Below, piece by piece: positions 1-64,000 of a stretch of DNA of 64,000 bases. The DNA comes from Alphaproteobacteria bacterium (lineage in GTDB: Bacteria > Pseudomonadota > Alphaproteobacteria > RF32 > CAG-239): positions 22,122 through 86,121 of the forward strand of contig JAFUSA010000025.1 in assembly GCA_017480745.1 (NCBI GenBank). Direction: 5' to 3'. The position numbers and the translations under genes are program-made. The notes beneath the pieces are model-generated. The model saw only the letters and a list, made by a program, of their open reading frames with translations. It was not told the origin of the DNA and made no database searches. How positions within the stretch are numbered: the stretch's first letter is position 1; the number at the start of each line of letters is the position of its first letter.

Positions 1-266
1 GGAATACCTCGCCCGTTATCGGTGATGGTAACCGTGCCATCGGCATTTACACTAACATCAATGTGATTAGCGTAGCCGGCAACGGCTTCATCCATTGAGT
101 TATCCAAAATTTCCGCCACCAAATGATGCATGGCTTGAATATCCGTCCCGCCGATATACATTCCCGGGCGATGTCGCACCGGTTCTAATCCCTCCAAAAC
201 CTCAATATCGGTTGCTGTATATTCTTCCTTGCTTTGAATTGCCGAAGATTCGAATAAATCCGCCAT
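1..266 (-). CDS. parE: Type IIA topoisomerase subunit B N-terminus (ParE-like). Only the 5' part is present; the gene runs off the window start.
   Basis: Minus-strand translation from the ATG at 266-264 gives [64 protein letters not shown]..., a GyrB/ParE GHKL ATPase N-terminus. [16 protein letters not shown] is the form I associate with alphaproteobacterial ParE. It is absent from the ORF track because it is truncated. Confidence 0.7.
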
Positions 267-441
267 TTTACCCTCTGAAATTTTATCAAATTGCCGTTAA
301 AATACCGCAAATACGTGGCAAATTCAAGCAAAAAAGCCGCTTCATAAACAAAAAACACATCCATATTATAAAATTTTCTGCTTTACTTTTTGTCAAAAAT
401 ATGCTAAAAAGCACTTGAACTTTTGCTAATGGATAAGAAAA

Positions 442-1413
442 ATGCCTGAAAATAACGAGCTTGTATATCATCAACAACAAACAAGAGATAATTCTGTTTT
501 GGCAAAAATTAAAAAAGGTATTATTCTGCTTGAAAAAACGTGGAGTTATCGCCATTTTCGCTCTTCAAGGCTTAATCCTTATCATACAAAATTGCAACGT
601 TTTGACGGTGAAACCATAGATGAAGCGCGAGCCAAAGCACGTGCGGAAAACTTGGATGAGTTTTTGTATGGTGATGTGCGTGTCAGTACGGAGCTTAATT
701 GTTCCATTCAGGAAGAATATGCTAAATATAAAAATGTGCGTCGCGGTTTTCATGATATTACCGATCGCATTCCGCGCGATAGTAACGGACAATTTGATTT
801 AACTGCCGAAGAACCTATTTTGATTGTTATAATTCCAATCAAAAATTCAAATGTTGGGCATGCCGCGTTGCAATATAAGGATAGGGTAGTTAATCGCCAG
901 CATTATAAAATGGATGTTAAACCGTTATATCCGCGTTATCGTGATTTGGGAGAATACTATTTTGTTTATCCGAGTCAAATCGGTGTTGATGAAAAACGTT
1001 TGCTGTGCGCCATTAATAAAGCTAATGTGGCCAGAGCAGGTTCTTATAATTTTATTTATAATAACTGTGCCGGAGCGGTTGATTATACATTAAAACAAGC
1101 CGGAGTTAAAGATTTGGACCATTATGGACCGGATAATTTGGGTGTATACTTTCCCTCACCGGGGAATAATCCGTTTCACATCGGTATTCAGGATTGGTGC
1201 CGCAAACACGGTATACACGTTTATTCTCGTGAGGTTGAGCAATATTATAAATATAACACCATGCCACATCACGAGCAAATTGCCGAAGAACATAAGTCTA
1301 AGCGTGAACGTTATTTAGAGCTCTCTGCGCGCAAAAAGCCACTGAATAAAATTCGTCGCAACTGTATGTATGTTTTGAAAAATTTTCTATCGGTAGCGCA
1401 TTATAATCACTGA
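442..1413 (+). CDS. Hypothetical protein with a His ... Asn-Asn-Cys motif, possibly a PPPDE or permuted-papain-type thiol peptidase
   Basis: 323-aa ORF containing NSNVGHAALQY and, about 70 aa later, YNFIYNNCAGAVDYTLKQAG. No obvious signal peptide. The family call rests on motif recall only. Confidence 0.45.
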   Translation: MPENNELVYHQQQTRDNSVLAKIKKGIILLEKTWSYRHFRSSRLNPYHTKLQRFDGETIDEARAKARAENLDEFLYGDVRVSTELNCSIQEEYAKYKNVRRGFHDITDRIPRDSNGQFDLTAEEPILIVIIPIKNSNVGHAALQYKDRVVNRQHYKMDVKPLYPRYRDLGEYYFVYPSQIGVDEKRLLCAINKANVARAGSYNFIYNNCAGAVDYTLKQAGVKDLDHYGPDNLGVYFPSPGNNPFHIGIQDWCRKHGIHVYSREVEQYYKYNTMPHHEQIAEEHKSKRERYLELSARKKPLNKIRRNCMYVLKNFLSVAHYNH

Positions 1414-1415
1414 AA

Positions 1416-1682
1416 CTATTGCCAACGCCCAAAGTGCGGATTTTGGATTTCTATATATGACGGAGGTACTTCCGAAAGATCTGTTTTGTGCGTATTTTCT
1501 TTGGCCACTTTATAAACCTCATCAGCAAAAGCCATTTTTGCCATATAAACTAAAAAAAGCGGACGTTCTAATTTTAGTTTGCCCATAACTTCCTCTAAGG
1601 CTTCAAAACTTTCGTAAATTGTGCTGACAAAAATCATACTATCTTCTAATTTAACAAACTCATTCTTATTTATTTTTTGCAT
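1416..1682 (-). CDS. Hypothetical small protein
   Basis: The ORF track gives 1416..1724. I prefer the ATG at 1682 (MQKINKNEF...) because GAGGT lies just upstream. No family recognised. Confidence 0.4.
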   Translation of the reverse strand: MQKINKNEFVKLEDSMIFVSTIYESFEALEEVMGKLKLERPLFLVYMAKMAFADEVYKVAKENTHKTDLSEVPPSYIEIQNPHFGRWQ

Positions 1683-1815
1683 TTTAACCTCAATCATAAT
1701 TATTGCTGTTGCGTTGAAAAACATAAGACTTAGTTTGCGGATATAAATATGATAACAAGCATATATTGACGCAAAATTAGGCTGAAAACAGGCGATTCGC
1801 GCATAATATATTTTT

Positions 1816-2004
1816 TTACATAATATTAAATTTTTTATTATTCGGATCTTTATTTAAAACAATTTTGTTGGGAACTACATAAATATTTTGGTTCCATCCC
1901 TCGACAACATCACTGATTATACCACTGTTTACCCCGAATCCGGTTTTAACTTTTTCGTTTGCCAAATTGCTTAAAAGCACATTGATAACATCTTTATTTT
2001 GCAT
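1816..2004 (-). CDS. Hypothetical small protein
   Basis: The ORF track gives 1816..2022 with a TTG start. The ATG at 2004 (MQNKDVINV...) is preceded by AAGGAG. No family recognised. Confidence 0.4.
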   Translation of the reverse strand: MQNKDVINVLLSNLANEKVKTGFGVNSGIISDVVEGWNQNIYVVPNKIVLNKDPNNKKFNIM

Positions 2005-2154
2005 AACAGACTCCTTCAACAACTATAATATATCGTTGATATTGCGCAAAAAAAGACAACCTAAACCAAAGTATATATTAAAAAAACAAAAAATATCTTG
2101 ACACAAAGGGAAGTGGAGTGGCGCGTAATTTTTTGTAGTGAACACAAAAAATAT

Positions 2155-2422
2155 TTGACATTTGAATTTTTTGTGCTATTATAAAATCAGAACTTCGGTT
2201 CGGAGCCTTAACAAGCTCGTAATATGTGCGGTGCATTTTGCATCGTTAAAATGACGTAATATATCTCCGATTTGGGTTGGGGAGCGTTCAATGGATGTTC
2301 AGGGCGGAAGCCTAAAGATTGGATGGATCATTTCACATATTATGGTTTGTTAACTCTCCCGACCGCCGTTTGGCGGTTGATTAGTTATTAACAACAATTT
2401 TTCTCAAGAAGGAGATTTAAAA
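2155..2422 (+). promoter_or_regulatory. Promoter plus structured 5' leader of prepilin-like paralog 1 (divergent member of the conserved leader family)
   Basis: TTGACA 2155-2160, 16-nt spacer, TGcTATTAT with -10 at 2177-2182. The leader has the family architecture: hairpin CTCC/GGAG (2264-2284), distal CTCTCCC 2354-2360, CCGCC-gttt-GGCGG 2363-2376, SD GGAGA 2411-2415. Confidence 0.6.
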
Positions 2423-3193
2423 ATGAAAACATATAAAACAGAATCCGGACGATCCATGATTGAAATGTTGGGCGTTTTGGCCATTATCGGCGTGTTGAGC
2501 GTGGGCGGTATCGCCGGATATTCAAAGGCGATGATGAAATATCGCATTAATAAATCCATTGAACAGATATCAATGATTGTTACCAATGTGCGCACTCTGT
2601 TTGGCAGCCAAAAGAATTATAAAGCTTTGGGAAATATCGGAACTTCTGATGCCACTAACGGCAATGGGAGTTTAATTGCCAAAGCCAAGTTATTTCCTGA
2701 TGAATTGTTAAACGGTACTACCGGTGTGGTTGATAATCCGAATCCGTTTGGTGGCAAAATTGAACTAATATATTCAGCACGCAATGCTGGTGATGAAAAG
2801 GCGTTTATGCTTATTTTTGACAGTATTCCGGAAGAAGCTTGTATGGATTTGGCAACTCAAAATTGGGGTTCTGCTTCCGGTTCCGGTTTGATTGCGATGG
2901 CAGTGGAACCCACAGCCGCTGCTGCCCCAGCAGCTGGAGGTAGTAGCGCAAGTGCTCCATCATCTGCTCCGTTGGAAGGTGCCGCAACACCTCAAGCTGG
3001 GACGGCTTTAACCACTCCTCTTGATGCTGTATATCAGGGTAAGTGCACTGATGCATCTGGAACGGGTTCATTAAAGGCAGCTTTAAGCGGTAAGATAAAA
3101 GGTGTTTGTGGCGGTCAAAATTCTATGAGTGCCAGTGATGCCGCTACGGCTTGTGAGGGTGATTCCAATACATTATATCTGAAATTTTACTAA
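2423..3193 (+). CDS. Prepilin-like protein (type IV pilin/pseudopilin-type N-terminal helix), paralog 1 of 7, with an Ala/Pro/Ser/Gly-rich low-complexity insert
   Basis: MKTYKTESG|RSMIEMLGVLAIIGVLSVGGIAGYSKAMMKYRINKSIEQI: Gly then Glu at +5 and a roughly 20-aa hydrophobic helix, as in class III signal peptides. Family motifs AKLFPDEL, PFGG and EEACMDLATQNW are present. Confidence 0.75.
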   Translation: MKTYKTESGRSMIEMLGVLAIIGVLSVGGIAGYSKAMMKYRINKSIEQISMIVTNVRTLFGSQKNYKALGNIGTSDATNGNGSLIAKAKLFPDELLNGTTGVVDNPNPFGGKIELIYSARNAGDEKAFMLIFDSIPEEACMDLATQNWGSASGSGLIAMAVEPTAAAAPAAGGSSASAPSSAPLEGAATPQAGTALTTPLDAVYQGKCTDASGTGSLKAALSGKIKGVCGGQNSMSASDAATACEGDSNTLYLKFY

Positions 3194-3317
3194 TAAGATA
3201 AGCGTCGGATAAGGAAACTTATTTCGGCGCAATTCCTTTGCGGTAAAGGCCTTAAATAACTTATTCAAAACTTCTCTAAAAAGGTCTTATGCCGTAAATG
3301 CAAGGCTCGCGAGCCAT

Positions 3318-3343
3318 ACGCCGGAACTTTTTTGTTCCGGCGT
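3318..3343 (+). terminator. Rho-independent terminator-like hairpin downstream of paralog 1
   Basis: ACGCCGGAAC-tttttt-GTTCCGGCGT perfect inverted repeat. Confidence 0.5.
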
Positions 3344-3389
3344 AAGTATTATGGCACAAATAAGTTATCATCGGGTATAAAATAAAAAA

Positions 3390-3418
3390 GCACCGGAAAT
3401 GTATATACATTCCGATGC
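3390..3418 (-). terminator. Terminator-like hairpin downstream of the 3437..3772 gene
   Basis: GCACCGGAAATGTATATACATTCCGATGC imperfect palindrome flanked by A/T runs on both sides. Confidence 0.5.
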
Positions 3419-3436
3419 TTTTTTATTGTTGCGTGC

Positions 3437-3772
3437 TTAATCTGGTTCAATAACCTTATGTATGTTATCTTTGATCTCGGGGGCTTTTTCCAAAAAACGC
3501 CACATAACAATCATCATTACAAGGCAAACCATAGAAGCGCTGATTCCGAAAGCCACAAATCCCAAAGTGGAAAGAAGCCAAAGTGCAATACGAACCCAAG
3601 GCTTAGAAGTTACTGCTGCCCAACAAGAGAACAAAACACCTCCTATAACTCCTATGAATAAAATCGAACCTGTATCCGGATCGTTTGAAGAATACTCCAT
3701 AGGATCATTTGCCACTAACAGAAATGCTATTGCATAAGCAATGCAAATCAGAAAAAAGTAAACTTTATTCAT
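3437..3772 (-). CDS. Small integral membrane protein (hypothetical)
   Basis: 111 aa with three or four hydrophobic segments (MNKVYFFLICIAYAIAFLLV..., ILFIGVIGGVLFSCWAAV..., LWLLSTLGFVAFGISASMVCLVMMIVMW). Confidence 0.55.
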   Translation of the reverse strand: MNKVYFFLICIAYAIAFLLVANDPMEYSSNDPDTGSILFIGVIGGVLFSCWAAVTSKPWVRIALWLLSTLGFVAFGISASMVCLVMMIVMWRFLEKAPEIKDNIHKVIEPD

Positions 3773-3791
3773 AAAAAATTTTTTTTTAAGT

Positions 3792-4121
3792 TTATACTAA
3801 GTGGAATCCTTCAAAACGCCGATGTGAAAACAATACGACGGCCAAAATAAAAACCACGACAGCAAACACACCACCGTAAAGTGCAAATGTAAAGCCAAAG
3901 AACATTGCTGCAATGTGCTTCAACTCAGGATCATCAGCAAGGGCAGGATCTGCAAGAATCTTGGCAATATAGTGAGCAAGAAAAGTTTCTAAAACTGCCC
4001 ACAAGGATATAACCACAGGAAAATGCACCGCACCAACGCTGTCAAGCACTGTTACAACCGGAGAGCATTCATTTGCCGCAATTAATGCAACAAACACACA
4101 GATGTAAATAATTTTGTTCAT
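3792..4121 (-). CDS. Small integral membrane protein (hypothetical)
   Basis: 109 aa with a hydrophobic N-terminus and a C-terminal helix FGFTFALYGGVFAVVVFILAVVLF. It lies in tandem with the preceding membrane ORF. Confidence 0.5.
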   Translation of the reverse strand: MNKIIYICVFVALIAANECSPVVTVLDSVGAVHFPVVISLWAVLETFLAHYIAKILADPALADDPELKHIAAMFFGFTFALYGGVFAVVVFILAVVLFSHRRFEGFHLV

Positions 4122-4282
4122 AATATTAATAATTTTTAGGTTTATACGCCTACATTACTACATTTAAAACAAATTTGCAATACACTATTTTAAATTCGCT
4201 GTAAAAAATTTTGCTACATTCAATTATTTTCGTCTTGCTTAATTATAATTTTAGTGATAAATCGGGAAAAGTTTTATTAAGG

Positions 4283-5719
4283 ATGGAAAAAATGGAGCAT
4301 AAATATAATCCTAAATCATTGATAGCCGATGAATTTATCAGCAATGATGAAATAGAAGAAAGCCTGCGGTATGCAGACGAAAATAAAAATAATTTGCCTC
4401 TTTTGCAAACAATTTTGCAAAAAGCGCGTTTGGAAAAAGGTTTAACACACCGCGAAGCCGCTGTTTTGTTAGCTTGCGATTTACCGGAAATAAACGAACA
4501 AATATTTTCTTTGGCACAGCAAATTAAAATAAATTATTACGGCAATCGTATGGTGTTGTTTGCGCCGCTTTACCTTTCTAACTATTGTGTGAACGGCTGT
4601 GTTTATTGTCCGTATCACGCTAAAAATAAACATATTTTCCGCAAAAAAATGACTCAGGATGAAATCAGGGACGAAGTGATTGCTTTGCAAGATATGGGGC
4701 ATAAGCGTTTGGCTATTGAATTGGGGGAAGATCCGGTAAATAATCCGATAGAATATGTTTTGGAAAGCCTGAAAACCATTTATTCAATCAAACACAAAAA
4801 CGGGGCGATTCGTCGTGTTAATGTTAATATTGCCGCCACCACGGTGGAAAACTATCGCAAATTAAAAGATGCCGGAATCGGAACTTATATTTTGTTTCAA
4901 GAAACATATAATCGGCAGTCATATGAAACATTGCACCCGACAGGACCAAAACATGATTATGCTTGGCACACCGAAGCTATGGATCGTGCAATGGAAGGTG
5001 GAATAGATGATGTCGGTATCGGCGTTTTGTTCGGACTTTCAACCTATCGCTACGAATTTACCGGCCTATTGATGCATGCCGAGCATTTGGAAGCCGTTCA
5101 CGGAGTTGGACCGCACACAATCAGTGTTCCGCGTTTGCGTCCGGCCGATGATATTGATACCAACGATTTCAAAGATTGTATCAATGACGATATATTTGCT
5201 AAAATTGTGGCATGTTTGCGCATAGCAGTGCCATATACCGGTATGATTATTTCAACAAGAGAAAGCAAAAAAACGCGTGAGCGCGTGCTTAAATTGGGTA
5301 TTTCGCAACTTTCAGGAGGTTCTAAAACTTCGGTCGGCGGATATAGTCATCCCGAGCGCGAAGAACCGAACTCTGCACAATTTGATGTTATAGATAACCG
5401 CACACTTGATGAAGTTATTAATTGGCTGATGACTATGGATTATATTCCAAGCTTTTGCACGGCATGCTATCGTGCCGGGCGAACGGGAGATCGCTTTATG
5501 GAACTTTGCAAAGCCAAACAAATCCATAATTGTTGCCATCCGAATGCATTATTGACTTTACAAGAGTATTTGTGTGATTATGCTTCACCGGAAACCAGAG
5601 AATTGGGAGAAAAACTGATAGCTAAAGAGTTGGCAACTTTATCTCCGCAGGTTGCTGCCACTACATCGGCATGGTTAGAAAAAATACGCAATAATACCGG
5701 CAGAGATTTCAGATTTTAA
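4283..5719 (+). CDS. hydG: [FeFe]-hydrogenase H-cluster radical SAM maturase HydG (ThiH/HydG family)
   Basis: Radical-SAM motif CVNGCVYCPY; about 478 aa from the ATG at 4283 (the track start at 4211 is TTG). The C-terminal motif FCTAC-X22-C (CX2CX22C) is the accessory cluster that distinguishes HydG from ThiH. Confidence 0.8.
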   Translation: MEKMEHKYNPKSLIADEFISNDEIEESLRYADENKNNLPLLQTILQKARLEKGLTHREAAVLLACDLPEINEQIFSLAQQIKINYYGNRMVLFAPLYLSNYCVNGCVYCPYHAKNKHIFRKKMTQDEIRDEVIALQDMGHKRLAIELGEDPVNNPIEYVLESLKTIYSIKHKNGAIRRVNVNIAATTVENYRKLKDAGIGTYILFQETYNRQSYETLHPTGPKHDYAWHTEAMDRAMEGGIDDVGIGVLFGLSTYRYEFTGLLMHAEHLEAVHGVGPHTISVPRLRPADDIDTNDFKDCINDDIFAKIVACLRIAVPYTGMIISTRESKKTRERVLKLGISQLSGGSKTSVGGYSHPEREEPNSAQFDVIDNRTLDEVINWLMTMDYIPSFCTACYRAGRTGDRFMELCKAKQIHNCCHPNALLTLQEYLCDYASPETRELGEKLIAKELATLSPQVAATTSAWLEKIRNNTGRDFRF

Positions 5720-5731
5720 GCGATTAAAGCT

Positions 5732-5768
5732 ACCCCAGACCGCCGATGATATGTCGGCAGTTTGGGGT
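5732..5768 (+). terminator. Terminator-like hairpin after hydG
   Basis: ACCCCAGACCGCCGA-tgatatg-TCGGCAGTTTGGGGT imperfect long stem. Confidence 0.5.
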
Positions 5769-5831
5769 TAAACAAAAATGTTTGTGTGTTGTATGCTTTG
5801 ATGTCTGATATTTGCTAAATACATAAAATAT

Positions 5832-5858
5832 AAAAAGCTCTCAAAACGAGAGCTTTTT
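5832..5858. terminator. Bidirectional terminator-like hairpin
   Basis: AAAAAGCTCTC-aaaac-GAGAGCTTTTT lying between convergent genes. Confidence 0.6.
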
Positions 5859-5879
5859 AAACAATGCAATCAGACCATT

Positions 5880-6752
5880 TTACCAACCAAACTCAAAGTG
5901 CTGTTCATCATACAAATCCCATGCTTTGTCGGCAACCCAATCAAACAGTTTTTGCATAAGTCCGTTGGGTTCAGTTGCAGCCATATCTTCCGGATGCCAT
6001 TGCACACACAAGATGTGTTTGCTGTAACATCCCCAAGCTTCCGGAACTCCATCCAACGAAGATGCATAGAATGCCAAGTAGGACTGCGAGAAGTTCGGGT
6101 GAAGAACTGTATCGTGCCGAGAATTTGTAGTAATACAACGGTGATACTTCAACAGTCGATACAACGGACTACGTAAATCAATGTGCACCCTGTGAGCCTT
6201 TTGACGACTACTGTTATGGATAATGTGGTCACGCAGGTGAGATGTGTCGCGATGAATCTTCACTCCCATCTCTCCGGCAACCATCTGAGCACCTTTATCG
6301 ATGGCCAATATCGGTATTTCCTTTTTGAGCGCAAAGCGAATACAGTCAATGTATGCTTTGGCAGTCGCTGAGGAAAATTCGGGAGAATCGGCGTTTCCGT
6401 CCACATAATAGCGCTCCGGTAAGTCAAAATCTCCGCAAGGAAGGACCAAAGCGTAGCAGTCTTGCATCTGAACCATACAGTGCTCATAGGTCAAAAAACA
6501 GAGGTTGACTTCTGTTCTTGCCAGGGCCAAAACATAGTTCTTAGGAACGGTGTATCCGTATTCTCCTTTTTGCATCAATAAAGCAACAAACGGAGAATCG
6601 GATGCCGGAACACGACAACCCAGACCGATATAATCTTTTCTGGAGAGAGAAAGCAGAGGGGTTTCCTGTTGTTTTTCCCATACTTTTAGTTGCTCTTCAG
6701 ATACACCGAATGCGTTTAACTCTTCAATGTACTTTAACTCAGAATGTATCAT
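5880..6752 (-). CDS. Class I glutamine amidotransferase-like / peptidase C26 (PuuD-like) family protein with Asp at the nucleophile position
   Basis: IPILAIDKGAQMVAGEMG aligns to the family motif IPIFAICRGLQ, with Cys replaced by Asp. NSRHDT aligns with NSLHGQ, and the C-terminal VQWHPE motif is present. Confidence 0.6.
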   Translation of the reverse strand: MIHSELKYIEELNAFGVSEEQLKVWEKQQETPLLSLSRKDYIGLGCRVPASDSPFVALLMQKGEYGYTVPKNYVLALARTEVNLCFLTYEHCMVQMQDCYALVLPCGDFDLPERYYVDGNADSPEFSSATAKAYIDCIRFALKKEIPILAIDKGAQMVAGEMGVKIHRDTSHLRDHIIHNSSRQKAHRVHIDLRSPLYRLLKYHRCITTNSRHDTVLHPNFSQSYLAFYASSLDGVPEAWGCYSKHILCVQWHPEDMAATEPNGLMQKLFDWVADKAWDLYDEQHFEFGW

Positions 6753-7003
6753 AACATAAATCTTACCTTAGGTTCTCTAAGGGGTCTTAAAAGTGAATAA
6801 TATTTAAATTATTATAAAGTGATTACATAATAGACGAAAAATTATTGGTTGTCAAATATTTTTTTTATGATGACACAAAAAAATTATTAATGTCGATAAT
6901 TTGCAGATTTGGCTAAATATTGTTTAATTGGGCGATGTTTACCAAAACTTAAATTTTTAAGGTTAAAATCAGGCAGATAATTTGTATAAGAAAGGCCTTT
7001 TGC

Positions 7004-10000
7004 ATGCAAAAATCATTGTTTACAAGATTTATTTTAAGTACAACCGCACTATCGTTCAGTTTTGCCGTGTTCTATCCGTATAGTTCGCAAGCCGCCGGTT
7101 TGGCTCCGGTTTCTTTTGAAGCAATGTATAATTTGGCAAAAAGCGGGAATGTGCAAGCTCTACGTGCATCAGTGCGCCGCGGTATGAATATTGATGTTAT
7201 GGATTCGAACGGAGATACGGGGTTATGTATAGCAGCGCAAAATAATGATCACTACACATATAATGCTTTTCGCGCTGCCGGCGCTAATCCCAATCATCCA
7301 TGCGTGCAAAAAATTGACCATTATGAGGATTTTTTGGCATCATCAAAAACTGTTGCTCTCAATGCTACTCCGCGAGAGGCTTTTAGTGCCGTTGGTTTAG
7401 AAAATTTTCATTTTCAGCCTAATTGGTGGATTGTCGGTGGCGTTGTTTTGGCCGGCGGTGCCGCAGCTTTGGCACTTAGCAGCGGTGGCGGCGGTGGAAA
7501 AAGCTCCGGTGGAAGTGGTGGAGACGATAGTAAACCGAAAGAAGAATATAATAGTTTGGCTTCTAAGCTGGCGGTAAACGGCTCAATAAAAGATACTGTT
7601 GATTCAACAAGCAAGGCTAACAGTGCTCGAATAGACGTAACAAACAGCAATACTGCGCAAATAAATACTATTGACTTTACAAAAAGTGTTTTGGATTATG
7701 CCGGATATGTTAATGTAGGGTTAAATGCTAAAAACGGTGGAAAATACACCAATGAATCCGCCGGTGTGATATATCTTACTTCGGGTGCGGTAGGCATGAG
7801 CGCTTTAACCAATTCCGAGGTTGTGAACAATGGCTTTATTCATGCTGATGCCTATAACGGTACTATTGGTATGGTAGGCAGTCAAAAATCGGTGATTACT
7901 AACAATGCTGCTGGTATAATAGCCAATGTTAACGATTCTAAGGGAATTGATTTGAATTTTTCCGGTAAGGATGGAATTGACGCAGTTATAGGTATGTATG
8001 TTGATACCAATTCACAGGCGATAAACAACGGTGATATTCGCGGAACGGCAATTCAGGCATATAGTGCCGGCACAACAACATCAGATGCTTCAACTTCTAT
8101 TGTCGGCAATATAATCGGTATGGAAGCAATGATCTTGAATGCCGGAAACGATGTTGCCGGTAAAGAAATAATTTTAAGCAATAACGGATCCGGTAATATC
8201 AATATCAGTGCCGGTGATGGTGGTTCGGGAACAACGGTTAATTTAAATTCTATCGGTATGGGAAGCTTTTTGGATAACGCTTTCTTAAACGGCTCTAAAA
8301 ATATTAACCGTGCCGAAGTGGTAACCATTAACAATAATGGCAATATTTCTATTGCCTATACCGGAACATACAGCCCGACTTCGGATACCACGCTTCGCAA
8401 AGGCACGGGAGGCGTTGTCGGTATGCGAGCCGATGCTAATACTACGGCTAACAATAGCGGAAACATTAATTTAAACTTTTCTCAATACGGTTCTTCCTCA
8501 TCACAACAGGGAATAAGCGCGGGAATGCAGTCAATTCACGGTGCTAATTTAACTAACAGCGGTAATATAAACATAACAACCATTGCCACCAATCAACTCG
8601 GTAATTATGGTATGCTTTCCGTAGAGGGTAGCGGATCTGTTTCCGGACTTTATACCGACTTAAATCAAAAGTTGAGTAATACCGGAGAAATTATTGTTAA
8701 AGCCACTAACAGTTACGGTATGGCTTCTTATAACGGTGGAACTTTAAGTAACAGCAACCACATTGCCGTAGGCAGTGCAACTGATACGCAATATAACAAT
8801 AATGTGGCAATGTATGGTTCCGGTGAAGGCACACAGGTAACTTTAAGCAATACCGGAACTATTGATGTTTATTCGTATAATTCTTATGCGATGAAAAACG
8901 ATTTTGCCGGTGCGCAAACAATACAAAACGACGGAACGATTAATATAAATTATGAAGCGACAAATTCCAAAGTTTTTGGAGGATATTATAGCTATGCCAT
9001 AAATAACGGACTTATCAACTATTATATAACGTCCGGCGGTAGTATGTCTGGAAGCGGAACAGATGCCGATGATCCTTTTTCCGAATATACTTTACAAGTT
9101 TCTCAATCTGTTTTGACTACGGAAAATTCTTCAACCTCTTCTTCAACTACGGAACTATTAACTAATAACAGTGGCAAAAACATAAATATTTACGGTTCGT
9201 CTTTTACTTCCGGTATGAGTATTATGTCTGCACGCGGTCAGGCTGAGAATTTAGGAACTATCAATCTTTTTCCGTATAGCGATAATTCCGAGTCAAATTC
9301 GGTTGTTATGTATATGGGGGACGACGGAATTAGCAGCGCAGCAATTCTTAATAGTGGAACAATTAACACAAGTTCCAATATGTCGGCGGCAATGGCCAGT
9401 GATTCATCACAAAATTCCCGCGTTATTAACTATGGAACCATTAATACTTCTAAGCCATATTCTATCGGGCTCTATGCCTCAGGTAGAAGTGTGTTAAATA
9501 ATTATGGTATTATAAAAATGAATGCTTCTGAAAGTGTTGGTGTGTATTCATCAGGTCCATCAAATATAATCAATACCGGCACTATAACCATCGGTTCTGC
9601 CGGCAATTCGCAGACATCGGTTTTCGGACTATATTCCAAAGGTGCGAACATTTCAATTACCAACGGAGATGATAGCGGAGTAGCCGCCGCTATAAATGTT
9701 TATGCAACAGGAAAACATAATGCAGGTATCTATGCCTCCGGAGATTACAATGTTGTATATAACAAATCCGGAGCCGTTATCGGCGGTAGTATATATAACG
9801 GTATTTCAATAACCGGAGCCAACAATACGGCGGTTAATTACGGCACGATCAGTGGTGTAGAAAACGGTATTTTCTCAGACGGTGAGAAAGCAACCATTGT
9901 AAACAGTGGGCTTATTACGGCAAGTACCTACGGAATACAAGCCAAACAAAGCGGTAGCAATATTACAAACAATGGCACTATAACTTCGGCAGATACAGGT

Positions 10001-11656
10001 ATTTGGGCTTATGCCGAGGGAACATCGGAAGAAGAAAAAACAACCATTACCAATAACGGCACTATCACGGCGCCTACCGGTATTTATGTTAAAATTGCTT
10101 CACCGGATGTTTATTTGGATGTTAAAAATAACGGCGCCATAAATTCCACATCTTACCAAGTACACACCTATGGTGAATATGAAAAACCATTAGAACCTGA
10201 TGAAGATTTTGATAAAAATATTAGTGTTATCGGAGCGAGTAATTGGTATAAAGAATATGAATCATACGAGAAAGAAACCCAAACAGCAGAAACAGCATTT
10301 AGAATACCTGCAAAACGTAATTGGAACTTCATCAATAACGGAACATATTATTCTGCCACAGCGTTAAACTTTGATAATTCGTTCTTCAATTTTGTTTTGG
10401 ATGAAAATGCGTCTTATGTTGCTCCGGCTTTAAGCGGAACAGTAAATTTGGCTGATAACGTGGTATCATCCGGTTTTGAAAATGAATATGCGGTTAAAAA
10501 TGCTTTTGTCGGAGCCAATAAAGGTATTGTACTTAATAACAATTTATACATGTTTGAAAATACTTTGCGCGAAAATTCATCCGGCGCCTTAGATGCCGTT
10601 GCCACTATGCGTGATTTCGGAGAATTGATGAAAAATCAATCGTTGGCTAAATATTTGTCGGCAAACTATCAACAACAGAATAACGAAAATTTATATTCCG
10701 CGCTCAAAACAACGCGTAGTGCAGCTGCGTTTGATGCTGTAATAAATAAAAAATTCGCCCTTGATTTTGTGCCTAATTTAGCCAAACAAAATTTGGATAA
10801 TATGCAAATTATCGATCGTGAAATAAATGATGAATTGTTAGAAAAAACTTATTTGCCTAAGAGGTATTCGGTTAAAGTTGTTAGCTATAAAAAAGATGTT
10901 GACGGTAAACATGAAATAAGCGGATATAAAGATAAGGTAACATCGGTTTATGGATTCGGCGATCACTATTTGGGGCATAATATGCGTGGCGGTTACGGAT
11001 TAAACGTTACGCGTAGCGACAGTGATTTTGATAACGATTCTTCTCGCTATAACAATGTTGTAGAAGCGTTTGCTCCTGTTTTGTGGAACAAGGCGGATAC
11101 TTCGGCTTTGGTTAAATTAAAAGCAGGTTTCGGACGCGGACATTATCGTCGCATCGGATTAAATAACGCTCCGCATAAAATGCAAACCAAAGAGTATTAT
11201 TATGGATTTGATACTGATTTTCGCCATGATTTTGACTTAGGAGCATTAGTTTTGGAACCGCATATCGGTTTTGACACAACCGCTATGTATATGGATAATT
11301 CAGGCGAAAGCAACGGTGGTTTGAAATTAAAAGACGAAAATATTGTTTCGGCAAAGTCTGTAATTGGTCTGAAGCTGAAAAAAAGTTTTGATTTTAACTA
11401 TAATCAGTCGCTTGATTTGAGTGCCGGTGGAACATATTATCACGAATTTGGTAATAAATATCGTCAGTCGGTTGCCGCAGATGGAATGAGCGGTGTTTAT
11501 GAAATTGCCGATGGTCGTATGCAACGCAATTTCGGTTTGCTCAATATGAAAGCCAAATATCAATATAAGCAATTTTCGTTAGGTGTATCGGCAAATGCAC
11601 CTCTTGAACAGAAAAATAACGCTTATTATATGCTTGATTTAGGGTATAAATTTTAA
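7004..11656 (+). CDS. Autotransporter outer membrane protein with a large repetitive passenger and a C-terminal beta-barrel
   Basis: 1550 aa. Signal peptide MQKSLFTRFILSTTALSFSFAVFYPYSSQA. The Asn/Gly/Ser/Thr-rich passenger repeats N-x-G-x-I motifs. The last ~280 aa show alternating beta-strand patterns and end in ...YMLDLGYKF (terminal Phe). Confidence 0.8.
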   Translation: MQKSLFTRFILSTTALSFSFAVFYPYSSQAAGLAPVSFEAMYNLAKSGNVQALRASVRRGMNIDVMDSNGDTGLCIAAQNNDHYTYNAFRAAGANPNHPCVQKIDHYEDFLASSKTVALNATPREAFSAVGLENFHFQPNWWIVGGVVLAGGAAALALSSGGGGGKSSGGSGGDDSKPKEEYNSLASKLAVNGSIKDTVDSTSKANSARIDVTNSNTAQINTIDFTKSVLDYAGYVNVGLNAKNGGKYTNESAGVIYLTSGAVGMSALTNSEVVNNGFIHADAYNGTIGMVGSQKSVITNNAAGIIANVNDSKGIDLNFSGKDGIDAVIGMYVDTNSQAINNGDIRGTAIQAYSAGTTTSDASTSIVGNIIGMEAMILNAGNDVAGKEIILSNNGSGNINISAGDGGSGTTVNLNSIGMGSFLDNAFLNGSKNINRAEVVTINNNGNISIAYTGTYSPTSDTTLRKGTGGVVGMRADANTTANNSGNINLNFSQYGSSSSQQGISAGMQSIHGANLTNSGNINITTIATNQLGNYGMLSVEGSGSVSGLYTDLNQKLSNTGEIIVKATNSYGMASYNGGTLSNSNHIAVGSATDTQYNNNVAMYGSGEGTQVTLSNTGTIDVYSYNSYAMKNDFAGAQTIQNDGTININYEATNSKVFGGYYSYAINNGLINYYITSGGSMSGSGTDADDPFSEYTLQVSQSVLTTENSSTSSSTTELLTNNSGKNINIYGSSFTSGMSIMSARGQAENLGTINLFPYSDNSESNSVVMYMGDDGISSAAILNSGTINTSSNMSAAMASDSSQNSRVINYGTINTSKPYSIGLYASGRSVLNNYGIIKMNASESVGVYSSGPSNIINTGTITIGSAGNSQTSVFGLYSKGANISITNGDDSGVAAAINVYATGKHNAGIYASGDYNVVYNKSGAVIGGSIYNGISITGANNTAVNYGTISGVENGIFSDGEKATIVNSGLITASTYGIQAKQSGSNITNNGTITSADTGIWAYAEGTSEEEKTTITNNGTITAPTGIYVKIASPDVYLDVKNNGAINSTSYQVHTYGEYEKPLEPDEDFDKNISVIGASNWYKEYESYEKETQTAETAFRIPAKRNWNFINNGTYYSATALNFDNSFFNFVLDENASYVAPALSGTVNLADNVVSSGFENEYAVKNAFVGANKGIVLNNNLYMFENTLRENSSGALDAVATMRDFGELMKNQSLAKYLSANYQQQNNENLYSALKTTRSAAAFDAVINKKFALDFVPNLAKQNLDNMQIIDREINDELLEKTYLPKRYSVKVVSYKKDVDGKHEISGYKDKVTSVYGFGDHYLGHNMRGGYGLNVTRSDSDFDNDSSRYNNVVEAFAPVLWNKADTSALVKLKAGFGRGHYRRIGLNNAPHKMQTKEYYYGFDTDFRHDFDLGALVLEPHIGFDTTAMYMDNSGESNGGLKLKDENIVSAKSVIGLKLKKSFDFNYNQSLDLSAGGTYYHEFGNKYRQSVAADGMSGVYEIADGRMQRNFGLLNMKAKYQYKQFSLGVSANAPLEQKNNAYYMLDLGYKF

Positions 11657-11680
11657 ATAACCGACAACATAGTTTATAAA

Positions 11681-11705
11681 ACCGCCGACTTTCCGAATCG
11701 GCGGT
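11681..11705. terminator. Bidirectional terminator-like hairpin between the autotransporter and paralog 2
   Basis: ACCGCCGA-ctttccgaa-TCGGCGGT. Confidence 0.55.
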
Positions 11706-11728
11706 TAAGTTATTCACAAACGATATAA

Positions 11729-12469
11729 TTATTTTAACCTTGTTTTCCACGGTTCAGCGTTTACGTCTATATCAAAATAAAATCCTACATCATCTATGTA
11801 TCTATCAGCACAATACTTAACAGCATTATCTACCGTTACCGGCGTTTTCAAATACGTTCCGCGATTAGTTCCATCAACCACAAAAATTGCCGCAACATTA
11901 GCGTTAGTCCAATCTTGTGATACTAATTCAATACAGGCTTCATCAGATTCTATTTCATACGACATCTTAAAAGCTTTGTTTTGTTCTGTTGATGATTTAT
12001 CAATAGAATAAAGTGAAAATCCACCGCCAAAAGCATTGGTAGTATCTGCTCTCGATCGCGATCCCATAGGTCCCTCAGATATATTACTCAACATTTCATC
12101 GGGAAGAAGTTTTGCCTTAATTACCACCGGACAGTCTACGTCACAATACGCTCCTTCATAACTTCTTTGCGGAGCAAAAAATGCTCGCACATTGCCGGCA
12201 ATTAAAGTTATCTGCTCGATAGTTTTGTTAATGCGATACTTCATCACTGCTTTGGAATATCCGGCGATTCCGCCAACGCTTAACACACCGATAATTGCCA
12301 GCACGCCAAGCATCTCTATCATGCTTCTTCCGCATTGCGGCGCATCTGCTTGTCTGTTTTTCGCTGGTGTACTGTCTGTGTACACGGCACTCAAAACGGC
12401 CGGCGCATCTGCACCACTCTTCGGAAGAAGTGAACGACCATTTTCATTTTCTAAATCAAAGTTTCTCAT
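11729..12469 (-). CDS. Prepilin-like protein, paralog 2 of 7 (47-aa leader peptide)
   Basis: MRNFDLENENGRSLLPKSGADAPAVLSAVYTDSTPAKNRQADAPQCG|RSMIEMLGVLAIIGVLSVGGIAGYSKAVMKYRINKTIEQITLIAGNVRAFF. Family motifs KAKLLPDEM, AFGGG and EACIELVSQDW are present. Confidence 0.75.
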   Translation of the reverse strand: MRNFDLENENGRSLLPKSGADAPAVLSAVYTDSTPAKNRQADAPQCGRSMIEMLGVLAIIGVLSVGGIAGYSKAVMKYRINKTIEQITLIAGNVRAFFAPQRSYEGAYCDVDCPVVIKAKLLPDEMLSNISEGPMGSRSRADTTNAFGGGFSLYSIDKSSTEQNKAFKMSYEIESDEACIELVSQDWTNANVAAIFVVDGTNRGTYLKTPVTVDNAVKYCADRYIDDVGFYFDIDVNAEPWKTRLK

Positions 12470-12715
12470 AGTAAACTTCCTTTCATTAAAGTTGTTGTTT
12501 TAATATTAAAATTGCCGCCTCATGAGGCGGCTGGAAGTTCAAAGCTATTATAAGTTAAATAGTGTAGCTTATTAAAACATGTTCTATTCGGCTACCTTCC
12601 AGCCATGCTGGAAAATTTTTACGTCCTTAAAGACGAACTTATAAGAGGCTTTGAAACCCCAGATGACTTTTACCTCATCTTATACTTGTTATACCATAAA
12701 AAGTTCAAAAGTCAA
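12470..12715 (-). promoter_or_regulatory. Promoter plus conserved structured 5' leader of paralog 2
   Basis: On the minus strand: TTGACT (12715-12710), N16, TGgTATAAC (-10 at 12693-12688). Leader hairpins are AGATGA/TCATCT, CGTC/GACG, TTCCAGC/GCTGGAA and GCCGCC-tcatga-GGCGGC (12514-12531), followed by AAAGGAAGTTTACT-ATG. Confidence 0.7.
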
Positions 12716-12863
12716 ACAAATTTTATACAGAGCAAAAAAAATTTTGCATAACTGTAAAAAAAGTTCTTTACATTTATGAAAAATGTGCTATATGACTTGA
12801 CAACGACAAAAAATATTATCTGGTGGAGCGTAAAAGCCCCGCTTTTTTATTAAAGGATGCGCG

Positions 12864-13364
12864 ATGCAAAAACATTATTTACAAGACTTGATAGAACCGG
12901 TGGTGCAGGGGGCCGGCTACGATTTGGTGCGGGTATTAACCGTTGGACAAACGAATCCGACTCTGCAAGTTATGATTGAAAATTCTGATCATAAAACAAA
13001 TATTACGGTTGATGATTGTGCAAAAGTCAGCAAGTTGCTTTCGGCTATGTTGGATGAAAAAGACCCGATAGAGAGTGAATATTCTCTGGAAGTTAGCTCT
13101 CCTGGGCTTGATCGTCCGTTGACAAAGTTAGAGCATTTTGTTCGTTTTTGCGGCTATGAAATCAAGTTAGAAACAGAAGAAAAAGTAAATAATCGCAAGC
13201 GCTTTAAGGGAAAGATAATTAGTGTTACCGACGATAATATCGTTATGGAAACAAATGGTGAAGAATACACAATTCCGTTTAGCGTGGTAAATAAGGCCAA
13301 ATTGGTGTTAACCGATGAATTGTGGGAAGAATATCAGGCAGCAAGTGTTGCTGATGAACTTTAA
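12864..13364 (+). CDS. rimP: Ribosome maturation factor RimP
   Basis: 166 aa, LIEPVVQGAGYDLVRV...EVSSPGLDRPL, immediately upstream of nusA as in the conserved operon. Confidence 0.9.
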   Translation: MQKHYLQDLIEPVVQGAGYDLVRVLTVGQTNPTLQVMIENSDHKTNITVDDCAKVSKLLSAMLDEKDPIESEYSLEVSSPGLDRPLTKLEHFVRFCGYEIKLETEEKVNNRKRFKGKIISVTDDNIVMETNGEEYTIPFSVVNKAKLVLTDELWEEYQAASVADEL

Positions 13365-13388
13365 TTTTTGTATGAGGATATGATAAAA

Positions 13389-14927
13389 ATGGAAAATTTT
13401 GAAAATATGCCGAGACCTGAAATTGTTAATGTTGCAGATTCGGTTGCCAGAGAAAAAGATATTGATAAGGAAGACGTTTTTGTGGCGATGGAAGTTGCCA
13501 TTCAAAAGGCAGGCCGCACAAAATACGGTTTTGAACAAGATATTCGTGTCAGTATTGATCGTCGAACAGGCGCTATTTCTCTTTCACGTTATCGTGAAGT
13601 TGTGGACGATGATGCGATTATTGAAAATGAAGCTGCTCAAATTCCGTTGCGAGTTGCTAAACAATATGATAAAAATTTGCAGGTAGGCGATTTTATTATA
13701 GATCCTCTGCCTCCGATGGATTTCGGACGTATTGCCGCACAAACTGCTAAACAGGTGATTATGCAAAAAGTTCGTGAAGCAGAACGCAACAAACAATATG
13801 AAGAATTTAAAGAAAAAATCGGCACAATTATTAACGGAACAGTTAAACGTGTTGAATTCGGTAATACTATTTTGGATATTGGTAAAGCCGAAGCTGTTTT
13901 ACGTCATGATGAAACTATTCCAAGAGAAAAGTTCAAAAACGGCGATCGCGTAAGAGCCTATGTTTTAGATGTTCGTCGCGAAGTAAAAGGACCGCAAATC
14001 TTTTTGTCGAGAACATGTCCTGAGTTCATGGAAAAATTATTTATACAGGAAGTTCCGGAATTATATGACGGTGTTGTGCAAATTATGGGTGTTGCTCGTG
14101 ATCCGGGATCTAAGGCAAAAATTTCCGTTCGTGCTAACGATAAAACAATTGATGCTGTTGGTGCTTGTGTGGGTTTGCGCGGTATTCGTGTTCAGGCCAT
14201 TGTAAACGAGTTGCAAGGGGAAAAAATTGATATTATTCCTTATTCCGAAGACAAAGCGCAATATATTGTCAGCGCCTTGGCTCCGGCTGATATCAGCAAG
14301 GTGGTTTTTGATGAAGAGAATAACCGTGTTGAAGTTATTGTTTCCGAAGATCAGTTATCTTTAACTATTGGTCGTCGCGGACAAAATGTTAAATTGGCTT
14401 CGCAACTTTTCGGTGCAAATATTGATGTTATGACCGAAGAACAGGCTCGTGAACGTTTGGCAAATGAGAATAAAGTTCGCACCAAACGCTTTATGGATGC
14501 GCTTGATGTTGATGATATGATTGCTCATTTGCTGGTTGCCGAAGGTTTTTCAACGGTTGATGATGTGGCATTGGTTGACGTTAAGGAATTGGCTGAAATT
14601 GAAGGCTTTGATGAAGATATCGCCCAAGAATTACAGTCTCGCGCCAAAGAGTTTATTGAAAATCGTGATACAGAGTTTGAAAATAAGCGCAAAGAACTTA
14701 ATATTGATGACAGCTTGATAAATGTTGAAGGTTTGGAACCTGATATGGTAGTTCGTTTGGCTGAAAACGGCGTTAAAAATATTGATGATTTGGCCGATTT
14801 GGCTTCTGATGAGCTAATTGAAATTTTAGGCGAAAATGCAGTTTCCGAAAAAGAGGCCGAAAGCATCATAATGAAAGCCCGTGAACACTGGTTTACCGAA
14901 GAGGATCAAACTGAAAATCAAGAATAA
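13389..14927 (+). CDS. nusA: Transcription termination/antitermination factor NusA
   Basis: S1/KH-domain sequence with strong NusA similarity (VAREKDIDKEDVFVAMEVAIQKA..., ...GACVGLRGIRVQAIVNELQGEKIDII...). The ATG at 13389 is preferred over the TTG at 13368 (GAGGA at 13374-13378). Confidence 0.93.
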   Translation: MENFENMPRPEIVNVADSVAREKDIDKEDVFVAMEVAIQKAGRTKYGFEQDIRVSIDRRTGAISLSRYREVVDDDAIIENEAAQIPLRVAKQYDKNLQVGDFIIDPLPPMDFGRIAAQTAKQVIMQKVREAERNKQYEEFKEKIGTIINGTVKRVEFGNTILDIGKAEAVLRHDETIPREKFKNGDRVRAYVLDVRREVKGPQIFLSRTCPEFMEKLFIQEVPELYDGVVQIMGVARDPGSKAKISVRANDKTIDAVGACVGLRGIRVQAIVNELQGEKIDIIPYSEDKAQYIVSALAPADISKVVFDEENNRVEVIVSEDQLSLTIGRRGQNVKLASQLFGANIDVMTEEQARERLANENKVRTKRFMDALDVDDMIAHLLVAEGFSTVDDVALVDVKELAEIEGFDEDIAQELQSRAKEFIENRDTEFENKRKELNIDDSLINVEGLEPDMVVRLAENGVKNIDDLADLASDELIEILGENAVSEKEAESIIMKAREHWFTEEDQTENQE

Positions 14928-14945
14928 GATACGGTAGAACAGACA

Positions 14946-15521
14946 ATGAAAAAAGAGTTGGAAAATATTAGAAAGTGCGTTTTAACCGGCAATATAGGTT
15001 CTCGTGATGAGTTATTGCGTTTTTCGTTATTGCCCGGTGGTATTGTTGTACCTGATTTTGGTAAAAAATTGGATGGACGAGGCTTCTATATTTCCAACTC
15101 TAAAAAACTTATTGAGAAACTGTTGGTAAAAAATCCACTGAACAAGATTTTACATACAAAAACAGTTATAACAGAAGATCTGCTGCAAAATGTTGAAACG
15201 GTTTTACGCAAGAAAGGTTTAGATGCCGTCAATTTGGCGCGTAAGGCCGGAAGCCTGATTTTAGGGTTTGAAAAAGTTAAAGAAGCAATTATAAAAAACA
15301 AAGTTGAGTGCTTGGTAATTGCTGCCGATGCCGGAGTTGACGGGAAACAGAAAATATCGGAAATATCAAAGGAGTTACCGGTATTTATGTTGTATGAAGC
15401 TCAATGTTTGGAACAGGCTCTCAATCGTGACAATACCATATATATGGCAATACAAAAAAGTCCGATAGGGCAAATGGCTCACACTGCTTTAAGGCGCTAT
15501 CAAACATTTTTGGATGAATAA
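14946..15521 (+). CDS. YlxR/DUF448 RNA-binding protein fused to an L7Ae-like domain
   Basis: RKCVLTGNIGSRDELLRF (YlxR motif) followed by KAGSLILGFEKVKEAIIKNKVECLVIAADAG (L7Ae-like). Its position between nusA and infB is typical. Confidence 0.8.
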   Translation: MKKELENIRKCVLTGNIGSRDELLRFSLLPGGIVVPDFGKKLDGRGFYISNSKKLIEKLLVKNPLNKILHTKTVITEDLLQNVETVLRKKGLDAVNLARKAGSLILGFEKVKEAIIKNKVECLVIAADAGVDGKQKISEISKELPVFMLYEAQCLEQALNRDNTIYMAIQKSPIGQMAHTALRRYQTFLDE

Positions 15522-15537
15522 TGGAGAATGAATTAGT

Positions 15538-18033
15538 ATGACAGAAGAGAGTGCAAAAGGGAAATTAACTTTACCGAAAAAGTCTACCCTCACTTTGAAA
15601 AATATCAACAAACCGGCAAGTAATGATGGTAAAAAGGTTGTTCAGGTTGAAGTGCGCAAAAAACGCGTCATTAGCCAGAATAGCACATCAACACCTAAGG
15701 TTGAAATAGATGAAGCAACTGCGCAAAAATTAAAATTACTTGCCGAAGCAAAAGAGTTTGAGGCCAAAAAACGTCAGGAAGAAGAAGTAAAAGAGGCTCA
15801 ACGTCAAAAGTTGCAACAAGAAAAGCAGGAAAAAATTCGCGAAGAAGAAAAAGCCAATGAACAGACTTCCGAAAAGCAAAAAAGCGAGTCGGTAAAGACA
15901 GATGTTGCAACAAAACAATCAACAGTGGAAAAAACGCCTGTAAAATCTGATTCTTCTGAATATAACAAATCCAAAAAATCTAAGGATTATGACGACGATG
16001 ACGATGATGATGACGGCTATTATAAGAAAGGTAAAAAGTCATCTTCATCAATAGTGGAAAAACACACTATGACCAAGGAAGAAACCTTTGAACAGGAACG
16101 TAAAAAGATTCAAAAACGCAGTTTTGAGCCACAACGTCGCAACAATAAGATTAATGTAAACAGCTATATGGTTGGCGGAGATGACGAAGATGATGACTAT
16201 GGTTTTGCTCCGCGTCGCAAGTTTAAGAAAAAACAACCTAAACCGGTACAAACTGCCCAAGCTCAAACAGAAAAGGTTATTAAAGAAGTTATTGTGCCTG
16301 AAACAATTACGGTGCAAGAGCTGGCCAATCGTATGGCAGAAAAAAGCACAGATGTTATTAAACGCCTTATGTCTATGGGTGTTATGGCAACAATTAATCA
16401 GGCCATAGATGCCGATACGGCGCAAATTATTGTTGAAGATATGGGGCACAAGGTTAAACGTGTTTCAGATAGTGATGTTGAATTGGGGTTGGATGGTCCG
16501 GAAGATACTGCTCAGGATTTATTACCGCGCGCTCCGATTGTTACGGTTATGGGACACGTTGACCATGGTAAAACTTCATTATTGGATGCGTTGCGTGAAA
16601 CTAACGTTGTTGCCAAAGAAGCCGGTGGTATTACTCAGCACATAGGTGCGTATCAAATAACTTTGGAAGACGGGCAAAAAATTACTTTTATTGATACACC
16701 GGGACACGAGGCATTTTCGGAAATGCGCGCCAGAGGTGCACAGGTAACGGATATTGTGGTGTTGGTTGTTGCGGCAAACGACGGCATTATGCCGCAAACC
16801 GTGGAAGCCATTCGCCATGCGCAAGCAGCAGGAGTTCCTTTGGTTGTGGCTATCAATAAAATAGATTTGCCGGGAGCCGATCCGATGAGAGTTAAAACCG
16901 AGCTGTTGCAATATGGTATAGGTGTTGAAGAGATGGGCGGAGAGTGCTTGTGTGCTGAAATTTCTGCCAAAAAACGTATCAATATCGATAAATTGGTAGA
17001 AGCTATTTTGTTGCAGGCCGAAATGCTTGATCTGAAAGCCAATCCTAATCGCACAGCGCAAGGAACGGTTGTTGAAGCCAAAATGGAAAAGGGGCGCGGT
17101 TCGGTTGCTACCTTGTTAGTGCAAAAAGGAACTCTTAACGTTGGCGATATTTTGATTGCAGGCAAGGAGTGGGGACATGTGCGCGCTATGTTTAATGAAC
17201 ATGGCAAAAAAGTGATGACGGCTACTCCGGCTACTCCTGTGGAAGTTGTTGGTTTGCAGGGAACGCCTATGGCAGGCGATAATTTTGTGGTTGCCAAAGA
17301 TGAGGCACAAGCGCGTGAAGTTACCGGATATCGTATTCGTAAGGAGCGTGATGCTAAGATTGTGGCTAATACAAAATCGGCAATGGAACAAATGATGGAT
17401 AAGATAAAATCAGGAGAATCTAAACACTTATCTGTGGTTATTAAAGCAGATGTCCAAGGTTCTATTGAGGCTTTGGAAGGCTCTTTGAAAAAACTTTCCA
17501 ATGACGAGGTTTCGGTGCAAATTTTGCATTCGGCGGTTGGTGCTATTTCGGAATCAGATGTAACATTAGCAAGGGCTTCCGATGCTTTGATTATCGGCTT
17601 TAATGTTAGAGCCAATGCTCAGGCGCGTGATATGGCTCATCGTGATGGAGTTGATATTCGCTATTATTCAATAATTTATACAGTGGTGGATGATGTGAAG
17701 AAAGCTTTGGAAGGTATGCTGACGCCTGAATTACGTGAAAAGATTTTGGGCTATGCTCAAATTCGCAATGTGTTCAACATTACCGGAGTTGGTAAGGTTG
17801 CCGGTTGTATGGTAACCGAAGGTTTAGTAAAACGCGGGGCAAAAGTCCGCTTATTGCGAGATAATGTGGTTATTCATGATGGTAACTTAGGACAGCTTAA
17901 GCGCTATAAAGACGATGTTAAGGAAGTTAAAGAGGGCTTTGAGTGTGGTATGAGTTTTGAAAATTATAGTGACATTCAGGTTAATGATGCCATAGAATGC
18001 TATGAAGTGGAAGAAATTGCCAAAACTTTATAA
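15538..18033 (+). CDS. infB: Translation initiation factor IF-2
   Basis: 831 aa with a charged Lys/Glu/Asp-rich N-terminus and a GTPase core [16 protein letters not shown]...DTPGHEAF...NKID. Confidence 0.95.
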
Positions 18034-18044
18034 GGAGAAAAGTT

Positions 18045-18455
18045 ATGCCGCAAAAAATATCTAACCGCCAATTAAGGGTGGGGCAGGAAATTCGCCGCGT
18101 TGTTGCCGAAGCAATAGAGCAGGGTGATGTGCGCAGTCCGGAACTGGCAAATGCTTTTATTACTATAACACAAGTGGTTATGTCACCGGATTTGAAATAT
18201 GCCACGATTTATTTAACAACGCTAAATGACAAGAATTTAGGTTTAGTTTTGGAACAACTTAAAGCAGATAAATGGTTGTTTAAAAAAATTATTGCCGATA
18301 AGTTAAAATTACGCTTTACTCCGGAAGTTAATTTCCGTATGGACGATACTTTTGCCGAGGTGGAGCGGATAGATAAACTCATGCATGATCCTAAGGTTGT
18401 GGCAGATTTAGCTAAGTCGGCGGAAGAAAATAACGAAGAAAACTCGGAAGAATAA
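18045..18455 (+). CDS. rbfA: Ribosome-binding factor A
   Basis: 136 aa, RQLRVGQEIRRVVAEAI...VMSPDLKYATIY, directly after infB. Confidence 0.9.
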   Translation: MPQKISNRQLRVGQEIRRVVAEAIEQGDVRSPELANAFITITQVVMSPDLKYATIYLTTLNDKNLGLVLEQLKADKWLFKKIIADKLKLRFTPEVNFRMDDTFAEVERIDKLMHDPKVVADLAKSAEENNEENSEE

Positions 18456-18525
18456 TATGGAAAATCCTCTCGCAAGAGAGGTTTTTCTGATTTAAGAAGA
18501 TAATTCGGCAAATTTAAAAAATAGT

Positions 18526-18769
18526 TTGACTTCTGTATTTTTTGTGGTATAGTTAAAATCAAGATGAGGTAACTTGTCTGAGGTGTCGAAACCTCTTGTA
18601 TGTTCGTCTTTTATAGACGTTAATTTTCCGGCAATGGTCGGAAGGTTGCAAAATAAAGCATGTGCTAATATGCGACACTATTTAACATACAGTAGTTTCG
18701 AACTTCCGGCCGCCTCAGTAGGCGGTTGTTTTAATGTAATTCAACAACAAACATGAAAGGAAGTTTACT
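18526..18769 (+). promoter_or_regulatory. Promoter plus conserved structured 5' leader of paralog 3
   Basis: TTGACT 18526-18531, N16, TGgTATAGT (-10 at 18548-18553). Hairpins are GAGGT/ACCTC, CGTC/GACG, TTCCG/CGGAA and CCGCC-tcagta-GGCGG (18710-18725) followed by TTGTTTT, then AAAGGAAGTTTACT-ATG. Confidence 0.7.
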
Positions 18770-19417
18770 ATGAGAAACTTTGAAATTAAAAATAATGCTT
18801 CTCTCTCCCTTTGCGGGCGAGGAAGCCAGTATGGTCGTTCTATGATTGAGATGCTTGGCGTGCTTGCCATAATCGGCGTTTTAAGTGTTGGCGGTATCGC
18901 CGGATATTCAAAAGCCATGACCAAATATCGTATCAACAAAACTATTGAGCAAATAACTTTAATTGCCGGAAATGTGCGAGCATTTTTTGCCTCGCAAAGA
19001 AGTTATGAAGGATTAAATAATAGTGATGTTATCAAAAAAGCCAAACTTGTGCCCGAAGAGATGATAGAAGATCGTGGTGAGTATATAGAAATAATAAACG
19101 CTTTTGGAGGCAGTTGTTATTTGGATACTTATGACAACAATAAATCTTTTGGCTTTTCCTGTTATGGAATATCGGAAGAAGCATGTATTGAATTACTTTC
19201 TTTTGATTGGAGTGCTACAAATGCCAACGGAGCTATCTTATGTACGAATAATGGCCCTGAGTATGATTATTATTTACGTTTGCCCATAGATTTAGATAAA
19301 GCCGTAACGTATTGTCATAAAGCTTTTGAAGAAGCGGACTCTGATGATTTGTTTGTTTTGGGATTAACGTTTGATTTAGATAAAAATTCAGATTTATGGA
19401 AGAACACGTATAAATAG
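18770..19417 (+). CDS. Prepilin-like protein, paralog 3 of 7 (22-aa leader peptide)
   Basis: MRNFEIKNNASLSLCGRGSQYG|RSMIEMLGVLAIIGVLSVGGIAGYSKAMTKYRINKTIEQITLIAGNVRAFF. Family motifs KKAKLVPEEM, AFGG and EEACIELLSFDW are present. Confidence 0.78.
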   Translation: MRNFEIKNNASLSLCGRGSQYGRSMIEMLGVLAIIGVLSVGGIAGYSKAMTKYRINKTIEQITLIAGNVRAFFASQRSYEGLNNSDVIKKAKLVPEEMIEDRGEYIEIINAFGGSCYLDTYDNNKSFGFSCYGISEEACIELLSFDWSATNANGAILCTNNGPEYDYYLRLPIDLDKAVTYCHKAFEEADSDDLFVLGLTFDLDKNSDLWKNTYK

Positions 19418-19424
19418 TAGCATT

Positions 19425-19520
19425 CACATATTTACGCCTGATACAACAATACAGATAGACACCGCAACGACTTATTGCGGTGCATCAAATGCTAATACGG
19501 TGAGTTTTGCTTTTCACTAA
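19425..19520 (+). pseudogene. Possible relic of a prepilin-like C-terminus
   Basis: The +1 frame relative to paralog 3 reads HIFTPDTTIQIDTATTYCGASNANTVSFAFH*. This resembles the family C-termini, for example TPADLEIATQYCSDGDDNDIWLYF in paralog 5. Confidence 0.3.
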
Positions 19521-19652
19521 TTGTATCTGTTATCTGTGCGGATATTTATATCATTGAAAATATAATTGAATGCGACAATTATCTTTGCAATCTCTGCAAA
19601 TATTTGCAGCCATATCAATTCCCAATGGCACAGAAATATCCGCTTTTGATAA

Positions 19653-19729
<77 letters not shown>

Positions 19730-19874
19730 ATAATCAACTGGTTGCCTTCTACACTATTTGTTTTTAGATGTCAAGCATTATTTTATAATTTTCACAATTT
19801 TTTATTATTTTATAAAAAAACTCGGCGTATCATAATAATACGCCGTTTCATTTTTTCAATATTAATTAACTTTT

Positions 19875-22340
19875 CTATTCCACCGGTTTAATATGCCATA
19901 TATTTTCAGCATATTCCATAACCGATCGATCGCTTGAAAAATAACCGATACGTGCAGTATTCATAATGGCTTTTTTGGTCCATACATCCGGTTGACGATA
20001 GTCTTCCTCCGCTTGATGAATTGCATTATTGAAAGCTTCTAAATCCGCCAAAATGAAGTAATAATCACTGTTAAGCAAAGAATCAAATATCGGACGGAAC
20101 TGTTGCGGATAGTTATTATCAGCAAACATAGTGGAATTTACGGCATTTAGTATGCGTTTTATATATTCACTGCTTTCATAAATTTCACGTGGGTTATAGG
20201 TGAGCCGTTGCGCACGAATTTCTTCTTCCGTTAAACCGAATAAATAAAAGTTTTCGGCTCCCACAGCTTCACGAATCTCAATATTGGCACCATCGTATGT
20301 GCCAACTGTTAAGGCTCCGTTTAGGGCAAATTTCATATTACTGGTGCCGGAAGCTTCAAAACCTGCCGTAGAAACCTGACAGCTAATATCGGCAGCCGGA
20401 ATCAGATATTCCGCTACTGAAACCTTATAATCGGGAATAAATACCACTTTCAGATATTCATTGGCGCGCTCATCATTATTGATTACATTTGCCACATTAT
20501 TGATTAACTTAATTATTAACTTAGCAAAGGTATAGGATGGAGCGGCTTTTCCGGCAAAGATATACGTTTTGGGCGTTAGAGGGTGAGCATGATTTTGTGT
20601 TATATTCAAATATTCACCGATAATTTGCAAAACAGTCATCAACTGACGTTTATACTCATGAATACGTTTAGCATGCACAATATACATACTTTCCGGATTT
20701 ACCATAATACGAGTGGCTTTATAAACGTGTTGCACCAAACGCTTTTTATTTTCCTGCTTAACTTGACGAAATTGCTGCATAAAATTTTTATCATCGGCAT
20801 AACGTTCAAGATTGCGCAACAAATCTAAGTTTGTAACCCATTCCTTGCCAATTTTATCGGCGATCAAATTGGCTAAACTATTATTGGCATGCACCAACCA
20901 ACGTCGAGGCGTTATACCGTTGGTAACATTGGTAAACTTCTCAGGCCATAACTCATAAAACTCCGGAACCAAAGATTTTTTTACAAGATCTGAGTGCAGT
21001 TTTGCCACACCGTTTACGGAAAATGAACCGACAATGGAAAGATTTGCCATGCGAATAACCTGATTATCGCCTTCACCATCCACAATAGAAACTTTACCCA
21101 ACTTATAAGCATCTTGTCCAAACTTGGAACGAGCAAATTCCATAAAGCGTCGATTAATTTCATAAATAATCTGTAAATGGCGTGGCAAAATACGTCCGAT
21201 AATGCTGCTGTTCCATTTTTCTAAGGCTTCCGGCAACAATGTGTGGTTTGTATATGCAAAAACTTTGGTTACAATATCCCACGAAACATCCCATTCTTGA
21301 TTATACACGTCAATTAATTGACGCATCATCTCAACAATAGCCAATGCCGGATGCGTATCGTTTAGCTGAATACAAACATAATCAGGTAACTTAACAAAAT
21401 CATTGCTTTTTTCTAAGAAACGACGAATAATATCTTGAATTGCACAAGAAACAAAGAAGTATTGCTGTGTCAAGCGCAATTCCTTGCCTGAAACAATATT
21501 ATCCGACGGATATAACACTTTGGAAATTGTTTCTGTTTTAATTTTATCACGAACGGCTTCCATATAACCGCCGCTGTTAAATATATTCAAATCCAATTCT
21601 TCGTCTGTTTTAGCAGAAAACAAGCGCAAATAATTAACGGATTTTCCATTATATCCCACAATCGGAAAATCATACGGAACACCATATAGGTGATTGGTAT
21701 TAACCCAAATATAACCAACCTTTCCATCCGGCTTGGTATACATTTCCACATTACCGCCGATAGGAATGGTTACCGTGCGATCATAGCGGGCAAACTGCCA
21801 TGGAGAATTTTCTTCAAGCCAGCTATCTGCTTGTTCTATTTGATAACCGTTTTCAAACTTTTGTTTAAACAAGCCAAATTGATAGTTTATGCCATAACCG
21901 AAACCCGGAATTGCCTTTGCCGCCATTGAGTCCAAATAATCGGCTGCCAAACGCCCCAAACCACCGTTTCCCAAAGCCGGATCATATTCGGCATCAAAAA
22001 TTTCCTGCAAAGATATATCAGGAAAACCATCAATTTTAATGCTTTTCAAAATGTCATATAAACCTAAGTTATAGAGATTATTTTCCAACGAACGCCCGAT
22101 CAGGTATTCAATAGAAAGATAATAAACGCGTTTTGTTCCTCTATCATTATAGCGCGAAATTGTTTCATACATTTTATCCATTGCAAACTCGCGCACAGCC
22201 AAAGCAACAACCGTAAAAGCTTCCTCCTTTGTTAGCTCGCAGGTTCTTTTGCCGATAAAATACTTGGTATAGTGCTCAATAGATAGTTTCAAACGCGCCT
22301 GATCAACTTGTTTCATAACATCTTTATTATCTTTCACCAC
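19875..22340 (-). CDS. glgP: Glycogen/maltodextrin phosphorylase
   Basis: 821 aa with the PLP-site motif EASGTSNMKFALNGALTVGTYDGANIE and GNGGLGRLAA near the N-terminus. The start codon is uncertain (GTG at 22340 or a downstream ATG). Confidence 0.92.
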   Translation of the reverse strand: MVKDNKDVMKQVDQARLKLSIEHYTKYFIGKRTCELTKEEAFTVVALAVREFAMDKMYETISRYNDRGTKRVYYLSIEYLIGRSLENNLYNLGLYDILKSIKIDGFPDISLQEIFDAEYDPALGNGGLGRLAADYLDSMAAKAIPGFGYGINYQFGLFKQKFENGYQIEQADSWLEENSPWQFARYDRTVTIPIGGNVEMYTKPDGKVGYIWVNTNHLYGVPYDFPIVGYNGKSVNYLRLFSAKTDEELDLNIFNSGGYMEAVRDKIKTETISKVLYPSDNIVSGKELRLTQQYFFVSCAIQDIIRRFLEKSNDFVKLPDYVCIQLNDTHPALAIVEMMRQLIDVYNQEWDVSWDIVTKVFAYTNHTLLPEALEKWNSSIIGRILPRHLQIIYEINRRFMEFARSKFGQDAYKLGKVSIVDGEGDNQVIRMANLSIVGSFSVNGVAKLHSDLVKKSLVPEFYELWPEKFTNVTNGITPRRWLVHANNSLANLIADKIGKEWVTNLDLLRNLERYADDKNFMQQFRQVKQENKKRLVQHVYKATRIMVNPESMYIVHAKRIHEYKRQLMTVLQIIGEYLNITQNHAHPLTPKTYIFAGKAAPSYTFAKLIIKLINNVANVINNDERANEYLKVVFIPDYKVSVAEYLIPAADISCQVSTAGFEASGTSNMKFALNGALTVGTYDGANIEIREAVGAENFYLFGLTEEEIRAQRLTYNPREIYESSEYIKRILNAVNSTMFADNNYPQQFRPIFDSLLNSDYYFILADLEAFNNAIHQAEEDYRQPDVWTKKAIMNTARIGYFSSDRSVMEYAENIWHIKPVE

Positions 22341-22517
22341 AAATCTCCATAAAATTAAACATACTTATTTATACCAAAAACTAAATCAAAATGTTTGAAA
22401 TTTGTTTAATAATATAACAATTATGAAACTTAATTGAAGATAAATTTATACTTATCCTTTAATTTTTTTGCAATTTGTTTTATAAGCATTGAAGGTTATT
22501 GAAAAGAGAGATTAAAA

Positions 22518-23885
22518 ATGAAGAATACTAAAATGAAACTTATATCAACGGTAATTTTGGCTTTGTTACTAAGCAATAACGCTATGGCGGAAACTATTTT
22601 TGAAGCAATGACCGATGCGTATAATACCAATCCGACATTACACAGACAAAGAGCCGTAAGCGGAGCGACAAATGAAGATGCAGCGTTGGCACGTTCAGGT
22701 TTCAGACCAACGGTGGCCGTTGGTGCTAATTATACCGACAGCCATACAAGAAACACGGGTAATCCCACGGTTGACGGTTATAGCAAAGGATATCGTGGCA
22801 CGGTAAAACAATCTGTTTTCAGCGGTTTTCAAACATATAATGCAGTTAAAGCGGCAGACAACAACGCCAAGGCCGGCATAGATAATTTATACGAAGTGGA
22901 ACAACAAATTCTGTTGGCCGCATCGTCGGCTTATTTAGATGTGGTTCGCGATGAAGCGATTGTTGAATTGCAAAAAAATAACGAAAAGTTGCTCAAAAAA
23001 CAACTTGATGAAACTATGGCGCGTTTTGATGTGGGAGAAGTAACTCGCACCGATGTGGCTCAGTCACGTGCCAGCTATGCGCAAGCACAGTCAGATTTAA
23101 TTTCTGCTGAGGGAAATTTGGCAATTTCGCGCGAAAATTATATGCAAATTGTCGGCAAAGAAGCTGAGAATGTAGCTTTTCCGGAAAATTTACAAAATTT
23201 ATTTCCTCAACAATTTGCTGATGCTATGGACTATGCCAAAGCAAACAATTATGCTTTGCATGCGGCAAAAAAATCTCTTAAAGCGGCAAAATATGGCGTA
23301 AAAAGCCAAGAAGGCGCTTTGTTGCCGGAAGTGAGTTTCACGGCTTCAACCGGTAAAACTCAGGTAGGATCTCATAATTTGCCCAAAGATCCGGCAACTA
23401 CCAGTACTGAATATGTTATGGAAGTAAGTATGCCGTTATATGCAGGTGGGGCAACTCGTGCCAATATCCGTAAAAGCAAATATCAACGTTGGCAAGCCGA
23501 GGAGGGGTTGCGTGAGGCCGAACGAGCTGTTGTTGCTAATGTTACCGACAACTGGGAATTAATGCAAACGAGTAAGTCCAATATTTCATCTATTAAAGAG
23601 CAGGTAAAAGCTTCGGCTATTGCTTTGGAAGGCACACAAAAAGAAGAAGCTCTCGGCAATCGTACGGTGTTAGATGTTTTGAATGCGTATCAAACTTTGT
23701 TGGCCTCCCAAGTTAGCGAAGTTACGGCAAGGCATGATTATTATCTTTCCGGTTTGCAGCTCTTGCAAACTATGGGAAAATTAACGGCTAAACAGTTGAA
23801 CTTAAATGTTAAATATTATAATGCCGAACAGCATTATCAAGATACCAAAGGCAAATGGTTAAGCTTGTCTATTGATAAGGATTAG
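22518..23885 (+). CDS. tolC: TolC-family outer membrane efflux protein
   Basis: 455 aa with a signal peptide (MKLISTVILALLLSNNAMA) and two repeated coiled-coil/barrel halves (...ARFDVGEVTRTDVAQSRA... and ...EEALGNRTVLDVLNAYQ...). Confidence 0.85.
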   Translation: MKNTKMKLISTVILALLLSNNAMAETIFEAMTDAYNTNPTLHRQRAVSGATNEDAALARSGFRPTVAVGANYTDSHTRNTGNPTVDGYSKGYRGTVKQSVFSGFQTYNAVKAADNNAKAGIDNLYEVEQQILLAASSAYLDVVRDEAIVELQKNNEKLLKKQLDETMARFDVGEVTRTDVAQSRASYAQAQSDLISAEGNLAISRENYMQIVGKEAENVAFPENLQNLFPQQFADAMDYAKANNYALHAAKKSLKAAKYGVKSQEGALLPEVSFTASTGKTQVGSHNLPKDPATTSTEYVMEVSMPLYAGGATRANIRKSKYQRWQAEEGLREAERAVVANVTDNWELMQTSKSNISSIKEQVKASAIALEGTQKEEALGNRTVLDVLNAYQTLLASQVSEVTARHDYYLSGLQLLQTMGKLTAKQLNLNVKYYNAEQHYQDTKGKWLSLSIDKD

Positions 23886-23909
23886 TTTGTTCTTGATTTT
23901 GATGAAATC

Positions 23910-23934
23910 GCCGGCGCTTGTGAGGAGCGCCGGC
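23910..23934. terminator. Bidirectional terminator-like hairpin between tolC and paralog 4
   Basis: GCCGGCGCT-tgtgagg-AGCGCCGGC. Confidence 0.6.
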
Positions 23935-23949
23935 AGAGTAAAAAGAGTA

Positions 23950-24816
23950 TCAATCAACCCAATCACGATCTTTCCAGTATTCTGAATTAGGATCTACATC
24001 GAAATAAAAGCATAGCTGTGCATAATCAGGATTGGATTTCATTACTTCTGCACATTTTTCAGTGGCTTTATCTACCGGAATCGGCAGAGATTTAAAGTAA
24101 CGACTAATATCTTCGTCATAAAGATCCACTACAGTAATCTTAGCTTCGGCCCAATCTTGGCTTAACAGTTCAATACAGGCTTCTACATTATCTCCAATGT
24201 AGTAATTAATAAAAAATGCCTGATTATCACCTTCTTTGGATTTATCTTCTGTATATAACTCAACCCCATAGCCAAAAGGATTGGTGATAGACATAATCTT
24301 GCCATCAGTTACGGTAATCATCTCATCAGGGAATATTTTGGCTTTTTTAACTATCGGACAGCCATTGGCAGCCGAGATTAAAAGTCCGTATGGATTAACG
24401 CTGGAATGCCCAGAGCAACCGGGGGCGTCGCAAGTGCCATCACGTCCCGTATTACTGCAACGCACCCCGATATAATTCTTCTGCGGTGCAAAGAAAGAGC
24501 GCACATTGCCGGCAATTAGGGTTATTTGCTCTATTGCTTTATTGATTCTATATTTTTGCATGGCTTTGGAATAGCCGGCTATACCGCCCACCGAAAGAAC
24601 ACCAATTATTGCCAACACACCTAGCATCTCAATCATGCTTCTCCCGTATTGCAGCACATCTGCTTGTATGTTTTTCGCTGGTGTACTGTCTGTGTACACG
24701 GCACTCAAAACAGTCGGCGCATCTGCACCACTCTCCGGAAGAAGTGTAAGACCTGATTGGCTCTCTTTCCCGCAAGGGGCGAGAGAATCATTATTTTTTA
24801 TTTTTAGGTTTATCAT
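23950..24816 (-). CDS. Prepilin-like protein, paralog 4 of 7 (58-aa leader peptide, Cys-rich C-terminal class)
   Basis: MINLKIKNNDSLAPCGKESQSGLTLLPESGADAPTVLSAVYTDSTPAKNIQADVLQYG|RSMIEMLGVLAIIGVLSVGGIAGYSKAMQKYRINKAIEQI. The block KKAKIFPDEMITVTDGKIMSITNPFG is shared with paralogs 5 and 7. Confidence 0.78.
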   Translation of the reverse strand: MINLKIKNNDSLAPCGKESQSGLTLLPESGADAPTVLSAVYTDSTPAKNIQADVLQYGRSMIEMLGVLAIIGVLSVGGIAGYSKAMQKYRINKAIEQITLIAGNVRSFFAPQKNYIGVRCSNTGRDGTCDAPGCSGHSSVNPYGLLISAANGCPIVKKAKIFPDEMITVTDGKIMSITNPFGYGVELYTEDKSKEGDNQAFFINYYIGDNVEACIELLSQDWAEAKITVVDLYDEDISRYFKSLPIPVDKATEKCAEVMKSNPDYAQLCFYFDVDPNSEYWKDRDWVD

Positions 24817-25059
24817 AGTAAACTTCCTTTCACTTAATTAATTGTTTTAACACCAAAATAACCGCCCACTGAGGCGGCCGGAAGCGCAAACTATCTAACA
24901 TGATATAGTGCAGGTTATTTGATTACTCTTATTCACCCACCTTCCAGCCATAGCCGGAAATATTTAACGTCTCTATATGACGCATGTTAGAGAGGCTTGC
25001 GACCCCAGACAAGTTACCTCGTCTTGCTTTTACTATACCATAGAAAAATCAAAAGTCAA
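24817..25059 (-). promoter_or_regulatory. Promoter plus conserved structured 5' leader of paralog 4
   Basis: On the minus strand: TTGACT (25059-25054), N16, TGgTATAGT (-10 at 25037-25032). Hairpins are AGAC/GTCT, GGGGT/GCCTC, CGTC/GACG, TTCCGGC/GCTGGAA and CCGCC-tcagtg-GGCGG (24862-24877), followed by AAAGGAAGTTTACT-ATG. Confidence 0.7.
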
Positions 25060-25099
25060 ACAAAAATTATCAAAAACGAAAAAAAGCAATCAGCGGACA

Positions 25100-25549
25100 T
25101 TAATATTTCCGCATACGTTTACGCGAAGGTTTTTTACCTTCTGTTTTTCCGCCGTCTTTTTTCTTATTTTGCCACATATATTTATCAAATTTAATCTGTT
25201 GCTGTTCATCCAAAATGCCGCGAATCTCCAAATCTTCGGTATGGTGAATTTCTTTAACTTTTTGTTGCAAAGCTTTTATTTGGGAAACAAGTTCATCTAA
25301 TTGCGGCTGATTGCGCTCATAAATTTGCTGAACAAGCATTTTTTGTTCTTTACTTAAATCAATTTCTTTGCTCCAATCTGTTCGCGATTTGTGTTGTTTG
25401 GCAATGTTTTTTATTGCAACATCGCTATCCAACTTTATTTCGGCTTTTTCTATTTTTTCGCCTTTGGTGTGTAAACCACCGCAAATTGCCTCGGTTGGCA
25501 ACAACACCATGGCTATCAATATTGCTGAAAATAAATATTTTAATTGCAT
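25100..25549 (-). CDS. Periplasmic Spy/CpxP-like protein (LTxxQ-type repeats)
   Basis: 149 aa with a signal peptide (MQLKYLFSAILIAMVLLPTEA), helical LSKEQ / LDEQQ motifs and a basic C-terminal tail. Confidence 0.55.
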   Translation of the reverse strand: MQLKYLFSAILIAMVLLPTEAICGGLHTKGEKIEKAEIKLDSDVAIKNIAKQHKSRTDWSKEIDLSKEQKMLVQQIYERNQPQLDELVSQIKALQQKVKEIHHTEDLEIRGILDEQQQIKFDKYMWQNKKKDGGKTEGKKPSRKRMRKY

Positions 25550-25664
25550 AATTTTACTCTCTATTATCTCTGAACAATATCAGCTTAAACTATTTTCAGA
25601 AAAAAATCCATATTTTTGTTGCAAAAGTTATATTTTTTGTTATTTTGGATGAGGAGGATAACTG

Positions 25665-26447
25665 ATGAAACTGTTTTATTGCGGAGATATTGTCGGTCGT
25701 TCCGGCAGAGACGCGGTTATGCAAAACATTAACCGTATAAAAGGTGAATATAAGCCGGATGTTTTGCTGTTGAATGTGGAAAACGCCGCACACGGATTCG
25801 GAGTTACCGCACCTATTTGTCAAGGCTTTTTAGATGCAGGAGCCGATATTTTGGTAACGGGAAATCATTTTTTGAATCAGCAAGATATTGCCCCGTTTCT
25901 TGATAAATGCAAAGTAATTGTGCGACCGGCAAATATTCCGTCGTTTAATCCTGGACATGGATATATTACTTATGAATTGCCTGACGGCAGACAAATTCTG
26001 GTAATTCAACTAATGGGACGTTTGTTTATGGAAGCAGTTGACTGTCCGGTGCAAACAGTTGACAATATTTTGAAAAACTATAACCTTGAAAGAAATATAG
26101 ATACAATTTTTGTAGATATACACGCTGAAGCAACGTCGGAAAAACTATCTCTTGGCTATTATTTAGACGGCAAAGTTTCCTGTGTTGTCGGTACTCATAC
26201 TCATGTTCCAACAGCAGATGCGCGGATTTTACCGCACGGTACCGCATATATTACCGATGTTGGAATGTGTGGAGATTATGATTCTGTTTTGGGTTTTGAA
26301 AAAGATGTGCCTATCAAGCGTTTGCGCCGTAGTTTTATGAATGAACGCCTGACCCCCGCTTCCGGAGCCGGAACAATATATGCCGTTTTTATTGAAACAG
26401 ACGACAAAACCGGACTTGCAAAGCAAATCCGGCAAGTCAAAATTTGA
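25665..26447 (+). CDS. ymdB: YmdB-family metallophosphoesterase (TIGR00282-type 2',3'-cyclic-nucleotide phosphodiesterase)
   Basis: MKLFYCGDIVGRSGRDAV...LLLNVENAAHGFGVT...VTGNH...DIHAEATSEK...VVGTHTHVPTAD are the typical family motifs. Confidence 0.85.
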   Translation: MKLFYCGDIVGRSGRDAVMQNINRIKGEYKPDVLLLNVENAAHGFGVTAPICQGFLDAGADILVTGNHFLNQQDIAPFLDKCKVIVRPANIPSFNPGHGYITYELPDGRQILVIQLMGRLFMEAVDCPVQTVDNILKNYNLERNIDTIFVDIHAEATSEKLSLGYYLDGKVSCVVGTHTHVPTADARILPHGTAYITDVGMCGDYDSVLGFEKDVPIKRLRRSFMNERLTPASGAGTIYAVFIETDDKTGLAKQIRQVKI

Positions 26448-26458
26448 TCAATCAAAAA

Positions 26459-27145
26459 TTATTTTTTTTCATCAGGATCGCGTAAAACATAGCCGCGTCC
26501 CCACACTGTTTCAATATAATTTTTACCACCGGAAGCTTTTTCAAGTTTTTTGCGTAACTTGCAAATAAACACATCAATAATTTTCAACTCCGGCTCATCA
26601 ATACCACCATACAGATGATTCAAGAACTGATCTTTGTTCAACACCGAACCTTTGCGAAGAGAGAGCAACTCCATAATTCCATATTCCTTACCGGTTAAAT
26701 GCAATGTTTTACCTTTAACCGTAACAGTTTGCGTATCCAAATCAATTTCAACATCTCCGGTGGTAATTACCGAATTTGAATGTCCTTTGGAACGACGAAC
26801 AACGGCTTGAATACGCGCTAATAACTCTGCTTTATCAAACGGTTTAGTCAAATAATCATCCGCGCCGTAGCCCAAACCTTTAACTTTTTTATCCGGTTCT
26901 GAAAGTCCGGAAAGAATCAAAACCGGAGTATTGACCTTTGAGTTGCGCAGATTCTTCAAAACCTCATAACCGTTCATATCCGGCAACATCAAATCCAAAA
27001 TAATAATGTCATAGTCATAAAGTTTGGCAATATCCAAACCATCTTCCCCTAAATCGGTTGCATCTACTACCATACCTTCTTTTTTAAGCATGGCTTCAAT
27101 ACTTTGCGAAACCGCATAATCATCTTCGACTAAAAGCACTCTCAT
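26459..27145 (-). CDS. ctrA: Cell-cycle response regulator CtrA (OmpR-type)
   Basis: 228 aa, MRVLLVEDD...[16 protein letters not shown]...[10 protein letters not shown]...[18 protein letters not shown]...[12 protein letters not shown]. The [16 protein letters not shown] recognition-helix region is characteristic of CtrA. Confidence 0.88.
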
Positions 27146-27271
27146 TGGAAAACCTTTCGTAAAATACCCTTGTTCAGTGAGTACAGTTTAGCGCAAATAT
27201 ATAAAATAAAAAGAATTTGTTAACAATTATTAACAAGCAATTCAAAAAAGTTTTGTATGGAAAATCAGGTT

Positions 27272-27286
27272 TTAAATATATATTAA
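27272..27286. promoter_or_regulatory. Candidate CtrA box (TTAA-N7-TTAA) upstream of ctrA
   Basis: TTAAatatataTTAA lies about 130 nt upstream of the ctrA start. The AT-rich context makes a chance match plausible. Confidence 0.25.
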
Positions 27287-27337
27287 ACATTAGCATATAA
27301 ATTAGCAACATACGGTTTTAACTATAAGGTATGTATA

Positions 27338-27946
27338 ATGAAAAGTTTTTGCAAGATTTTGTGCGCATGTGCCGTTGTGTTTGGCTTGAATGCGTGCGCA
27401 AGTATGAATAATGATGAGGCAACACCTGAAAGATTCAGTGATTTGCATTTTGATAACAAAGCTCCTATACAATTACAGGTTAAAAAAATTGATGTAAAAT
27501 CAGAGTTTACTCCGTCTTTTACTCGACCTAACGTAGAACATCTGTTTCCGATTTCTATTGAAAAAACAGCCAAAACTTGGGCCGGCGAACGTTTGGAAGC
27601 AGTTGATTTTGCTTCTGACAGAGTGGCAGAATTTATTATTCAGGATGCAAGTGTTACAGAACGCGAGGAAAAAGCCGAGCAACTTTTGCAAAAAGACCGT
27701 TTAAAGTATCATGCCACCTTGAAAGTTATTTTGCGTGTGGTTGATTCCAAATCATCTGCTCAAACTTCGGTTGAAGCTTATCGTGAACTCACAATGCCGA
27801 TTGATACAGCGATTGATGATAAGGAAAAACATTGGAATGAAATGGTTATTAAGCTGTTTTCTGCCTTTGACGAGCACATGAGTTTGAATACTCAAAAATA
27901 TTTAAATATGTATATCAAGGGAGATAATACGATAACCACATATTAA
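27338..27946 (+). CDS. Lipoprotein (hypothetical)
   Basis: MKSFCKILCACAVVFGLNAC contains a lipobox (L-N-A-C). 202 aa, no family recognised. Confidence 0.6.
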   Translation: MKSFCKILCACAVVFGLNACASMNNDEATPERFSDLHFDNKAPIQLQVKKIDVKSEFTPSFTRPNVEHLFPISIEKTAKTWAGERLEAVDFASDRVAEFIIQDASVTEREEKAEQLLQKDRLKYHATLKVILRVVDSKSSAQTSVEAYRELTMPIDTAIDDKEKHWNEMVIKLFSAFDEHMSLNTQKYLNMYIKGDNTITTY

Positions 27947-28353
27947 CAAGCAAAAGCGTAGAATTTAGCCGGTGTTTGCGAAAGTTGCAACACCGGTAAT
28001 TTTATATTTAAACGTCTTCCTGTCTCGGTTTGAGCCACACACGCACCATATAAAACCGTATCACGGTCAACGATGGCAGTATCTTCATATTCAAAATATT
28101 CTCCCGGTTCTAAATCAGGTAATTCGCCATTAAAGCCGTCACTTAAATCATAAACGTTATTTCCGGCACTGTCGGTTAAGCAAAAATCTTTTTTCAATAA
28201 ACGGATTCGCTGATCAGAATTATTTTCAATGCGCAGACAATAACCCCATAGCGAACGTCTTTCATCATCGCTGTCTAATTGCTCTTTATAGGCGCACACG
28301 GTAATATCGTCTGTTTCTGCTGTTAACTCAGTATCATCTGTCCAATCAAGCAT
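27943..28353 (-). CDS. apaG: ApaG (DUF525) domain protein
   Basis: The pattern ...YCLRIENNSDQRIRLLKKDFCLTDSAGN...GELPDLEPGEYFEYEDTA...LYGAC... matches the ApaG consensus (Y.I.I.N...V.LL.R.W.ITD..G...G..P.L.PGE.F.Y.S). Confidence 0.7.
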   Translation of the reverse strand: MLDWTDDTELTAETDDITVCAYKEQLDSDDERRSLWGYCLRIENNSDQRIRLLKKDFCLTDSAGNNVYDLSDGFNGELPDLEPGEYFEYEDTAIVDRDTVLYGACVAQTETGRRLNIKLPVLQLSQTPAKFYAFAC

Positions 28354-28596
28354 TTTCCAAAAACCTTTCTGTTGATTATTAAGAATTCATTAACATTTTA
28401 AAAAGTGCAAGCATATTTTTTAGTTATGCAACGACTTATGCACAAGATTCGTTTTGCTCTGCGTAATTTAATGTTTTACTTTATCAAAAAACGATCAAAA
28501 ATGCCAATAGTTCCCTAAATGATACTATGGAGCCCAAAAGTGCCTACTTTTTTTTTGCAAAAAAAGGATTATAATATAGGCAAATGGAGGAATTAC

Positions 28597-29988
28597 ATGA
28601 AGACAATCAATAAATTAAATATTTCCGGAGCAATGGTTTACCCTTTGATTGAGGGTGGTAAAGGAATTAATGGAACAGACGGAAAAAGTTCCGGTGCATG
28701 GGCAAAAGAAGGCGGAGTTGGCACAATTTCAATGGTTAGTCCGACAGAAGTTGATTTTTCCGGAACTATTATTCCCGAAGTTTTTCATGAAAAAATAAGA
28801 GAAAGGCGCCATCGTGAAATGGTGGAATATGCAATTCGCGGAGGTATATCACAAGCACAAATTGCCCACGAAATTGCCGGAAACAACGGACGTATTCATA
28901 TTAATATGCTGTGGGAAATGGCGGATTCCGAAGAAGTTATAACTCGCGTATTAGATGGAGCAAAAGGGCTTATTCACGGTGTAACATGCGGTGCAGGTTT
29001 GCCGTATAATTTGGGAGCCATTGCCTCGTCGCACAATGTTTATTATTACCCGATTATTTCTTCGGCTCGTGCCATGGCTATTTTATGGAAACGCTCGTTT
29101 AAAAATTATGCCCATTATTTAGGCGGTGTGGTTTATGAAGATCCATGGTTGGCCGGTGGACATAACGGACTTTCAAATGCCGAAAATCCATTGCAGCCGG
29201 AACGTCCGTATGAACGTTTGATTTCTTTGCGCAAAACATTGGTGGAACTCGGGTTGCCTGATTTACCGATAATTATTGCCGGCGGAGTGTGGAGCTTGAG
29301 TGATTGGCAGGATTATATAGATAATCCGGAGTTAGGTAATGTGGCGTTTCAGTTTGGAACGCGCCCGATGATAACCAAAGAAAGCCCTATCAGCGATGCG
29401 TGGAAAATGCTGATGTTGCGAGCCCAAAAGGGTGATGTTATTTTGCAAAAGTTCAGTCCGACCGGATTTTTTTCTTCGGCAATTAAAAACAAGTTTTTAA
29501 GCAATCTTATACGGCGCAAAAAAGCCGAGATCACATATAGCGACAGCGCAACGGATGAGCTTAGTTGGCTGTTGCCTATTTCTCCGACTAAGGCCGTTTA
29601 CATTAATCCGCAAGATAAAGCTAAGGTGGAAGAGCAACGCAACTTAGGATATAGTATGATTAAAGAAACACCGGATAGCACTTTGGTATTTTTAACTCCT
29701 GACGAATGGTTAGAAATGCAGAAACAACGTGCCGAATGTGTTGGATGCTTATCGCAATGCCAATTTTCATCGTGGTCAAGAGCAAACGGAACAACCGGAA
29801 AGATTCCGGATCCGCGCACTTATTGCATACATAATACTTTAATGAATATTGGACATGGTGGAGATATTGAAAATAATCTTGCCTTTGCCGGACACAATGT
29901 GTATCGTTTCGGCAGTGATCCGATGTATGCGAACAAACATATTCCGAGTGTCCACGAATTATTTGCCGCTCTTTTAGAAGGTAAATAA
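28597..29988 (+). CDS. Nitronate monooxygenase (NMO/FabK-like) family flavin oxidoreductase
   Basis: Start at ATG 28597 after GGAGG. Motifs IEGGKGING..., VTCGAGLPY and PIIIAGGVWS are typical of the 2-nitropropane dioxygenase-like TIM-barrel family. Confidence 0.55.
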   Translation: MKTINKLNISGAMVYPLIEGGKGINGTDGKSSGAWAKEGGVGTISMVSPTEVDFSGTIIPEVFHEKIRERRHREMVEYAIRGGISQAQIAHEIAGNNGRIHINMLWEMADSEEVITRVLDGAKGLIHGVTCGAGLPYNLGAIASSHNVYYYPIISSARAMAILWKRSFKNYAHYLGGVVYEDPWLAGGHNGLSNAENPLQPERPYERLISLRKTLVELGLPDLPIIIAGGVWSLSDWQDYIDNPELGNVAFQFGTRPMITKESPISDAWKMLMLRAQKGDVILQKFSPTGFFSSAIKNKFLSNLIRRKKAEITYSDSATDELSWLLPISPTKAVYINPQDKAKVEEQRNLGYSMIKETPDSTLVFLTPDEWLEMQKQRAECVGCLSQCQFSSWSRANGTTGKIPDPRTYCIHNTLMNIGHGGDIENNLAFAGHNVYRFGSDPMYANKHIPSVHELFAALLEGK

Positions 29989-30066
29989 TTATTTACGCCG
30001 ATTAACATTGCATCTGCCGCTGAGAAATATATCTGCCGGCAGATGCTTTTTTCTTAATAAAAATGT

Positions 30067-30306
30067 TTGACTTTTATTTTTTTTGTGATATAGTAAACTC
30101 ATGATGAGGTAACTTGTCTGAGGTGTGACAACCTCTTTTTCACTCGCTTTTAAAGAGCGTTATTTTTCCGGTGTTGACCGGAAGGTTGCGGAATAGATTT
30201 CAATACGCAACACTATTCAGTGAAAAGTAGTTGTCAACTTCCGGCCGCCTCAGTGGGCGGTTAATTTTGTAATGAAATAACTAATTTGATGAAAGGGAAG
30301 TTTACT
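30067..30306 (+). promoter_or_regulatory. Promoter plus conserved structured 5' leader of paralog 5 (reference copy for the helix coordinates)
   Basis: TTGACT 30067-30072, N16, TGaTATAGT (-10 at 30089-30094). P1 30120-30135, P2 30145-30159, P3 30166-30183, P4 30186-30210, P5 30212-30231, distal CTTCCGG 30238-30244, CCGCC-tcagt-GGGCGG 30245-30260 followed by TTAATTTTG, SD GGAAGT 30296-30301. Confidence 0.72.
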
Positions 30307-31041
30307 ATGGAAAACTTAAAAATAAAAAATATAAATTGCCACGCTGCACTCGCAATGACAAAAAATGCGCAGAGTGGTCGTTCAATGATAGAGATGTTGG
30401 GAGTTCTTGCTATAATTGGTGTGCTTTCGGTGGGCGGAATCGCCGGATACAGCAAGGCAATGATGAAGTATCGTATTAACAAAACGATAGAACAAATAAC
30501 TCTTATTGCCGGTAATATTCGTGCCTTTTGGGGACCACAGAAGAATTATGATGGAGTGCGTTGTAGTAGTAATTTTCATGGCACTTGCGAGGCCTCCGGT
30601 TGCATGGGTGTTTCCGGCGTTGATGCAGACGGAAATTCTACCTCTGCTTACAATGGCTGTCCGATAGTTAAAAAAGCCAAAATATTCCCTGATGAAATGA
30701 TTACCGTAACTGATGGTAAGATTATGTCTATTACCAATCCTTTTGGTGGTGGGGTTTGGTTAGGAACACGGGATAAAGCCAAAGGCGGTGATAATCAGGC
30801 GTTTTACATCAATTATACTATTGGAGATAATGAAGAAGCATGTATTGAGTTAGCAACTCATGATTGGAGCAATGCCGGAGCTTCTATAATCAATATTAAT
30901 GACTCTTATGTTAGCAAAACTCCTGCGGATTTAGAAATTGCCACGCAATATTGTAGTGATGGAGATGATAATGACATATGGTTATATTTTGATGTAGATG
31001 CCAACTCAACTTATTGGACTGCACAATTAGGCGAACGTTAG
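30307..31041 (+). CDS. Prepilin-like protein, paralog 5 of 7 (24-aa leader peptide, Cys-rich C-terminal class)
   Basis: The start is set at ATG 30307 by homology (the track start at 30286 is TTG inside the RBS). MENLKIKNINCHAALAMTKNAQSG|RSMIEMLGVLAIIGVLSVGGIAGYSKAMMKYRINKTIEQI; also KKAKIFPDEMITVTDGKIMSITNPFGG and EEACIELATHDW. Confidence 0.78.
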   Translation: MENLKIKNINCHAALAMTKNAQSGRSMIEMLGVLAIIGVLSVGGIAGYSKAMMKYRINKTIEQITLIAGNIRAFWGPQKNYDGVRCSSNFHGTCEASGCMGVSGVDADGNSTSAYNGCPIVKKAKIFPDEMITVTDGKIMSITNPFGGGVWLGTRDKAKGGDNQAFYINYTIGDNEEACIELATHDWSNAGASIININDSYVSKTPADLEIATQYCSDGDDNDIWLYFDVDANSTYWTAQLGER

Positions 31042-31117
31042 GAAAGCGTTCTATACACTAACTATGCTTGGCATTAGGTTAAAAGCAAAAGAAATATGGA
31101 GATATTTTGTTTGCTTC

Positions 31118-31468
31118 TCAGTCGGCAAACTCCATAAATTCCGTATAGCGTTTGCCATAATTTTCGGCATAAGTGAGTGCAACGTCGCACATAATTTTGT
31201 TGTTAAACTGTTCAATAAAATAATCATCCGGCGTTGCACTCAACAGAGCATCTTCTCTGTTATATTCCAAAGACAACCCTAATAGTGCCGTTTTTAGCGG
31301 CTCTGCCATCATTTTATCATAATTTTCGGCAGATATTTTGAAATGCGCCGTTTTTTCCGTTTCATTGTTTTTAATAAACTTGGCCGCAGTCATAAGCCGA
31401 ACATACTCCTGCAACAAAATTGAAGAAAAAATTTTCAAAGGTTCTTTGGGCGCTTCCATTATCAACAT
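31118..31468 (-). CDS. Hypothetical protein
   Basis: 116-aa ORF convergent with paralog 5. No family recognised. Confidence 0.4.
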   Translation of the reverse strand: MLIMEAPKEPLKIFSSILLQEYVRLMTAAKFIKNNETEKTAHFKISAENYDKMMAEPLKTALLGLSLEYNREDALLSATPDDYFIEQFNNKIMCDVALTYAENYGKRYTEFMEFAD

Positions 31469-31545
31469 CCTTTACTATATTTACGGTTGACATTAAACCA
31501 TTAGCGACGTAATGTCAACTTAAACATTTTTTTAGGGGAATTAAT

Positions 31546-32259
31546 ATGGAAAATTCAAAAATATTACCAGCTTCTATTTTAGCTTTGGGTTTGGCTCTGG
31601 GTGGTTTTTTTCCAGGGTATTATTATTGTAAAACTCATGCCGATTTACGTTCGGTAACGGTTAAAGGATTAGCGGAAAAAGATGTGGTGGCTGATATGGG
31701 AATTTGGAATATTCAATTTACCGTCAGCGGCAATAATTTAGCCGATTTGCAAAAACAAATAGAAAATCAGGCCGGTGAAATCAATAAATTTTTACAGGCA
31801 CAGGGATTTGATGCGGCGGAAATTAATATCGGACGTATTGAAACAACCGACTTAATGGCTAATCCGTATCGCGATAACAATGCGCTGGAATCTTCACGTT
31901 TTATTTTAACTCAATCCGTTGTTGTGCGCTCAAATAAAGTTAACACAATTTCGTCGGCAATTTCCGACAGTAACGAATTAATTGGCAAAGGTATAATTTT
32001 CAGCAATCAATCGGCTTCATACTTTTTTACCAAACTTAATGACATTAAACCGCAAATGCTAAAAGAATCTACCGAAAATGCTAAACATGCCGCTTTGGAA
32101 TTTGCTCAAAACAGCGGTAGTAAAGTGGGAAAAATACACACGGCAAACCAAGGTGTATTCTCTATTTTGGCAAGTGATGATCCAAATGCTTATGAACCTT
32201 CACAGATTAACAAAAAAATCCGCGTAGTTTCTACCGTGCAATATTTATTGGAAGATTAA
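31546..32259 (+). CDS. SIMPL (DUF541)-like periplasmic protein
   Basis: 237 aa with an N-terminal anchor or signal (ILPASILALGLALGGFF). The overall pattern resembles YggE/SIMPL proteins. This is a recall-level assignment. Confidence 0.5.
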   Translation: MENSKILPASILALGLALGGFFPGYYYCKTHADLRSVTVKGLAEKDVVADMGIWNIQFTVSGNNLADLQKQIENQAGEINKFLQAQGFDAAEINIGRIETTDLMANPYRDNNALESSRFILTQSVVVRSNKVNTISSAISDSNELIGKGIIFSNQSASYFFTKLNDIKPQMLKESTENAKHAALEFAQNSGSKVGKIHTANQGVFSILASDDPNAYEPSQINKKIRVVSTVQYLLED

Positions 32260-33734
32260 TCTTCGTCAATTATTTTAAAATACGGATACGAACTTCCCTC
32301 AGGATATTTGTGTTCCGCTTCTTTAACGGCTTGTATGAATAAATCTTTTATACGTACAAGCTGATTATTTTTCATCAGAGTTTCTTTTGATAAGGCTTTG
32401 AAAGCATCAAAACCCAACTCTCCCGAAGCAATAAACGGATCCACCGCGCAAACAATAAATTCTTCCGGATGCAAAGCTTTCCCCTCGTCATTAAGTAGAG
32501 GCACATCATTTATATAGATTTGCTTAATTTGTCCGAAATTGTTTTCATCACGTCTACATACAAGTGTAAGATTGTGTGAGCATTGCAAAAATCTGGTGTT
32601 GCCGGTTTTTTGTATATAGCGATTACGAACGGCGTTATTAAAAACATCTTTTAGCTTATCTGCATTGATTTCAACTGTTTGCACAGGAGACTCGGCAAAA
32701 AAAGCCCGCTCGATATTGTAGTTAGTCAATATTTTATCTTTTTCATAACGCAACGCGTGTGTCATATATCCGGTTGAGATAATTCCCAACTTTGCCCGAC
32801 CGGCAATTTTCATTTGGTCAGCCACAAACGAACCTAACGGACACGGCGCGGAATAGTCGCGGCTCAAATCAAGAGTGCTACGTGCAATCGGAGTATTAAG
32901 ACCGCTTTTTTCCTCAAAATCTTTTATCGGTGGTTCAAAAAAATCTAAAAGACATTCATCTTTGCAATTAATTTCTTCCAAAAAATGCAACTCGGTCGGT
33001 TTTTGACTGCAATTTAATTGAAAATGAAGCATGGTGCGGCTGAAAGCATGGGGATAATAGATCCTTTTTTCTTTTATTGGCTCCAAGTAAGAGTGTTCAT
33101 GTCCGCCAATCAGCAAATCCAAATTAATTCCATAGTTTTCGGCATCTTCCGCTAACGATATGCTACTTGGCTCTAATGCATGATTTAGAATAATAAATAC
33201 ATCAGGGTTAATATGTTTTATAGTGTCCTTTAATTCGGCAAATGCAGTATTGATATCTATCAAGTTCAGTCCGTATTTTTGCAAACGTATGTAATTTACA
33301 CAAAACGCGGTAACCATAACTTTTTTATGGTTTATTTCCAACAAAATATAGGGATCTACCCATTTTGGATATTTTCCGCTGTTTAAATCACGCAAGTTAG
33401 CACACAAAACATGAATGTTGTTTTTATTGAATATTCCACAGGTTTTAATCAAAAAATTAAGCTGCTCCGAATTGAAGCCAAAGTCGTTATTGCCAAGCGC
33501 AAGCACTATTTTAGCTTCCGGCAGGTGTTGTCGCAGTTTAATATACGAGTCAACGCTCAAATTACGGTCATATATTCCCTTAAACAAATCACCGCCATCA
33601 CAAATCAGCGTATTTTTACCGTTATTTTGTGCTCTGCGTATTATTCCGCTAAACAAACAGCAGAGCTTGCGCGCTTCCTGATGGCTGTCTGTCAGAGCAA
33701 AAACATCTATGTTATTATTTTGCGTATTCATCAT
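32256..33734 (-). CDS. Metallophosphoesterase / 5'-nucleotidase-family protein
   Basis: DVFALTDSHQE, CDGGDLFKG, LGNNDF and GGHEHS are calcineurin-like phosphoesterase motifs. The C-terminal half is 5'-nucleotidase-like. Confidence 0.6.
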   Translation of the reverse strand: MMNTQNNNIDVFALTDSHQEARKLCCLFSGIIRRAQNNGKNTLICDGGDLFKGIYDRNLSVDSYIKLRQHLPEAKIVLALGNNDFGFNSEQLNFLIKTCGIFNKNNIHVLCANLRDLNSGKYPKWVDPYILLEINHKKVMVTAFCVNYIRLQKYGLNLIDINTAFAELKDTIKHINPDVFIILNHALEPSSISLAEDAENYGINLDLLIGGHEHSYLEPIKEKRIYYPHAFSRTMLHFQLNCSQKPTELHFLEEINCKDECLLDFFEPPIKDFEEKSGLNTPIARSTLDLSRDYSAPCPLGSFVADQMKIAGRAKLGIISTGYMTHALRYEKDKILTNYNIERAFFAESPVQTVEINADKLKDVFNNAVRNRYIQKTGNTRFLQCSHNLTLVCRRDENNFGQIKQIYINDVPLLNDEGKALHPEEFIVCAVDPFIASGELGFDAFKALSKETLMKNNQLVRIKDLFIQAVKEAEHKYPEGSSYPYFKIIDED

Positions 33735-33846
33735 TTTTCTTCAACGATTGTTAAAATACACATATTTCTATGTTTATCAATAAAAAATTAAAAAAATTCG
33801 TCGTATTGTAGAAAAAATAAAATAAACCGGCGAAAGGACTGCGCAA

Positions 33847-34497
33847 ATGAAAAAGTTTATTTATGGATTAATGATGTTAAGTTTATGTTCTTGTGCACAA
33901 GACATATATCGCTTGCAAATAGATAATAGCATGAGTGATGCGCACGGTCATAGTATATATTTTCGCAGTAATTTGCGTAGCACCTATGCTTCGCAGATTC
34001 GTCGGGTATTGAGCAATAAGTTTAGCGAAAGCGGAATGAAAACGGCAACTTCGGCAACAGATGCCGACTTTATAGGTATTTTTGATATTGAAACATTTTA
34101 CAAACAAACATCAGGCTATAAAAATACATCATATACTAATACTCAGGGAGATTCCGCTCTGTTTACGGCAGATGAAGACAGTGCTTCACTTGCTTATACC
34201 GGTAATGCCAATATGATTGTGGATGCCGACAAAACATGCTTTACCTTAAATATGGGGCGTAAAGATACTTCGAAGATTTTGTATAATTCAACTTTTTGTG
34301 CTTCCGGAGTGCAAGAACCGGAAAATATTTTGCCGCAAATCTTGGATACTTATGGTCAATATGCAAATTATCAGTCGGCTAATGTAACATTGCAATGTTT
34401 AGGGCAGGAAGATAATGTCTCCTGCAAAGTGGTTCGAGAACAAAAACAAATATTTTTCAATTCGCTGAATGATAAATTGAAAAGAATATATAATTAG
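33847..34497 (+). CDS. Lipoprotein (hypothetical)
   Basis: MKKFIYGLMMLSLCSCAQD contains a lipobox. 216 aa. Confidence 0.55.
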   Translation: MKKFIYGLMMLSLCSCAQDIYRLQIDNSMSDAHGHSIYFRSNLRSTYASQIRRVLSNKFSESGMKTATSATDADFIGIFDIETFYKQTSGYKNTSYTNTQGDSALFTADEDSASLAYTGNANMIVDADKTCFTLNMGRKDTSKILYNSTFCASGVQEPENILPQILDTYGQYANYQSANVTLQCLGQEDNVSCKVVREQKQIFFNSLNDKLKRIYN

Positions 34498-34679
34498 GTG
34501 CGTGTTGAAAAAATGAACTCTTTTACCTTTGAAATGCGTCGGTGGGCTATGTTACGCAGAATATTGTAAAAAAATTTAGAAAAAAACTTGACAACTTTAA
34601 AAAAAAGAGCTAAATTCAAGGCCTGTTGATTTAATTTTGTGTTAGTTACCATTATTGTGAAACTTAAAAACGTTTGTTT

Positions 34680-34850
34680 ATGACAAAGAAGAAAAGCATC
34701 CGTCGTGATGCAAAGAAACCTAAGGGTTCGAACAAAAAGCAGAAAGCTAAAACAGAGTACCAACGTGAGCGTGATGCCTACAAAGCTATGCCAAAAAGCC
34801 GGAGGCATCCTGTGAAGCCTGGCAAACCACAGTTTGTTAACCACGATTAG
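34680..34850 (+). CDS. Small, highly basic hypothetical protein (56 aa), below the ORF-track length cutoff
   Basis: ATG 34680 to TAG 34850: MTKKKSIRRDAKKPKGSNKKQKAKTEYQRERDAYKAMPKSRRHPVKPGKPQFVNHD. An upstream TTGACA-N17-TAAATT promoter-like pair and a downstream 11-bp-stem terminator (about 34876-34912) are present. There is no SD. Confidence 0.45.
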   Translation: MTKKKSIRRDAKKPKGSNKKQKAKTEYQRERDAYKAMPKSRRHPVKPGKPQFVNHD

Positions 34851-34947
34851 CGTTTGCTGTTTGTAACTAAATCAAAGGTTGTTCCGAATTTATTTTCCGA
34901 ACAACCTTTTTTAATGAATTGTCTAACCAAATATATATTTTTATGTT

Positions 34948-35202
34948 ATGGATAAGGAAAAGCGTAAGAGTATCGAAAGGACCGTTTTAAGGCTCATTAA
35001 CGAGCAAATAGAAAATGAAGCTCATTTGAGTGACGATTTGCAAGATGATCTCGGTATGGATTCTTTGGATATGGCTAATTTGTGTTGGCTCTTGAATGTT
35101 GTGTATGATAATGCCACTTTTACTATTCCGATGTTTGACGGTTGTAAAACTGTTGAGGATGTGGTACATCAGGTAGCAAATGTTCTAAAAGAACATGATT
35201 GA
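34948..35202 (+). CDS. Acyl carrier protein-like (stand-alone phosphopantetheine-attachment domain)
   Basis: 84 aa with DDLGMDSLDMANL, the ACP DSL serine motif. Confidence 0.65.
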   Translation: MDKEKRKSIERTVLRLINEQIENEAHLSDDLQDDLGMDSLDMANLCWLLNVVYDNATFTIPMFDGCKTVEDVVHQVANVLKEHD

Positions 35203-35450
35203 TTAAAAATAAAAAACTTGCCTCTGTTATGCAGACGCGAGTTTTTTTATGTCTAAAAATTGTAAAAATTTTCATTTTTATCTTGCATACCTAATAAAAG
35301 TATGTTATAAGTTGATTAATTTCCAATATAATTATGACTACAAATAATGTTTACATATTATAAAACATTCTCAGGTGAAGCGTCGCTTGCAGTTATGTCA
35401 GATTTGCGGAAAGAAAATCTAAGTTTTTTTTAATATTTAAAATTTTGCTT

Positions 35451-36023
35451 ATGAAAAAGTTTTTTGCATTGATCTGCGTTTTTGCAGTGGTGACGGTTCA
35501 TGTGGTTAACTGGATTCTCTGTGGCTCAGACATGTCTATTTTAGACCATGTTCTGATGACTGTCGGTTTGGTCGCTTCCTGTGCTGCCTTTATTAAAATG
35601 GTGCGGCTTTACAACTGGAAGGAAACTATATCGACAAGCGGTGGTGCCATGATGCTCTCGTCGGTTGGCTTGTTACTGACAGAACTGATGGCTGTTGATT
35701 GGGGAACTGCGCCGGATATTTACGTGGATGCGCTTTCGGCAATGCCTGTTATGCTCTTGCTGTATGGAGGTTCTACTTTTCTGTGGGCCGAGATATACGA
35801 GGGAAATTTCAGTGCAGATGTTCCGGTAACTGCCATATGGGTCAAAAGTTTCGCCGTATTGTTTACCAGTTTGGCATGTTTGTGTACACTGAGCCTTATT
35901 GAGGCATTTATAAGTGTGCCACGTCTGCTTTTCGGTGCCACCGAAGTAGTCGTTTTTTTCTCTGGTATCGCTTGGATCATTTTGATGATAGTGTTCATCT
36001 GGCAAAGTTTCAGAAACAAATGA
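35451..36023 (+). CDS. Integral membrane protein (hypothetical)
   Basis: About 190 aa from the ATG at 35451, with five or six hydrophobic helices. G+C is higher than in flanking genes. Confidence 0.5.
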   Translation: MKKFFALICVFAVVTVHVVNWILCGSDMSILDHVLMTVGLVASCAAFIKMVRLYNWKETISTSGGAMMLSSVGLLLTELMAVDWGTAPDIYVDALSAMPVMLLLYGGSTFLWAEIYEGNFSADVPVTAIWVKSFAVLFTSLACLCTLSLIEAFISVPRLLFGATEVVVFFSGIAWIILMIVFIWQSFRNK

Positions 36024-36235
36024 GAATGTGAGGAAAGAAGAAAGCTGTTTTTTTGAGGTAGTAACCTTGAAAAAACAGCTTTTGTTTTTATTAGCGATAG
36101 AAATTCTGAGCAAAAAAATATAAACAATTTTGTATTTTTACTCTTGATTTTGTCAAAATTATATGCTATATTGCCAAAAGTTTATAAATAATTGTGTTAG
36201 TTAACTTATATATTAATTTTATCATTGTTAAGTTT

Positions 36236-36742
36236 ATGAGTAAGTACATTTGTGATTCAAAGGTCAATGCATTAGTTGCTTTCAACAAGGCTACTGCTAT
36301 CATCGAAACCTACAACACGACCCACAAGCGCCAGATTTGTGCCAAAGAGAACCATCCCAGCGTCGTCAAGATTGTTCTGACCACATCGGCGCCCAACGTC
36401 AAGGCTGCTATGAAGTCACCCAAGGATGTGCGCAAGTTCAACCGCAAGCATCCGATCGGAGTTCCGTTTATGTGCTTTATGGTTCGCACCTCTTTCAACA
36501 TGGCTGTTATCGTCGGTATCGAATCTGGTCTGGCCGAAATCGTAAGCCTGCGTCCGATCATCTTCAAGGATGTATACCACGGTGGTTTCAAGATCAAGGG
36601 CGTGCGCTACAAGGTTAAGGACTATTGCAACGGTATGCCTCGCTTTCAGGCTGTGATCAGAGACAAGCGGCCGCGACACAAGAAGGTTTCTCTTACCTCT
36701 CCTGTTGTCGTCAGAGCCAAGGCTTTTTTGGGTATTCAATAG
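36236..36742 (+). CDS. Hypothetical protein with atypical codon usage
   Basis: 168 aa from the ATG at 36236 (the track start at 36194 is GTG). Lys codons by my reading are 19 AAG to 1 AAA, the opposite of the rest of the window. About 52% G+C in line 36301-36360. No SD. Confidence 0.5.
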   Translation: MSKYICDSKVNALVAFNKATAIIETYNTTHKRQICAKENHPSVVKIVLTTSAPNVKAAMKSPKDVRKFNRKHPIGVPFMCFMVRTSFNMAVIVGIESGLAEIVSLRPIIFKDVYHGGFKIKGVRYKVKDYCNGMPRFQAVIRDKRPRHKKVSLTSPVVVRAKAFLGIQ

Positions 36743-36789
36743 TTAGAGTGATTGTAAACCTAAGTCAAATCTAATCTAAAACTGATCTT

Positions 36790-37065
36790 ATGATTACATT
36801 ATTGATTATTTGCCAACTATCCGTGGCTCAGCCAACGGTCCCGCCTCCATCGGAGACACAAGTTGAGGTAACTCGCATGTATGGTCTGCCAGGGCGAAGA
36901 GTTATATTGTCGGTTCCACAGTTTGAGGAGGATTATACCGATTATAATCTTTTCGATGGTCAATTTTTTGCGGATCCTGCCGGTTTCAAGCGCAAGGTCG
37001 CCAAATTCAAGCGCAGGCCTGTCTACAACCGTCGCGGTTATCGCAGTAGCATGAATCATGAATAA
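36790..37065 (+). CDS. Hypothetical small protein
   Basis: 91-aa ORF followed by a clear terminator hairpin (AAACTCTATCC-gaaa-GGGATAGGGTTT plus a T-run at about 37080-37115). Confidence 0.45.
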   Translation: MITLLIICQLSVAQPTVPPPSETQVEVTRMYGLPGRRVILSVPQFEEDYTDYNLFDGQFFADPAGFKRKVAKFKRRPVYNRRGYRSSMNHE

Positions 37066-37229
37066 TCTTCTATGAAAAATGAAACTCTATCCGAAAGGGA
37101 TAGGGTTTCATTTTTTTTGAAAACAAATATTTTTGCAAAAAAATGCAATATTTTTTAATTTAATACTTGACAAGTTTGTAAGAGTATGGCAAAAAGCAGA
37201 TGTGTTTGCAAAACACGGCATTAAATTGT

Positions 37230-37319
37230 GGAGAGATGGCAGAGCGGTTTAATGCAGCGGTCTTGAAAACCGTCGAGGGGGCGACCCCTCCAAGAGTTCG
37301 AATCTCTTTCTCTCCGCCA
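37230..37319 (+). tRNA. tRNA-Ser (anticodon TGA)
   Basis: GGAGAGATGGCAGAGCGGTTTAATGCAGCGGTCTTGAAAACCGTCGAGGGGGCGACCCCTCCAAGAGTTCGAATCTCTTTCTCTCCGCCA: 90 nt with a long variable arm, anticodon loop CTTGAAA and encoded CCA. Confidence 0.9.
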
Positions 37320-37328
37320 GTAAAAAAA

Positions 37329-37354
37329 GCACCTCTGAAAAGAGGTGTTTTTTT
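37329..37354 (+). terminator. Rho-independent terminator after tRNA-Ser
   Basis: CACCTCT-gaaa-AGAGGTG followed by TTTTTTT. Confidence 0.75.
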
Positions 37355-37744
37355 GTATTGCGGAGGAGGATTGATTTCAGGTGCCGGATTTTGTGTGGGT
37401 AGAGAATATAAAATATTTTTGGGTGAATTGCTTGATTTATGGGATGGTGGGTTTTGTTACGAAGGATATCCGATCGTTCATTGTGAATTAGGAGTCAATT
37501 GGAGCACAATTTATCATATTGAATATATAAAAGATGAGAAGAAATGTTCAAGCGTGTAAAAAAGGCAAATATAAACAGTAAATTTCCGGATATATCAACT
37601 TATAAAGATATTGATTTAATGATAAAAGTTTGGAATAAATATTATTATAGACAGTTCAATTTATGATCATCTGCTTGACAATAATGCTATTACGGGATAT
37701 AATTTTCAAGTGTTTTTAATGCTGTTGATTCGGGAGCAAATATA

Positions 37745-38635
37745 ATGTCGGAACATTCACATCATCACCACCATCACGGAGATGTAACCGAAAAATCCGT
37801 AAAGCTTTTGATTTTATCGTTTGCAATCAATATGCTTTTATCGGTTGCTGAAATTATAGGAGGTATTATATCCGGAAGTATTGCTTTGATTGGCGATGCG
37901 TTACATAACACATCAGATGCTTTATCAATTTTGATTGCGGTTATAGCTTTTAAAATAGGGCATAAGAAGGCCTCTGCAAAATATACCTATGGATTTAAGC
38001 GAGCCGAAGTAATCGGCGGATTTGTGAATTTGATATTGTTATTTATATCGGGCTGCTATTTATTTGTTGAAGGAATTGAACACTTGATTTATCCTCGGCA
38101 GATTGAGGGATTGTTAATAGTGTGGATTTCTGTTTTGGCATTGATTATTGATGCAATAACGGCAAAAATTTCGCACCACGATGCGCATCATAGCGCGAAT
38201 ATGAAAATGGTTTTTGTGCACAATTTAGCCGATGCTTTCGGTTCAATCGGGGTGATTATTTCCGGTTTGTGCATTGTGTGGTTTGATGTATATCGTATTG
38301 ACGGAGTTGTGGCTTTATTGATTGCCGGCTACATGATTTTTCAGTCGGTTATATCGTTTCCGCAAATTGTTAATATTTTGATGAATGCTGCTCCGGACGA
38401 TATTGATATTGATCAGGTTAAAAATTCGCTGTTACAAATTAAAAACGTTAAAGGAGTGCATCATATTCATTTATGGTGTATCAGTGAGCACGAGGTGGCT
38501 TTGGAATGCCATATTGAAAGTGATGATACAAGTGTTGTTATGCAGGCGCAGTCACTGTTAAAAGATAAATTCGGCATTAAACATTGTAATTTGCAAACAG
38601 AAAAAGAATCCTGCGGCGAATGTTGCGATTTATAA
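37745..38635 (+). CDS. Cation diffusion facilitator (CzcD/ZitB-type) metal efflux transporter
   Basis: 296 aa with a His-rich N-terminus (MSEHSHHHHHHGD), six TM helices, IIGGIISGSIALIGDALHNTSD, and a C-terminal cytoplasmic domain. Confidence 0.85.
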   Translation: MSEHSHHHHHHGDVTEKSVKLLILSFAINMLLSVAEIIGGIISGSIALIGDALHNTSDALSILIAVIAFKIGHKKASAKYTYGFKRAEVIGGFVNLILLFISGCYLFVEGIEHLIYPRQIEGLLIVWISVLALIIDAITAKISHHDAHHSANMKMVFVHNLADAFGSIGVIISGLCIVWFDVYRIDGVVALLIAGYMIFQSVISFPQIVNILMNAAPDDIDIDQVKNSLLQIKNVKGVHHIHLWCISEHEVALECHIESDDTSVVMQAQSLLKDKFGIKHCNLQTEKESCGECCDL

Positions 38636-38648
38636 ACAAGGGGAATTT

Positions 38649-39536
38649 ATGCACGATATTTGGAATCCGTGGCACGGATGCATAAAAAAAAGCGAAGGAT
38701 GTCGGCACTGTTATATGTATTTTTTGGATAAGCAGCGCAATGCTGACGGTTCAAGAATATACCGAGTTAAGAACAATTTTGATTATCCGCTGCATAAAAA
38801 TGCCGATGGTTCATATAAAATAAAAAGCGGAGAATGTTTGCGTGTGTGTCTTACCTCAGATTTTTTTTTGGCGGAAGCAGACGAGTGGCGCAATGAAGCG
38901 TGGGCAATAATTAAACAACGTCCGGATGTCGGGTTCTTTTTGCTGACCAAACGACCGGAACGCGTTGCCGACCATTTACCAAAAGATTGGGGCACGGGTT
39001 GGGATAATGTTTTTTTTAGTGTTACGGCGGAAAATCAAGACAGAGCAGATGAACGTTTGCCAATTCTGCTTGATTTACCTTTCAAACATAAAGGTGTAAT
39101 GACTGCGCCGTTTATCGGAGCAATTTCGCTTCAAAAATGGCTCAAAAGCGGACAAATTGAGCAGGTAATTGCAGGTGGTGAAAATTATGACGGTTCTCGA
39201 AAATTAAAATATGAGTGGGTGAAATCGTTATATGAAGAATGCGTGGCGGCAAATGTTATGTTTTGTTTTATTGAAACCGGAACAAAATTTGAAAAAGACG
39301 GTAAAATATATACAATACCGAATAAACGTTTGCAAAGCGAAATGGCATATAAATCGGGTTTACAGTTTGCGGGGAAGGCAATTAAATGGAACTTATACAA
39401 GCCGCAAAGCGAACTTTTTGATAGCGGATGGTATGTAAAGCATTGGCGTAAATATTGCGAAACTTGTGGTTCGCGCTTGATTTGCAACGGTTGTTCCGAT
39501 TGTGGAGAATGCGAAAAAGATACAAAAAGCTTATAA
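38649..39536 (+). CDS. DUF5131 / phage Gp37-Gp68 family protein
   Basis: The N-terminus IWNPWHGCIKKSEGCRHCYMY matches the family signature WNPW.GC...S.GC..CY. The C-terminal tail is Cys-rich (CETCGSRLICNGCSDCGECE). Confidence 0.7.
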   Translation: MHDIWNPWHGCIKKSEGCRHCYMYFLDKQRNADGSRIYRVKNNFDYPLHKNADGSYKIKSGECLRVCLTSDFFLAEADEWRNEAWAIIKQRPDVGFFLLTKRPERVADHLPKDWGTGWDNVFFSVTAENQDRADERLPILLDLPFKHKGVMTAPFIGAISLQKWLKSGQIEQVIAGGENYDGSRKLKYEWVKSLYEECVAANVMFCFIETGTKFEKDGKIYTIPNKRLQSEMAYKSGLQFAGKAIKWNLYKPQSELFDSGWYVKHWRKYCETCGSRLICNGCSDCGECEKDTKSL

Positions 39537-39731
39537 CCAAAATTCAGCGTTTTCTTAAATACTTATATATTGAACAGGAAATGTTTGTTTTTTAACAAAC
39601 GGAGATTAATTTTATAGAAGCAAATTGCTAAAACAGAAAAAATCGTTGACTTTTATTCGTTGAAAAGATAAAAAGATAACAGAAATTGATTAATTGATGT
39701 TGAATAAATAATTGATTTAAGGAGAAAATAA

Positions 39732-40283
39732 ATGAAAAAAGTTTTATCGCTAATTACAGGGCTTATGCTTGGTTCTGCTGCTGTGCCTGCTGCTAATGCC
39801 AAAACGTTGGTGGCCTATTTTACGTTGAGTGGAAATACGGAAAAAGCAGCAAAAATTGTAGCCGAAGAAACAGGAGCTGATTTGTATAAAATTGAATTGG
39901 TAACACCGTATCCGGCAGAATATAAAGCACAAACAGAGTTAGCAAAAAAAGAACTCGCCGATGGAACTTTACCGGCAATTAAACCGTGGCCGGAAAATAT
40001 TGATGAATACGATGTTGTGTTTATCGGTTCGCCTGTTTGGTGGGGAACGATGTCAACCCCTGTCAGAACATTTTTGGCTTCCGGTGTGCTCAAAGGAAAA
40101 ACAGTTATTCCGTTTGTTACTCATGGTGGCGGTGGAGCCGATGAGTCATTTGCCGATACAGAAAAACTTTGTGAAGGTTGCAATGTTATTACCGACGGAT
40201 GGTCCGGTTACAGCCGTATAACTTTCGGTCTTGCCGGATGGGCTGAAAAAAGTCTGAAAGCGGCAACTTCAAACGATAAATAA
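39732..40283 (+). CDS. Flavodoxin-like protein with an N-terminal signal peptide
   Basis: MKKVLSLITGLMLGSAAVPAANA followed by LVAYFTLSGNTEKAAKIVAEETGADLYKI...YDVVFIGSPVWWGTMSTPVRTFL. Confidence 0.7.
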   Translation: MKKVLSLITGLMLGSAAVPAANAKTLVAYFTLSGNTEKAAKIVAEETGADLYKIELVTPYPAEYKAQTELAKKELADGTLPAIKPWPENIDEYDVVFIGSPVWWGTMSTPVRTFLASGVLKGKTVIPFVTHGGGGADESFADTEKLCEGCNVITDGWSGYSRITFGLAGWAEKSLKAATSNDK

Positions 40284-40303
40284 TAACAGTAGAGGACTGT
40301 GTT

Positions 40304-41329
40304 ATGAAAAAAATATTTTCAATAGGTGTAATAACGGGAATTATTGCAACATTTTTAATGGGAGAAAATGCTATGGCTGAGAATCTTACAACAGAACAAA
40401 AATCCGTGGCAGAAGTTTCGGCATATACGGCAAGCGGCAATCAAACAGGCTTAAAAGAAGCTTTAATAAAAGGACTTGATGCCGGTGTTACGGTAAACAC
40501 ATATAAGGAAATTTTGGTGCAATCGTATGCTTATTGTGGTTTTCCGCGTGCGTTGAATGCTTTGGCAACGTTAATGCAAACGGTTGATGAGCGGGGTAAA
40601 ACTGATGAAAGTGGCGCAGAGCCGTCTGCAAAACCACAAGGCAGTGCTCTGAATTATGGCACAGAAAATCAAACTAAATTGGTAGGCGCAGAAGTTAAAG
40701 GCAAATTGTTTGAATTTGCTCCGGCGATTGATGAATATTTAAAAGCACATTTATTCGGTGATATTTTTGCACGAGATAATGTTGATTGGAAAATGCGTGA
40801 AGTGGCAACAATTGCTATGTTGGCAGTGCGTGACGGTGTAGAAAGCCAACTTGATGCACATATAAACATTGGTAAACATAACGGTTTGACCGATGATCAA
40901 GTGAATGAGATTTTGGATATTGCTACTCAAACTAAGGCAAAAAATGTTATTTTCGGATTTGGTAAAGAAAATCCATATTCACAATACTTTACGGGCAAAA
41001 GTTATTTACAACCTATTACTACCGATAACGGAGTTCCGATGTTTAATGTTACATTTGAACCAAAGTGTCGTAATAATTGGCATATTCATCACAAAGGTGG
41101 ACAAATTTTGCTTGTAACATCCGGACGCGGTTGGTATCAGGCGTGGGGTGAAGAGCCTCGTGAACTTAAAGCCGGCGATGTGGTTAATATTCCACCGGAA
41201 ACAAAGCATTGGCATGGTGCTGCCAAAGATAGTTGGTTTACCCATATTGCAGTTGAAGTTCCGTCGGAAGGAGGGTCTAACGAATGGCTTGAACCTGTGT
41301 CGGATGAGGAATATAACAAATTAAAATAG
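40304..41329 (+). CDS. Carboxymuconolactone decarboxylase-family domain fused to a cupin domain; exported
   Basis: Signal peptide, then a CMD-like region (...AYCGFPRALNA..., ...REVATIAMLAVRDGVESQLDAHINIG...), then a cupin region (GGQILLVTSGRGWYQ...GDVVNIPPETKHWHGA). Confidence 0.6.
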   Translation: MKKIFSIGVITGIIATFLMGENAMAENLTTEQKSVAEVSAYTASGNQTGLKEALIKGLDAGVTVNTYKEILVQSYAYCGFPRALNALATLMQTVDERGKTDESGAEPSAKPQGSALNYGTENQTKLVGAEVKGKLFEFAPAIDEYLKAHLFGDIFARDNVDWKMREVATIAMLAVRDGVESQLDAHINIGKHNGLTDDQVNEILDIATQTKAKNVIFGFGKENPYSQYFTGKSYLQPITTDNGVPMFNVTFEPKCRNNWHIHHKGGQILLVTSGRGWYQAWGEEPRELKAGDVVNIPPETKHWHGAAKDSWFTHIAVEVPSEGGSNEWLEPVSDEEYNKLK

Positions 41330-41491
41330 TGGTGATTATGTTAAACAATGCCGCAAGCAGTTAAGGAAAATAAAATATTTTTTATTTTTTTGCATGCGTA
41401 GAAAGCCGTTTAATTTATTCACAAGATGTGTAACATTTTTAATGATATTTTTATAAACTATGCTATATGCTTGCATTTAGGAGAAGTATAA

Positions 41492-41905
41492 ATGCAAAAG
41501 TGTTATAAATGCGGTTCAAAACAAATTGTTAAAAACGGTAAAGTTTTCGGGTGGCAACGTTATAAATGCAAGGACTGTGGTTATCAATTTACAAAAAATG
41601 CTCCGGCCGGAAAACCGATGCATATAAAATTATTAACTCACACACTCTATTCTGCCGGTTTTACAATGCGCCAAATATCAGGTATTATCGGAATAACGGC
41701 TCAATCAATTTCACGCTGGATAAAACGTTGGCATAGCACTTTTGTTGAAGAAACCGGATATTCTCAAAAATTTATGAGGGTAAAATCACAAGAGCTTTTA
41801 GAAATAATGAATATCAGTCAGGATGCGCAATATATTGTAATGCGTGACGAGTTGTCTTCGGGAGCCGAAATATATATTACTATTAAGTTGCCATCACAGA
41901 AATAA
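41492..41905 (+). CDS. IS1 InsA-like zinc-ribbon/HTH protein. It is an orphan with no transposase catalytic ORF or inverted repeats.
   Basis: MQKCYKCGSKQIVKNGKVFGWQRYKCKDCGYQFTKN (CxxC...CxxC) followed by an HTH-like segment FTMRQISGIIGITAQSISRWIKRW. Confidence 0.55.
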   Translation: MQKCYKCGSKQIVKNGKVFGWQRYKCKDCGYQFTKNAPAGKPMHIKLLTHTLYSAGFTMRQISGIIGITAQSISRWIKRWHSTFVEETGYSQKFMRVKSQELLEIMNISQDAQYIVMRDELSSGAEIYITIKLPSQK

Positions 41906-41999
41906 TATCATTAAAAAAGTTACATAATGTTTTTTGTGCTTGACTTTTGTATTCAACCTTTTTATTTTTCCGAAGATTATTTAAACAGGAAGGTATGAT

Positions 42000-43115
42000 A
42001 TGAAGGTTAAAAAAATCAAAAGTGGCAAAATATATCTTAATGCGTTTTACGCGCTGTGTTTGATTATGTTCGGTTGGTGGCTCAATAACCGTATGTCTCC
42101 GCAATCAGGCGGGTGGAATATGGAAGTACCGTCGGTTCAGATTCAAAGTTTGCAACAGCAGGATGTTTCTGCCAAAAAGAAATATATTGCGCAAGTTGAA
42201 GCAATTAATAGTGTTGATGTCATACCTCAGGTTTCCGGCTATATTGAGCAGATTTTATTTCAAAATGGTGCCGAAGTTAAAAAAGGTGATGTGTTATTTG
42301 TGATAGAACAACGCCGGTATAAAGATAATTTGAAAGCTGCTTCCGCTACACGCAAACAATTAGCGGCTGATTATAATCGCTTAACCTCATTACATGATAA
42401 AAAGTTTATATCCGATAAAGAGGTTGAAGCAGCGGAAAGTGCTTTGAAAAATGCCGAAGCGGCAGAAGATTTGGCCAAGCTTAATTTAGAATATACCGAG
42501 GTAAAATCGCCGATTGATGGGGTTATCAGCAAAGCATTGGTTACGGTTGGTAATTTGGTCAGCCAAAATACGCAACGCTTGGCGCGCATTGTGCAGGAGC
42601 GTCCTGTGCGTATAGTATTTTCCGTAACAGATAAAGAACGTTCAGTGTTTATAGATAAGCTTAAAGAAGCGCAAGATGTGTTTGTTGATATTGTGTTGCC
42701 AAACGGTGAAGTTCAAACGCAAACGGCCCAAAATCTGTTTTTTGGGAATGAAGTAAACGCCGACACGGCAACCATTCCAGTATATTTAGATGCCTTAAAT
42801 GAGGATAATTTGTTAGTTCCGGGAAATTATGTTGATATTTACATGCGGTTTACAAGTAAGAAAATGGCGCTTTTGGTGCCGCAAATGGCACTTTCCGAAG
42901 ATGCCAACGGAACTTATGTTATGGCGGTAAAAAAGTCTGATACGGGTGATGAATATATTGCAGAGCAAAAATATATAAAACTTGGTGATGTAATTGACGA
43001 TTGGCAAGTTGTAATCTCCGGTTTAGATATAAATGACAAGGTGATAGTGCAAGGATTACAAAAAGTTCGTGCCAATGCTCCGGTTAAACCGATATATGTT
43101 GATAACGGCAAATAA
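42000..43115 (+). CDS. RND efflux periplasmic adaptor (membrane fusion protein)
   Basis: 371 aa with an N-terminal anchor, a lipoyl/hairpin pattern (...VSGYIEQILFQNGAEVKKGDVLFVIE..., coiled coil, ...YTEVKSPIDGVIS...), directly upstream of the RND pump. The exact start is uncertain. Confidence 0.85.
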   Translation: MKVKKIKSGKIYLNAFYALCLIMFGWWLNNRMSPQSGGWNMEVPSVQIQSLQQQDVSAKKKYIAQVEAINSVDVIPQVSGYIEQILFQNGAEVKKGDVLFVIEQRRYKDNLKAASATRKQLAADYNRLTSLHDKKFISDKEVEAAESALKNAEAAEDLAKLNLEYTEVKSPIDGVISKALVTVGNLVSQNTQRLARIVQERPVRIVFSVTDKERSVFIDKLKEAQDVFVDIVLPNGEVQTQTAQNLFFGNEVNADTATIPVYLDALNEDNLLVPGNYVDIYMRFTSKKMALLVPQMALSEDANGTYVMAVKKSDTGDEYIAEQKYIKLGDVIDDWQVVISGLDINDKVIVQGLQKVRANAPVKPIYVDNGK

Positions 43116-43126
43116 GGGGTAGAACT

Positions 43127-46100
43127 ATGTTTTCAGCATTTTTTATTAAAAGACCTCGTTTTTCTTTTGTTATTTCCATCGTCATTGTGTTGGTCGGAAT
43201 TTTAGCATTATTTAATTTGCCGATTGCTCTATATCCGGAGGTTACACCTCCACAAATTACGGTAAATGCAACATATCCGGGTGCAAGCGCGGATGTAATT
43301 GCTCGCACTGTCGGTATTCCGCTTGAAGACGAAGTGAACGGTGTGGAAGATATGCTTTATATGAATTCTTCCTCGCAAGATTCGGCCTATACTCTGACAG
43401 TTACTTTTAAGACAGGTATTGATCCGGATATTGCACAGGTAAAAGTTCAAAATCGTGTGCAACAAGCAACATCTAAATTACCTGATGAAGTAACTCGGCA
43501 AGGTTTGTCTGTAAAGCGTGAATCCACTAATATTTTAGGCTTTTTTGTATTTTCCTCTCCGAAGGGAACTATGGATGAAAAGCAGATTGCTGACTATGTT
43601 TATAACAATGTGCAACGAACTTTGGCAAAAGTTTCCGGTGTGGGCGGTGTTGATGTGTATGCGGCGCAGTTAAGTATGCGCGTATGGCTTAATGCCGATA
43701 AAATGGCAGCAATGCAGATAAATGCCGGTGAGATATATAGCGCCATTGCCGGACAAAACTATCAACCGGCACTTGGTAAGGTGGGAGCAGCTCCAACGGA
43801 AAGTTCTACGCCGATGGTCTATACTCTGCAAACAAACGGGCGTATGTCTACGGTTGAGCAGTTTGAAAATATTATTGTTCGCACAGCCGAAGACGGCGGT
43901 TTGGTTCGTTTAAAAGATGTGGCTAAAATTGAATTGGGGCAGGAGAATTATTCGATATCCGGTCAGTTTAACGGCAACGGCGCTGTTTCAATGGCAATTA
44001 ATTTATCATCAGGTGCAAATGCTTTGGAAACAATGAAAAATGTTAAGGAAGTGCTTGAAGAGCTTTCTCAATTTTTTCCGGAAGATATGACATATACAAT
44101 CGCCTATGATTCGACCAAATATATTCATGCTTCGGTTGAAGAGGTGGTATTCACATTGCTTTTGACTTTGGCACTTGTGGTTGGTGTTTGTTACTTTTTT
44201 CTACAAGATTTTTATTCAACACTTATTCCTACATTAACCATTCCGGTTTCTATTTTGGGAACATTTGCGGTTATTTTGGCGCTGGGATACAGCATTAATA
44301 TGTTTACTTTGTTTGCAATGTTGCTTGCTATCGGAGCCGTTGTTGATGACGCTATTGTGGTGGTTGAGCGCGTGGTGTTTTTAATGCAACATAGCAATAT
44401 GACAGCGCGTGAAGCCACCTTAAAAGCCATGAGTGAAATTACCGGAGCTTTGGTGGCAACATCATGTGTATTATTGGCAATTTTTGTTCCGGTAGGTTTT
44501 TTGGATGGTATTGTCGGCAAAATATATCAGCAATTTTCGGTAACGATAGCCACGGCGATTATGTTTTCATTGTTGAATGCCTTAACTTTGTCACCGGCGT
44601 TATGCGCTTTGTTGATTAAAAAAATAAAACCGCAAAAATCCGGTTTTTGGTTTAAGGTTAACAGTGTCATAGCCAAAGCCATATTTGTTTATTCTTTGGC
44701 TGTGTCGTTTTTGGCTAAGAAACGTCGTGTAGTGTCGGCTATTTTTGTTTTGTTGTGCATTTTGGTGGGAGTTTTATTCAAAACGGCGCAAACATCTTTT
44801 ATTCCTGATGAAGACCAAGGTGTTATTGTAATGAGTTTGCAACTTCCGGAAGGTGCTGCAAAATTACGCACTGAAACGTTGATTGCCAAAGTCGGAGATA
44901 TTATTCGTCAGGAAAAAGGTGTGGAAAATGTTTCTGATGTTATCGGTTTTTCGTTGATGGGCGGACGAGGCGAAAATGTAGCAATGTCTTTTATTGTGTT
45001 AAAACCGTGGGAACAACGTAAAAGTTTAGAAGATTTTTCAACTAACATAATGCACCGTTTGCAAGCAGCAATGATGCAATTTCCGGAAGCGCAATTTCAA
45101 TTTTTTGAAATGCCGGCAATTCCGGGATTGGGTATGGCAAACGGTTTGGATATTCGTTTGCAATCAAGGCAAAGTATGGACTATCAAAAACTTGATGCGG
45201 CTTTGCAAAGCTTTATGGCCAAAGTTAATCAGTTGCCACAAGTGGCCTATGCCTATACAACATTTAATGCCAAAACGCCAAATATTTTCTTGGATATTGA
45301 TAGAGAAAAAGCCGAAAGCATGAAAGTATCCATGGGAAATATTTTTTCAACATTGGAAACGTATTTGGGGTCAGCATACATTAATGATATTAACTTGGGA
45401 ACTCAGGTTAATAAGGTAATGATGCAGTCGGATTGGAAATATCGCGACAATATAGACAATATTAATGAACTTTATGTGCAAAATAATTTAGGACGGATGG
45501 TTCCTATGCGTGGTTTGGTTGACTTGCATAAGGTTTTGGCTCCGCGGGTAGTTGAACGTTATAATCAATATCCGGCGGCTTCTGTTACAGCAGTGCAAAA
45601 ACAGGGAAGTTCTACCAGCGAGGCTATGATCGCGGTAGAAAATCTTATCAGCAGTTTACCGAAAGGATTTAATATTGAATGGTCAACTATGAGCTATCAG
45701 GAAAAGCATACCTCGGGACAAATAGGCTTTTTGTTGCTGTTGTCGTTGACATTTGCCTATTTATTTTTAGTGGCGCAATACGAAAGTTTTGTTATTCCGG
45801 TGCCGGTTATTATGTCTTTAACCGTGGCTGTCAGCGGGGCAATGTTAGGATTGTTTTTCAGTGGCGAAGCATTAAGTATTTACGCACAATTAGGTATTAT
45901 TTTACTGGTTGGTATGGCAAGTAAAAATGCTATTTTGATTGTGGAATTTGCCCGTGATGAACGAGCCAAAGGTGCTACTATTGTAAACGCGGCTGTTCGC
46001 GGCCTAAACGAAAGATTTCGCGCAGTTTTAATGACGGCATCGGCATTTGTGTTGGGTGTGTTTCCTATGATTATTGCCAGCGGAGCGGCTGCTGCCAGTC

Positions 46101-46234
46101 GTAGAGCTATTGGTATTCCGGTATTTTGGGGAATGCTGATCGGCACATTGGGCGGATTACTGATTATTCCGATGTTTTATGTCTTAATTCAGGCAAAATA
46201 TGAAAATTTTGCAAAAAAGAGAAAAAGACTTTAA
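43127..46234 (+). CDS. RND efflux permease (AcrB/AcrD/AcrF family)
   Basis: 1035 aa, MFSAFFIKRPRFSFVISIVIVLVGILALFNLPIALYPEVTPPQITV..., with the 12-TM, two-large-loop architecture. Confidence 0.93.
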   Translation: MFSAFFIKRPRFSFVISIVIVLVGILALFNLPIALYPEVTPPQITVNATYPGASADVIARTVGIPLEDEVNGVEDMLYMNSSSQDSAYTLTVTFKTGIDPDIAQVKVQNRVQQATSKLPDEVTRQGLSVKRESTNILGFFVFSSPKGTMDEKQIADYVYNNVQRTLAKVSGVGGVDVYAAQLSMRVWLNADKMAAMQINAGEIYSAIAGQNYQPALGKVGAAPTESSTPMVYTLQTNGRMSTVEQFENIIVRTAEDGGLVRLKDVAKIELGQENYSISGQFNGNGAVSMAINLSSGANALETMKNVKEVLEELSQFFPEDMTYTIAYDSTKYIHASVEEVVFTLLLTLALVVGVCYFFLQDFYSTLIPTLTIPVSILGTFAVILALGYSINMFTLFAMLLAIGAVVDDAIVVVERVVFLMQHSNMTAREATLKAMSEITGALVATSCVLLAIFVPVGFLDGIVGKIYQQFSVTIATAIMFSLLNALTLSPALCALLIKKIKPQKSGFWFKVNSVIAKAIFVYSLAVSFLAKKRRVVSAIFVLLCILVGVLFKTAQTSFIPDEDQGVIVMSLQLPEGAAKLRTETLIAKVGDIIRQEKGVENVSDVIGFSLMGGRGENVAMSFIVLKPWEQRKSLEDFSTNIMHRLQAAMMQFPEAQFQFFEMPAIPGLGMANGLDIRLQSRQSMDYQKLDAALQSFMAKVNQLPQVAYAYTTFNAKTPNIFLDIDREKAESMKVSMGNIFSTLETYLGSAYINDINLGTQVNKVMMQSDWKYRDNIDNINELYVQNNLGRMVPMRGLVDLHKVLAPRVVERYNQYPAASVTAVQKQGSSTSEAMIAVENLISSLPKGFNIEWSTMSYQEKHTSGQIGFLLLLSLTFAYLFLVAQYESFVIPVPVIMSLTVAVSGAMLGLFFSGEALSIYAQLGIILLVGMASKNAILIVEFARDERAKGATIVNAAVRGLNERFRAVLMTASAFVLGVFPMIIASGAAAASRRAIGIPVFWGMLIGTLGGLLIIPMFYVLIQAKYENFAKKRKRL

Positions 46235-46256
46235 ATGAATAAAATTGAAACAAAAA

Positions 46257-46280
46257 GCCGGAGCCCTAAAAAGCTCCGGC
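46257..46280. terminator. Bidirectional terminator-like hairpin
   Basis: GCCGGAGC-cctaaaaa-GCTCCGGC between convergent genes. Confidence 0.6.
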
Positions 46281-46330
46281 GCTTTGAATAAATGTAATTC
46301 CATCGGTCATTCTATGCTGTTTTTTTAAGA

Positions 46331-48145
46331 TTATTGTCCGGAATCATCATCTTTAATATGGAGAGAACCTTCAATAATGGTCAACTTTTCGTATGGCATA
46401 TCATATTTAGGAGAGGCAATGTCAAAGGTTGAATTTTCGTTTGGAATATTGCTTATGCCTAAAATATGCGCTATAGAATTATATAACAAATCGCTGGTCC
46501 AATATTTTTCATGATTATTTTTCAACGCTTCCAGAATTTCCGGATGTTTAGCGGCATATTTATCTGAAAACACTGTAACCAACGGAATATGCGACATATT
46601 CCACGTGAATTTGGAATAATCATGTGTTAACCCCTTATCGGGATCTTCGCCATGATCAGACAAAAAGATAAATGACATAAAGTCAGGATGTTGTTTCGCT
46701 TTTTCATATAGCAATGAAAGCACATAATCGTTATATAACACGCAGTTGTCATACGAATCCACACGTGCGTCATCACCATCGGTAAATTTTTCAAATTCGG
46801 AAGGATAGCGGTCTATATAAACGGCATGGCACCCCATTAAATGGAAAATTATAAAAGTTTTTTGCCCTTGTGGTAACGCCGGAAATTGCTCTGCTAATTT
46901 TTCGTCATAATAAGTAGTAAGTGACTTGTGCCCGATATAATCATTGATATATATACGATGTTTAGCCGCATTAGCAACGGCTGTAATCGGTGTATCATAA
47001 GTATTAAACTGTTTTTGGTTGGATATCCAATAAGTATCGTAACCGGCCGCTGAGGCAATATCGGTGATAGAATAAGAATCCAGCAATGATGTTGGTGCAT
47101 ATTGATTTTGTTCGGTTAGGGCAAATTGCACCGACATAACAGTTTGAATGTTGTTGGAATAGGCTCGCGGATAAATGATTGTATGGTTATTTTCGGCAAG
47201 CATTTTATCAAGCCACGGAGTGTTGGAACGTTTATAGCCGAAAGCCGAAAGGTGGTTGCGCATGGTGGATTCTCCCATAACCAAAACATGCAACTGAGCA
47301 TCATCATTTGTTTGCAAAATATTTTTTAATTTTTGTATGCGTGCCGAACGAGCCTTGCTGTCGGCGTTATATTCTTTATATACCCGTAGTGTTTCACTCA
47401 CCCGAATGATCATATTAACCGTAAAACAAGAGGTTGATTTCGGCAAAATAATAAGCGTCATATATGTGGCTAAAGCCATATTAAATACCAGTAATTTCAG
47501 ACATTTTGTGCGGGCAGAGATTGCTCGCATAACAAAAATAAAGATTCCGCAAATAACAAATATTGCCATAACGGAGATTGCCCACAAACAAAGATTTTGC
47601 TCAACCAAATAGGCTTTAATCTCTTCCGGATTTGTTTGGAATAAGGTTAGTAAAATGTTGGACGACAACAAATGACCTTCACTGACAACAAAATAACCTA
47701 TTACCAATAAAGCAGGTAACATAGAAAGTGCAAACAACGATAAAATTATAAATCTGGCAATTTTTTGCACCCAAGATTTTTTAATATAGTCAGAGGCATA
47801 AAATAAAACAGAAAATACGGCATAAAAAATAGTTCCCACACCCAAAGTTTGAATAATTTCCCGTTCAGAAAGCACCATATCGGCTCCTATTTTGCAAAAA
47901 GCGGCTCCGCTCCATATTAGTGCGATTATTATGTAAAAGACGGTATTTTTGCGTGAAAAATTCCACAAAGAACAAACAGAGGCAAACAAAACCGCATATA
48001 AAATTTGATAGCCTTGTTGCGTTAATAAATTAAGCGAGCCGGCGGTGGTAAACAGCCTTAAAAACATAATGAAAAAATAAAATGCAAAAAAATAACCAAG
48101 AGCACGGATAAAGTTTTTGTTTTTGATAAATTGTTTAATATTCAT
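46331..48145 (-). CDS. Phosphoethanolamine transferase (EptA/sulfatase family) membrane protein
   Basis: 604 aa with a multi-TM N-terminal half, then VLVMGESTMRNHLSAFGYKRSNTPWLD, HLMGCHAVYIDRYP, YDNCVLYNDY and LSDHGED, the sulfatase/EptA motifs. Confidence 0.75.
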   Translation of the reverse strand: MNIKQFIKNKNFIRALGYFFAFYFFIMFLRLFTTAGSLNLLTQQGYQILYAVLFASVCSLWNFSRKNTVFYIIIALIWSGAAFCKIGADMVLSEREIIQTLGVGTIFYAVFSVLFYASDYIKKSWVQKIARFIILSLFALSMLPALLVIGYFVVSEGHLLSSNILLTLFQTNPEEIKAYLVEQNLCLWAISVMAIFVICGIFIFVMRAISARTKCLKLLVFNMALATYMTLIILPKSTSCFTVNMIIRVSETLRVYKEYNADSKARSARIQKLKNILQTNDDAQLHVLVMGESTMRNHLSAFGYKRSNTPWLDKMLAENNHTIIYPRAYSNNIQTVMSVQFALTEQNQYAPTSLLDSYSITDIASAAGYDTYWISNQKQFNTYDTPITAVANAAKHRIYINDYIGHKSLTTYYDEKLAEQFPALPQGQKTFIIFHLMGCHAVYIDRYPSEFEKFTDGDDARVDSYDNCVLYNDYVLSLLYEKAKQHPDFMSFIFLSDHGEDPDKGLTHDYSKFTWNMSHIPLVTVFSDKYAAKHPEILEALKNNHEKYWTSDLLYNSIAHILGISNIPNENSTFDIASPKYDMPYEKLTIIEGSLHIKDDDSGQ

Positions 48146-48352
48146 TTTTGCAGTCCGGAGTATTTAATTTGAAATATTGTCCAGCTATATGCCTATGTAA
48201 AAAATATGTCAATAAAAAACAGCATTATATTCATTCTCTGCCATAGACGATTCAGGTAATATTTTCTAAAAAAATTTACTTTATTTATAAAATATTAAGC
48301 AAAAAGGAATTAGATATAATGAGCTTAGTTTGTAAAAAAAAGGAAATTGGCG

Positions 48353-48970
48353 ATGAATAATGCAAAGATTTTAAATAGTTCACTGGTGCCGATGGTGGTT
48401 GAGCAAACCCCAAAGGGAGAACGTTCGTTTGATATCTTTTCTCGTTTGTTAAAAGAACGTATTATCTTTTTAACCGGCGAGGTTAATGATGAAGTTTCGG
48501 CTTTGGTTTGTGCCCAGCTGTTGTTTTTGGAGGCCGAAAATCCCAAAAAAGATATTGCCTTATATATCAATTCACCGGGTGGAGTGGTAACTTCCGGTTT
48601 GGCAATGTATGACACAATGCGCTATATTTCTTGTGATGTGGCAACAATATGTGTGGGACAAGCTTGCTCTATGGGTTCGTTTTTGCTGGCAGGCGGAACA
48701 AAAGGCAAGCGTTATTCCTTGCCTAATTCGCAAATTATGATTCATCAGCCTTCCGGAGGTGCCAAAGGACAGGCAACGGATATTGAAATTCAGGCTAAAT
48801 TGATTTTGGATTTGCGTAAACGTTTGAACGCAATTTATGCCGAAAACACAGGTCAAAAATTGGCGGTTATTGAAAAAGCCATGGACCGAGATAATTTTAT
48901 GACTCCGGAAGAGGCCTTAAAATTCGGTTTGATTGACCATATTATCAGCAATCGTGAAGAAATAAAGTAG
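48353..48970 (+). CDS. clpP: ATP-dependent Clp protease proteolytic subunit
   Basis: [29 protein letters not shown]...[18 protein letters not shown]...[11 protein letters not shown]...IMIHQPSGG. The ATG at 48353 after AAGGAAA is preferred to the TTG at 48347. Confidence 0.95.
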
Positions 48971-48977
48971 GTGAAAA

Positions 48978-50240
48978 ATGAGTGATAAAGATGACGAAAT
49001 ATTGCACTGTTCGTTTTGCGGTAAAAGCCAAAAAGAAGTAAAAAAATTAGTAGCCGGACGAGGTGTTTACATTTGTAATGAATGTATTGATGTTTGCCAT
49101 ACCATAATGGAAGAGGAACCGGAAATATTCGGCAAAGATGGAGAGGAAAATAAAGAAGAGGTTATCGATGAGTTACCGACTCCGTCTAAAATAAAAGAGT
49201 TTTTGGATGAATATGTTATTGGTCAGGATTATCCGAAAAAAGTGCTTTCGGTAGCGGTTTATAACCATTATAAGCGTTTGAATAACCCTAACAAGGATAA
49301 AGTTGATATTACCAAATCAAATGTTATTTTAATCGGTTCAACCGGATGTGGCAAAACTTTGTTGGCACAAACATTGGCAAAAGTTTTGAATGTTCCGTTT
49401 GCTATTGCCGATGCCACTACCTTAACCGAAGCCGGCTATGTTGGTGAAGATGTGGAAAATATTGTGCTTAAATTAGTGCAAAATGCCAATTATGACATAG
49501 AAAAAGCTCAGCGCGGAATAATTTATATTGATGAAATTGATAAAATTTCGCGCAAGGGTGATGGGCCGTCAATTACTCGCGATGTATCCGGCGAAGGTGT
49601 GCAGCAGGCATTGCTGAAAATTATTGAAGGTACTGTGGCAAATGTTCCTCCGCAAGGCGGGCGTAAGCATCCGCAACAGGAATTTTTGCATGTAGATACC
49701 ACCAATATTCTGTTTATATGCGGTGGTGCGTTTGCCGGATTGGAAAAAATTGTGGAAAAACACGGCACCGAAAGCAGTAATTCCATAGGTTTTGGTGCCA
49801 AGGTGGACAAAGATGATAAGACAATCGGTCAAATATTAAAAGATGTGCGTCCGGAAGATTTGGTAAAATACGGACTTATTCCGGAGTTTACCGGTCGTGT
49901 TCCGGTGATTGCCACTTTGGATGATTTGGATGAAGACGCACTGATTAAGGTTTTAACCGAGCCTAAAAATGCTTTGGTCAGTCAATATAAATATTTATTT
50001 GATATGGATAATGTCAAGTTAACTATTACCAACAAAGCTCTGTTATCTATTGCCAAATTAGCCATCAAGCGCAAAACGGGCGCTCGTGGGTTGCGTGCCA
50101 TTATGGAAGAAATTTTGATGGAATGGATGTATGAACTTCCGGATAAAAAAGATGTGACAGAAATTATAATTGATGAAAAAGTGGTTGAAGGCAAATCTAA
50201 ACCTAAATTGGTCAAACAAGAGGTTAAACAGAGTGCATAA
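48978..50240 (+). CDS. clpX: ATP-dependent Clp protease ATP-binding subunit ClpX
   Basis: N-terminal zinc finger [26 protein letters not shown], Walker [12 protein letters not shown], and [10 protein letters not shown]. Confidence 0.95.
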
Positions 50241-50258
50241 ACAAACCCAAAAGAGTAA

Positions 50259-50286
50259 ATGTCGGCGCCGTTAAAAGCGCCGACAT
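50259..50286. terminator. Bidirectional terminator between clpX and paralog 6
   Basis: ATGTCGGCGC-cgttaaaa-GCGCCGACAT, a 10-bp stem. Confidence 0.7.
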
Positions 50287-50303
50287 TTTGCGTTCAAAAG
50301 TGT

Positions 50304-50954
50304 TTAATAAAAAGTATGCTCAAATGTTTCAGTTCCATCAAAAGATAAAAATAGATATTCTCTTGTTCGATTAGAGCAGATAGTTTGTGCCACAGCTATA
50401 TCCGGAGTTGACATACAGTTTGGATTTGGCGCGTATGCACAAATATATTTTGCACCTGTGGCAGACCAATCTTGACTCATTAAATCAATACACGCTTCTT
50501 CCGGTACCTCATCATAATATATACAAAAATACCCTTTGCCTTGATCAACTTGATTTTCATTGCTGTGTGCAAATCCAGTCAAATCGACATTTCCACCGAA
50601 TGGATTAGTCATAGCGGTAATATTGCCATCTGAATCCAAAGTTAACATTTCATCCGGCACAAGTTTGGCTTTTTTAATTATTGTCATTTTATCATTACTA
50701 TTCAAATCTGCGTAACTTCTCTGATTTGCAAAAAATGTATGAATATTACCGGCAATGAGAGTTATTTGCTCAATGGTTTTGTTAATGCGATACTTCATCA
50801 TTGCTTTGCTATATCCGGCGATTCCACCAACGCTCAAAACACCGATAATTGCTAAAACACCCAACATCTCAATCATTGAACGACCGCTCTGCACGCTTTT
50901 CGTCATTGCGAGCGCAGCGTGGCAATCATTATTTTTTATTTCTAAGTTTCTCAT
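50304..50954 (-). CDS. Prepilin-like protein, paralog 6 of 7 (24-aa leader peptide)
   Basis: MRNLEIKNNDCHAALAMTKSVQSG|RSMIEMLGVLAIIGVLSVGGIAGYSKAMMKYRINKTIEQITLIAGNIHTFF. Family motifs KKAKLVPDEM, NPFGG and EEACIDLMSQDW are present. Confidence 0.78.
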   Translation of the reverse strand: MRNLEIKNNDCHAALAMTKSVQSGRSMIEMLGVLAIIGVLSVGGIAGYSKAMMKYRINKTIEQITLIAGNIHTFFANQRSYADLNSNDKMTIIKKAKLVPDEMLTLDSDGNITAMTNPFGGNVDLTGFAHSNENQVDQGKGYFCIYYDEVPEEACIDLMSQDWSATGAKYICAYAPNPNCMSTPDIAVAQTICSNRTREYLFLSFDGTETFEHTFY

Positions 50955-51192
50955 AATAAACTTCCTTTCATTTTTGTTGTTATTACATTAAAATAACCGC
51001 CCACTGAGGCGGTCGGAAGTTGAAAGCTATTACAACATAAATAGTGTCGCATATTAGTACAAACCTATTCTGCAACCTTCCGACCGTAGTCGGAAATTTA
51101 ACGCCTTTAAGGCGATGTTGTAAGAGGCTTTCAAACCTCAGACAAGTTACCTCATCATGAGTTTACTATACCATAAAAAATCTAAAAGTCAA
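50955..51192 (-). promoter_or_regulatory. Promoter plus conserved structured 5' leader of paralog 6
   Basis: On the minus strand: TTGACT (51192-51187), N16, TGgTATAGT (-10 at 51170-51165). Hairpins are GAGGT/GCCTC, CGCC/GGCG, TTCCGAC/GTCGGAA, distal CTTCCGAC and CCGCC-tcagtg-GGCGG (50997-51012), followed by AAAGGAAGTTTATT-ATG. Confidence 0.7.
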
Positions 51193-51219
51193 ACTGTTTT
51201 TAGGAAAATCAGCAAAAAT

Positions 51220-51732
51220 CTACATTGCACCGGTTAAAGAGTTAACTGACACCGTGGCGACGATACATATTACCCAACATATCGTTGTATATATCAGCGG
51301 ATATTTCAGCAAAGGACTGCGCAAACTCATATCTGCTTCCGGCTTGCTCGGCAAAACACACAATAGCAAAATCATCGTATAAAAAAAACTCATAACGTAT
51401 CCGGTATATTGTCCGATAATAATATCCTGCGATATTGGAACAATATGCTCCACACTTCTCCTTATAATGCACATAGTGTAACAAACAACAAAAAATGTTC
51501 CTTTCATATTAGCGTCGCGGCTCCGCTTTTGAATAGCCGCTAATGCCGGATAAAAAAGCAATAATTCTGCAATATATGCAAGCATGGAGGCTCCGATTTC
51601 TTGAACCAAGCGATTACACAAATAAATCAAACTCAAAACCCAAATCATCATCGGTTGTGTAGTACGCCCCTCAAAAGAAAATATTTCTTTTAATTCTTTT
51701 TTGCCTAATAAATCCTTTGGATATTTCATCAT
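51220..51732 (-). CDS. DUF805-like integral membrane protein
   Basis: FSFEGRTTQPMMIWVL resembles the DUF805 F.F.GR..R..YW motif. There are four or five TM helices. Confidence 0.4.
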   Translation of the reverse strand: MMKYPKDLLGKKELKEIFSFEGRTTQPMMIWVLSLIYLCNRLVQEIGASMLAYIAELLLFYPALAAIQKRSRDANMKGTFFVVCYTMCIIRRSVEHIVPISQDIIIGQYTGYVMSFFYTMILLLCVLPSKPEADMSLRSPLLKYPLIYTTICWVICIVATVSVNSLTGAM

Positions 51733-51793
51733 GGATCTCCTACTTCTATTAAGTATATACTAATATATACCTAATAGAAGTCAATATATAAAA

Positions 51794-52369
51794 TTATTTT
51801 TTACTTGAATAATAATTCATAAGAGCCGCATCAACATCTATAAAATGATTCGTTAATTTATTTAAGTTTCCCACTCCTGCTTGATCAGCTCTATTTTGTA
51901 ATTTGCGTTGTCGATCAGTATACGAATTATTCATATCTGTATCAATAATCTCTCCGTATATACCACCGGTAAGACCATTGGCGAATCTTTCTAATCCGCC
52001 GAATATACCTTCTCCCAAACCAGAAATAGCACTTGTCGGAACTCCATTAAAATTGGAATTTTCCCAATTATGACTTATATTTTTAGTAGCATCATACACA
52101 TTATCAATATAACTTGCCATGCTATTGCTGTATTTTTGCAAATCAGGTGGTGTGGAGGTAATGTAATATTGCTCCTGTTTCGGCATTGTTATCTGATATT
52201 GCTCTTGAATAGCAGTTTGAGCCGGCACTTCATTTTGAGGCTGAGATTCATTATACCACGTAAAATTACCGATATCGGTTTGCAATGTTTGCGGATTACT
52301 TAAATATCCATTTTCGCGCATTACACGCTCTACTGTTTCATGAACAGTCTCCGGTTTTCCTTTATACAT
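51794..52369 (-). CDS. Hypothetical protein, possibly phage-derived
   Basis: The start is set at ATG 52369 (MYKGKPETV...) after AAGGAT. It lies immediately downstream of the terminase gene. No family recognised. Confidence 0.4.
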   Translation of the reverse strand: MYKGKPETVHETVERVMRENGYLSNPQTLQTDIGNFTWYNESQPQNEVPAQTAIQEQYQITMPKQEQYYITSTPPDLQKYSNSMASYIDNVYDATKNISHNWENSNFNGVPTSAISGLGEGIFGGLERFANGLTGGIYGEIIDTDMNNSYTDRQRKLQNRADQAGVGNLNKLTNHFIDVDAALMNYYSSKK

Positions 52370-52521
52370 TTTAATATCCTTTAAAAAACGAAAGCTGTGT
52401 GCAAACAACACACGACTTATACTGTTGTGAAAAAATAAGCGAAACAAATCCTTTCTTCTTGTTTCACTATAACTAACAAAACAATGTAACTATTTTTTCC
52501 TAAATCATCTTTATCATCTCC

Positions 52522-53841
52522 TTACCATGAATTGTTATTGTGTTTAATCTGAAACAGACTTTCAATGCTGTTTTCCGGCGGAATTCCATGCTCGGCATAA
52601 CTATTGTCATACACAGGCTCGGCGAATGTAAGCGCCAATGCATCGGCAAAATCTGGTGAATGTCCCAAACGCTTTTTTATCTCGTCTTTTTCTTCTAATT
52701 GCAGGCGTCCGCGACTGTCATATTTTTTATTCACCGCACATAGCTCGGCCAATAATCTTTCGTCATATGGAATTTTAACGCAGGCTTCTTGTTGCAACCA
52801 TATTCGCAGTTCGTCCCACATTTCTGCCCGACGGTTATGATAACGATCATCGGCAACGGCTTTTGCTCCAAACATTACGGGTCGCACAATTTTTTTAAAT
52901 CCGCGATCAAGCAAAATATCTACCACTCCGCCGCCGACACCTCCGGCATCAATAAAAACACGCATCGGATTATATTCACGAATGTAACGGGTTGCTTGAT
53001 TTGCCACAGCCACATTATCTAACTTCGCAAAACTCATAAATTCGGAACAAACACGCCCGCGTCTGAAACAAAATACACTTTTATCATCGCCGAAACGGGC
53101 TACATCAAGTCCTATAATTAACGGAGAATGTGTAATAAGTCCGCAATTTTCCGTCGCTCGTCGCACATCAGCATAAGCTATAAGCTTATAATCTCCGGCA
53201 GAACGAGGCGCTCCTAACCATATATGCTCATAATCTTGCGGGTTTTCACGTTTGCATTTTTCGGCCAAATAGCGCATTTCTTCCGGACAAAACGGATTAT
53301 CTTGATAGTTTACTTTAACAATTAAAGTGTGTTCGTCAGGGTTAATGGCAAGTGCTTGCCAAATAGGGTCATTTTCTTCTTCACGGTTCATCGAAATCCA
53401 AATTTCCGAACCTGTCTTGCGAATGGTCGGATCTAACACTTCCCAACTGCGACGACTGATTTTTTGCGCCTCTTCCAGCCAAACAATATCAATACCTTCA
53501 AGCGATTTTATATTTGCGGCATTTTGTTCTTGCAAACCCTTAAAAATAAAGCTTGTGCCGCTGATTTGGTTAATTATTTGAGTTTCTGTGGTTTTATAAT
53601 CGCTCAGTTCATAAAAAGCTATGCGATCACACAGCAATTTATGCACGGAATCTTTAATACTCTCTTGCACCTCACGCATACAGGCGATGCGCAGTTTTTT
53701 CATACGACCTAAAAACAACAAGCTGTCTGCAAAGGCATATGACTTTCCGCCGGCTCGTCCGCCATAAAAAAGTTTATACCTCTTCTTTTGACGTATCAGC
53801 GGGGCAAATATCTCCGGTATTTGTGCTGTTTTCTCTTTCAT
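52522..53841 (-). CDS. Phage terminase large subunit (PBSX/Terminase_3-like)
   Basis: 439 aa with Walker A YKLFYGGRAGGKSYAF, Walker B-like IVWLEEAQ, and a C-terminal nuclease-like region with LDVARFGDD ... FIDAGGVGGGVVD. Confidence 0.8.
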   Translation of the reverse strand: MKEKTAQIPEIFAPLIRQKKRYKLFYGGRAGGKSYAFADSLLFLGRMKKLRIACMREVQESIKDSVHKLLCDRIAFYELSDYKTTETQIINQISGTSFIFKGLQEQNAANIKSLEGIDIVWLEEAQKISRRSWEVLDPTIRKTGSEIWISMNREEENDPIWQALAINPDEHTLIVKVNYQDNPFCPEEMRYLAEKCKRENPQDYEHIWLGAPRSAGDYKLIAYADVRRATENCGLITHSPLIIGLDVARFGDDKSVFCFRRGRVCSEFMSFAKLDNVAVANQATRYIREYNPMRVFIDAGGVGGGVVDILLDRGFKKIVRPVMFGAKAVADDRYHNRRAEMWDELRIWLQQEACVKIPYDERLLAELCAVNKKYDSRGRLQLEEKDEIKKRLGHSPDFADALALTFAEPVYDNSYAEHGIPPENSIESLFQIKHNNNSW

Positions 53842-54049
53842 TTATAAAATCCACCAATATTTTTGTTAAATGTTCGTTGCTTAATTGACAATCGGTATTT
53901 GCCTGCAAAGATGCAAGTTTGCATTTTAGCTCTTCGGCTTTTAAAGCAAGGTTGATATTACCTTCTTCTATTGCCATTTTTTGCAGTTTATTCAACATTT
54001 TAAAGCTATCTTTAAACGAATAAACCACTGTCAGAGTGCCTCTTGACAT
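53774..54049 (-). CDS. Small hypothetical protein upstream of the terminase (possible small terminase subunit)
   Basis: 91-aa ORF, helical (LNKLQKMAIEEGNINLALKAEELKCKLASLQ), whose 3' end overlaps the terminase start by 68 nt. Confidence 0.3.
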   Translation of the reverse strand: MSRGTLTVVYSFKDSFKMLNKLQKMAIEEGNINLALKAEELKCKLASLQANTDCQLSNEHLTKILVDFINERENSTNTGDICPADTSKEEV

Positions 54050-54518
54050 TATTTTTCTCCTTAAAGTTATGAATATTTGTTTTTATGAATATTGTTACAG
54101 TTTTTTTTAAGTGTTTCTAAAGCTCTAAAAATAAGAATATTCTTTGGCACTTAAAGTTATTGTTTTTCTGCATTATGTATTGTTCACTAAACGATGTTTT
54201 TTTGCTGTTTGTGCTTGTATTTTGCCACAAAAATATCCTCCGATTCCGGCGTATAAAACACTTAAAATCCAAGCAATTAAGAATAATATTATTTACTCCT
54301 CAAAAATTAAAGGTTATCAAGTGGAAAAAATAAAAAAAGCGAAGTCCGAAAACTTCGTTTGCTTTGTAAATATCTTTAAATACAAAAATGCAGTATAATA
54401 AATTTCTTAGCATAAAAGTTACAAAATGTCAAGGCATATATTATCGCTTGTTCATAAAATGTTTCTTTCAGGCAAAAAGCTTCACCGGCGCTCTTTTATC
54501 AACGCCGGCGGATTTAAT

Positions 54519-54764
54519 TTATTCCATTAATTCGCGAGTATATTGTTCAGTAGTGTCGTTAAGGTTTTGCAACGCATTGTCTGTCATATCTTGCACCTGC
54601 TGCATTCCGTTTTGAGCCATGTTATCCACGGAATTTGAGATATTCTCTCCCATATGTTGCAAATTACTTCTTATCGTTTCTTGATTATTTTCAATAATCT
54701 GCCAAACCGTAAAAACACCAAAACCAACCGCCAAATATATGGCTAACTTTATAACACGAAACAT
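54519..54764 (-). CDS. Small membrane-anchored protein (hypothetical)
   Basis: The ATG at 54764 is preceded by GGAGGG. MFRVIKLAIYLAVGFGVFTVWQII is followed by a Gln/Asn-rich helical tail. 81 aa. Confidence 0.5.
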   Translation of the reverse strand: MFRVIKLAIYLAVGFGVFTVWQIIENNQETIRSNLQHMGENISNSVDNMAQNGMQQVQDMTDNALQNLNDTTEQYTRELME

Positions 54765-54817
54765 TGTATCCCTCCCCACAATGAAATAATGGCGAACACA
54801 ATATTTACAAGCCATAG

Positions 54818-56035
54818 CTAAACTATATGTTTAGCGCGAAATTCGTTATATTTTTGCAAAAAATTTTTATCTTTGGGTAATTTATAAAAATCAGGCATAT
54901 CTTGTGCACATATTTTGCGTTGAATGCGGTAGTTTCTGATGAGAGAGGCTGCTGCCACACTGTATTCTTCAATTTGTTCGGCGCTGATTTCTTTGGCTCG
55001 TCCAAACATATCGCACCGACAAGCGCGTATATAATCAAGCAATCTTTGCCAATGCTTATATCCGCTCAATCTACGGATAAACTTTACCAATGTGATGTTG
55101 TTCATTTGCGGAATCTGGCGCAGTTTCATGTGGTTTTCCGCCACCAACACGGCAAAATCTCTAAATTCGTGCGGAACTTTTAATCGTTGACTTATTTCCA
55201 ATACTAACTTACGTCCCTCACGGTCATGCCCGTGATGATGAGGCCATAATTCCGGCGGAGTTTTGGCTTTTCCGGAATCGTGTAACAATAAAGCGTATTT
55301 AAGTAAAGGAGATAAATTAGCCCCCTGATGCAAAACTAACAATGTGTGTGCACCGCTGTTACCCTCCGGATGATAGTCTGTTCGTTCAGGAATTTGCCAC
55401 AGCACGTCAATTTCCGGCAAAATCACTTTTAATGCACCGCATTCGCGCATATAGATGATAAACTTGTCAAAATATACAGTTTTCATGGCAGTTTCAAATT
55501 CTTTCCATATCCGCTCGGCGGTTAAGTGATTAAGCATTCCGTTTTGCACCATTTTTTTTGCTAAATCCATAGTTTCCGGCGCAATGGCAAAATTCAGTTT
55601 TGCCGCAAAACGGCACATTCGCAACACTCGTAGAGGATCTTCAATAAAATGTTCGGCGTTGATGTGACGAATTATTTTATTTTCAATATCCCGCACACCG
55701 CCTACCAAATCAATAATTTTTTGGGTATTTTCATCGTATAGAAGGGCATTACAGGTAAAATCTCGCCGCACAACATCTTCTTGCGGAGTGATATCAGGTC
55801 CGAATGTAAAGCGAAAACTGGTGTGTTTGTCGCCGATTTTTTCCTCCTTGCGTGCCAAAGCATATTCATCTTTGCTTTCAGGGTGCAGAAAAACAGGAAA
55901 ATCCTTACCCACCTGTTTAAAACCTTTTTGCAACATATCTTCAACAGTGGCTCCAAACACTACATAATCCCTATCGTGTGGCGTCTTTTGTAAAACCATA
56001 TCACGAACTGCCCCGCCGACTAAATATATTTGCAT
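54818..56035 (-). CDS. cca: CCA-adding tRNA nucleotidyltransferase with an HD domain
   Basis: MQIYLVGGAVRDMVL...DRDYVVFG...RRDFTCNAL...EDPLRVLRMCRFAAKL...LLHDSGKAKTPPELWPHHHGHDREG aligns along its length with E. coli Cca as I recall it. The ATG at 56035 was chosen by homology. Confidence 0.9.
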   Translation of the reverse strand: MQIYLVGGAVRDMVLQKTPHDRDYVVFGATVEDMLQKGFKQVGKDFPVFLHPESKDEYALARKEEKIGDKHTSFRFTFGPDITPQEDVVRRDFTCNALLYDENTQKIIDLVGGVRDIENKIIRHINAEHFIEDPLRVLRMCRFAAKLNFAIAPETMDLAKKMVQNGMLNHLTAERIWKEFETAMKTVYFDKFIIYMRECGALKVILPEIDVLWQIPERTDYHPEGNSGAHTLLVLHQGANLSPLLKYALLLHDSGKAKTPPELWPHHHGHDREGRKLVLEISQRLKVPHEFRDFAVLVAENHMKLRQIPQMNNITLVKFIRRLSGYKHWQRLLDYIRACRCDMFGRAKEISAEQIEEYSVAAASLIRNYRIQRKICAQDMPDFYKLPKDKNFLQKYNEFRAKHIV

Positions 56036-56258
56036 CTTATTTTCCATGCACTGAGATATAACATTATAATGCAAAAAAATAAAGCAAATTTTTAGGCTTT
56101 TAAACGTTTTGACGGGTTATTTTCGGAATGACTTATTAAAGTAAGTTTAAATTAAGCAAATTTTGTGCAATTTTTTTGCAAAAATGCACAAAAAGACTGG
56201 ACAAAATGTAAAAAGTATGTTATAAATGTATATATAAACTTTATATGGAGTTGTTATA

Positions 56259-57626
56259 ATGGCCGAAGAACAAGTAACAAATAGTGAAGAAAACACCGTA
56301 TCTGCCGATGATGTTTTCAAGCCGTCGCACGTTCAGAAAAGAGCTTGTGAAATTGCCGGTTTAAATTGGGGTGATTATGATAATGCGTCTGATTTGTTAG
56401 CGGCACTTGAAGGTAAGGGATATAAAATTAACGGAAATCAAGTGTTGGATACTTCCGGTGCAGCGGTTGAGACTGTTACTCCACCGGAAAATAGCGGTAA
56501 TGAGGTGTTAACCGTTAACGCCGATAACAATAATGCTCCGGCTGCACAAAACAGTGATGATAAAGATTGGATTCGGCGAAAGGCAGAATATTATAACAGC
56601 ATAAAAGATAGTTTGCAAAATTATCAGCGTGACGAAAGTTTTACCGATGGTTTTTCTGCTACTTTCAACGGAGCAAAGATTACATATACCGCGCCGGATA
56701 ATATTAATGTTTCCAGCAACGCCAAAATAGAGGTGTTTGAAACCATTGTAAAAGATCCTGAAAATGCCGGTAAGAACATTAATTTTGCCGAGATGCCGCA
56801 CGATATGGCTATTCGCTTGGCGGCAGCTTGTGTTTTGAACGGTAAAAAAATGAGCGGAAACATTCCGCAATTTACTCCGGAAGATATAAGTATGTTGCGT
56901 CAGGAGTTAGGGGCCAGATATGCAGAGTTTGAAAGAAGACTTAGACATCGTGAAGAGCCGACAGATCAAAATACAGATGTAGCTCCTAAGCGTAATGAAC
57001 TTTCTACAAAAGAGTTTAGCGATGAAGACAAACAAAAAATATCTCAGGCGCTTGATAATCAGGTAGAAAGTGCCAAGTTAATTCGTGATAAAATATCGTT
57101 TGATAATGATGGTAAGCCAACTTCCGATGATGCCGATGCTTTGGCTCGCTACACTGAATTAGCAAAAAATGACAAAACCGATAAAATGATGCTCGCTAAA
57201 TATTTTTATCAGAATCCGGAAGAATTCAAGGGAATTATTGTCGCTAAGTTGAATGAAGGCGGCGAAAATAATTTAACAGCCGAACAAACGAGAATAGCCG
57301 ATAAAATTGAAGAGCTTAAAAAACGTCGTGATTATCGCGATTCGGCGCCGGCAGGTTCAACAAGCTTTATTGAAGACAGAAAAGCCCGTCAGGCTGAAAT
57401 TGACAGCATCAATAAAGCAAAATTGGGGCTTTCGGCAGAATTTACCGATTCCAAAGGTGTTAAACACTCAAAACTTGATGGTGATGCGTTAGATAGCTTT
57501 ATACAAAAAAGCAAAATTACGGCGCATACTTATGAACGTCTCGGTGGAACAGACGCTGATATTAAAGCCAAGTGTAACACTTTGAATCCTCCGAGCATAG
57601 CCAATACTCACGAACGGACCAACTAA
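56259..57626 (+). CDS. Hypothetical protein (455 aa, charged, no signal peptide)
   Basis: Long ORF preceded by GGAG. No recognisable domain. Confidence 0.5.
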   Translation: MAEEQVTNSEENTVSADDVFKPSHVQKRACEIAGLNWGDYDNASDLLAALEGKGYKINGNQVLDTSGAAVETVTPPENSGNEVLTVNADNNNAPAAQNSDDKDWIRRKAEYYNSIKDSLQNYQRDESFTDGFSATFNGAKITYTAPDNINVSSNAKIEVFETIVKDPENAGKNINFAEMPHDMAIRLAAACVLNGKKMSGNIPQFTPEDISMLRQELGARYAEFERRLRHREEPTDQNTDVAPKRNELSTKEFSDEDKQKISQALDNQVESAKLIRDKISFDNDGKPTSDDADALARYTELAKNDKTDKMMLAKYFYQNPEEFKGIIVAKLNEGGENNLTAEQTRIADKIEELKKRRDYRDSAPAGSTSFIEDRKARQAEIDSINKAKLGLSAEFTDSKGVKHSKLDGDALDSFIQKSKITAHTYERLGGTDADIKAKCNTLNPPSIANTHERTN

Positions 57627-57653
57627 GTTAAGGTAAAGTAAAGGAGAAAAGCC

Positions 57654-58616
57654 ATGGGAAATTTCAGCGGTGATTTTTTAGATTATCTGGCGGCAAAAGG
57701 CGAGGGTAATGATTTTTATTTGGCACAGTCGCCGGATTTAAAAGATGAGGAGATTGCACGCTTAACTGCTAAATATTCATATAAGTATGAAGTTTGGTTG
57801 AGTGTTCCTGGTATAATTCGGCAGAGATACGGTAATGATGTTCCGCAGGAAATTTTAGATGCGGCAGCTCGCGGCGAGGTACAAACATTGCGTGAAATGG
57901 AACAACATCCTGAAATTAAGAGGGTTGAAGATGCTCGAGCTGCTGTGGCAGAAAAATATTCAATGCCGGCTGATATTATTAATGATATGGCCGCTGCGGT
58001 ATTTATTGCCGCAGCCAGCGCCGGTTATTCATTGCATGCGGCGCATGAATTGGCTCAACAACGTCAATTCCGCGAATCTTTGCGTGATAAAGCTCTTAAT
58101 AACACCATGACTGATGAAGAAAAACAAGCATGGCGTGAAAGCAGAATTAAAACAAGAGATATAATCAAAAAAGATTTGATGGAAAATCAGCCGGAAAAAT
58201 ATTTGCTTCACTTGTTAGCAAAATATAACCGTGGGCATATCAGCAAAGATGATTTAATGCCTCAGGTTGCCGATTTGGTTCAGCGAATTGAGACAAACGG
58301 ACGTCAGGATAAATTATTAAATTTGTTGAAAAATCAACGTGTCAGCCGCAGAATGCAACACTTTAAACCAGAAACATTGGATATTTTATCCAGTAGTGTT
58401 TTGGCTAAGGTTCCACAAGATGAGAGGGATAATATTTTGTCGCGTATTCCACGAAAAGCGAAGATTTTTGAAAATATGTCTGATGAGCAGAAAAGCAAGT
58501 TTTTGTCACAAGAGATGCGTCAGGCAAATAGCAATGTTCAACGCACTTTGAGCAGCGACAGTATTCGTGAAAATATGCCTTCGGTAATGCGTCAGCAAAA
58601 CGTTCGCTCAATGTAG
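57654..58616 (+). CDS. Hypothetical protein (320 aa, helical and charged)
   Basis: AAGGAGAA RBS 6 nt upstream. Tightly coupled to the preceding ORF. No recognisable domain. Confidence 0.5.
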   Translation: MGNFSGDFLDYLAAKGEGNDFYLAQSPDLKDEEIARLTAKYSYKYEVWLSVPGIIRQRYGNDVPQEILDAAARGEVQTLREMEQHPEIKRVEDARAAVAEKYSMPADIINDMAAAVFIAAASAGYSLHAAHELAQQRQFRESLRDKALNNTMTDEEKQAWRESRIKTRDIIKKDLMENQPEKYLLHLLAKYNRGHISKDDLMPQVADLVQRIETNGRQDKLLNLLKNQRVSRRMQHFKPETLDILSSSVLAKVPQDERDNILSRIPRKAKIFENMSDEQKSKFLSQEMRQANSNVQRTLSSDSIRENMPSVMRQQNVRSM

Positions 58617-58639
58617 AATATTTGTTCAATTTAATATCG

Positions 58640-58663
58640 GCTCCGCTGTTTAAGGCGGAGCCG
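58640..58663 (+). repeat. 24-nt hairpin-containing direct repeat, copy A (terminator of the upstream operon)
   Basis: GCTCCGCTGTTTAAGGCGGAGCCG is identical to 59628-59651. It contains the GCTCCGC/GCGGAGC stem. Confidence 0.85.
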
Positions 58664-58693
58664 GTGTTGCTTTTTGTGTTTTTTTAAAAGTAT

Positions 58694-58940
58694 TTGACTT
58701 TAAAAAAAATATATGATAATACAAGAATAAGATGAGGTGAAAATCATCTGGGGTCTGAAAACCTCTCAATTTGCGTCAGTAAAAGACGTTAAAATCGTTT
58801 CCGACTAAGGTTGGAAGGTGGGTGAATAAGAGAAATTAAATAACTCACACTATTCAAATTGATAGTTTTCAGCTTCCAGCCGTCTTATCTGGCGGCAATT
58901 TTGGTATTAAAACAACTAATTTAATGAAAGGAAGTTTACT
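58694..58940 (+). promoter_or_regulatory. Promoter plus conserved structured 5' leader of paralog 7
   Basis: TTGACT 58694-58699 and TGaTAATAC around 58714-58722. Hairpins are AGATGA/TCATCT, GGGGT/ACCTC, CGTC/GACG, TTCCGAC/GTTGGAA, distal CTTCCAGC and GCCGTC-ttatct-GGCGGC (58879-58896), followed by AAAGGAAGTTTACT-ATG. Confidence 0.7.
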
Positions 58941-59606
58941 ATGAGAAACTTTGAAATAAAAAATAATGATTCTCTCTCCCGCAAAGGACGAGGGAGCCAG
59001 ACTGGTCGTTCAATGATAGAAATGTTGGGCGTTCTTGCTATCATTGGTGTTTTGAGTGTTGGTGGAATTGCCGGATATTCAAAGGCAATGATGAAATATC
59101 GCATCAATAAAACCATTGAGCAAATAACACTAATTGCCGGTAATGTGCGTGCCTTTTGGGGACCACAGAAGAATTATATCGGGGTGAGTTGTTCTGGATA
59201 TAATTGCAAAGCCTCCGGTTGCTCTGGGCAATCTTCCGGTGATGGCTGCCCTATACATAAAAAAGCCAAAATATTCCCTGATGAAATGATTACTGTAACT
59301 AATGGTAAGATTATGTCTATTACCAATCCTTTTGGTGGAGAGGTTAATTTATATTCAGTAGTGAAATCTCAAAGCGGTGATATGCAGGCGTTTGTAATGG
59401 AATCCCTATTACCTCAAGAAGCATGTATTGAGTTAGCAACTCATGATTGGAGTAGTGCCGGAGTTAACGCAATCTCTATTAATGGTCCTGTACCATTAAT
59501 AACACCGCCAGTAGATTTAAATTTCGCCACAGATAATTGCTTTGATGGTTATAACGAGATACGTTTACATTTTGGTATAGATGTCAATTCTAATTTTTGG
59601 AAATAA
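58941..59606 (+). CDS. Prepilin-like protein, paralog 7 of 7 (22-aa leader peptide, Cys-rich C-terminal class)
   Basis: MRNFEIKNNDSLSRKGRGSQTG|RSMIEMLGVLAIIGVLSVGGIAGYSKAMMKYRINKTIEQITLIAGNVRAFW. Motifs KKAKIFPDEMITVTNGKIMSITNPFGG and QEACIELATHDW are present. Confidence 0.78.
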   Translation: MRNFEIKNNDSLSRKGRGSQTGRSMIEMLGVLAIIGVLSVGGIAGYSKAMMKYRINKTIEQITLIAGNVRAFWGPQKNYIGVSCSGYNCKASGCSGQSSGDGCPIHKKAKIFPDEMITVTNGKIMSITNPFGGEVNLYSVVKSQSGDMQAFVMESLLPQEACIELATHDWSSAGVNAISINGPVPLITPPVDLNFATDNCFDGYNEIRLHFGIDVNSNFWK

Positions 59607-59627
59607 CGTTTTTAAACAAATCACCAA

Positions 59628-59651
59628 GCTCCGCTGTTTAAGGCGGAGCCG
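59628..59651 (+). repeat. 24-nt hairpin-containing direct repeat, copy B (terminator of paralog 7)
   Basis: GCTCCGCTGTTTAAGGCGGAGCCG is identical to 58640-58663. Confidence 0.85.
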
Positions 59652-59669
59652 ATGAATATTTGTCGTTAA

Positions 59670-60107
59670 TTATTTTTCCAAAAAGTTCAACACCTCGTCA
59701 ACGTGACCGTTGACTTTAACTTTGCGCCATTCTTTAATAACTTCACCCTGAGAGTTTAAAACAAAAGTTGAGCGTTCTATACCCATATATTTACGACCAT
59801 ACATGGATTTTTCTTTCCATACACTGTATTGCTCTGCCAACTTATGTTCAACATCGGCAACCAAAATAAAATTTAAGCCTTGTTTTTGCTGAAATTTTTG
59901 GTGACTGACAATGTTATCAGGGCTAACTCCGACAACTTCTGCATATTGCAATAAGCGATTCATATTGTCCCTAAAATCGCAAGCTTCCTTGGTGCACCCC
60001 GAGGTGTTGTCTTTGGGATAAAAATACAATATTGTAAGCTCTTTGCTCCGGATTTCAGTATTATATTCCATAACGTTGCCGTTTTTATCAACTGCCTGCA
60101 AAATCAT
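59670..60107 (-). CDS. bcp: Thiol peroxidase Bcp (peroxiredoxin)
   Basis: LTILYFYPKDNTSGCTKEACDFRD is the Bcp active-site motif. 145 aa. Confidence 0.85.
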   Translation of the reverse strand: MILQAVDKNGNVMEYNTEIRSKELTILYFYPKDNTSGCTKEACDFRDNMNRLLQYAEVVGVSPDNIVSHQKFQQKQGLNFILVADVEHKLAEQYSVWKEKSMYGRKYMGIERSTFVLNSQGEVIKEWRKVKVNGHVDEVLNFLEK

Positions 60108-60123
60108 TTATCCCTCGCTTAAA

Positions 60124-60720
60124 TTATTTTAACTTGGCCTTCAAATCTTTAATCAGTCCGTCAATACCGTTTGGAGATTTTTGAATATATGATGTATATT
60201 CGCTACGCGCGGTTTGTGCCAAACTCACATTTTCAATAATAATATCAACTATCCGCAATTTGCCGTTGGTTTCTTTAACTCGCCATTTTACGGATGCTGG
60301 CGCACCTTCCTGCATTGGAACCTGAGTATTAACAAAAATCTGGTCAGCTGATTTTGATTTTTCTGTGCCGGTAAATTCAAAATGTTTGCCTTTAAACTCA
60401 TTAAAGCGCTCAGACCATGTTTGAATGTTTAATTTGCGATATACATCAATAAATTCTTTGCGTTGCTTGGAGTTAGCAGTTCGCCAGTAACGTCCCAAAA
60501 CAAATTTTCCGATAAAATCTAAATCTAAATCTTCGTTAAAAAGCTTAGTAAATTTTTCCTGCTTTTCTTGTTCCGAAGCATTGGAGTTTATTAATTCTTC
60601 AATGCCGGTATTAGTAACGTTTTTAATGAAATTTTCGGCTTTTTTCCCGTCTATTGCGGCATTTGCCTCAAAGCTTATCGACATCACAAAAGTCAGTAAT
60701 AATGTGATAAATTTATACAT
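60124..60720 (-). CDS. mlaC: MlaC/Ttg2D-family phospholipid-binding periplasmic protein
   Basis: Signal peptide, then ...LDLDFIGKFVLGRYWRTANSKQRKEFIDVY..., the typical MlaC motif. It is adjacent to mlaA. Confidence 0.7.
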   Translation of the reverse strand: MYKFITLLLTFVMSISFEANAAIDGKKAENFIKNVTNTGIEELINSNASEQEKQEKFTKLFNEDLDLDFIGKFVLGRYWRTANSKQRKEFIDVYRKLNIQTWSERFNEFKGKHFEFTGTEKSKSADQIFVNTQVPMQEGAPASVKWRVKETNGKLRIVDIIIENVSLAQTARSEYTSYIQKSPNGIDGLIKDLKAKLK

Positions 60721-60741
60721 AGTTTTAAGTCCTCATAAAAT

Positions 60742-61512
60742 TTATTCTACAAATTCTTCGTCGTCAAAATCAAAATCATAGCTTGCGCTTTCTTCTTCTG
60801 CCGGCTTTCCGCAAATTTTCATTTTCATCCGATTTTGGATATATGCCGACTTAATTGTGGTATAAGGATCAACCGAATTGGCGGTTAATTTATCCAAAAA
60901 TTCAATATTTTCTTCTCGCAAACTAACAAAACCCAACGCGCTTATACCATAATAAAAACTGTATTCTTCCCAATCGTGGTTAAAGTTGGTGTAATAATCT
61001 CCCCAATAAAGCGGATTTGCCGCGGCATCTCCGGCCATACCAACGGTTGCTCGCGGTGTGCTCGGGCCAAAAAACGGCAACATAACAAAAGGTCCGTCCG
61101 GCACGCACCAAGCCGCCAAAGTTTCATCAAAACCGGTTCTGTTTTTGTTTATTCCCCAACCGGAAGCGACATCAAAGGTGCCTAACAACCCAAGAGTGGT
61201 GTTTACGGTAAAACGTCCTAATGATTTAGCAGACTCGGCAAACTCGCCTTGTAATGAATGGTTTATGGTTGAAGCCGGTTCTTTGAGGTTGTTAAAAAAA
61301 TTATGCACTCTCTCTCGCACAAATTCATTTGTAATGGCACGATATCCCTTTGCTAACGGTTTAACTATATAATAATCAACAGTTGAGTTAAAGTTAAACA
61401 TTGCGCGGTTATATGTTTCAAGTGCTCCATCATTTTCTTCGGCTCTGAGCGGGGCGGAAAAAAATGTTGTCAGCGCAAATAAAAATATTCCGAATTTTAT
61501 TTTATTTTTCAT
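60742..61512 (-). CDS. mlaA: MlaA/VacJ-family outer membrane lipoprotein
   Basis: The ATG at 61512 follows GAGGA (the track start at 61668 is an upstream extension). YNRAMFNFNSTVDYYIVKPLAKGYRAI...NFFNNLKEP...TTLGLLGTFDVAS...FVMLPFFGPSTPR. Confidence 0.85.
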   Translation of the reverse strand: MKNKIKFGIFLFALTTFFSAPLRAEENDGALETYNRAMFNFNSTVDYYIVKPLAKGYRAITNEFVRERVHNFFNNLKEPASTINHSLQGEFAESAKSLGRFTVNTTLGLLGTFDVASGWGINKNRTGFDETLAAWCVPDGPFVMLPFFGPSTPRATVGMAGDAAANPLYWGDYYTNFNHDWEEYSFYYGISALGFVSLREENIEFLDKLTANSVDPYTTIKSAYIQNRMKMKICGKPAEEESASYDFDFDDEEFVE

Positions 61513-61688
61513 TTTTAATATCCTCATCGTGTAGACAATATAAAAACGAAAGTGCAATAAATCAACTAAAAAATTGCACAAATCCGAATATTTTTTAGTC
61601 TGCATTGAGCAAAAATGTAAAAAATGAAAATATTGCTTGCTTTTTACAAATAAAAAACTTACAATCAATCCAAAAGAAGGGATATCCG

Positions 61689-62084
61689 ATGAAAAAGTTT
61701 TTTTGTTTTTATTGTCAGGAAGAAGTTGAGCCTAAACAAATATTGCGCTGGCGTTTTTGTCCGCATTGCAAGCGCCCGATGAGTGATGAAGGGGAAGGGT
61801 TTTATATTGTTTGCGATAATTGCGGGGCGAACATGCCTCCATTGGCGGAAAATTGCCTGAAATGCGGACACGGTTTCCGCGGAGCAAGCGATATCAGTGT
61901 AGAAAAACGTGCATGGGACAGGGCTTATTTATTGGAATGGTTGGCAAAAATAGGTTTGTTTATTGTCGGAGTTATATTGTGCATAGGTTTTATACACTTT
62001 ATGGTTTATTTGCTTTTGGCAATAGCTTTACTTTCTGCTGTATTTTTCTTTTATGATTTGTTTTTTGATAAAAATAAATATTAA
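61689..62084 (+). CDS. Double zinc-ribbon protein with a C-terminal membrane anchor (hypothetical)
   Basis: Four CxxC pairs (CFYCQ..CPHCK..CDNCG..CLKCG) followed by the hydrophobic stretch IGLFIVGVILCIGFIHFMVYLLLAIALLSAVFFFY. The ATG at 61689 was chosen. Confidence 0.5.
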   Translation: MKKFFCFYCQEEVEPKQILRWRFCPHCKRPMSDEGEGFYIVCDNCGANMPPLAENCLKCGHGFRGASDISVEKRAWDRAYLLEWLAKIGLFIVGVILCIGFIHFMVYLLLAIALLSAVFFFYDLFFDKNKY

Positions 62085-62144
62085 TATGTGCAAATTTTTT
62101 GCAAAAAGTGTAACTATAAGAAAAATCTGAAAAAAGGTAAGAAT

Positions 62145-62975
62145 ATGTGTTATAAACATACTGATACAGACTATAAATTATTGCAACAGCAATATAAAAA
62201 TGGTTTGGAAATTGTAAAAAAAGACGATTTTTTTAAGAAATATACCGAAGAAAAATGGCGTCATTCAATGCAGGTTGCCGGTGCCGGAAACTATATTATC
62301 AAACGTATAAAATGGTTGCAAAATAAGGATGAAAAATATATCCGTATGGTGAAAAGTGCGGTTTTACTACATGATGTTTGTCGGTTTACGGAAATTGTTT
62401 ATAAATTAAAGCAAAAAGGCAAGTATGATCACGGTGTCGGAGCCTCCGAACTGCTGAGAAATATGCCGCAGTTTTGTGATATTCGGATATGGCTGCCAAT
62501 AAAACACCATGGGCATATTATTGAAAAATTGTATGAAGATGAGGAATATCAGCAAATAGAAGATGATAAATTGCGCGATGAAGTCAAAAAAATTTGCTTC
62601 ATTATTCGTGATGCCGATAAAATAGCCAATTTAAATATGATGATACGTGAAAAAAATGTGTTGCCATTGTTTTTGGGAAAGGAAAATTTTGTGCCGGAAG
62701 TTGATGGGATAGTTTCTGAAATGGTGCGACAAACTGCGTTTAGCGGAACCACAACTCCTCGCTCGGAAGATTCCGGAGTGGCTGACAGAATGATAGGTTA
62801 TTTATCGTGGTTTACGGATATAAATTATCGCTATTCTATTGAATATTGTCAAAAATTAGGAGTTATTCAGGCTATGTTGCGAATGCTTGATGAATATTGT
62901 ATTGACCAAGCATTCAAAACGAGATTCAAACAATATATTAGTGATTTTATAAACACGCACGAATATTTAGAATAA
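62145..62975 (+). CDS. HD-domain phosphohydrolase-like protein
   Basis: HSMQVAGAG...LLHDVCRF...HHGH...IIRDADKIANL are the HD superfamily motifs. The start is uncertain (ATG 62145 or GTG 62088). Confidence 0.6.
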   Translation: MCYKHTDTDYKLLQQQYKNGLEIVKKDDFFKKYTEEKWRHSMQVAGAGNYIIKRIKWLQNKDEKYIRMVKSAVLLHDVCRFTEIVYKLKQKGKYDHGVGASELLRNMPQFCDIRIWLPIKHHGHIIEKLYEDEEYQQIEDDKLRDEVKKICFIIRDADKIANLNMMIREKNVLPLFLGKENFVPEVDGIVSEMVRQTAFSGTTTPRSEDSGVADRMIGYLSWFTDINYRYSIEYCQKLGVIQAMLRMLDEYCIDQAFKTRFKQYISDFINTHEYLE

Positions 62976-63007
62976 GAGTAGTTATAGTTAAATAAATGTT
63001 TTTTGTT

Positions 63008-64000
63008 TTAATCAACGGGACCGTTTTCTTTCAGGTGTTGTTTAATCTCTCCTAATTTCCAGCGCAGGCGGTCCCTACTGAATTTGCGAATGTAGTAATA
63101 GTAGCCGCAAACTACGAACATACCAGCCAAAACCCACGAAATCGGACTGGCATACAATATACCTTCATAGCCTAACAGATTAGCCAAATAAATGGCGGCA
63201 AAGGCCCGAGTACATAGTTCTAAAATGCTGGAAATAAGCGGAACTATCGGTTTGCCCATTCCTTGCACTGTATTGCGAAAAACAAATATCAATCCAAGGA
63301 AAAAATAGAAAAAAGTACTTATAACCAAATATTGCTCGCCAATATCTATAATCAACGGTATATTGTTGGCCGAATTATCACCGGTATCAATAAACATGGC
63401 AATCATGGACGAGCCAATTTTCCTTATCAACAGAAATCCGGCAAAACTTATGCTTGTGGTAATAAAAAATGCATAACGCACGCCGCGGCGGATTCGAGAA
63501 AGTAAGTTAGCTCCCCAATTTTGTGCCGAAAAAGTGGCCATTGCCAAACCTATGGCAAGCAGTGGCTGTGTAACAAATTGCTCAATACGAAATGCGGCGG
63601 CAAATGCGGCAATTACATCAGCACCAAAAGAGTTGCAAACACTTTGCACAATCATTATACTGAAAGACAGAATGGAAAATTGCAAAGCCATAGGAAAAGC
63701 AATTTGCAAGTGTTCACGCATAATCGCTGCATTGTAGTGCATATATTTGGGAGATAACCTCAATAACGGAAATTTGCGCCACATATATATAAAACAGGTT
63801 ATGACGGCGATGCTGTTGGCCGCAAAAGTGCCACATGCCGAGCCAGCGACTCCCCAATGAAAATTATTGATAAAAATAAAATTCAGGATAATATTTATCA
63901 GTGATGAAAAAATCAGAAAATAAAGAGGTGTTTTACTGTCGCCTAAGGCTCGAATCAGGCCGGACAGTAAATTATATATCACAATCATTACCGAACTCAG
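63008..64000 (-). CDS. MATE-family multidrug efflux transporter. Only the C-terminal ~330 aa are present; the gene continues past the window end.
   Basis: ...LIRALGDSKTPLYFLIFSSLINIILNFIFI... plus repeated TM helices. The reading frame stays open upstream of 63988 to the window edge. Confidence 0.75.
   Translation of the reverse strand: MSSVMIVIYNLLSGLIRALGDSKTPLYFLIFSSLINIILNFIFINNFHWGVAGSACGTFAANSIAVITCFIYMWRKFPLLRLSPKYMHYNAAIMREHLQIAFPMALQFSILSFSIMIVQSVCNSFGADVIAAFAAAFRIEQFVTQPLLAIGLAMATFSAQNWGANLLSRIRRGVRYAFFITTSISFAGFLLIRKIGSSMIAMFIDTGDNSANNIPLIIDIGEQYLVISTFFYFFLGLIFVFRNTVQGMGKPIVPLISSILELCTRAFAAIYLANLLGYEGILYASPISWVLAGMFVVCGYYYYIRKFSRDRLRWKLGEIKQHLKENGPVD

Follow-up and report, generated by a model that had tools for sequence, protein, structure and literature searches.

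Gene family and its neighbourhood

The window, i.e. the whole 64-kb stretch of DNA that was analysed, contains exactly seven open reading frames encoding G|RSMIEMLGVLAIIGVLSVGGIAGYSKAM by six-frame motif search, which detected no fragments of this N-terminal motif in the window. They coincide in position and strand with the seven coding sequences listed in a preliminary description of this DNA (Table 1). Two further copies are located on the same contig just beyond the window (L083:5138-5791 and L085:16881-17576), which makes 9 pilin copies in ~85 kb of the contig. Each copy is a transcription unit of its own, composed of promoter, leader, ribosome binding site (RBS), gene and then a stable hairpin (-12.6 to -25.9 kcal/mol) 3' of the gene. 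Near-consensus sigma-70 promoters (TTGAC[TA]-N16/17-TATAGT-like) precede every copy; the distance from transcription start to ATG is ~210-235 nt, and the structured leader measures ~175 nt. The neighbours of the copies include a gene for a BigA-like surface protein, rimP-nusA-infB-rbfA, OEP/TolC and clpP-clpX, in agreement with the earlier account of stand-alone units among housekeeping operons. The family comprises at least 7,952 clusters at 90% identity, all from uncultured gut and rumen Alphaproteobacteria. Homologues are present in related metagenome-assembled genomes (MAGs), where the preliminary description had proposed to look for them, and the large, dispersed family that it had anticipated is borne out.

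Table 1. Predicted pilin genes, promoters and leader elements in the window; bit scores refer to the covariance model of the leader.
Feature	Position	Strand	Description
Copy 1 promoter and diverged leader	2155..2422	+	-35 box at 2155, the start of the interval in the preliminary description; most divergent leader, weak model match 2199-2386 (23 bits)
Copy 1 gene	2423..3193	+	type IVb prepilin paralog, 256 aa; PilS E=1.8e-9, Bundlin E=1.1e-7; Ala/Pro/Ser-rich insert within head domain
Copy 2 gene	11729..12469	-	prepilin paralog, 246 aa; pre-sequence of 47 residues, contains conserved insert of ~95 nt
Copy 2 promoter and leader	12470..12720	-	-35 box at 12715; model match 12664-12506 (144.7 bits); terminator 12531-12514
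Copy 3 promoter	18526..18553	+	TTGACT-16-TATAGT with extended -10 TG
Copy 3 leader RNA	18576..18734	+	model match 156 bits
Copy 3 Pa hairpin	18580-18595	+	loop 18586-18591 is the pseudoknot 5' half
Copy 3 Pb hairpin	18605-18619	+	
Copy 3 segment A	18625-18632	+	
Copy 3 segment B	18636-18645	+	
Copy 3 P2	18646-18675	+	
Copy 3 P3	18678-18695	+	
Copy 3 junction J	18696-18701	+	pseudoknot 3' half
Copy 3 segment C	18703-18711	+	
Copy 3 terminator	18708-18727	+	U-tract to 18734
Copy 3 RBS	18756-18763	+	
Copy 3 gene	18770..19417	+	prepilin paralog, 215 aa
Copy 4 gene	23950..24816	-	prepilin paralog, 288 aa; pre-sequence of 58 residues, contains conserved insert
Copy 4 promoter and leader	24817..25059	-	promoter 25059-25032; model match 25010-24853 (118.5 bits); terminator 24879-24860
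Copy 5 promoter and leader	30067..30306	+	promoter 30067-30094; model match 30116-30269 (130 bits); terminator 30243-30262
Copy 5 gene	30307..31041	+	prepilin paralog, 244 aa; PilS E=6.6e-11
Copy 6 gene	50304..50954	-	prepilin paralog, 216 aa; PilS E=1.5e-11
Copy 6 promoter and leader	50955..51197	-	-35 box at 51192; model match 51143-50988 (145.8 bits)
Copy 7 promoter and leader	58694..58940	+	-35 box at 58694; model match 58746-58904 (125.2 bits)
Copy 7 gene	58941..59606	+	prepilin paralog, 221 aa; Bundlin barely over cut-off

Relationship to type IVb pilins and their machinery

The Pfam families PilS (PF08805), Bundlin (PF05307) or both are over the gathering cut-off in most of the seven copies, and the family profile matches BfpA (1zwt, E=1e-5) and PilS (1q5f) in the PDB, with the NPFGG and ACI.L motifs aligned in these matches. 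An AlphaFold model of copy 6 (pLDDT 80, pTM 0.73) consists of a helix at residues 26-74 and a beta-sheet head of six or more strands, and its top 14 Foldseek matches in the PDB are all type IVb pilins (probability 1.0). By profile and predicted fold the proteins are thus type IVb pilin homologues, whole globular domain included, and the predicted architecture, an alpha-1 helix plus beta-sheet head, is that of a pilin. The preliminary description had read them as prepilin-like, which is hereby refined to type IVb; the HMM comparison that it proposed had a divided outcome, PilS and Bundlin being over their cut-offs and the N_methyl and TIGR02532 models scoring at or under theirs.

The putative class III signal has Gly at -1, Arg at +1, Glu at +5 and ~20 hydrophobic residues. 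To our knowledge, Arg at +1 has no precedent among prepilin peptidase substrates. The sequence G|RSMIEMLGVLAIIGVLSVGGIAGY is invariant in 7/7 copies and in 88 homologues, which extends the earlier observation of a prepilin-type signal with Glu at +5. The 28-residue N-terminus is invariant among the paralogs, its encoding DNA is just 76.5% identical with all differences synonymous (~20 synonymous site differences per paralog pair in the conserved block), and no stretch of identical DNA shared by two paralogs exceeds 45 nt. The downstream motifs KAK.P[DE]E, [PA]FGG and EACI[ED]L...DW, already recognised in the preliminary description, are invariant or almost so across the copies. Cys192 is invariant and Cys154 nearly so; the two probably form a D-region disulfide. 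The pre-sequence is highly variable in length (7 to ~58 residues), the head domains have diverged to ~45-50% identity, and copies 4, 5 and 7 share some motifs mosaically.

BfpA bundlin of EPEC, PilS of Salmonella Typhi and plasmid R64, TcpA of Vibrio cholerae and CofA of ETEC have a globular domain that is homologous to that of the copies by Pfam, PDB profile and fold. Like the copies, these type IVb pilins are ~190-230 aa long after maturation and have a long alpha-1 helix, a pair of conserved Cys, and Gly and Glu at positions -1 and +5, respectively. The copies differ from them in Arg at +1 and in 28 N-terminal residues that are invariant across thousands of sequences. In type IV pili, a single major pilin is usually accompanied by a small number of minor pilins, with the genes in or beside the machinery operon. 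In contrast, the copies are many full-length paralogs scattered singly among housekeeping operons, each gene with its own promoter and RNA leader.

No match to the Pfam families T2SSE, T2SSF, Secretin, Peptidase_A24 or the Gsp/Pil families was found in the window or in ~13 kb of flanking sequence, which corroborates the earlier statement that pilus machinery is missing nearby. One complete type IVb operon is present in each of two related genomes (L053 and L086), with genes for TcpQ, secretin, an R64-type PilO (PAP_PilO), ATPase, platform protein, pilin and a second, shorter ATPase. By this gene content, the machinery of the lineage is of the TCP / R64 thin-pilus type. The operon-encoded pilin starts ...G|RSM(I/V)EMLGVLAIIGVLSVGG... 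and has the same N-terminus as the dispersed paralogs. In L086, the pilus operon adjoins type IV secretion genes (VirB4/TrbE, TrbC). A Peptidase_A24 gene (L049:9246-9959) is located 3 kb from a leader-bearing paralog in a related MAG with the same leader type. An assembly system and a prepilin peptidase, whose absence the preliminary description would have taken as a sign of another kind of membrane protein, are therefore both encoded in related genomes of the lineage. These related MAGs and the common N-terminus suggest that the copies are linked to such a pilus machine.

Leader RNA

The leader is a conserved structured RNA domain that includes a three-way junction with a pseudoknot, a hairpin that competes with it and an intrinsic terminator. 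The preliminary description had correctly placed a leader before each copy, but had not recognised it as a conserved, co-varying terminator/antiterminator RNA. Segment B can pair either upstream with A, forming a local hairpin, or downstream with C, closing the three-way junction (P1, P2, P3). The loop of the first hairpin pairs with the junction strand as a pseudoknot that braces the junction, and segment C overlaps the 5' arm of the terminator by 4 nt. Across 24 leaders, pairing amounts to 95.1% in the junction-plus-pseudoknot fold (23/35 pairs compensatory; shuffles 12.6±2.0; slid partners ≤8) and to 93.1% in the A:B-plus-terminator fold (18/31 pairs compensatory). An alignment of 37 distinct leaders, based on a model that contained neither the pseudoknot nor the A:B helix, is 97.7% paired with 23/35 pairs compensatory for the junction-plus-pseudoknot fold; the compensatory pairs number 5/6 in the pseudoknot and 5/10 in A:B. 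The covariation is far over that of the shuffled and slid controls. The A:B, B:C and C:terminator helices have strands in common and all co-vary, and in an allele from another strain, the pseudoknot, Pb and P2 all carry compensatory changes. From its sequence, the leader is predicted to carry an expression platform with mutually exclusive terminator and antiterminator pairings. Within 20 kb, the leader terminators, hairpins with U-tracts, belong to the strongest sites of terminator type, and energy minimisation yields the A:B-plus-terminator state for 4/4 leaders tested. Conserved unpaired nucleotides are common to all leaders, the P3 strand CACUAU is conserved in sequence, and the internal loop of P2 is A-rich.

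All strong model matches (46/46) are located 24-33 nt upstream of a pilin paralog. The leader is present in just a subset of the MAGs with the pilin family, the others carrying different upstream elements. No family of Rfam 15 matches the leader; this includes c-di-GMP-I and c-di-GMP-II, searched together with the other families at E up to 10. RF02221 (sRNA-Xcc1) was rejected as a candidate, its score being 27.5 bits for the copy 3 leader against a gathering score of 53, and the homologous L051 leader giving no match at all. The leader is thus well supported as a structured RNA, and apparently one not described before.

Proposed function and alternatives

The seven genes (nine on the contig) probably encode alternative type IVb prepilins for one pilus, with the leader acting as a terminator/antiterminator switch. 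Each subunit would be cleaved by a prepilin peptidase behind the invariant Gly and would then dock, through its alpha-1N segment of 28 invariant residues, into a single type IVb pilus machine with the components listed above, whose genes would lie in another part of the genome. Since the head domains have diverged as far as they have, the set would offer many alternative filament surfaces. Formation of A:B, the thermodynamic default, would allow the terminator to form and transcription to end before the RBS, whereas a ligand or protein stabilising the pseudoknotted junction would prevent termination, and the pilin gene would be transcribed. Nearest-neighbour energies favour the terminator fold over the junction fold by 11-17 kcal/mol, for which reason switching by the leader is something we infer. 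The conserved unpaired nucleotides shared by all leaders suggest that they probably answer to one common signal.

The same genes might have a pilin fold with a role outside filaments, the class III signal and N-terminus serving membrane insertion or export alone, as in cell-surface binding proteins or in a secretion device's cargo or pseudopilin-like components. Such a role, which would suit the atypical Arg at +1, the low scores of the prepilin N-terminal HMMs, the widely varying pre-sequences and a paralog number far above that of any characterised pilus system, is nevertheless rather improbable: homology to the major type IVb pilins extends beyond the N-terminus to the entire globular domain, the pilin inside the machinery operon has an identical N-terminus, and packing in a filament core would explain 28 residues conserved without exception across species better than a simple anchor does. 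Numerous pilin paralogs that are conserved N-terminally and variable in the head are also known from another host-associated bacterium, Neisseria, in whose pilE/pilS system the pilS copies are devoid of promoter and 5' coding part and serve as recombination donors. Silent cassettes of this type were rejected, as every copy here has a near-consensus promoter, RBS, ATG, full N-terminus and downstream hairpin, and no long identical tracts or signs of recent conversion between copies were seen. The number of synonymous differences per pair and the shortness of the exact matches indicate that gene conversion is infrequent, and structural selection on the leader indicates that the copies are transcribed. 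It is thus highly improbable that the copies are mainly donors for one expression locus, even with the conserved 5' block, the mosaic motifs of copies 4, 5 and 7 and one allele whose leader differs within an identical flank, hinting at exchange between copies.

For the alternative prepilins proposed here, the nature of the switch can be read in two ways, each held tentatively. The leader may be a new class of ligand-sensing riboswitch that switches dozens of alternative type IVb pilin genes jointly, so that the surface of a single pilus is remodelled on one intracellular or host-derived signal. In Clostridioides difficile, a c-di-GMP riboswitch is located upstream of the type IV pilin gene pilA1. 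The present leader resembles it as a structured 5' leader of a pilin gene with predicted termination versus read-through, and differs in its architecture (three-way junction, loop-junction pseudoknot and anti-antiterminator hairpin) and in being repeated before dozens of paralogs rather than one operon. It is also conceivable that the leader senses no ligand and is a constitutive attenuator, a stabilising 5' UTR, the source of a terminated, trans-acting small RNA in high abundance or, in place of metabolite control, the target of a dedicated RNA-binding antiterminator protein. The terminated default fold, the discrete ~175 nt RNA that dozens of loci would yield, the lack of a match to known riboswitch classes and the P3 strand and P2 internal loop as a potential protein-binding site are in line with this. 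However, co-variation of two helices that compete for segment B and exclude each other, together with an antiterminator overlapping the terminator, is the signature of regulated switching and not of a static leader, and three-way junctions that combine a pseudoknot with conserved unpaired nucleotides are typical of aptamers. Control by an antiterminator protein is compatible with all of these observations.

In the R64 PilV shufflon of the conjugative thin pilus, site-specific DNA inversion within one gene varies the pilin C-termini. The proposed system is similar in that the exposed surface of a type IVb pilus would be varied via alternative pilins, but each variant would have its own gene and RNA leader. 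A widespread uncultured gut and rumen lineage keeps a very large set of complete genes of major-pilin type under active maintenance. This implies that filament surfaces in the gut are varied by another route, neither silent-cassette recombination nor a shufflon, which may serve specific adhesion or the evasion of immunity or phages. The invariant 28-residue N-terminus provides a natural mutagenesis readout of what the assembly machine and the filament core need. The leader, an orphan riboswitch or attenuator candidate with strict gene association, offers a handle on the signal controlling piliation; if it is a ligand-sensing riboswitch, this would be RNA-controlled surface variation on the scale of a regulon, for which no precedent has been described.

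Pilin genes and their setting

The seven prepilin-like open reading frames of the window were all confirmed in position and strand (see table), and a six-frame search of the window returned exactly seven occurrences of IEMLG, KYRINK and the downstream motifs, with no fragments. When the seven copies are aligned, the residues G-R-S-M-I-E-M-L-G-V-L-A-I-I-G-V-L-S-V-G-G-I-A-G-Y-S-K-A are invariant, as are KAK, P..E, FG, EAC, W and one C-terminal Cys; the pre-sequence upstream of the invariant Gly varies by copy from 9 to 58 residues. The window sits inside a 97.6-kb metagenome contig (ENA ERZ27256836 k141_665522), on which two extra paralogs lie just beyond it. The housekeeping surroundings were borne out by the Pfam labels attached to look-ups of the encoding contig. 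Neighbours are a BigA-like 1,550-aa surface protein, rimP-nusA-ylxR-infB-rbfA, glycogen phosphorylase, an OEP/TolC protein, clpP-clpX, an RND efflux pump, mlaA/mlaC and mreBCD. The BigA-like protein, termed an autotransporter in the preliminary description, has repeated BigA domains, is convergent with copy 2 and constitutes another big surface protein in that neighbourhood. A Terminase_3 (phage large terminase) gene is located between copy 6 and a gene of the poly(A) polymerase/CCA-adding family; together with the small unannotated ORFs alongside, it is possibly a prophage remnant.

The window proteins are new members of the type IVb pilin family, which supports and sharpens the original prepilin-like reading. 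Most copies score above the Pfam gathering cut-offs for PilS (PF08805) and/or Bundlin (PF05307), the head-domain families of type IVb pilins, whereas the short models N_methyl and TIGR02532, proposed earlier for this check, are at or just below threshold. Searched with a profile of 88 family members, the PDB gave matches to the structures of BfpA bundlin (1zwt, E=1e-5) and S. Typhi PilS (1q5f, E=0.008), with the motifs NPFGG and ACI.L lined up. The AlphaFold2 model of copy 6, built on the 88-member family alignment (mean pLDDT 80, pTM 0.73), has the expected pilin-like fold, in which a single long helix (residues 26-74) leads into a beta-sheet head. Foldseek places this model among the type IVb pilins: its 14 best PDB matches are structures of CofA, PilS and TcpA (probability 1.0), and no other match is significant. 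Two conserved Cys of the family are placed like the disulfide bounding the D-region in type IVb pilins. The residue at +1 after the presumed cleavage site is Arg, for which we know of no precedent. The family is unusual in its number, in its dispersal as single cassettes, in the Arg at +1 and in the extreme conservation of the N-terminus. Cleavage of the pilins, their assembly into filaments and their expression are predicted from sequence.

Copies 2 and 4 carry in the pre-sequence an in-frame insert of ~95 nt (…GTGCAGATGCGCCG…GTGTACACAGACAGTACAC…CAAGCAGATGCGCCGC…), with an internal inverted repeat and a 12-nt direct repeat at either end. It also precedes the GRS codons in five fetched loci (L001, L005, L007, L058, L059), and its conservation in distant MAGs from rumen and human gut extends to the DNA sequence. 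The G-R-S codons are GGA AGA AGC in insert-bearing copies versus GG[T/A] CG[T/A] TC[A/T/C] in the others, which gives the former a Shine-Dalgarno-like GGAAG just ahead of Met+3. The insert may encode a long pro-peptide, hold an embedded RNA/DNA element or provide an alternative internal start.

Coordinates of features in the window and in fetched loci (L handles: related MAGs and metagenome contigs)
Feature	Location	Strand	Remark
Copy 1	window 2423-3193	+	
Copy 2	window 11729-12469	-	
Copy 3	window 18770-19417	+	
Copy 4	window 23950-24816	-	
Copy 5	window 30307-31041	+	
Copy 6	window 50304-50954	-	
Copy 7	window 58941-59606	+	
Extra paralogs	L083:5138-5791; L085:16881-17576		window's own contig
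BigA-like protein	window 7004-11656	+	
Terminase_3 gene	window 52522-53841	-	region with small ORFs 51220-53841
tRNA-Met(CAT)	window 19653-19729	-	~240 nt downstream of copy 3
tRNA-Ser(TGA)	window 37230-37319	+	central region
~95-nt insert	window 12329-12430 and 24643-24750, approximate	-	copies 2 and 4
Hairpin Pa	window 18580-18595	+	copy 3 leader
Hairpin Pb, variable	window 18605-18619	+	copy 3 leader
Segment A	window 18625-18632	+	copy 3 leader
Segment B	window 18636-18645	+	copy 3 leader
Hairpins P2 and P3	window 18646-18695	+	copy 3 leader
Junction strand J	window 18696-18701	+	copy 3 leader
Segment C	window 18703-18711	+	copy 3 leader
Terminator	window 18708-18727	+	copy 3 leader
Copy 3 allele, other strain	L082:18-306		compared with window 18500-18790
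JAZNJJ palindrome	about 5800-6000 in each of L009, L010, L013, L014, L015, L028, L064, L071		
Truncated paralogs	L098:814-1008		
	L102:12313-12206	-	
	L090, about 2300-2500	-	
Type IV secretion genes	L086:1-2901		
195-207-aa protein	L086:12827-13414; L053:4600-5223		machinery operon

Family, turnover and pilus machinery

The large family envisaged was recovered in other MAGs, with several matches per MAG. Scanning one genome per GTDB species with a back-translated pattern gave more than 496 tblastn-confirmed matches; among the 80 matches listed, almost all are from MAGs labelled Alphaproteobacteria, with a few unclassified proteobacteria or apparently mis-binned names, and the sources, where named, are rumen, colon and human gut. 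The word-indexed protein search yielded at least 7,952 family matches at E<=1e-5 out of 8,000 candidates, nearly all named 'hypothetical protein' and with locus tags spread over individual MAGs. When the representatives at 50% identity were searched exhaustively, 6,602 clusters passed E<=1e-3, and 4,289 of these also passed E<=1e-10. Per-genome copy number is an extrapolation from nine copies per ~85 kb on this contig and, in other MAGs, from roughly one additional copy in each 48 kb surrounding a known one.

Gene conversion might have accounted for the invariant N-terminus. The 84 nt coding for its 28 residues are only 76.5% identical between paralogs, with ~20 differing sites in each pair, all synonymous; full switches between the two codon families are among them, for Ser as well as for Arg. 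Exact DNA matches between two paralogs reach 45 nt at most. These differences rule out recent gene conversion, and the invariance is thus ascribed to strong purifying selection on the protein. Head domains are about 45-50% identical among copies. Silent cassettes of the Neisseria type are likewise excluded, because every copy is complete and predicted to be independently transcribed. In metagenome contigs, leader-bearing paralogs truncated to 35-97 aa were observed, which lose the frame soon after the N-terminal block and keep the leader intact; these pseudogenes indicate birth-and-death turnover in the pilin family.

As described before, no pilus machinery lies nearby: T2SSE, T2SSF, Secretin, Peptidase_A24 and Gsp/Pil families are absent from the called genes of the window and ~13 kb of flanks. 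Window ORFs with no Pfam match, read individually, include no machinery and nothing pilin-like, and machinery is also absent from 18 leader-bearing metagenome contigs. Two places in the fetched loci were picked out by motif searches and confirmed by Pfam. Relative L053 has two T2SSE ATPase genes, for proteins of 569 aa (E=2e-65) and 321 aa, together with a gene for a T2SSF platform protein and two for PilS/Bundlin pilins; L049, a MAG whose paralogs have the window-type leader, encodes a 237-aa Peptidase_A24 3 kb from a paralog. The machinery ATPase is 82-99% identical over the best 120 clusters. The full operon, on a 419-kb contig of a relative, starts with TcpQ, Secretin and PAP_PilO (R64 type); next come the genes for a 515-aa protein, T2SSE and T2SSF, and then those for a 195-aa pilin-like protein, a pilin and another T2SSE. 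Its pilin begins MRKYYQSEQSG/RSMVEMLGVLAIIGVLSVGGIAGYSKAM, the same N-terminus as in the dispersed family, and has no structured leader upstream. Since the shared NMO gene is 63% identical to that of the window, the operon-bearing organism must be a related but different species. From this operon and the common N-terminus we therefore infer that the window organism has the same single pilus machine, to which the dispersed genes would supply alternative subunits.

The protein of 195-207 aa between platform gene and pilin contains a hydrophobic segment near its N-terminus and motifs resembling those of pilins (KPNYWGL…C…C), with neither a G/RSMIE site nor a Pfam match; it may be a minor pilin or initiator subunit. 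Directly upstream of the pilus operon in L086, on the opposite strand, are type IV secretion genes (VirB4/CagE_TrbE, two TrbC). This arrangement recalls the R64 conjugative thin pilus, and by analogy the pilus may be linked to conjugation or an integrative element.

A structured RNA leader

Upstream alignment revealed a near-consensus promoter (TTGACT-N16-TATAGT, often with an extended -10 TG) ahead of the copies. It is followed by a conserved leader with a GC-rich hairpin and U-tract at its end, ~40 nt ahead of a strong RBS; the elements were read from alignments and are tabulated for copy 3. Segment B has two possible partners, A or C, the second of which closes a three-way junction. J pairs with the Pa loop to form a pseudoknot, and segment C has 4 nt in common with the terminator 5' arm.

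Across 24 leaders aligned with MAFFT, pairing in the junction-plus-pseudoknot fold is 95.1% complete, and 23 of its 35 pairs show compensatory changes (controls: 12.6±2.0 for shuffles, 4-8 with partners slid by 1-3 columns); for the alternative fold of A:B hairpin and terminator the values are 93.1% and 18 of 31. The covariance model was built without pseudoknot, A:B or terminator. In the MAG loci it scores strongly nowhere but immediately upstream of paralogs, and 18 further loci came from a pattern scan of metagenome contigs, each giving a full-length match (123-146 bits). In all 46 strong matches a gene starting ...G/RSM[ILV]EMLGVLAIIGVLS begins 24-33 nt downstream. In the resulting set of 37 distinct leaders, pairing of the junction fold is 97.7%; 5 of the 6 pseudoknot pairs (e.g. 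GC:22 versus CG:14, AU:17 versus UA:16) and 5 of the 10 A:B pairs show compensatory changes. Because the model contains neither the pseudoknot nor A:B, the alignment of these leaders is not fitted to them. The copy 3 allele of another strain has multiple compensatory substitutions in the pseudoknot, Pb and P2 and is identical to the window from the terminator 3' arm into the gene, a mosaic which suggests that leader segments are exchanged between paralogs.

In all four leaders tested the minimum-energy state is A:B plus terminator (-60 to -65 kcal/mol), and the B:C fold is 11-17 kcal/mol less stable, the pseudoknot not yet counted. Taken together, covariation, gene association and energies are characteristic of a transcription attenuator or riboswitch that is off by default and whose on-state would be the pseudoknotted junction. 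The conserved unpaired nucleotides (A-rich P2 internal loop, CACUAU strand of P3) are likely a recognition surface.

Other readings of the leader and known systems

One universal leader for the family was rejected, since nhmmer and the covariance model place the three-way junction in only a subset of the MAGs and lineages with the pilin family, the others having different upstream elements. Paralogs of MAG JAZNJJ are instead preceded by a perfect 34-nt palindrome, ATGTCCGAAAAAAGGGATCCCTTTTTTCGGACAT, which occurs twice, one abutting the RBS and the other ~100 nt further upstream; it is a different lineage-specific cis element in the same position. A leader peptide with ribosome-mediated attenuation was dismissed, as upstream ATG-ORFs occur in a few leaders and are not conserved. 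Slipped-strand phase variation at the T5-T8 or A8 tract of the promoter spacer is unsupported: an independent sample is 100% identical over 15 kb, and the tract length is unchanged in a 94.5%-identical allele. At gathering thresholds Rfam 15 found two tRNAs only in the whole window and no leader match, and sensitive Rfam scans of two leaders (copy 3 and the homologous one of L051) detected no c-di-GMP or other riboswitch class. A sub-threshold match of copy 3 to sRNA-Xcc1 (27.5 bits) is absent from the L051 leader and was rejected as chance.

The nearest functional analogue is the c-di-GMP riboswitch that C. difficile reportedly carries ahead of pilA1; it is unrelated to the leader in sequence and architecture. 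The Elusimicrobium minutum genome paper is said to report many pilin-like genes, a possible precedent. No description of the present pilin family or of its leader was found in the literature searched. The pilin family itself belongs to the known type IVb pilins; the RNA leader is the most novel part of the finding and deserves experimental follow-up.

Follow-up and report, generated by a model that had tools for sequence, protein, structure and literature searches.

A putative riboswitch-like attenuator in the leaders of type IVb pilin genes from uncultured Alphaproteobacteria

In the pbuE/ydhL adenine ON riboswitch of Bacillus subtilis, the 3' strand of the junction-closing helix is common to the 5' arm of the terminator. 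The pyr leaders of B. subtilis, which are bound by PyrR, and the S-box (SAM-I) leaders combine a terminator, an antiterminator and an anti-antiterminator, the last of which is stabilized by the effector (OFF switch). Moreover, riboswitches with dual transcriptional and translational platforms exist. With regard to pili, the c-di-GMP-II riboswitch Cdi-2-4 turns on pilA1 of C. difficile by preventing termination (PMC6366702).

The 64-kb window, i.e., the whole stretch of DNA analysed here, features seven copies of a leader of about 170 nt, each situated directly 5' of a gene for a type IVb pilin (Pfam PilS/Bundlin). At a rough probability of 0.55, the segments of this leader are parts of a cis-acting, riboswitch-like transcription attenuator with an added translational lock. 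Like Cdi-2-4, the element lies in type IV pilin 5' leaders, features a default intrinsic terminator (predicted) and a pseudoknotted, aptamer-like fold which would prevent termination (ON), and is found several times in a genome, in front of genes for surface proteins; nevertheless, there is no match in sequence or structure, the helix layout is a different one and the host belongs to another phylum (Alphaproteobacteria). As in pbuE/ydhL, closing of a three-way junction would prevent termination, whereas the leader described here possesses an extra upstream competitor (a, forming helix P3) for the 5' strand a' of the closing helix, two loop-to-strand pseudoknots instead of a loop-loop kiss and a 3' strand a'' that can mask the SD. 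The choice of a' between P3 (anti-antiterminator) and a':a'' (antiterminator), with a'' overlapping the terminator, resembles the pyr and S-box leaders; however, the more conserved, all-Watson-Crick helix is in this case the antiterminator inside the complex core, which suggests the opposite polarity. Likewise, one released strand that lets the terminator form and sequesters the SD is reminiscent of dual-platform riboswitches, but here the SD appears to have co-evolved to GGAAGU, a variant that the remaining genes of these genomes hardly ever carry.

Leader copies in the window and related sequences

All seven window leaders are arranged in the order promoter, 5' hairpin, pseudoknotted core, predicted intrinsic terminator, SD and pilin gene (Table 1), with an own promoter predicted for each of them. 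The pilin genes that follow the six close copies start at 18770, 30307 and 58941 on the forward strand and at 12469, 24816 and 50954 on the reverse strand (first base of the ATG), and these copies share the segments a (TTTCC plus core), a' (core plus GGAAGG), a'' (RCTTCC plus core) and the SD AAAGGAAGTT. The match of CM R1 to the divergent copy 1 covers its full length (16 bits; fold z-score -4.7), and its four segments, followed by the ATG at 2423, lie exactly where the original prediction had placed them.

Table 1. Positions of the seven leaders and their segments in the 64-kb window.
Feature	Coordinates	Strand	Remarks
Leader copy 1 (divergent, 'GGAG flavour')	2155..2425	+	-35 TTGACA to pilin ATG; pilin gene 2423-3193
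Copy 1 Y (loop of hairpin P2, TTAACAA)	2208..2214	+	partner Y' 2347-2353
Copy 1 X (linker 3' of P2, GTAATATGTG)	2219..2228	+	complementary to X' 2334-2343; family permutation test
Copy 1 a (TCTCC, 5' arm of P3)	2264..2268	+	
Copy 1 a' (GGTTGGGGAG; SD mimic and putative switching strand)	2275..2284	+	GGGGAG 2279-2284; CM aligns to family a'
Copy 1 X' (in P5 loop, CACATATTAT)	2334..2343	+	
Copy 1 Y' (TTGTTAA)	2347..2353	+	abuts a'' on 5' side
Copy 1 a'' (CTCTCCCGACC)	2354..2364	+	CTCTCCC 2354-2360; own-SD duplex -7.8 kcal/mol, p=0.029 vs. control SD regions
Copy 1 terminator-like GC hairpin	2360..2379	+	5' arm overlaps a'' at 2360-2364
Copy 1 SD (AAGGAGA)	2409..2415	+	GGAGA 2411-2415
Leader of pilin gene 18770-19417 (canonical copy)	18526..18772	+	promoter 10/12, extended -10; CM 118 bits; fold z-score -7.2
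18770 copy Y (P2 loop, TCGAAAC)	18586..18592	+	
18770 copy X (TGTATGTT)	18597..18604	+	
18770 copy a (TTTTCCGGC)	18624..18632	+	
18770 copy a' (GGTCGGAAGG)	18636..18645	+	
18770 copy X' (P5 loop, AACATACA)	18684..18691	+	
18770 copy Y' (GTTTCGA)	18695..18701	+	
18770 copy a'' (ACTTCCGGCC)	18702..18711	+	a'':SD duplex p=0.002
18770 copy terminator-like hairpin, then TTTTAATG	18707..18728	+	overlaps a''
18770 copy SD (AAAGGAAGTT)	18756..18765	+	
Leader of pilin gene 30307-31041	30067..30309	+	CM 104 bits
30307 copy a (TTTTCCGGT)	30164..30172	+	
30307 copy a' (GACCGGAAGG)	30176..30185	+	
30307 copy a'' (ACTTCCGGCC)	30237..30246	+	a'':SD duplex p=0.007
30307 copy terminator-like hairpin, then AATTTTG	30243..30262	+	
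30307 copy SD (AAAGGGAAGTT)	30292..30302	+	
Leader of pilin gene 58941-59606	58694..58943	+	CM 105 bits
58941 copy a (TTTCCGAC)	58798..58805	+	
58941 copy a' (GGTTGGAAGG)	58809..58818	+	
58941 copy a'' (GCTTCCAGCC)	58872..58881	+	a'':SD duplex p=0.03
58941 copy terminator-like hairpin	58879..58896	+	
58941 copy SD (AAAGGAAGTT)	58927..58936	+	
Leader of pilin gene 11729-12469	12467..12715	-	CM 111 bits
12469 copy a (TTTTCCAGC)	12607..12615	-	
12469 copy a' (GGCTGGAAGG)	12595..12604	-	
12469 copy a'' (ACTTCCAGCC)	12529..12538	-	a'':SD duplex p=0.002
12469 copy terminator-like hairpin	12514..12531	-	
12469 copy SD (AAAGGAAGTT)	12474..12483	-	
Leader of pilin gene 23950-24816	24814..25059	-	CM 87 bits
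24816 copy a (TTTCCGGC)	24953..24960	-	
24816 copy a' (GGCTGGAAGG)	24940..24949	-	
24816 copy a'' (GCTTCCGGCC)	24876..24885	-	a'':SD duplex p=0.10
24816 copy terminator-like hairpin	24860..24879	-	
24816 copy SD (AAAGGAAGTT)	24821..24830	-	
Leader of pilin gene 50304-50954	50952..51192	-	CM 112 bits
50954 copy a (TTTCCGAC)	51089..51096	-	
50954 copy a' (GGTCGGAAGG)	51076..51085	-	
50954 copy a'' (ACTTCCGACC)	51011..51020	-	a'':SD duplex p=0.007
50954 copy terminator-like hairpin	50995..51014	-	
50954 copy SD (AAAGGAAGTT)	50959..50968	-	

Homologues of the leader were found by a metagenome pattern scan (at least 120 matches), and 94 distinct leaders were recovered with CM R1 from gut and rumen metagenomes; as the scan pattern fixed GGAAGG and CTTCC, the lack of variation in both cores among the metagenome sequences is in part a product of the search. 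Among 80 pilin-anchored genome loci, CM R1 detected 17 leaders, namely 15 strong ones, L031 with 44 bits and L065 with marginal 17.5 bits (E 0.19), and a sequence-only nhmmer iteration on the 80 loci did not grow past 16 matches. Judging from these sequences, the leader belongs to a family with over 100 members and is not a local oddity; the hosts are uncultured gut and rumen Alphaproteobacteria. Many pilin relatives have unrelated leaders, so that the element is not an obligatory part of a pilin gene. In related MAGs, other pilin leader families place AGGAGG in hairpin loops. The genes behind the leaders encode pilins, lipoproteins, an OMP beta-barrel, PEGA, RgpF, Mrr and XRE regulators and share an envelope theme; this gene set features no metabolic pathway and no pointer to any ligand.

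Rfam 15 contains no family reaching the gathering threshold for the leaders, and in the window only two tRNAs pass. With relaxed thresholds (window and related loci), the leaders gave only sub-threshold chance matches. The only ones near a leader of the window, each limited to one of the seven copies and taken as chance, were sRNA-Xcc1 (RF02221; 27.5 bits at 18636-18719 vs. gathering 53) and Chlorobi-1 (RF01696; 29.5 bits at 18460-18526 vs. gathering 50, upstream of the promoter). The c-di-GMP-I and c-di-GMP-II riboswitches (RF01051, RF01786) gave no match in the window at E<=10, nor in the six related loci searched at E<=1. Likewise, no Rfam match to the T-box (RF00230) was obtained, and the genes behind the leaders are not aminoacyl-tRNA related. 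A literature search retrieved no description of this leader motif, which is rated as a putative new and previously undescribed class of riboswitch-like attenuator.

Core fold and the two partners of a'

The eight helices, including the pseudoknots, are 94% paired overall in the 94 leaders, with double changes at 38 of 43 pairs. None of 500 shuffles reached the observed pairing, a statistic that overstates the significance because the leader sequences are phylogenetically related, and slid-register controls fell to about 40% paired. P1 is located at the extreme 5' end of the RNA behind a strong promoter, and the core hairpins are P2, P2b, P4 (97% paired) and P5 (99.5%); P2 covaries as well. The Y:Y' pseudoknot, which joins the P2 loop to the strand just 5' of a'' and is not included in the CM, is 96.5% paired, with all six pairs covarying. 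In the X:X' pseudoknot, the linker following P2 on the 3' side joins the loop of P5; contiguous pairing reaches a mean of 6.6 bp for cognate partners vs. 1.8 bp for permuted ones (91 distinct sequences; maximum of 2.28 bp in 1000 permutations). The letters of both pseudoknots vary in almost every copy while complementarity is kept, and together they appear to brace the P4/P5 junction. The idea of the P5 hairpin and X:X' as a sterically exclusive second switch was dropped because X' lies directly next to the 3' arm of P5 and has 1-3 nt on its 5' side, which is canonical pseudoknot geometry; on the same geometry, steric exclusivity of P2 and Y:Y' was dropped. A further pairing of the P2b loop with the linker 5' of a (pk2) is 61% paired, does not occur in the window copies and was classified as a subgroup feature.

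According to the original prediction, a' pairs either locally with a or at long range with a'', and both helices indeed covary in the 94 leaders. The helix a':a'', which closes the P4/P5 junction, is 99.7% paired (115:265, AU38/GC35/GU22; 117:263, UA72/CG16/AU5), and its signal was reproduced on a structure-blind MAFFT alignment. P3, formed by a:a', is 87% paired (100:115, CG31/UA30; 98:117, GU36/AU33/GC13). It extends into the 5' strand of P4, using the first 2-3 nt at the base of the latter, and this extension covaries too (90:125, CG34/UA26; 91:124, GC42/AU22), as do the same columns of the P4 5' strand with the P4 3' strand. Neither this extension nor the pairings Y:Y' and X:X' had been part of the original prediction. 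The variable core of a' fits a and a'' at once in 69 of 87 sequences, and triple consistency amounts to 69/87 and 66/83 sequences. Within the window, the concerted change of the cores postulated before was recovered, with identical a and a'' cores in four of the six close copies; in the other two, a' is still fitted via G-U pairs, except for one A-C mismatch in the 30307 copy. The likeness of a, a', a'' and SD might have been inherited from one duplicated leader and lack structural meaning, as the mean identity among the six close copies is 70% and descent and concerted change are hard to separate within the window. Nevertheless, in the 94 diverse leaders paired positions change repeatedly with complementarity kept, and the slid-register and permutation controls fail to give the signal, so that inheritance alone is already refuted and retains practically no probability.

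P3 consists of 69% Watson-Crick, 19% G-U and 12% mismatched pairs vs. 95% Watson-Crick pairs in a':a'', and in terms of composition seems to be deliberately softer. The helix energies are near-equal, with -14.2 kcal/mol for the P3 hairpin and -13.5 kcal/mol for the a':a'' duplex. In a nested nearest-neighbour model, the fold that combines P3, one uninterrupted long helix and the terminator is favoured over the a':a'' fold by about 9 kcal/mol for 81 of 88 members. Pseudoknots cannot be scored in this model, which makes the comparison unfair; even so, a':a'' may be rarely populated. The nested MFE also lengthens the long helix by joining a'' to the P2 5' arm (a*:a'', GAGGU:ACUUC); this pairing was set aside as a model artefact or minor state because P2 covaries and altered-P2 variants (e.g., L129, L155) lose it (alignment by eye).

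A constitutive structured leader for mRNA stability, processing or efficient translation of highly expressed surface proteins would likewise combine a hairpin at the 5' end with a compact core and a hairpin for pausing or weak termination, with P3 and a':a'' reflecting ordered co-transcriptional folding instead of regulated switching. The position of P1, the abundance of pilins and the one very stable fold of the nested MFE (z-scores -7.2 and -4.7) would agree with such a function. It is nevertheless quite improbable, as both exclusive helices are kept by compensatory change at balanced energies, a strong intrinsic terminator (6-7 U) separating the promoter from its single gene would be a waste unless it were bypassed at times, and stability does not need specific complementarity between a'' and the SD.

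Terminator-like hairpin and complementarity to the SD

A perfect hairpin, mostly of 7-8 bp, is present in 89 of the 94 leaders and is followed by at least 6 U within the next 8 nt in 76 of these 89; in the window copies, the U-tracts are weaker and interrupted (4-5 U in 8 vs. a family mean of 6.4). This combination of a GC-rich hairpin and a U-tract is that of a predicted intrinsic (Rho-independent) terminator. The terminator-like hairpin proposed earlier was found in both copies subjected to a consensus scan (18770 and copy 1) and, by hairpin search, in all six close window copies, and the T-tract noted at 30262-30270 is present. The stem begins inside a'' in nearly all leaders (median overlap of a'' with the 5' arm, 4 nt), and once a'' is sequestered, the computed energy of the hairpin changes from -8.9 to -2.8 kcal/mol.

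The promoter lies 25-30 nt 5' of P2, and the gap between terminator and start codon has a mean of about 37 nt with a few longer outliers, leaving too little room for a separate promoter between terminator and gene. A start codon follows 3' of the element on the same strand in 90 of 94 copies, corresponding to a location in the 5' UTR. Both the gap and the strand are the signature of a cis-acting leader and render it very improbable that the elements are independent small-RNA genes, the terminated transcript of about 170 nt being the product and acting in trans, e.g., by pairing of the exposed A-R-CUUCC of a'' with sibling GGAAGUU SDs, so that paralogues repress each other. Such a function would fit the predicted own promoter and strong terminator, the many copies per genome with seven in 64 kb, the gene-free tandem copies (L083, L094, L134) and the match of a'' to a near-private SD variant; still, the overlap of a':a'' and terminator would have no role in a pure sRNA. 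Attenuation via a leader peptide (trp-type) was rejected as well: 66 of the 94 leaders lack an SD-preceded ATG ORF, the remaining ORFs lie at scattered positions, and an AUG-AGG-UAA mini-ORF exists only in five window copies.

The SD variant is characteristic for the genes behind the motif. GGAAG within 20 nt of the start occurs in 38-40% of motif genes vs. 2.2% of 556 control genes, and GGAAGT in the SD regions of 30% vs. 0.2%, i.e., an enrichment of about 15- to 150-fold, before pilin and non-pilin genes alike. The duplex of a'' and SD has a mean energy of -6.6 vs. -3.5 kcal/mol, with p<=0.05 in 47% of members and in six of the seven window copies. The claim that a and a'' both pair with the SD thus holds for a'', whereas a:SD pairing reached p<=0.05 in 4.4% of members, which is chance level, and was rejected as a conserved feature. 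Similarly, the postulated joint switch of all four segments to another flavour in copy 1 agrees with its extended a'':SD match (p=0.029), which has a counterpart in L031 (p=0.004), but rests on three GGAG-type members (copy 1, L031, L065), and GGAG serves as SD in 23% of controls. A trade-off between terminator strength and SD masking was looked for and not found.

Proposed mechanism and its meaning for surface regulation

On a comparative and thermodynamic basis, the sequences show the helices and that these exclude one another, as well as the overlap of a'' with the terminator and its complementarity to the SD. Together with the dual covariation and the near-equal energies, these features support the initial suggestion of a switchable platform with a terminator. 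Besides, the leader shares with riboswitches in general a covarying structured domain, a position in the 5' UTR on the same strand and a mutually exclusive expression platform. We infer that the switch operates in vivo, as well as its direction and the nature of its signal. A sigma-70-type promoter would start the RNA at P1, followed by the sensor-like core. As the switching strand, a' would form P3 with a or, with a'', a helix stacked on P4 that closes the P4/P5 junction, while a'' may pair with a', with the 3' arm of the terminator or, in about half of the members including the window copies, with the SD region (GGAAGUU). In the ON state, formation of a':a'' would cut the terminator to 3-4 bp and leave the SD free. 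In the OFF state, P3 would release a'' and the terminator could form, and in read-through transcripts the A-R-CUUCC of a'' would mask the SD. Since P3 is transcribed first, OFF would be the kinetic default, and a ligand or other factor might bind the pseudoknotted junction and stabilize a':a''. In this way, the leader would act as an ON switch and control a regulon that comprises type IVb pilin paralogues together with further envelope proteins.

The same helices could also serve a protein-dependent attenuation, in which an RNA-binding protein instead of a small ligand sets the balance, e.g., a PyrR-, TRAP- or CsrA-like factor or a sensor of pilus assembly or export status, by binding at the purine-rich a' or P3 internal loop or at the pseudoknotted core. 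The regulated genes encode envelope and surface proteins and no metabolic pathway, GGA motifs occur in a' and the SD, many members have a GAA/GGA internal loop in place of helical pairing in the middle of P3 (12% of P3 cells are unpaired), and the AGGAGG hairpin loops of other pilin leader families resemble protein or ribosome decoys. Still, this alternative is considered unlikely, since the loci show no link to a candidate protein and since a core of this size with a double pseudoknot would be expected of a ligand-binding aptamer more than of a protein operator. The GGA of a' always lies inside a helix (P3 or a':a''), and a motif search in 1.1 Mb of fragmentary related sequence, a weak test, gave no CsrA-like ORF.

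Going further than the attenuator with a translational lock, it is tentatively conceivable that the leader constitutes a new orphan riboswitch class with an unseen fold for a pilin and surface regulon, the terminated leaders of which might also cross-repress their siblings in trans. Two reciprocal loop-to-strand pseudoknots would then brace a three-way junction with an internal anti-antiterminator, and a'' would successively close the junction, supply a terminator arm and serve as anti-SD; the signal could be, e.g., a second messenger, and the cross-repression would use the private GGAAGU SD.

If the proposed mechanism is true, the leader would add a new, structurally complex class to the few leader RNAs controlling pili and surface proteins and would be the first such element for a large group of uncultured gut and rumen Alphaproteobacteria. 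It would offer a natural case of one strand, a'', with three mutually exclusive jobs and of an SD that has drifted to a regulon-private variant fitting its masking partner. Moreover, a multi-gene surface regulon would become predictable from sequence, comprising the seven pilin paralogues of the window and lipoproteins, porin-like proteins and regulators elsewhere, and the leader would provide a testable handle on adhesin switching in the host.

Two alternative helices and a pseudoknotted core

The leaders had been predicted to carry four mutually complementary segments, i.e., a, a' (a mimic of the Shine-Dalgarno sequence, SD), a'' and the SD itself. In copy 1, the divergent 'GGAG flavour' leader, all four were recovered exactly as placed (within 2264-2415), and counterparts occur in the other six window copies. 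A covariance model (CM) built from 70 diverse sequences detected these six copies strongly and copy 1 at 16 bits, and served to align 94 real leaders (alignment A4). In A4, 99.7% of the long-range helix a':a'' is paired and its four variable positions show double changes repeatedly; the same helix was picked by RNAalifold itself on a structure-blind alignment. Likewise, covariation backs the local pairing of a' with a (hairpin P3). P3 also takes in 2-3 nt of the 5' strand of hairpin P4 (90:125, CG34/UA26; 91:124, GC42/AU22), nucleotides that in turn covary with the 3' strand of P4 (124:205, CG51/UA39). Complementarity to both partners at once was found for the a' core in 69 of 87 sequences and for the P4 base in 66 of 83. 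Because the same nucleotides are kept complementary to two different partners, this comparative evidence argues directly for two mutually exclusive, selected folds. Their energies are balanced (P3 hairpin -14.2, a':a'' duplex -13.5 kcal/mol), P3 being systematically softer with 19% G-U pairs and 12% mismatched cells vs. 5% and 0.4% for a':a''. A nested-energy comparison, in which pseudoknots are not scorable, places the fold with P3 and terminator ahead by ~9 kcal/mol. The proposed concerted change of flavour is solid for a, a' and a''; in three members (copy 1 and the related loci L031 and L065) all four segments belong to the CUCC/GGAG type, the SD part being only suggestive since GGAG is a common SD.

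Covariation in A4 further backs the hairpins P2, P2b, P4 with its extension, and P5, as well as two long-range pairings absent from the original prediction. None of 500 shuffles reached the observed values, although such shuffle statistics are inflated by the relatedness of the sequences. Y:Y' joins the P2 loop to the 6-7 nt directly 5' of a'' (96.5% paired, six of six pairs covarying), even though it was left out of the model used for alignment. X:X' joins the P5 loop to the linker 3' of P2; among 91 distinct sequences, contiguous pairing averaged 6.6 bp with the cognate vs. 1.8 bp with permuted partners, and none of 1000 permutations exceeded 2.3. Both loop strands adjoin the 3' arm of their own hairpin, with 1-3 nt on the 5' side, which from established pseudoknot stereochemistry would represent normal pseudoknot geometry. 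Y:Y', X:X' and P5 all persist in copy 1, where each is built from wholly different sequence. Two leaders, the 18770 copy and copy 1, fold much better than their shuffled counterparts (z-scores -7.2 and -4.7).

Many metagenomic members (e.g., L081, L180) feature a third loop-to-strand pairing, P2b loop (GTGTAAA/TGCAA) with TTTGCAC just 5' of a (A4 columns 46-51 with 85-90). It is absent from the window copies and only 61% paired overall, as window-type members lack the TTTGCAC segment. A mini-ORF of three codons, AUG-AGG-UAA (ending in UGA in one copy), lies in the P1 loop of five window copies and of no other family member; GAUGA...CUGA, also in the P1 region, recalls C/D-box or kink-turn motifs.

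Predicted terminator and possible masking of the SD

The GC hairpin after a'' had been suggested as an intrinsic terminator, which is supported by a perfect hairpin, mostly of 7-8 bp, in 89 of 94 leaders, followed in 76 of these 89 by at least 6 U within the next 8 nt. The window copies show the same pattern with weaker U-tracts. The first nucleotide of the hairpin is the seventh of RCTTCC|NNNNNN, inside a'', in 67 of 89 cases, and the predicted hairpin stability falls from -8.9 to -2.8 kcal/mol when a'' is held by a'. The start codon lies on average ~37 nt past the predicted terminator, and expression would therefore need read-through.

GGAAG lies no more than 20 nt from the start codon in 38-40% of genes associated with the motif vs. 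2.2% of 556 other genes of the same contigs; GGAAGT reached 30% and GGAAGTT 24%, each vs. 0.2%. For A-R-CUUCC, the strand adjoining the terminator stem on its 5' side, the predicted duplex with its own SD region is -6.6 vs. -3.5 kcal/mol for control SD regions. This match reached p<=0.05 in 47% of members and p<=0.01 in 31%; copy 1 and five of the six close copies in the window are significant. This complementarity is alike before pilin and non-pilin genes and independent of terminator strength. The original observation is confirmed, except for the pairing of a with the SD, which reached p<=0.05 in 4.4% of members, at chance level, and is not supported.

Leader family and pilin genes

The gene starting at ATG 2423, downstream of copy 1, encodes a type IVb pilin (Pfam PilS 1.8e-9; Bundlin 1e-7) beginning with MKTYKTESGRSMIEMLGVLAIIGVL. 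Seven such paralogues with an invariant N-terminal helix are dispersed in the window among housekeeping genes (rimP-nusA-infB-rbfA, glycogen phosphorylase, response regulator), each preceded by one leader of ~215 nt and its own sigma-70-like promoter with extended -10 (score 10-11/12 in two leader copies scanned). Their pre-peptides are very variable apart from an extra segment of ~35 aa (SGADAP.VLSAVYTDSTPAKN.QAD) common to two paralogues, in which it precedes the GRSMIEML cleavage motif. A 1550-aa ORF in the window has no Pfam match at E<=1e-5.

Pilin-anchored loci from species genomes place the hosts among uncultured Alphaproteobacteria of the gut and rumen. Of the 80 such loci kept, 15 have this leader and another two its 'GGAG' version (L031; L065, a marginal CM match of 17.5 bits, E 0.19); unrelated leaders precede other pilin relatives. 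A degenerate pattern matched at least 120 metagenomic contigs; as it held the GGAAGG and CTTCC cores fixed, their invariance is partly by construction. Pilins make up about half of the downstream genes, the others encoding lipoproteins, an OMP beta-barrel, PEGA, RgpF, an Mrr-domain protein, XRE regulators and small unknown proteins. Rfam 15 contains no family for the leader, and a literature search found no paper describing the motif. On the basis of sequence comparison, this would be a new and widespread class of predicted riboswitch-like attenuator.

Several side observations concern the family. What follows the 'GGAG-flavour' leader of L031 is not a pilin but a 75-aa protein that by eye resembles an XRE-like HTH regulator; such regulators follow several other members (L162 confirmed as HTH_3). 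Alphaproteobacterial-type pilin loci appear in bins labelled [Ruminococcus] gnavus (L037, L041, L045) and Bacteroidaceae (L027, L060), with the leader also present in L037 and L060; contamination or mislabelling of these bins is most likely. Three loci have leaders in tandem, ~120 nt apart and lacking a genuine gene in between, which could be independent RNAs or remnants; in L083, all that comes after the first copy is an 8-codon ORF overlapping the next promoter. Weak antisense CM matches (15-22 bits; also in L075, L030, L061) arise from GGAAG/CTTCC symmetry, SD, a'' and a' resembling a', a'' and a-like segments on the opposite strand. A sub-threshold Rfam match to Chlorobi-1, spanning the rbfA terminator hairpin and an AT-rich stretch up to the leader -35 box, is probably due to chance. 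Quite different pilin leaders occur in related MAGs (L027, L041, L048, L052, L062, upstream of the pilin match at ~2001; L009-L015, L028, L064, L071): one type has two hairpins with TTAGGAGG in the loop, as SD decoys ahead of the real SD, another a long palindrome ATGTCCGAAAAAAGGGATCCCTTTTTTCGGACAT in one or two copies directly beside the SD. The two designs seem to have arisen independently as ways to regulate this one gene family.

Coordinates of leader-associated and neighboring features (window positions unless a locus is named)
Feature	Position	Strand	Remark
Mini-ORF	18563-18571	+	P1 loop, approximate
Mini-ORF	30103-30111	+	P1 loop, approximate
Mini-ORF	58733-58741	+	P1 loop, approximate
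Mini-ORF	12672-12680	-	P1 loop, approximate
Mini-ORF	51154-51162	-	P1 loop, approximate
Pilin paralogue	11729-12469	-	extra pre-peptide segment
Pilin paralogue	23950-24816	-	extra pre-peptide segment
1550-aa ORF	7004-11656	+
Antisense CM match	18634-18784	-
Antisense CM match	12454-12606	+
Antisense CM match	58807-58956	-
Chlorobi-1 match	18460-18526	+	29.5 bits, gathering score 50
'GGAG-flavour' leader	L031 4084-4192		44 bits
Tandem leaders	L083 656-799, 918-1065
Tandem leaders	L094 1121-1270, 1393-1539
Tandem leaders	L134 2328-2401, 2497-2637

Candidate switching mechanism

The proposed switchable platform is supported and sharpened by these comparisons. In the ON state, a':a'' would form, closing the P4/P5 junction, crippling the terminator and leaving the SD free. 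In the OFF state, formation of P3 would free a'' for the terminator, and in read-through RNA a'' would mask the SD. Because P3 is transcribed first, OFF would be the kinetic default, and some factor would be needed to favor strand exchange to a'':a'. A protein factor, rather than a ligand, is a serious alternative for setting the switch. With regard to ALTERNATIVES, no conserved leader peptide was found in the family leaders, and no CsrA-like ORF in a motif search of 1.1 Mb of fragmentary related sequence, a weak test. The favored reading is an ON riboswitch, in which ligand binding within the junction braced by the pseudoknots would turn expression on. A direct precedent is C. difficile pilA1, a type IV pilin gene whose antitermination is under riboswitch control (PMC6366702).

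Follow-up and report, generated by a model that had tools for sequence, protein, structure and literature searches.

The closest described relatives of the RNA considered here are antisense-RNA modules of phages and other mobile elements. C4, the c4 antisense RNA of phages P1 and P7 (RF01695 and RF03163; clan CL00128), has the sites a1/b1 and a2/b2, and it represses by pairing with a2/b2 over the icd ribosome-binding site (RBS). The heteroimmunity of P1 and P7 reportedly rests on short variable pairing segments, a finding credited to Citron & Schuster in 1990, whose paper PMC8198154 cites. sRNA-Xcc1 (RF02221) is an 88-nt RNA of Xanthomonas integron cassettes that also occurs on plasmids and in Stx, Rac and other prophages, and it is customarily described as a trans-acting virulence sRNA. 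On Northern blots it appears as an 88-nt species (PMC2996969). At the IsrK/STnc1160 locus of the Salmonella Gifsy-1 prophage (RF01394), two alternative long-range structures decide translation, and the short transcript acts in trans to switch on the long one (PMC4825925). The CI RNA of phage P4, with its seqA and seqC, is a leader RNA that undergoes processing; it pairs with a complementary site further upstream, and the outcome is premature transcription termination (PMC4825925). A leader of another kind, the c-di-GMP-II riboswitch before Clostridioides difficile pilA1, occupies the position that concerns us here, the 5′ leader of a pilin gene, and combines a pseudoknotted fold with a terminator and competing helices.

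The window, by which we mean the whole 64,000-nt stretch of alphaproteobacterial DNA that was analysed, contains exactly seven prepilin motifs (GRSMIEMLGVLAI), and a structured leader lies upstream of all seven. Each of these genes has a promoter, a leader of ~210 nt and a GGAAGU Shine–Dalgarno (SD) sequence. An alignment of the seven copies (A1; mean column identity 70%) reads in the order TTGAC(T/A), a spacer of 16–17 nt, a TGnTATAGT-like element, the ~210-nt leader and AAAGGAAGTTTACTATG, which confirms the promoter–leader–SD layout that a sequence-only reading had proposed for the seven genes. The distance from promoter to P1 is constant across leaders, and the start codon lies mostly 45–65 nt 3′ of CUUCC, on the same strand as the leader. 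Neighbouring genes in the window encode NusA, IF-2, GlgP, HydG and an RND pump, and no phage or mobile-element immunity genes (ant, icd, BRO) are found among them.

The arrangement can be followed in copy 5, all of whose features lie on the forward strand. From −35 box to ATG this copy spans 30067–30309, with TTGACT at 30067–30072 and TATAGT, with a TG extension, at 30089–30094; covariance model R1 matches it at 30118–30268 with 120.5 bits. At the 5′ end of the predicted transcript is the hairpin P0 (GAUGAG/CUUGUC with a GUAA loop, 30103–30118), whose pairs covary. P1 (GAGGU/ACCUC, 30120–30135; 94.8% paired) encloses strand a (UGACAAC, 30126–30132) and is followed by strand b (UUUUCACU, 30137–30144); their respective partners are a′ at 30230–30236 and b′ at 30219–30226, and both a:a′ and b:b′ show covariation. 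Next come P2 (30145–30159; 93% paired, all five pairs covarying), a U-rich run, and the 5′ arm of P3 (UUCCGG, 30166–30171; local P3 90–95% paired), which is one of two competitors for a shared, SD-like strand. That strand, CCGGAAG (30178–30184), can act as 3′ arm in P3 or as 5′ strand in a longer-range helix, H, and both of its partners covary. P4 (30185–30211; 98% paired) has a conserved AAUA/AAUA internal loop, P5 (CUAU/GUAG, 30212–30231), also backed by covariation, presents b′ as its loop, and a′ (GUUGUCA) is the junction strand of a three-way junction. The segment AACUUCCGG (30236–30244) is at once the 3′ strand of H (99.7% paired) and an anti-SD complementary to the SD at 30296–30302, and it overlaps the base of an intrinsic-terminator-like hairpin (GGCCGCC/GGCGGUU plus a UUAAUUUUG tail, 30243–30269) in which all six pairs covary. 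The SD GGAAGUU and the start codon occupy 30296–30309, the pilin gene itself running from 30307 to 31041. The positions previously assigned in this copy to P1, P2, P3, P4, P5 and the terminal hairpin agree with the sequence. Two further candidates in copy 5 were rejected: an invertible promoter, the upstream palindrome being the terminator of the preceding gene, and a leader peptide, ATGATGAGGTAA, which lies within P0 in copies 5 and 6 but is not kept in the others.

The remaining copies lie on both strands. On the forward strand, copy 1 (2155–2425) belongs to a divergent GGGGAG/CUCCC subfamily and scores 17.7 bits with R1 (a 2207–2214, b 2219–2228, b′ 2334–2343, a′ 2347–2354); copy 3 (18526–18772) scores 129.4 bits (a 18586–18592, b 18597–18604, b′ 18684–18691, a′ 18695–18701) and copy 7 (58694–58943) 121.1 bits (a 58755–58762, b 58766–58773, b′ 58855–58862, a′ 58865–58872). 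On the reverse strand are copy 2 (12467–12715; 129.4 bits; a 12648–12655, b 12636–12644, b′ 12548–12556, a′ 12538–12545), copy 4 (24814–25059; 104.2 bits; a 24997–25001, b 24983–24990, b′ 24895–24902, a′ 24885–24889) and copy 6 (50952–51192; 129.0 bits; a 51127–51134, b 51115–51123, b′ 51030–51038, a′ 51020–51027).

What is the evidence that these leaders function as RNA? The copy-5 leader folds with z = −5.0 relative to dinucleotide shuffles. In a MAFFT alignment of 73 distinct homologues, 91.8–94.7% of cells are paired, as against 78–85% in column shuffles, and none of 500 shuffles reaches the observed value; when partners are slid by 1–3 columns, only 32–48% of cells pair. Double-change cells number 357–547 where ~100–160 are expected. 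Covariation backs every helix. For example, P0 varies as GC12/AU6 at columns 26:35 and AU7/GC5 at 27:34, and P4 as CG36/UA33 at 105:146 and GC33/AU32 at 106:145, while divergent members have GAGC/GCUC or GGAGU/ACUCC in P1 and CCGU/ACGG or CUG/CAG in P5. The leader is thus a real, conserved, structured RNA of ~200 nt that is under selection, and the earlier proposal of a structured cis 5′ leader kept by compensatory changes is supported across the 73 homologues.

The secondary structure first drawn for the leader nevertheless missed its two most strongly covarying helices, a:a′ and b:b′, as well as the alternative partner of the P3 3′ arm, the terminator and the anti-SD:SD pairing. The “loop” of P1 is strand a, which pairs with a′ immediately 5′ of CUUCC, and the “loop” of P5 is b′, which pairs with b in the spacer between P1 and P2. 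The a:a′ helix is 97–98% paired, with three to four standard pair types at four positions, and b:b′ has double changes at nine of nine pairs. An alignment-free comparison gives the same picture: self-complementarity is 6.7 nt for a:a′ and 7.5 nt for b:b′, versus 4.3 and 4.5 nt for non-self combinations. These segments are hypervariable codes (35 distinct a and 68 distinct b sequences), mutually orthogonal among the seven window copies, and the linker before b′ grows with the length of b:b′ (r = 0.53). A double-pseudoknot fold in which P1, a:a′, P5 and b:b′ form simultaneously is possible.

Besides its local partner, the 3′ arm of P3 covaries with CUUCCRRY, a segment that adjoins the terminal hairpin and is complementary to the SD; arm and segment together form helix H. 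H and local P3 share one strand, so that each excludes the other, and both covary. Because H crosses a:a′ and b:b′ as a pseudoknot, energy models cannot rank the two states; of 101 leaders, 83 have P3 and 92 have the terminator in their nested minimum-free-energy fold. Another alternative helix, GRGGU:ACUUC, between the 5′ arm of P1 and the anti-SD, was rejected: it is 97% “paired”, but through G·U pairs and invariant bases with zero double changes, and it does not displace local P1.

A terminal hairpin with a U-run is terminator-like in 108 of 122 leaders, and columns 183–184 pair in both H and the terminator. This overlap is only 2 bp and the window copies have interrupted U-tracts (UUAAUUUU), so termination control may be weak. 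The 3′ strand of H is also the anti-SD: the minimum-free-energy fold of copy 5 includes the anti-SD:SD pairing, and the two elements co-vary by subfamily (CUUCC/GGAAG, ACAUCC/GGAUGU, UCUCC/GGAGA and GAACUCC/GGAGUUC). Of 89 leader-associated genes, 42 have GGAAGT upstream, among them 12 of the 36 that do not encode pilins, as against 10 of 1117 controls; within the window the counts are 6/6 and 0/41. P2 was considered as a general early terminator, its site in copy 5 having been flagged as terminator-like, and was ruled out on account of its weak stem (median −5.2 kcal/mol) and of a T4 run that follows it in only a quarter of copies (26/100 leaders).

Homologues were found at 13+ loci in MAGs of gut and rumen Alphaproteobacteria and as 115 distinct copies in metagenomes, a set that includes many related strains and in which GGAAGG, AATR, AATA, CACTAW and CTTCC are invariant by construction, because the retrieval pattern fixed these five motifs. 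The claim that the leader stands before every prepilin-like gene holds in the window (7/7) and fails elsewhere: only 22 of 80 pilin loci from other genomes have it, and ~35% of metagenome leaders lie upstream of non-pilin genes, among them genes for lipoproteins, outer-membrane proteins, glycosyltransferases and XRE regulators. The leader is therefore not pilin-specific. Scanning viral contigs with the leader pattern gave 0 matches, and no RNA motif linked to pilin genes of gut Alphaproteobacteria turned up in the literature that was searched.

How does this RNA relate to described families? With cmscan, no Rfam family reached its gathering score in the window or in its relatives, as the sequence-only reading had anticipated; this includes the c-di-GMP-I and c-di-GMP-II classes (RF01051 and RF01786), for which there was no match at gathering score, E ≤ 10 or E ≤ 1. 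To call the leader a novel class was an overstatement, since its 3′ domain is a diverged three-way junction of the sRNA-Xcc1 type and its a/b strands correspond to a1/b1. RF02221 finds nothing at gathering score in the window, and copy 5 has no match to it at E ≤ 10; relatives of the leader score 38.9, 33.4, 30.1 and 29.0 bits on the three-way junction, below the gathering score of 53 and the 69–78 bits of true sRNA-Xcc1 members, and they align in register with the RF02221 family consensus. In the reverse direction, a model of the 3′ domain built from leaders only (R2) finds 8 of 8 tested true sRNA-Xcc1 elements at their exact coordinates, with 16–32 bits and E values from 3.5e-6 to 0.03. The full-length model R1 does not detect true sRNA-Xcc1 loci (9 bits, E = 0.12), though it aligns in register.

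In both RNAs the closing helix has a 5′ strand that resembles an SD and a 3′ strand that resembles an anti-SD (GGGAGG:CCUCCC in sRNA-Xcc1, GGAAGG:CUUCC in the leaders); the first hairpin has an internal loop flanked on either side by AAUA, and there is a second hairpin and a junction of 6–7 nt. At the seven sRNA-Xcc1 loci that were examined, the resemblance extends beyond the 88-nt RNA: upstream is a GAGG..CCUC hairpin with a1 followed by b1, like P1(a)–b of the leaders, a further hairpin comes directly after the closing helix, and a same-strand gene begins 32–46 nt downstream. RF02221 is thereby indicated to be the core of a C4-type leader (a1/b1 plus a2/b2) before antirepressor, BRO or symE genes. 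These loci differ from the leaders in that copies of a2/b2 lie at the RBS, the tail is ACCA-like, b1 is followed by a strong hairpin with U7, the spacer measures ~45 nt, and the loci lie on mobile elements before antirepressor, BRO or symE genes; the leaders, for their part, are chromosomal, stand before pilin or surface-protein genes, and feature a true terminator as well as a P3 whose 5′ arm is long. No NCCA-like tail follows H in the leaders, where H continues straight into the terminator stem (CCGCC/UGCC).

C4 and c4-a1b1 have the same order of elements as the leaders, i.e. an upstream hairpin with a1 in its loop, then b1, and a closing helix, a hairpin, a hairpin with loop b′ and a junction a′; in the leaders, too, a1 and b1 are complementary to a′ and the b′ loop, and in both systems short variable segments carry the pairing specificity. 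RF01695 and RF03163 (gathering scores 45 and 46.7 bits) have no matches in the window or its relatives, with 74.3 and 50.1 bits for the positive-control locus (L208). The leaders also differ from C4 in having no phage context and no a2/b2 target: in the downstream 95 nt, complementarity to a′/b′ is 4.2/4.3 nt for self and 4.2/4.4 nt for non-self comparisons. Such a target is present in sRNA-Xcc1 loci, and its absence here means that the known repression mechanism of C4 and sRNA-Xcc1 cannot simply be transferred. The leader looks like a known antisense-RNA leader module in a new version, one that is chromosomal, occurs in many copies, lacks a2/b2 and is joined to a terminator and an anti-SD.

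In its predicted workings, the leader comes close to the IsrK locus. Both have a single promoter and a 5′ segment that pairs over long range with a downstream structured segment, and for the leaders we predict, as at IsrK, alternative structures that decide RBS opening and an in-leader terminator that splits transcripts into short and long forms (PMC4825925); the IsrK terminator sits after the a1/b1 part, whereas the strong terminator of the leaders sits after the three-way junction. Two alternative structures that could open and close the RBS can be drawn for the leaders, with P3 and H sharing a strand and the anti-SD complementary to the SD. By description, phage P4 CI is similar in that a leader RNA pairs with an upstream complementary site and affects termination (PMC4825925); unlike CI, the leaders have no downstream seqC-like site.

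On balance, we think it probable that chromosomal genes have here adopted a cis-acting leader RNA of the phage C4/sRNA-Xcc1/IsrK kind. Transcription would begin at P0 from a sigma-70-type promoter. The 5′ part (P1 with strand a, strand b and P2) corresponds to the a1/b1 segment of C4-type modules and the 3′ part to a C4-like three-way junction composed of closing helix H, P4, P5 with loop b′ and junction strand a′, the a/b code of each copy pairing only with its own a′/b′. Output would be set by the two strands of H. The SD-like 5′ strand (CUGGAAGG) may pair with either the CUUCCAGY 3′ strand or the 5′ arm of P3, while the 3′ strand shares the two lowest base pairs of the terminator and also matches, as its complement, the unusual GGAAGUU SD of the gene. 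Closure of H would weaken the terminator and leave the SD free, which should turn the gene on; with P3 formed instead, the terminator would be complete and the SD sequestered in read-through transcripts, which should turn the gene off. This on/off direction is what we infer from the model; the analysis itself demonstrates the covarying helices, the partners that exclude each other, the terminator, the match between anti-SD and SD, and the kinship with sRNA-Xcc1. Candidate triggers are processing of the RNA, a short transcript of the same leader that works in trans in the manner of IsrK, a protein and a ligand.

Other explanations can be weighed against a cis-acting switch. Perhaps the functional product is a stable, trans-acting small RNA, either the hairpin-terminated leader or a processed three-way junction, as claimed for sRNA-Xcc1 and C4, its position before genes being secondary. 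An intrinsic terminator does follow the structured domain, the relatives C4, which RNase P processes, and sRNA-Xcc1, an 88-nt species on Northern blots (PMC2996969), accumulate as small RNAs, and IsrK works in trans (PMC4825925). Such a product nevertheless seems unlikely, in that the sole single-stranded “seeds”, a′ and b′, are fully complementary to the copy's own a and b and different in every copy, the orientation, the 45–65-nt spacing to the start codon and the co-varying anti-SD:SD pair favour cis action, and the NCCA-like tail of sRNA-Xcc1 is missing after H. A riboswitch for a metabolite or second messenger, e.g. a new c-di-GMP-type class with the pseudoknotted junction as aptamer and the terminator and anti-SD as platform, would account for a large pseudoknotted fold with near-invariant nucleotides in the junction and internal loop. 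The layout, an apparent aptamer-like conserved part followed by a classical expression platform, is of the riboswitch type, and many copies per genome precede genes for pili, adhesin-like lipoproteins, outer-membrane proteins and glycosyltransferases. This gene set resembles c-di-GMP regulons. Yet the leaders match no riboswitch family in Rfam scans, RF01051 and RF01786 among them, the covarying helices are mostly hypervariable “address” helices rather than a conserved pocket, the downstream genes do not form one metabolic pathway, and the fold has its kin in C4, sRNA-Xcc1 and IsrK, RNAs that act through RNA–RNA pairing and have no known ligand (PMC4825925); we regard a riboswitch as distinctly improbable.

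It is less probable still that the leader is a constitutive 5′ UTR that stabilises or processes abundant envelope-protein mRNAs without switching, like the ompA 5′ UTR. Although the downstream genes encode abundant surface proteins and the stable 5′ hairpin P0 and compact fold would suit this role, mutually exclusive covarying partners, an in-leader terminator and an SD-sequestering segment are unexpected in a pure stabiliser. Could the similarity among leaders simply be a residue of recent pilin-cassette duplication or gene conversion, with no function at the RNA level? The leader and the N-terminal 60 codons are indeed both more conserved than the remainder of the pilin gene, but more than 100 copies have kept their hypervariable segments complementary, G·U pairs occur on the sense strand only, and the leader also precedes unrelated genes. 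We consider this explanation practically untenable, the covariation statistics and the self versus non-self comparison having already refuted it.

The leaders define a large and well-supported RNA family that is absent from Rfam, with more than 120 distinct copies of about 165 nt each; the family features pseudoknots, a terminator and an anti-SD, and in uncultured Alphaproteobacteria of gut and rumen it apparently controls pilins along with further surface proteins. “Immunity” RNA modules of the C4/IsrK/sRNA-Xcc1 kind thus seem to have been recruited for chromosomal gene control in many orthogonal copies. A bolder version, to which we give little credence, would make every leader a “self-addressed” RNA switch that descends from a domesticated phage immunity module, with trans action on its own locus giving per-gene feedback: since every paralogue has a private a/b code that is orthogonal within the genome, the mRNAs of its own locus would be the only ones that a short or terminated leader RNA could reach in trans. 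If this were true, each pilin or surface-protein gene would have its own RNA-based positive or negative feedback, expression could be stochastic, one gene at a time, and uncultured gut Alphaproteobacteria would possess an RNA-only analogue of phase or antigenic variation. The leaders also offer dozens of natural, mutually orthogonal RNA–RNA address pairs on a single scaffold, useful for the study or engineering of RNA switches.

Prepilin signatures (…GRSMIEMLGVLAIIGVLSVGGIAGYSKAM…) occur exactly seven times in the window, and the seven pilins, whose first ~60 mature residues are near-identical and whose remainder is divergent, match the Pfam PilS N-terminal and Bundlin families (type IVb-like pilins). 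The promoter–leader–ATG layout that the sequence-only reading had proposed for all seven genes holds: each is preceded by TTGAC(T/A), a spacer of 16-17 nt, TGnTATAGT, a leader of ~210 nt and AAAGGAAGTTTACTATG, with a mean column identity of 70% across the seven-copy unit (alignment A1). The copy-5 leader (30067-30309, +) folds much better than its shuffled versions (z = -5.0). The window is chromosomal, its pilin genes being interspersed with those for NusA, IF-2, glycogen phosphorylase, HydG and an RND pump. It also holds two tRNA genes (19656-19729, -; 37230-37316, +, the variable arm of the latter being long) and a 1550-aa ORF (7004-11656, +) that adjoins pilin copy 2 and is without an NCBIfam match. 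Some pilins have unusually long N-terminal leader peptides (12332-12469, -; 24646-24816, -), with ~45-57 residues before the GRSMIE cleavage motif; these window pilins have a common SGADAP.VLSAVYTDSTPAKN insert, and leader peptides exceed 150 residues in metagenome relatives (L134, L167, L174). Immediately 5' of the copy-5 promoter, the palindrome ATCTGCCGGCAGAT with its T-run (30027-30055, +) is probably the terminator of the preceding gene; a weak porB RNA match lies here on the opposite strand.

How widespread is this leader, and what does it serve? In a protein-guided scan with one genome per species, pilin loci were found solely in metagenome-assembled genomes of uncultured gut and rumen Alphaproteobacteria, and nhmmer and a covariance model placed the leader upstream of 22 of 80 such loci, two divergent subfamilies (GGAUG/CAUCC and GGGGAG/CUCCC) being among the 22. 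A DNA-pattern scan of metagenomes gave at least 115 distinct leaders from at least 120 stretches, in which GGAAGG, AATR, AATA, CACTAW and CTTCC are invariant because the search pattern fixed them. Viral contigs scanned with the leader pattern did not yield the leader. The start codon usually lies 45-65 nt past CUUCC on the same strand, and about two-thirds of the downstream genes encode pilins, a number of which carry very long leader peptides. The others encode lipoproteins (one PEGA-domain and one SNase-domain protein among them), an outer-membrane beta-barrel protein, glycosyltransferases (GT92/GT2, RgpF, Gly_transf_sug) and XRE-type regulators, and thus the leader serves a surface-protein gene set and is not pilin-specific.

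Alignment-free segmentation revealed a uniform architecture in every sequence. From the 5' end, the P0 hairpin is followed by CUGRGGU-G-[a]-CCUC(U)-{b}, P2, P3 and P4, and then by CACUAU, 0-3 nt, {b'}-(G)UA-[a']-(A)-CUUCCRRY, a GC-rich hairpin with a U-run, ~45 nt, the Shine-Dalgarno (SD) sequence and ATG. Among the 62 leaders that match well, 42 have promoter-like hexamers ending 25-28 nt 5' of P1, which would put the transcript start at P0. A mini-ORF, ATG ATG AGG TAA, lies inside P0 in copy 5 (30101-30112) and at the equivalent site of copy 6, and is not conserved in the remaining window copies or in relatives. The positions assigned earlier to P1, P2, P3, P4, P5 and the terminal hairpin of copy 5 agree with the sequence, and the helix model built on them was partly right, missing the principal long-range pairings as well as the switch strand and the terminator. 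The supposed P1 loop is strand a, and the supposed P5 loop strand b', of a pair of long-range helices, a:a' and b:b', the b strand being the spacer between P1 and P2. Window examples are UGACAAC/GUUGUCA and CGCAA/UUGCG for a/a', and UUACAACAU/AUGUUGUAA, UUAUAAGUU/AACUUAUAA and CUAACAUG/CAUGUUAG for b/b'. The mean longest exact Watson-Crick run of a' and b' is 6.7 and 7.5 nt against their own upstream region, versus 4.3 and 4.5 nt against those of other leaders; at least 35 distinct a strands and at least 68 distinct b strands occur among the leaders listed, and the codes of the seven window copies are mutually orthogonal (self 5-9 bp, cross at most 5 bp). In each leader, private a/b helices "lock" the three-way junction onto that leader's own 5' strands.

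The compensatory changes noticed by eye in the sequence-only reading are real and well supported. On A6, a MAFFT alignment of 73 distinct leaders, the nested structure (a:a', b:b', P2, P3, P4, P4a and terminator) is paired in 91.8% of cells, versus 78.1% when shuffled and 36-47% in slid controls, with 547 double-change cells observed and 164 expected; the alternative structure (P1, P5 and the closing helix H) is paired in 94.7%, versus 84.9% and 32-46%, with 357 observed and 98 expected. P4 is the most striking helix, with near-equal numbers of CG/UA and of GC/AU at two positions, and all six pairs of the terminator stem covary. G.U pairs are common on the sense strand in P1, P3, P4 and the terminator, supporting an RNA read in the gene's orientation. 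Some metagenome leaders (e.g. L142, L162, L141, L166, L175, L187) appear to have an extra pseudoknot, in which a GUGCA-like P2 loop is complementary to a UGCAC-like P2-P3 spacer and the two change together (CGUGCAA/UUGCACG, GCGCA/UGCGC, GCAUC/GAUGC); the window copies, whose P2 loops are short, lack this complementarity.

Each strand of the closing helix has a conserved alternative partner: one can pair with the 5' arm of P3, the other with the terminator base and the SD. P3's 3' arm (RCUGGAAGG) can pair with its local 5' arm or, forming H, with CUUCCAGY, which follows a' and abuts the terminal hairpin. RNAalifold on 23 sequences favours H, which is 99.7% paired on A6 and in which three pairs free of the search-pattern constraint covary (AU33/GC32/GU7; UA57/CG9/AU3); local P3 reaches 90%, three central positions having 10-15 non-pairs each. 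On A7, a model-guided alignment that takes in subfamilies found independently of the search pattern, both helices covary, H as GGAAG:CUUCC, GGAUG:CAUCC and GGGAG:CUCCC, and P3 through double changes in six pairs. The last two H columns also take part in the two lowest pairs of the terminator stem, with covariation in either pairing; 108 of the 122 leaders listed have the hairpin with at least four U after it (median 8 U within a 9-nt tail). AACUUCC, the 3' strand of H with its 5' neighbours, is also complementary to the SD: GGAAGU precedes 6/6 leader genes versus 0/41 other genes in the window and, across all loci, 42/89 leader genes (12/36 non-pilin genes included) versus 10/1117 controls. 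Anti-SD and SD change together across subfamilies (ACAUCC with GGAUGU, UCUCC with GGAGA, GAACUCC with GGAGUUC). The copy-5 minimum-free-energy fold contains a:a', b:b', P2, local P3, P4, the terminator and AACUUCC:SD, and the nested optimum over 101 leaders has P3 in 83, the terminator in 92 and H in none, a calculation that cannot rank the two states because H crosses a:a' and b:b'. With H closed, the terminator would be incomplete and the SD free; were P3 to form instead, the terminator would be complete and the anti-SD would mask the SD in read-through transcripts. The default nested fold would be the "off" form.

Neither the window nor 18 further loci gave an Rfam match at gathering score, and the leader lies outside any current family. 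The class is nonetheless not wholly unrecognised, as the sequence-only reading had thought. In a permissive scan of 15 small loci, sRNA-Xcc1 (RF02221) repeatedly matched leaders exactly from GGAAGG to CUUCC, at 38.9, 33.4, 30.1 and 29.0 bits, all short of the gathering score of 53. Leader and family align in register: the family's closing helix is H, its first hairpin, with AAUA either side of an internal loop, is P4, its second is P5, and its 6-nt junction is a'. Seven true sRNA-Xcc1 loci (69-78 bits) were taken for comparison, from a Neisseria record, an Aeromonas record, a Nitratidesulfovibrio plasmid, a Pseudomonas plasmid, two Stx-type phages and Rac-SA53; two of the PLSDB "plasmid" records, L203 (NZ_CP119140.1) and L204 (NZ_AP026896.1), are 2.2 Mb and 4.9 Mb and probably chromosomes. 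R2, a model built solely from the three-way junction of the gut leaders, recovered 8/8 elements in these loci at exact coordinates (16-32 bits; E 3.5e-6 to 0.03). About 100 nt upstream, the true loci have a GAGG…CCUC-type hairpin with a loop complementary to the junction; next comes a strand that complements the loop of the second hairpin. Where window copy 3 has CTGAGGTGTCGAAACCTCTT, Rac-SA53 has CTGAGGCGTCGAAACCTCTT. Some or most also have a hairpin immediately past the closing helix, as in the leaders, an antirepressor, BRO-family or hypothetical gene 32-46 nt downstream, and second strand copies, a2/b2, over that gene's ribosome-binding site.

In their logic these loci follow the c4 antisense RNA of phage P1 and its a1/b1 and a2/b2 sites, and their topology is that of C4 (RF01695) and c4-a1b1 (RF03163), recognised motifs (PMC2864571) that lie with isrK (RF01394) 600 nt upstream of the sRNA-Xcc1 element in Stx phage L208. 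Since true RF02221 elements have upstream a1/b1 and mostly downstream a2/b2 (e.g. L209:1380-1660, L206:1090-1320), sRNA-Xcc1 seems to form the core of a cis/trans leader of the C4 type; it is not a member of Rfam's C4 clan, CL00128, and at least part of the literature treats it as a trans-acting virulence sRNA. The gut leader is a new chromosomal variant of this C4/sRNA-Xcc1/IsrK kind of module, distinct in its output stage and gene set. It differs in its long P3 5' arm, in a canonical terminator where the modules have a CACCA…UGGUG hairpin, in having no ACCA-like tail, in being chromosomal with many copies, and in lacking a2/b2: the complementarity of a' and b' to the downstream region of the same leader does not exceed that to the downstream regions of other leaders.

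What, then, might shift the balance between the two states? The relatives suggest that RNA processing or a trans-acting RNA could do so. A passage in PMC8198154, citing Citron & Schuster 1990, has C4 required to hold the antirepressor off; pairing of P4 CI RNA with upstream and downstream sites leads to premature termination, and at the IsrK locus transcription past a terminator within the leader gives an mRNA kept inactive by long-range structure, which the short IsrK RNA turns active in trans (PMC4825925). Since the P2 hairpin is weak and has a U-run after it in only a quarter of copies, an IsrK-like short RNA is possible in window copies but is not a general feature. A protein or small ligand could also be involved.

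Some contigs carry two leaders near each other (L093:1194-1264 and 1459-1545; L179:296 and 2712); in L093 the second is an sRNA-Xcc1-like match ~200 nt past the first, and no ORF was found between them. L203 has a second weak match, at 1318-1495, to R2 and to the full-length leader model R1. Among the Stx-type phages, L207 has two sRNA-Xcc1 elements in tandem (960-1049, 1499-1584), and in L208 c4-a1b1, isrK and C4 (746-941) are followed 600 nt on by an sRNA-Xcc1 element (1499-1582).
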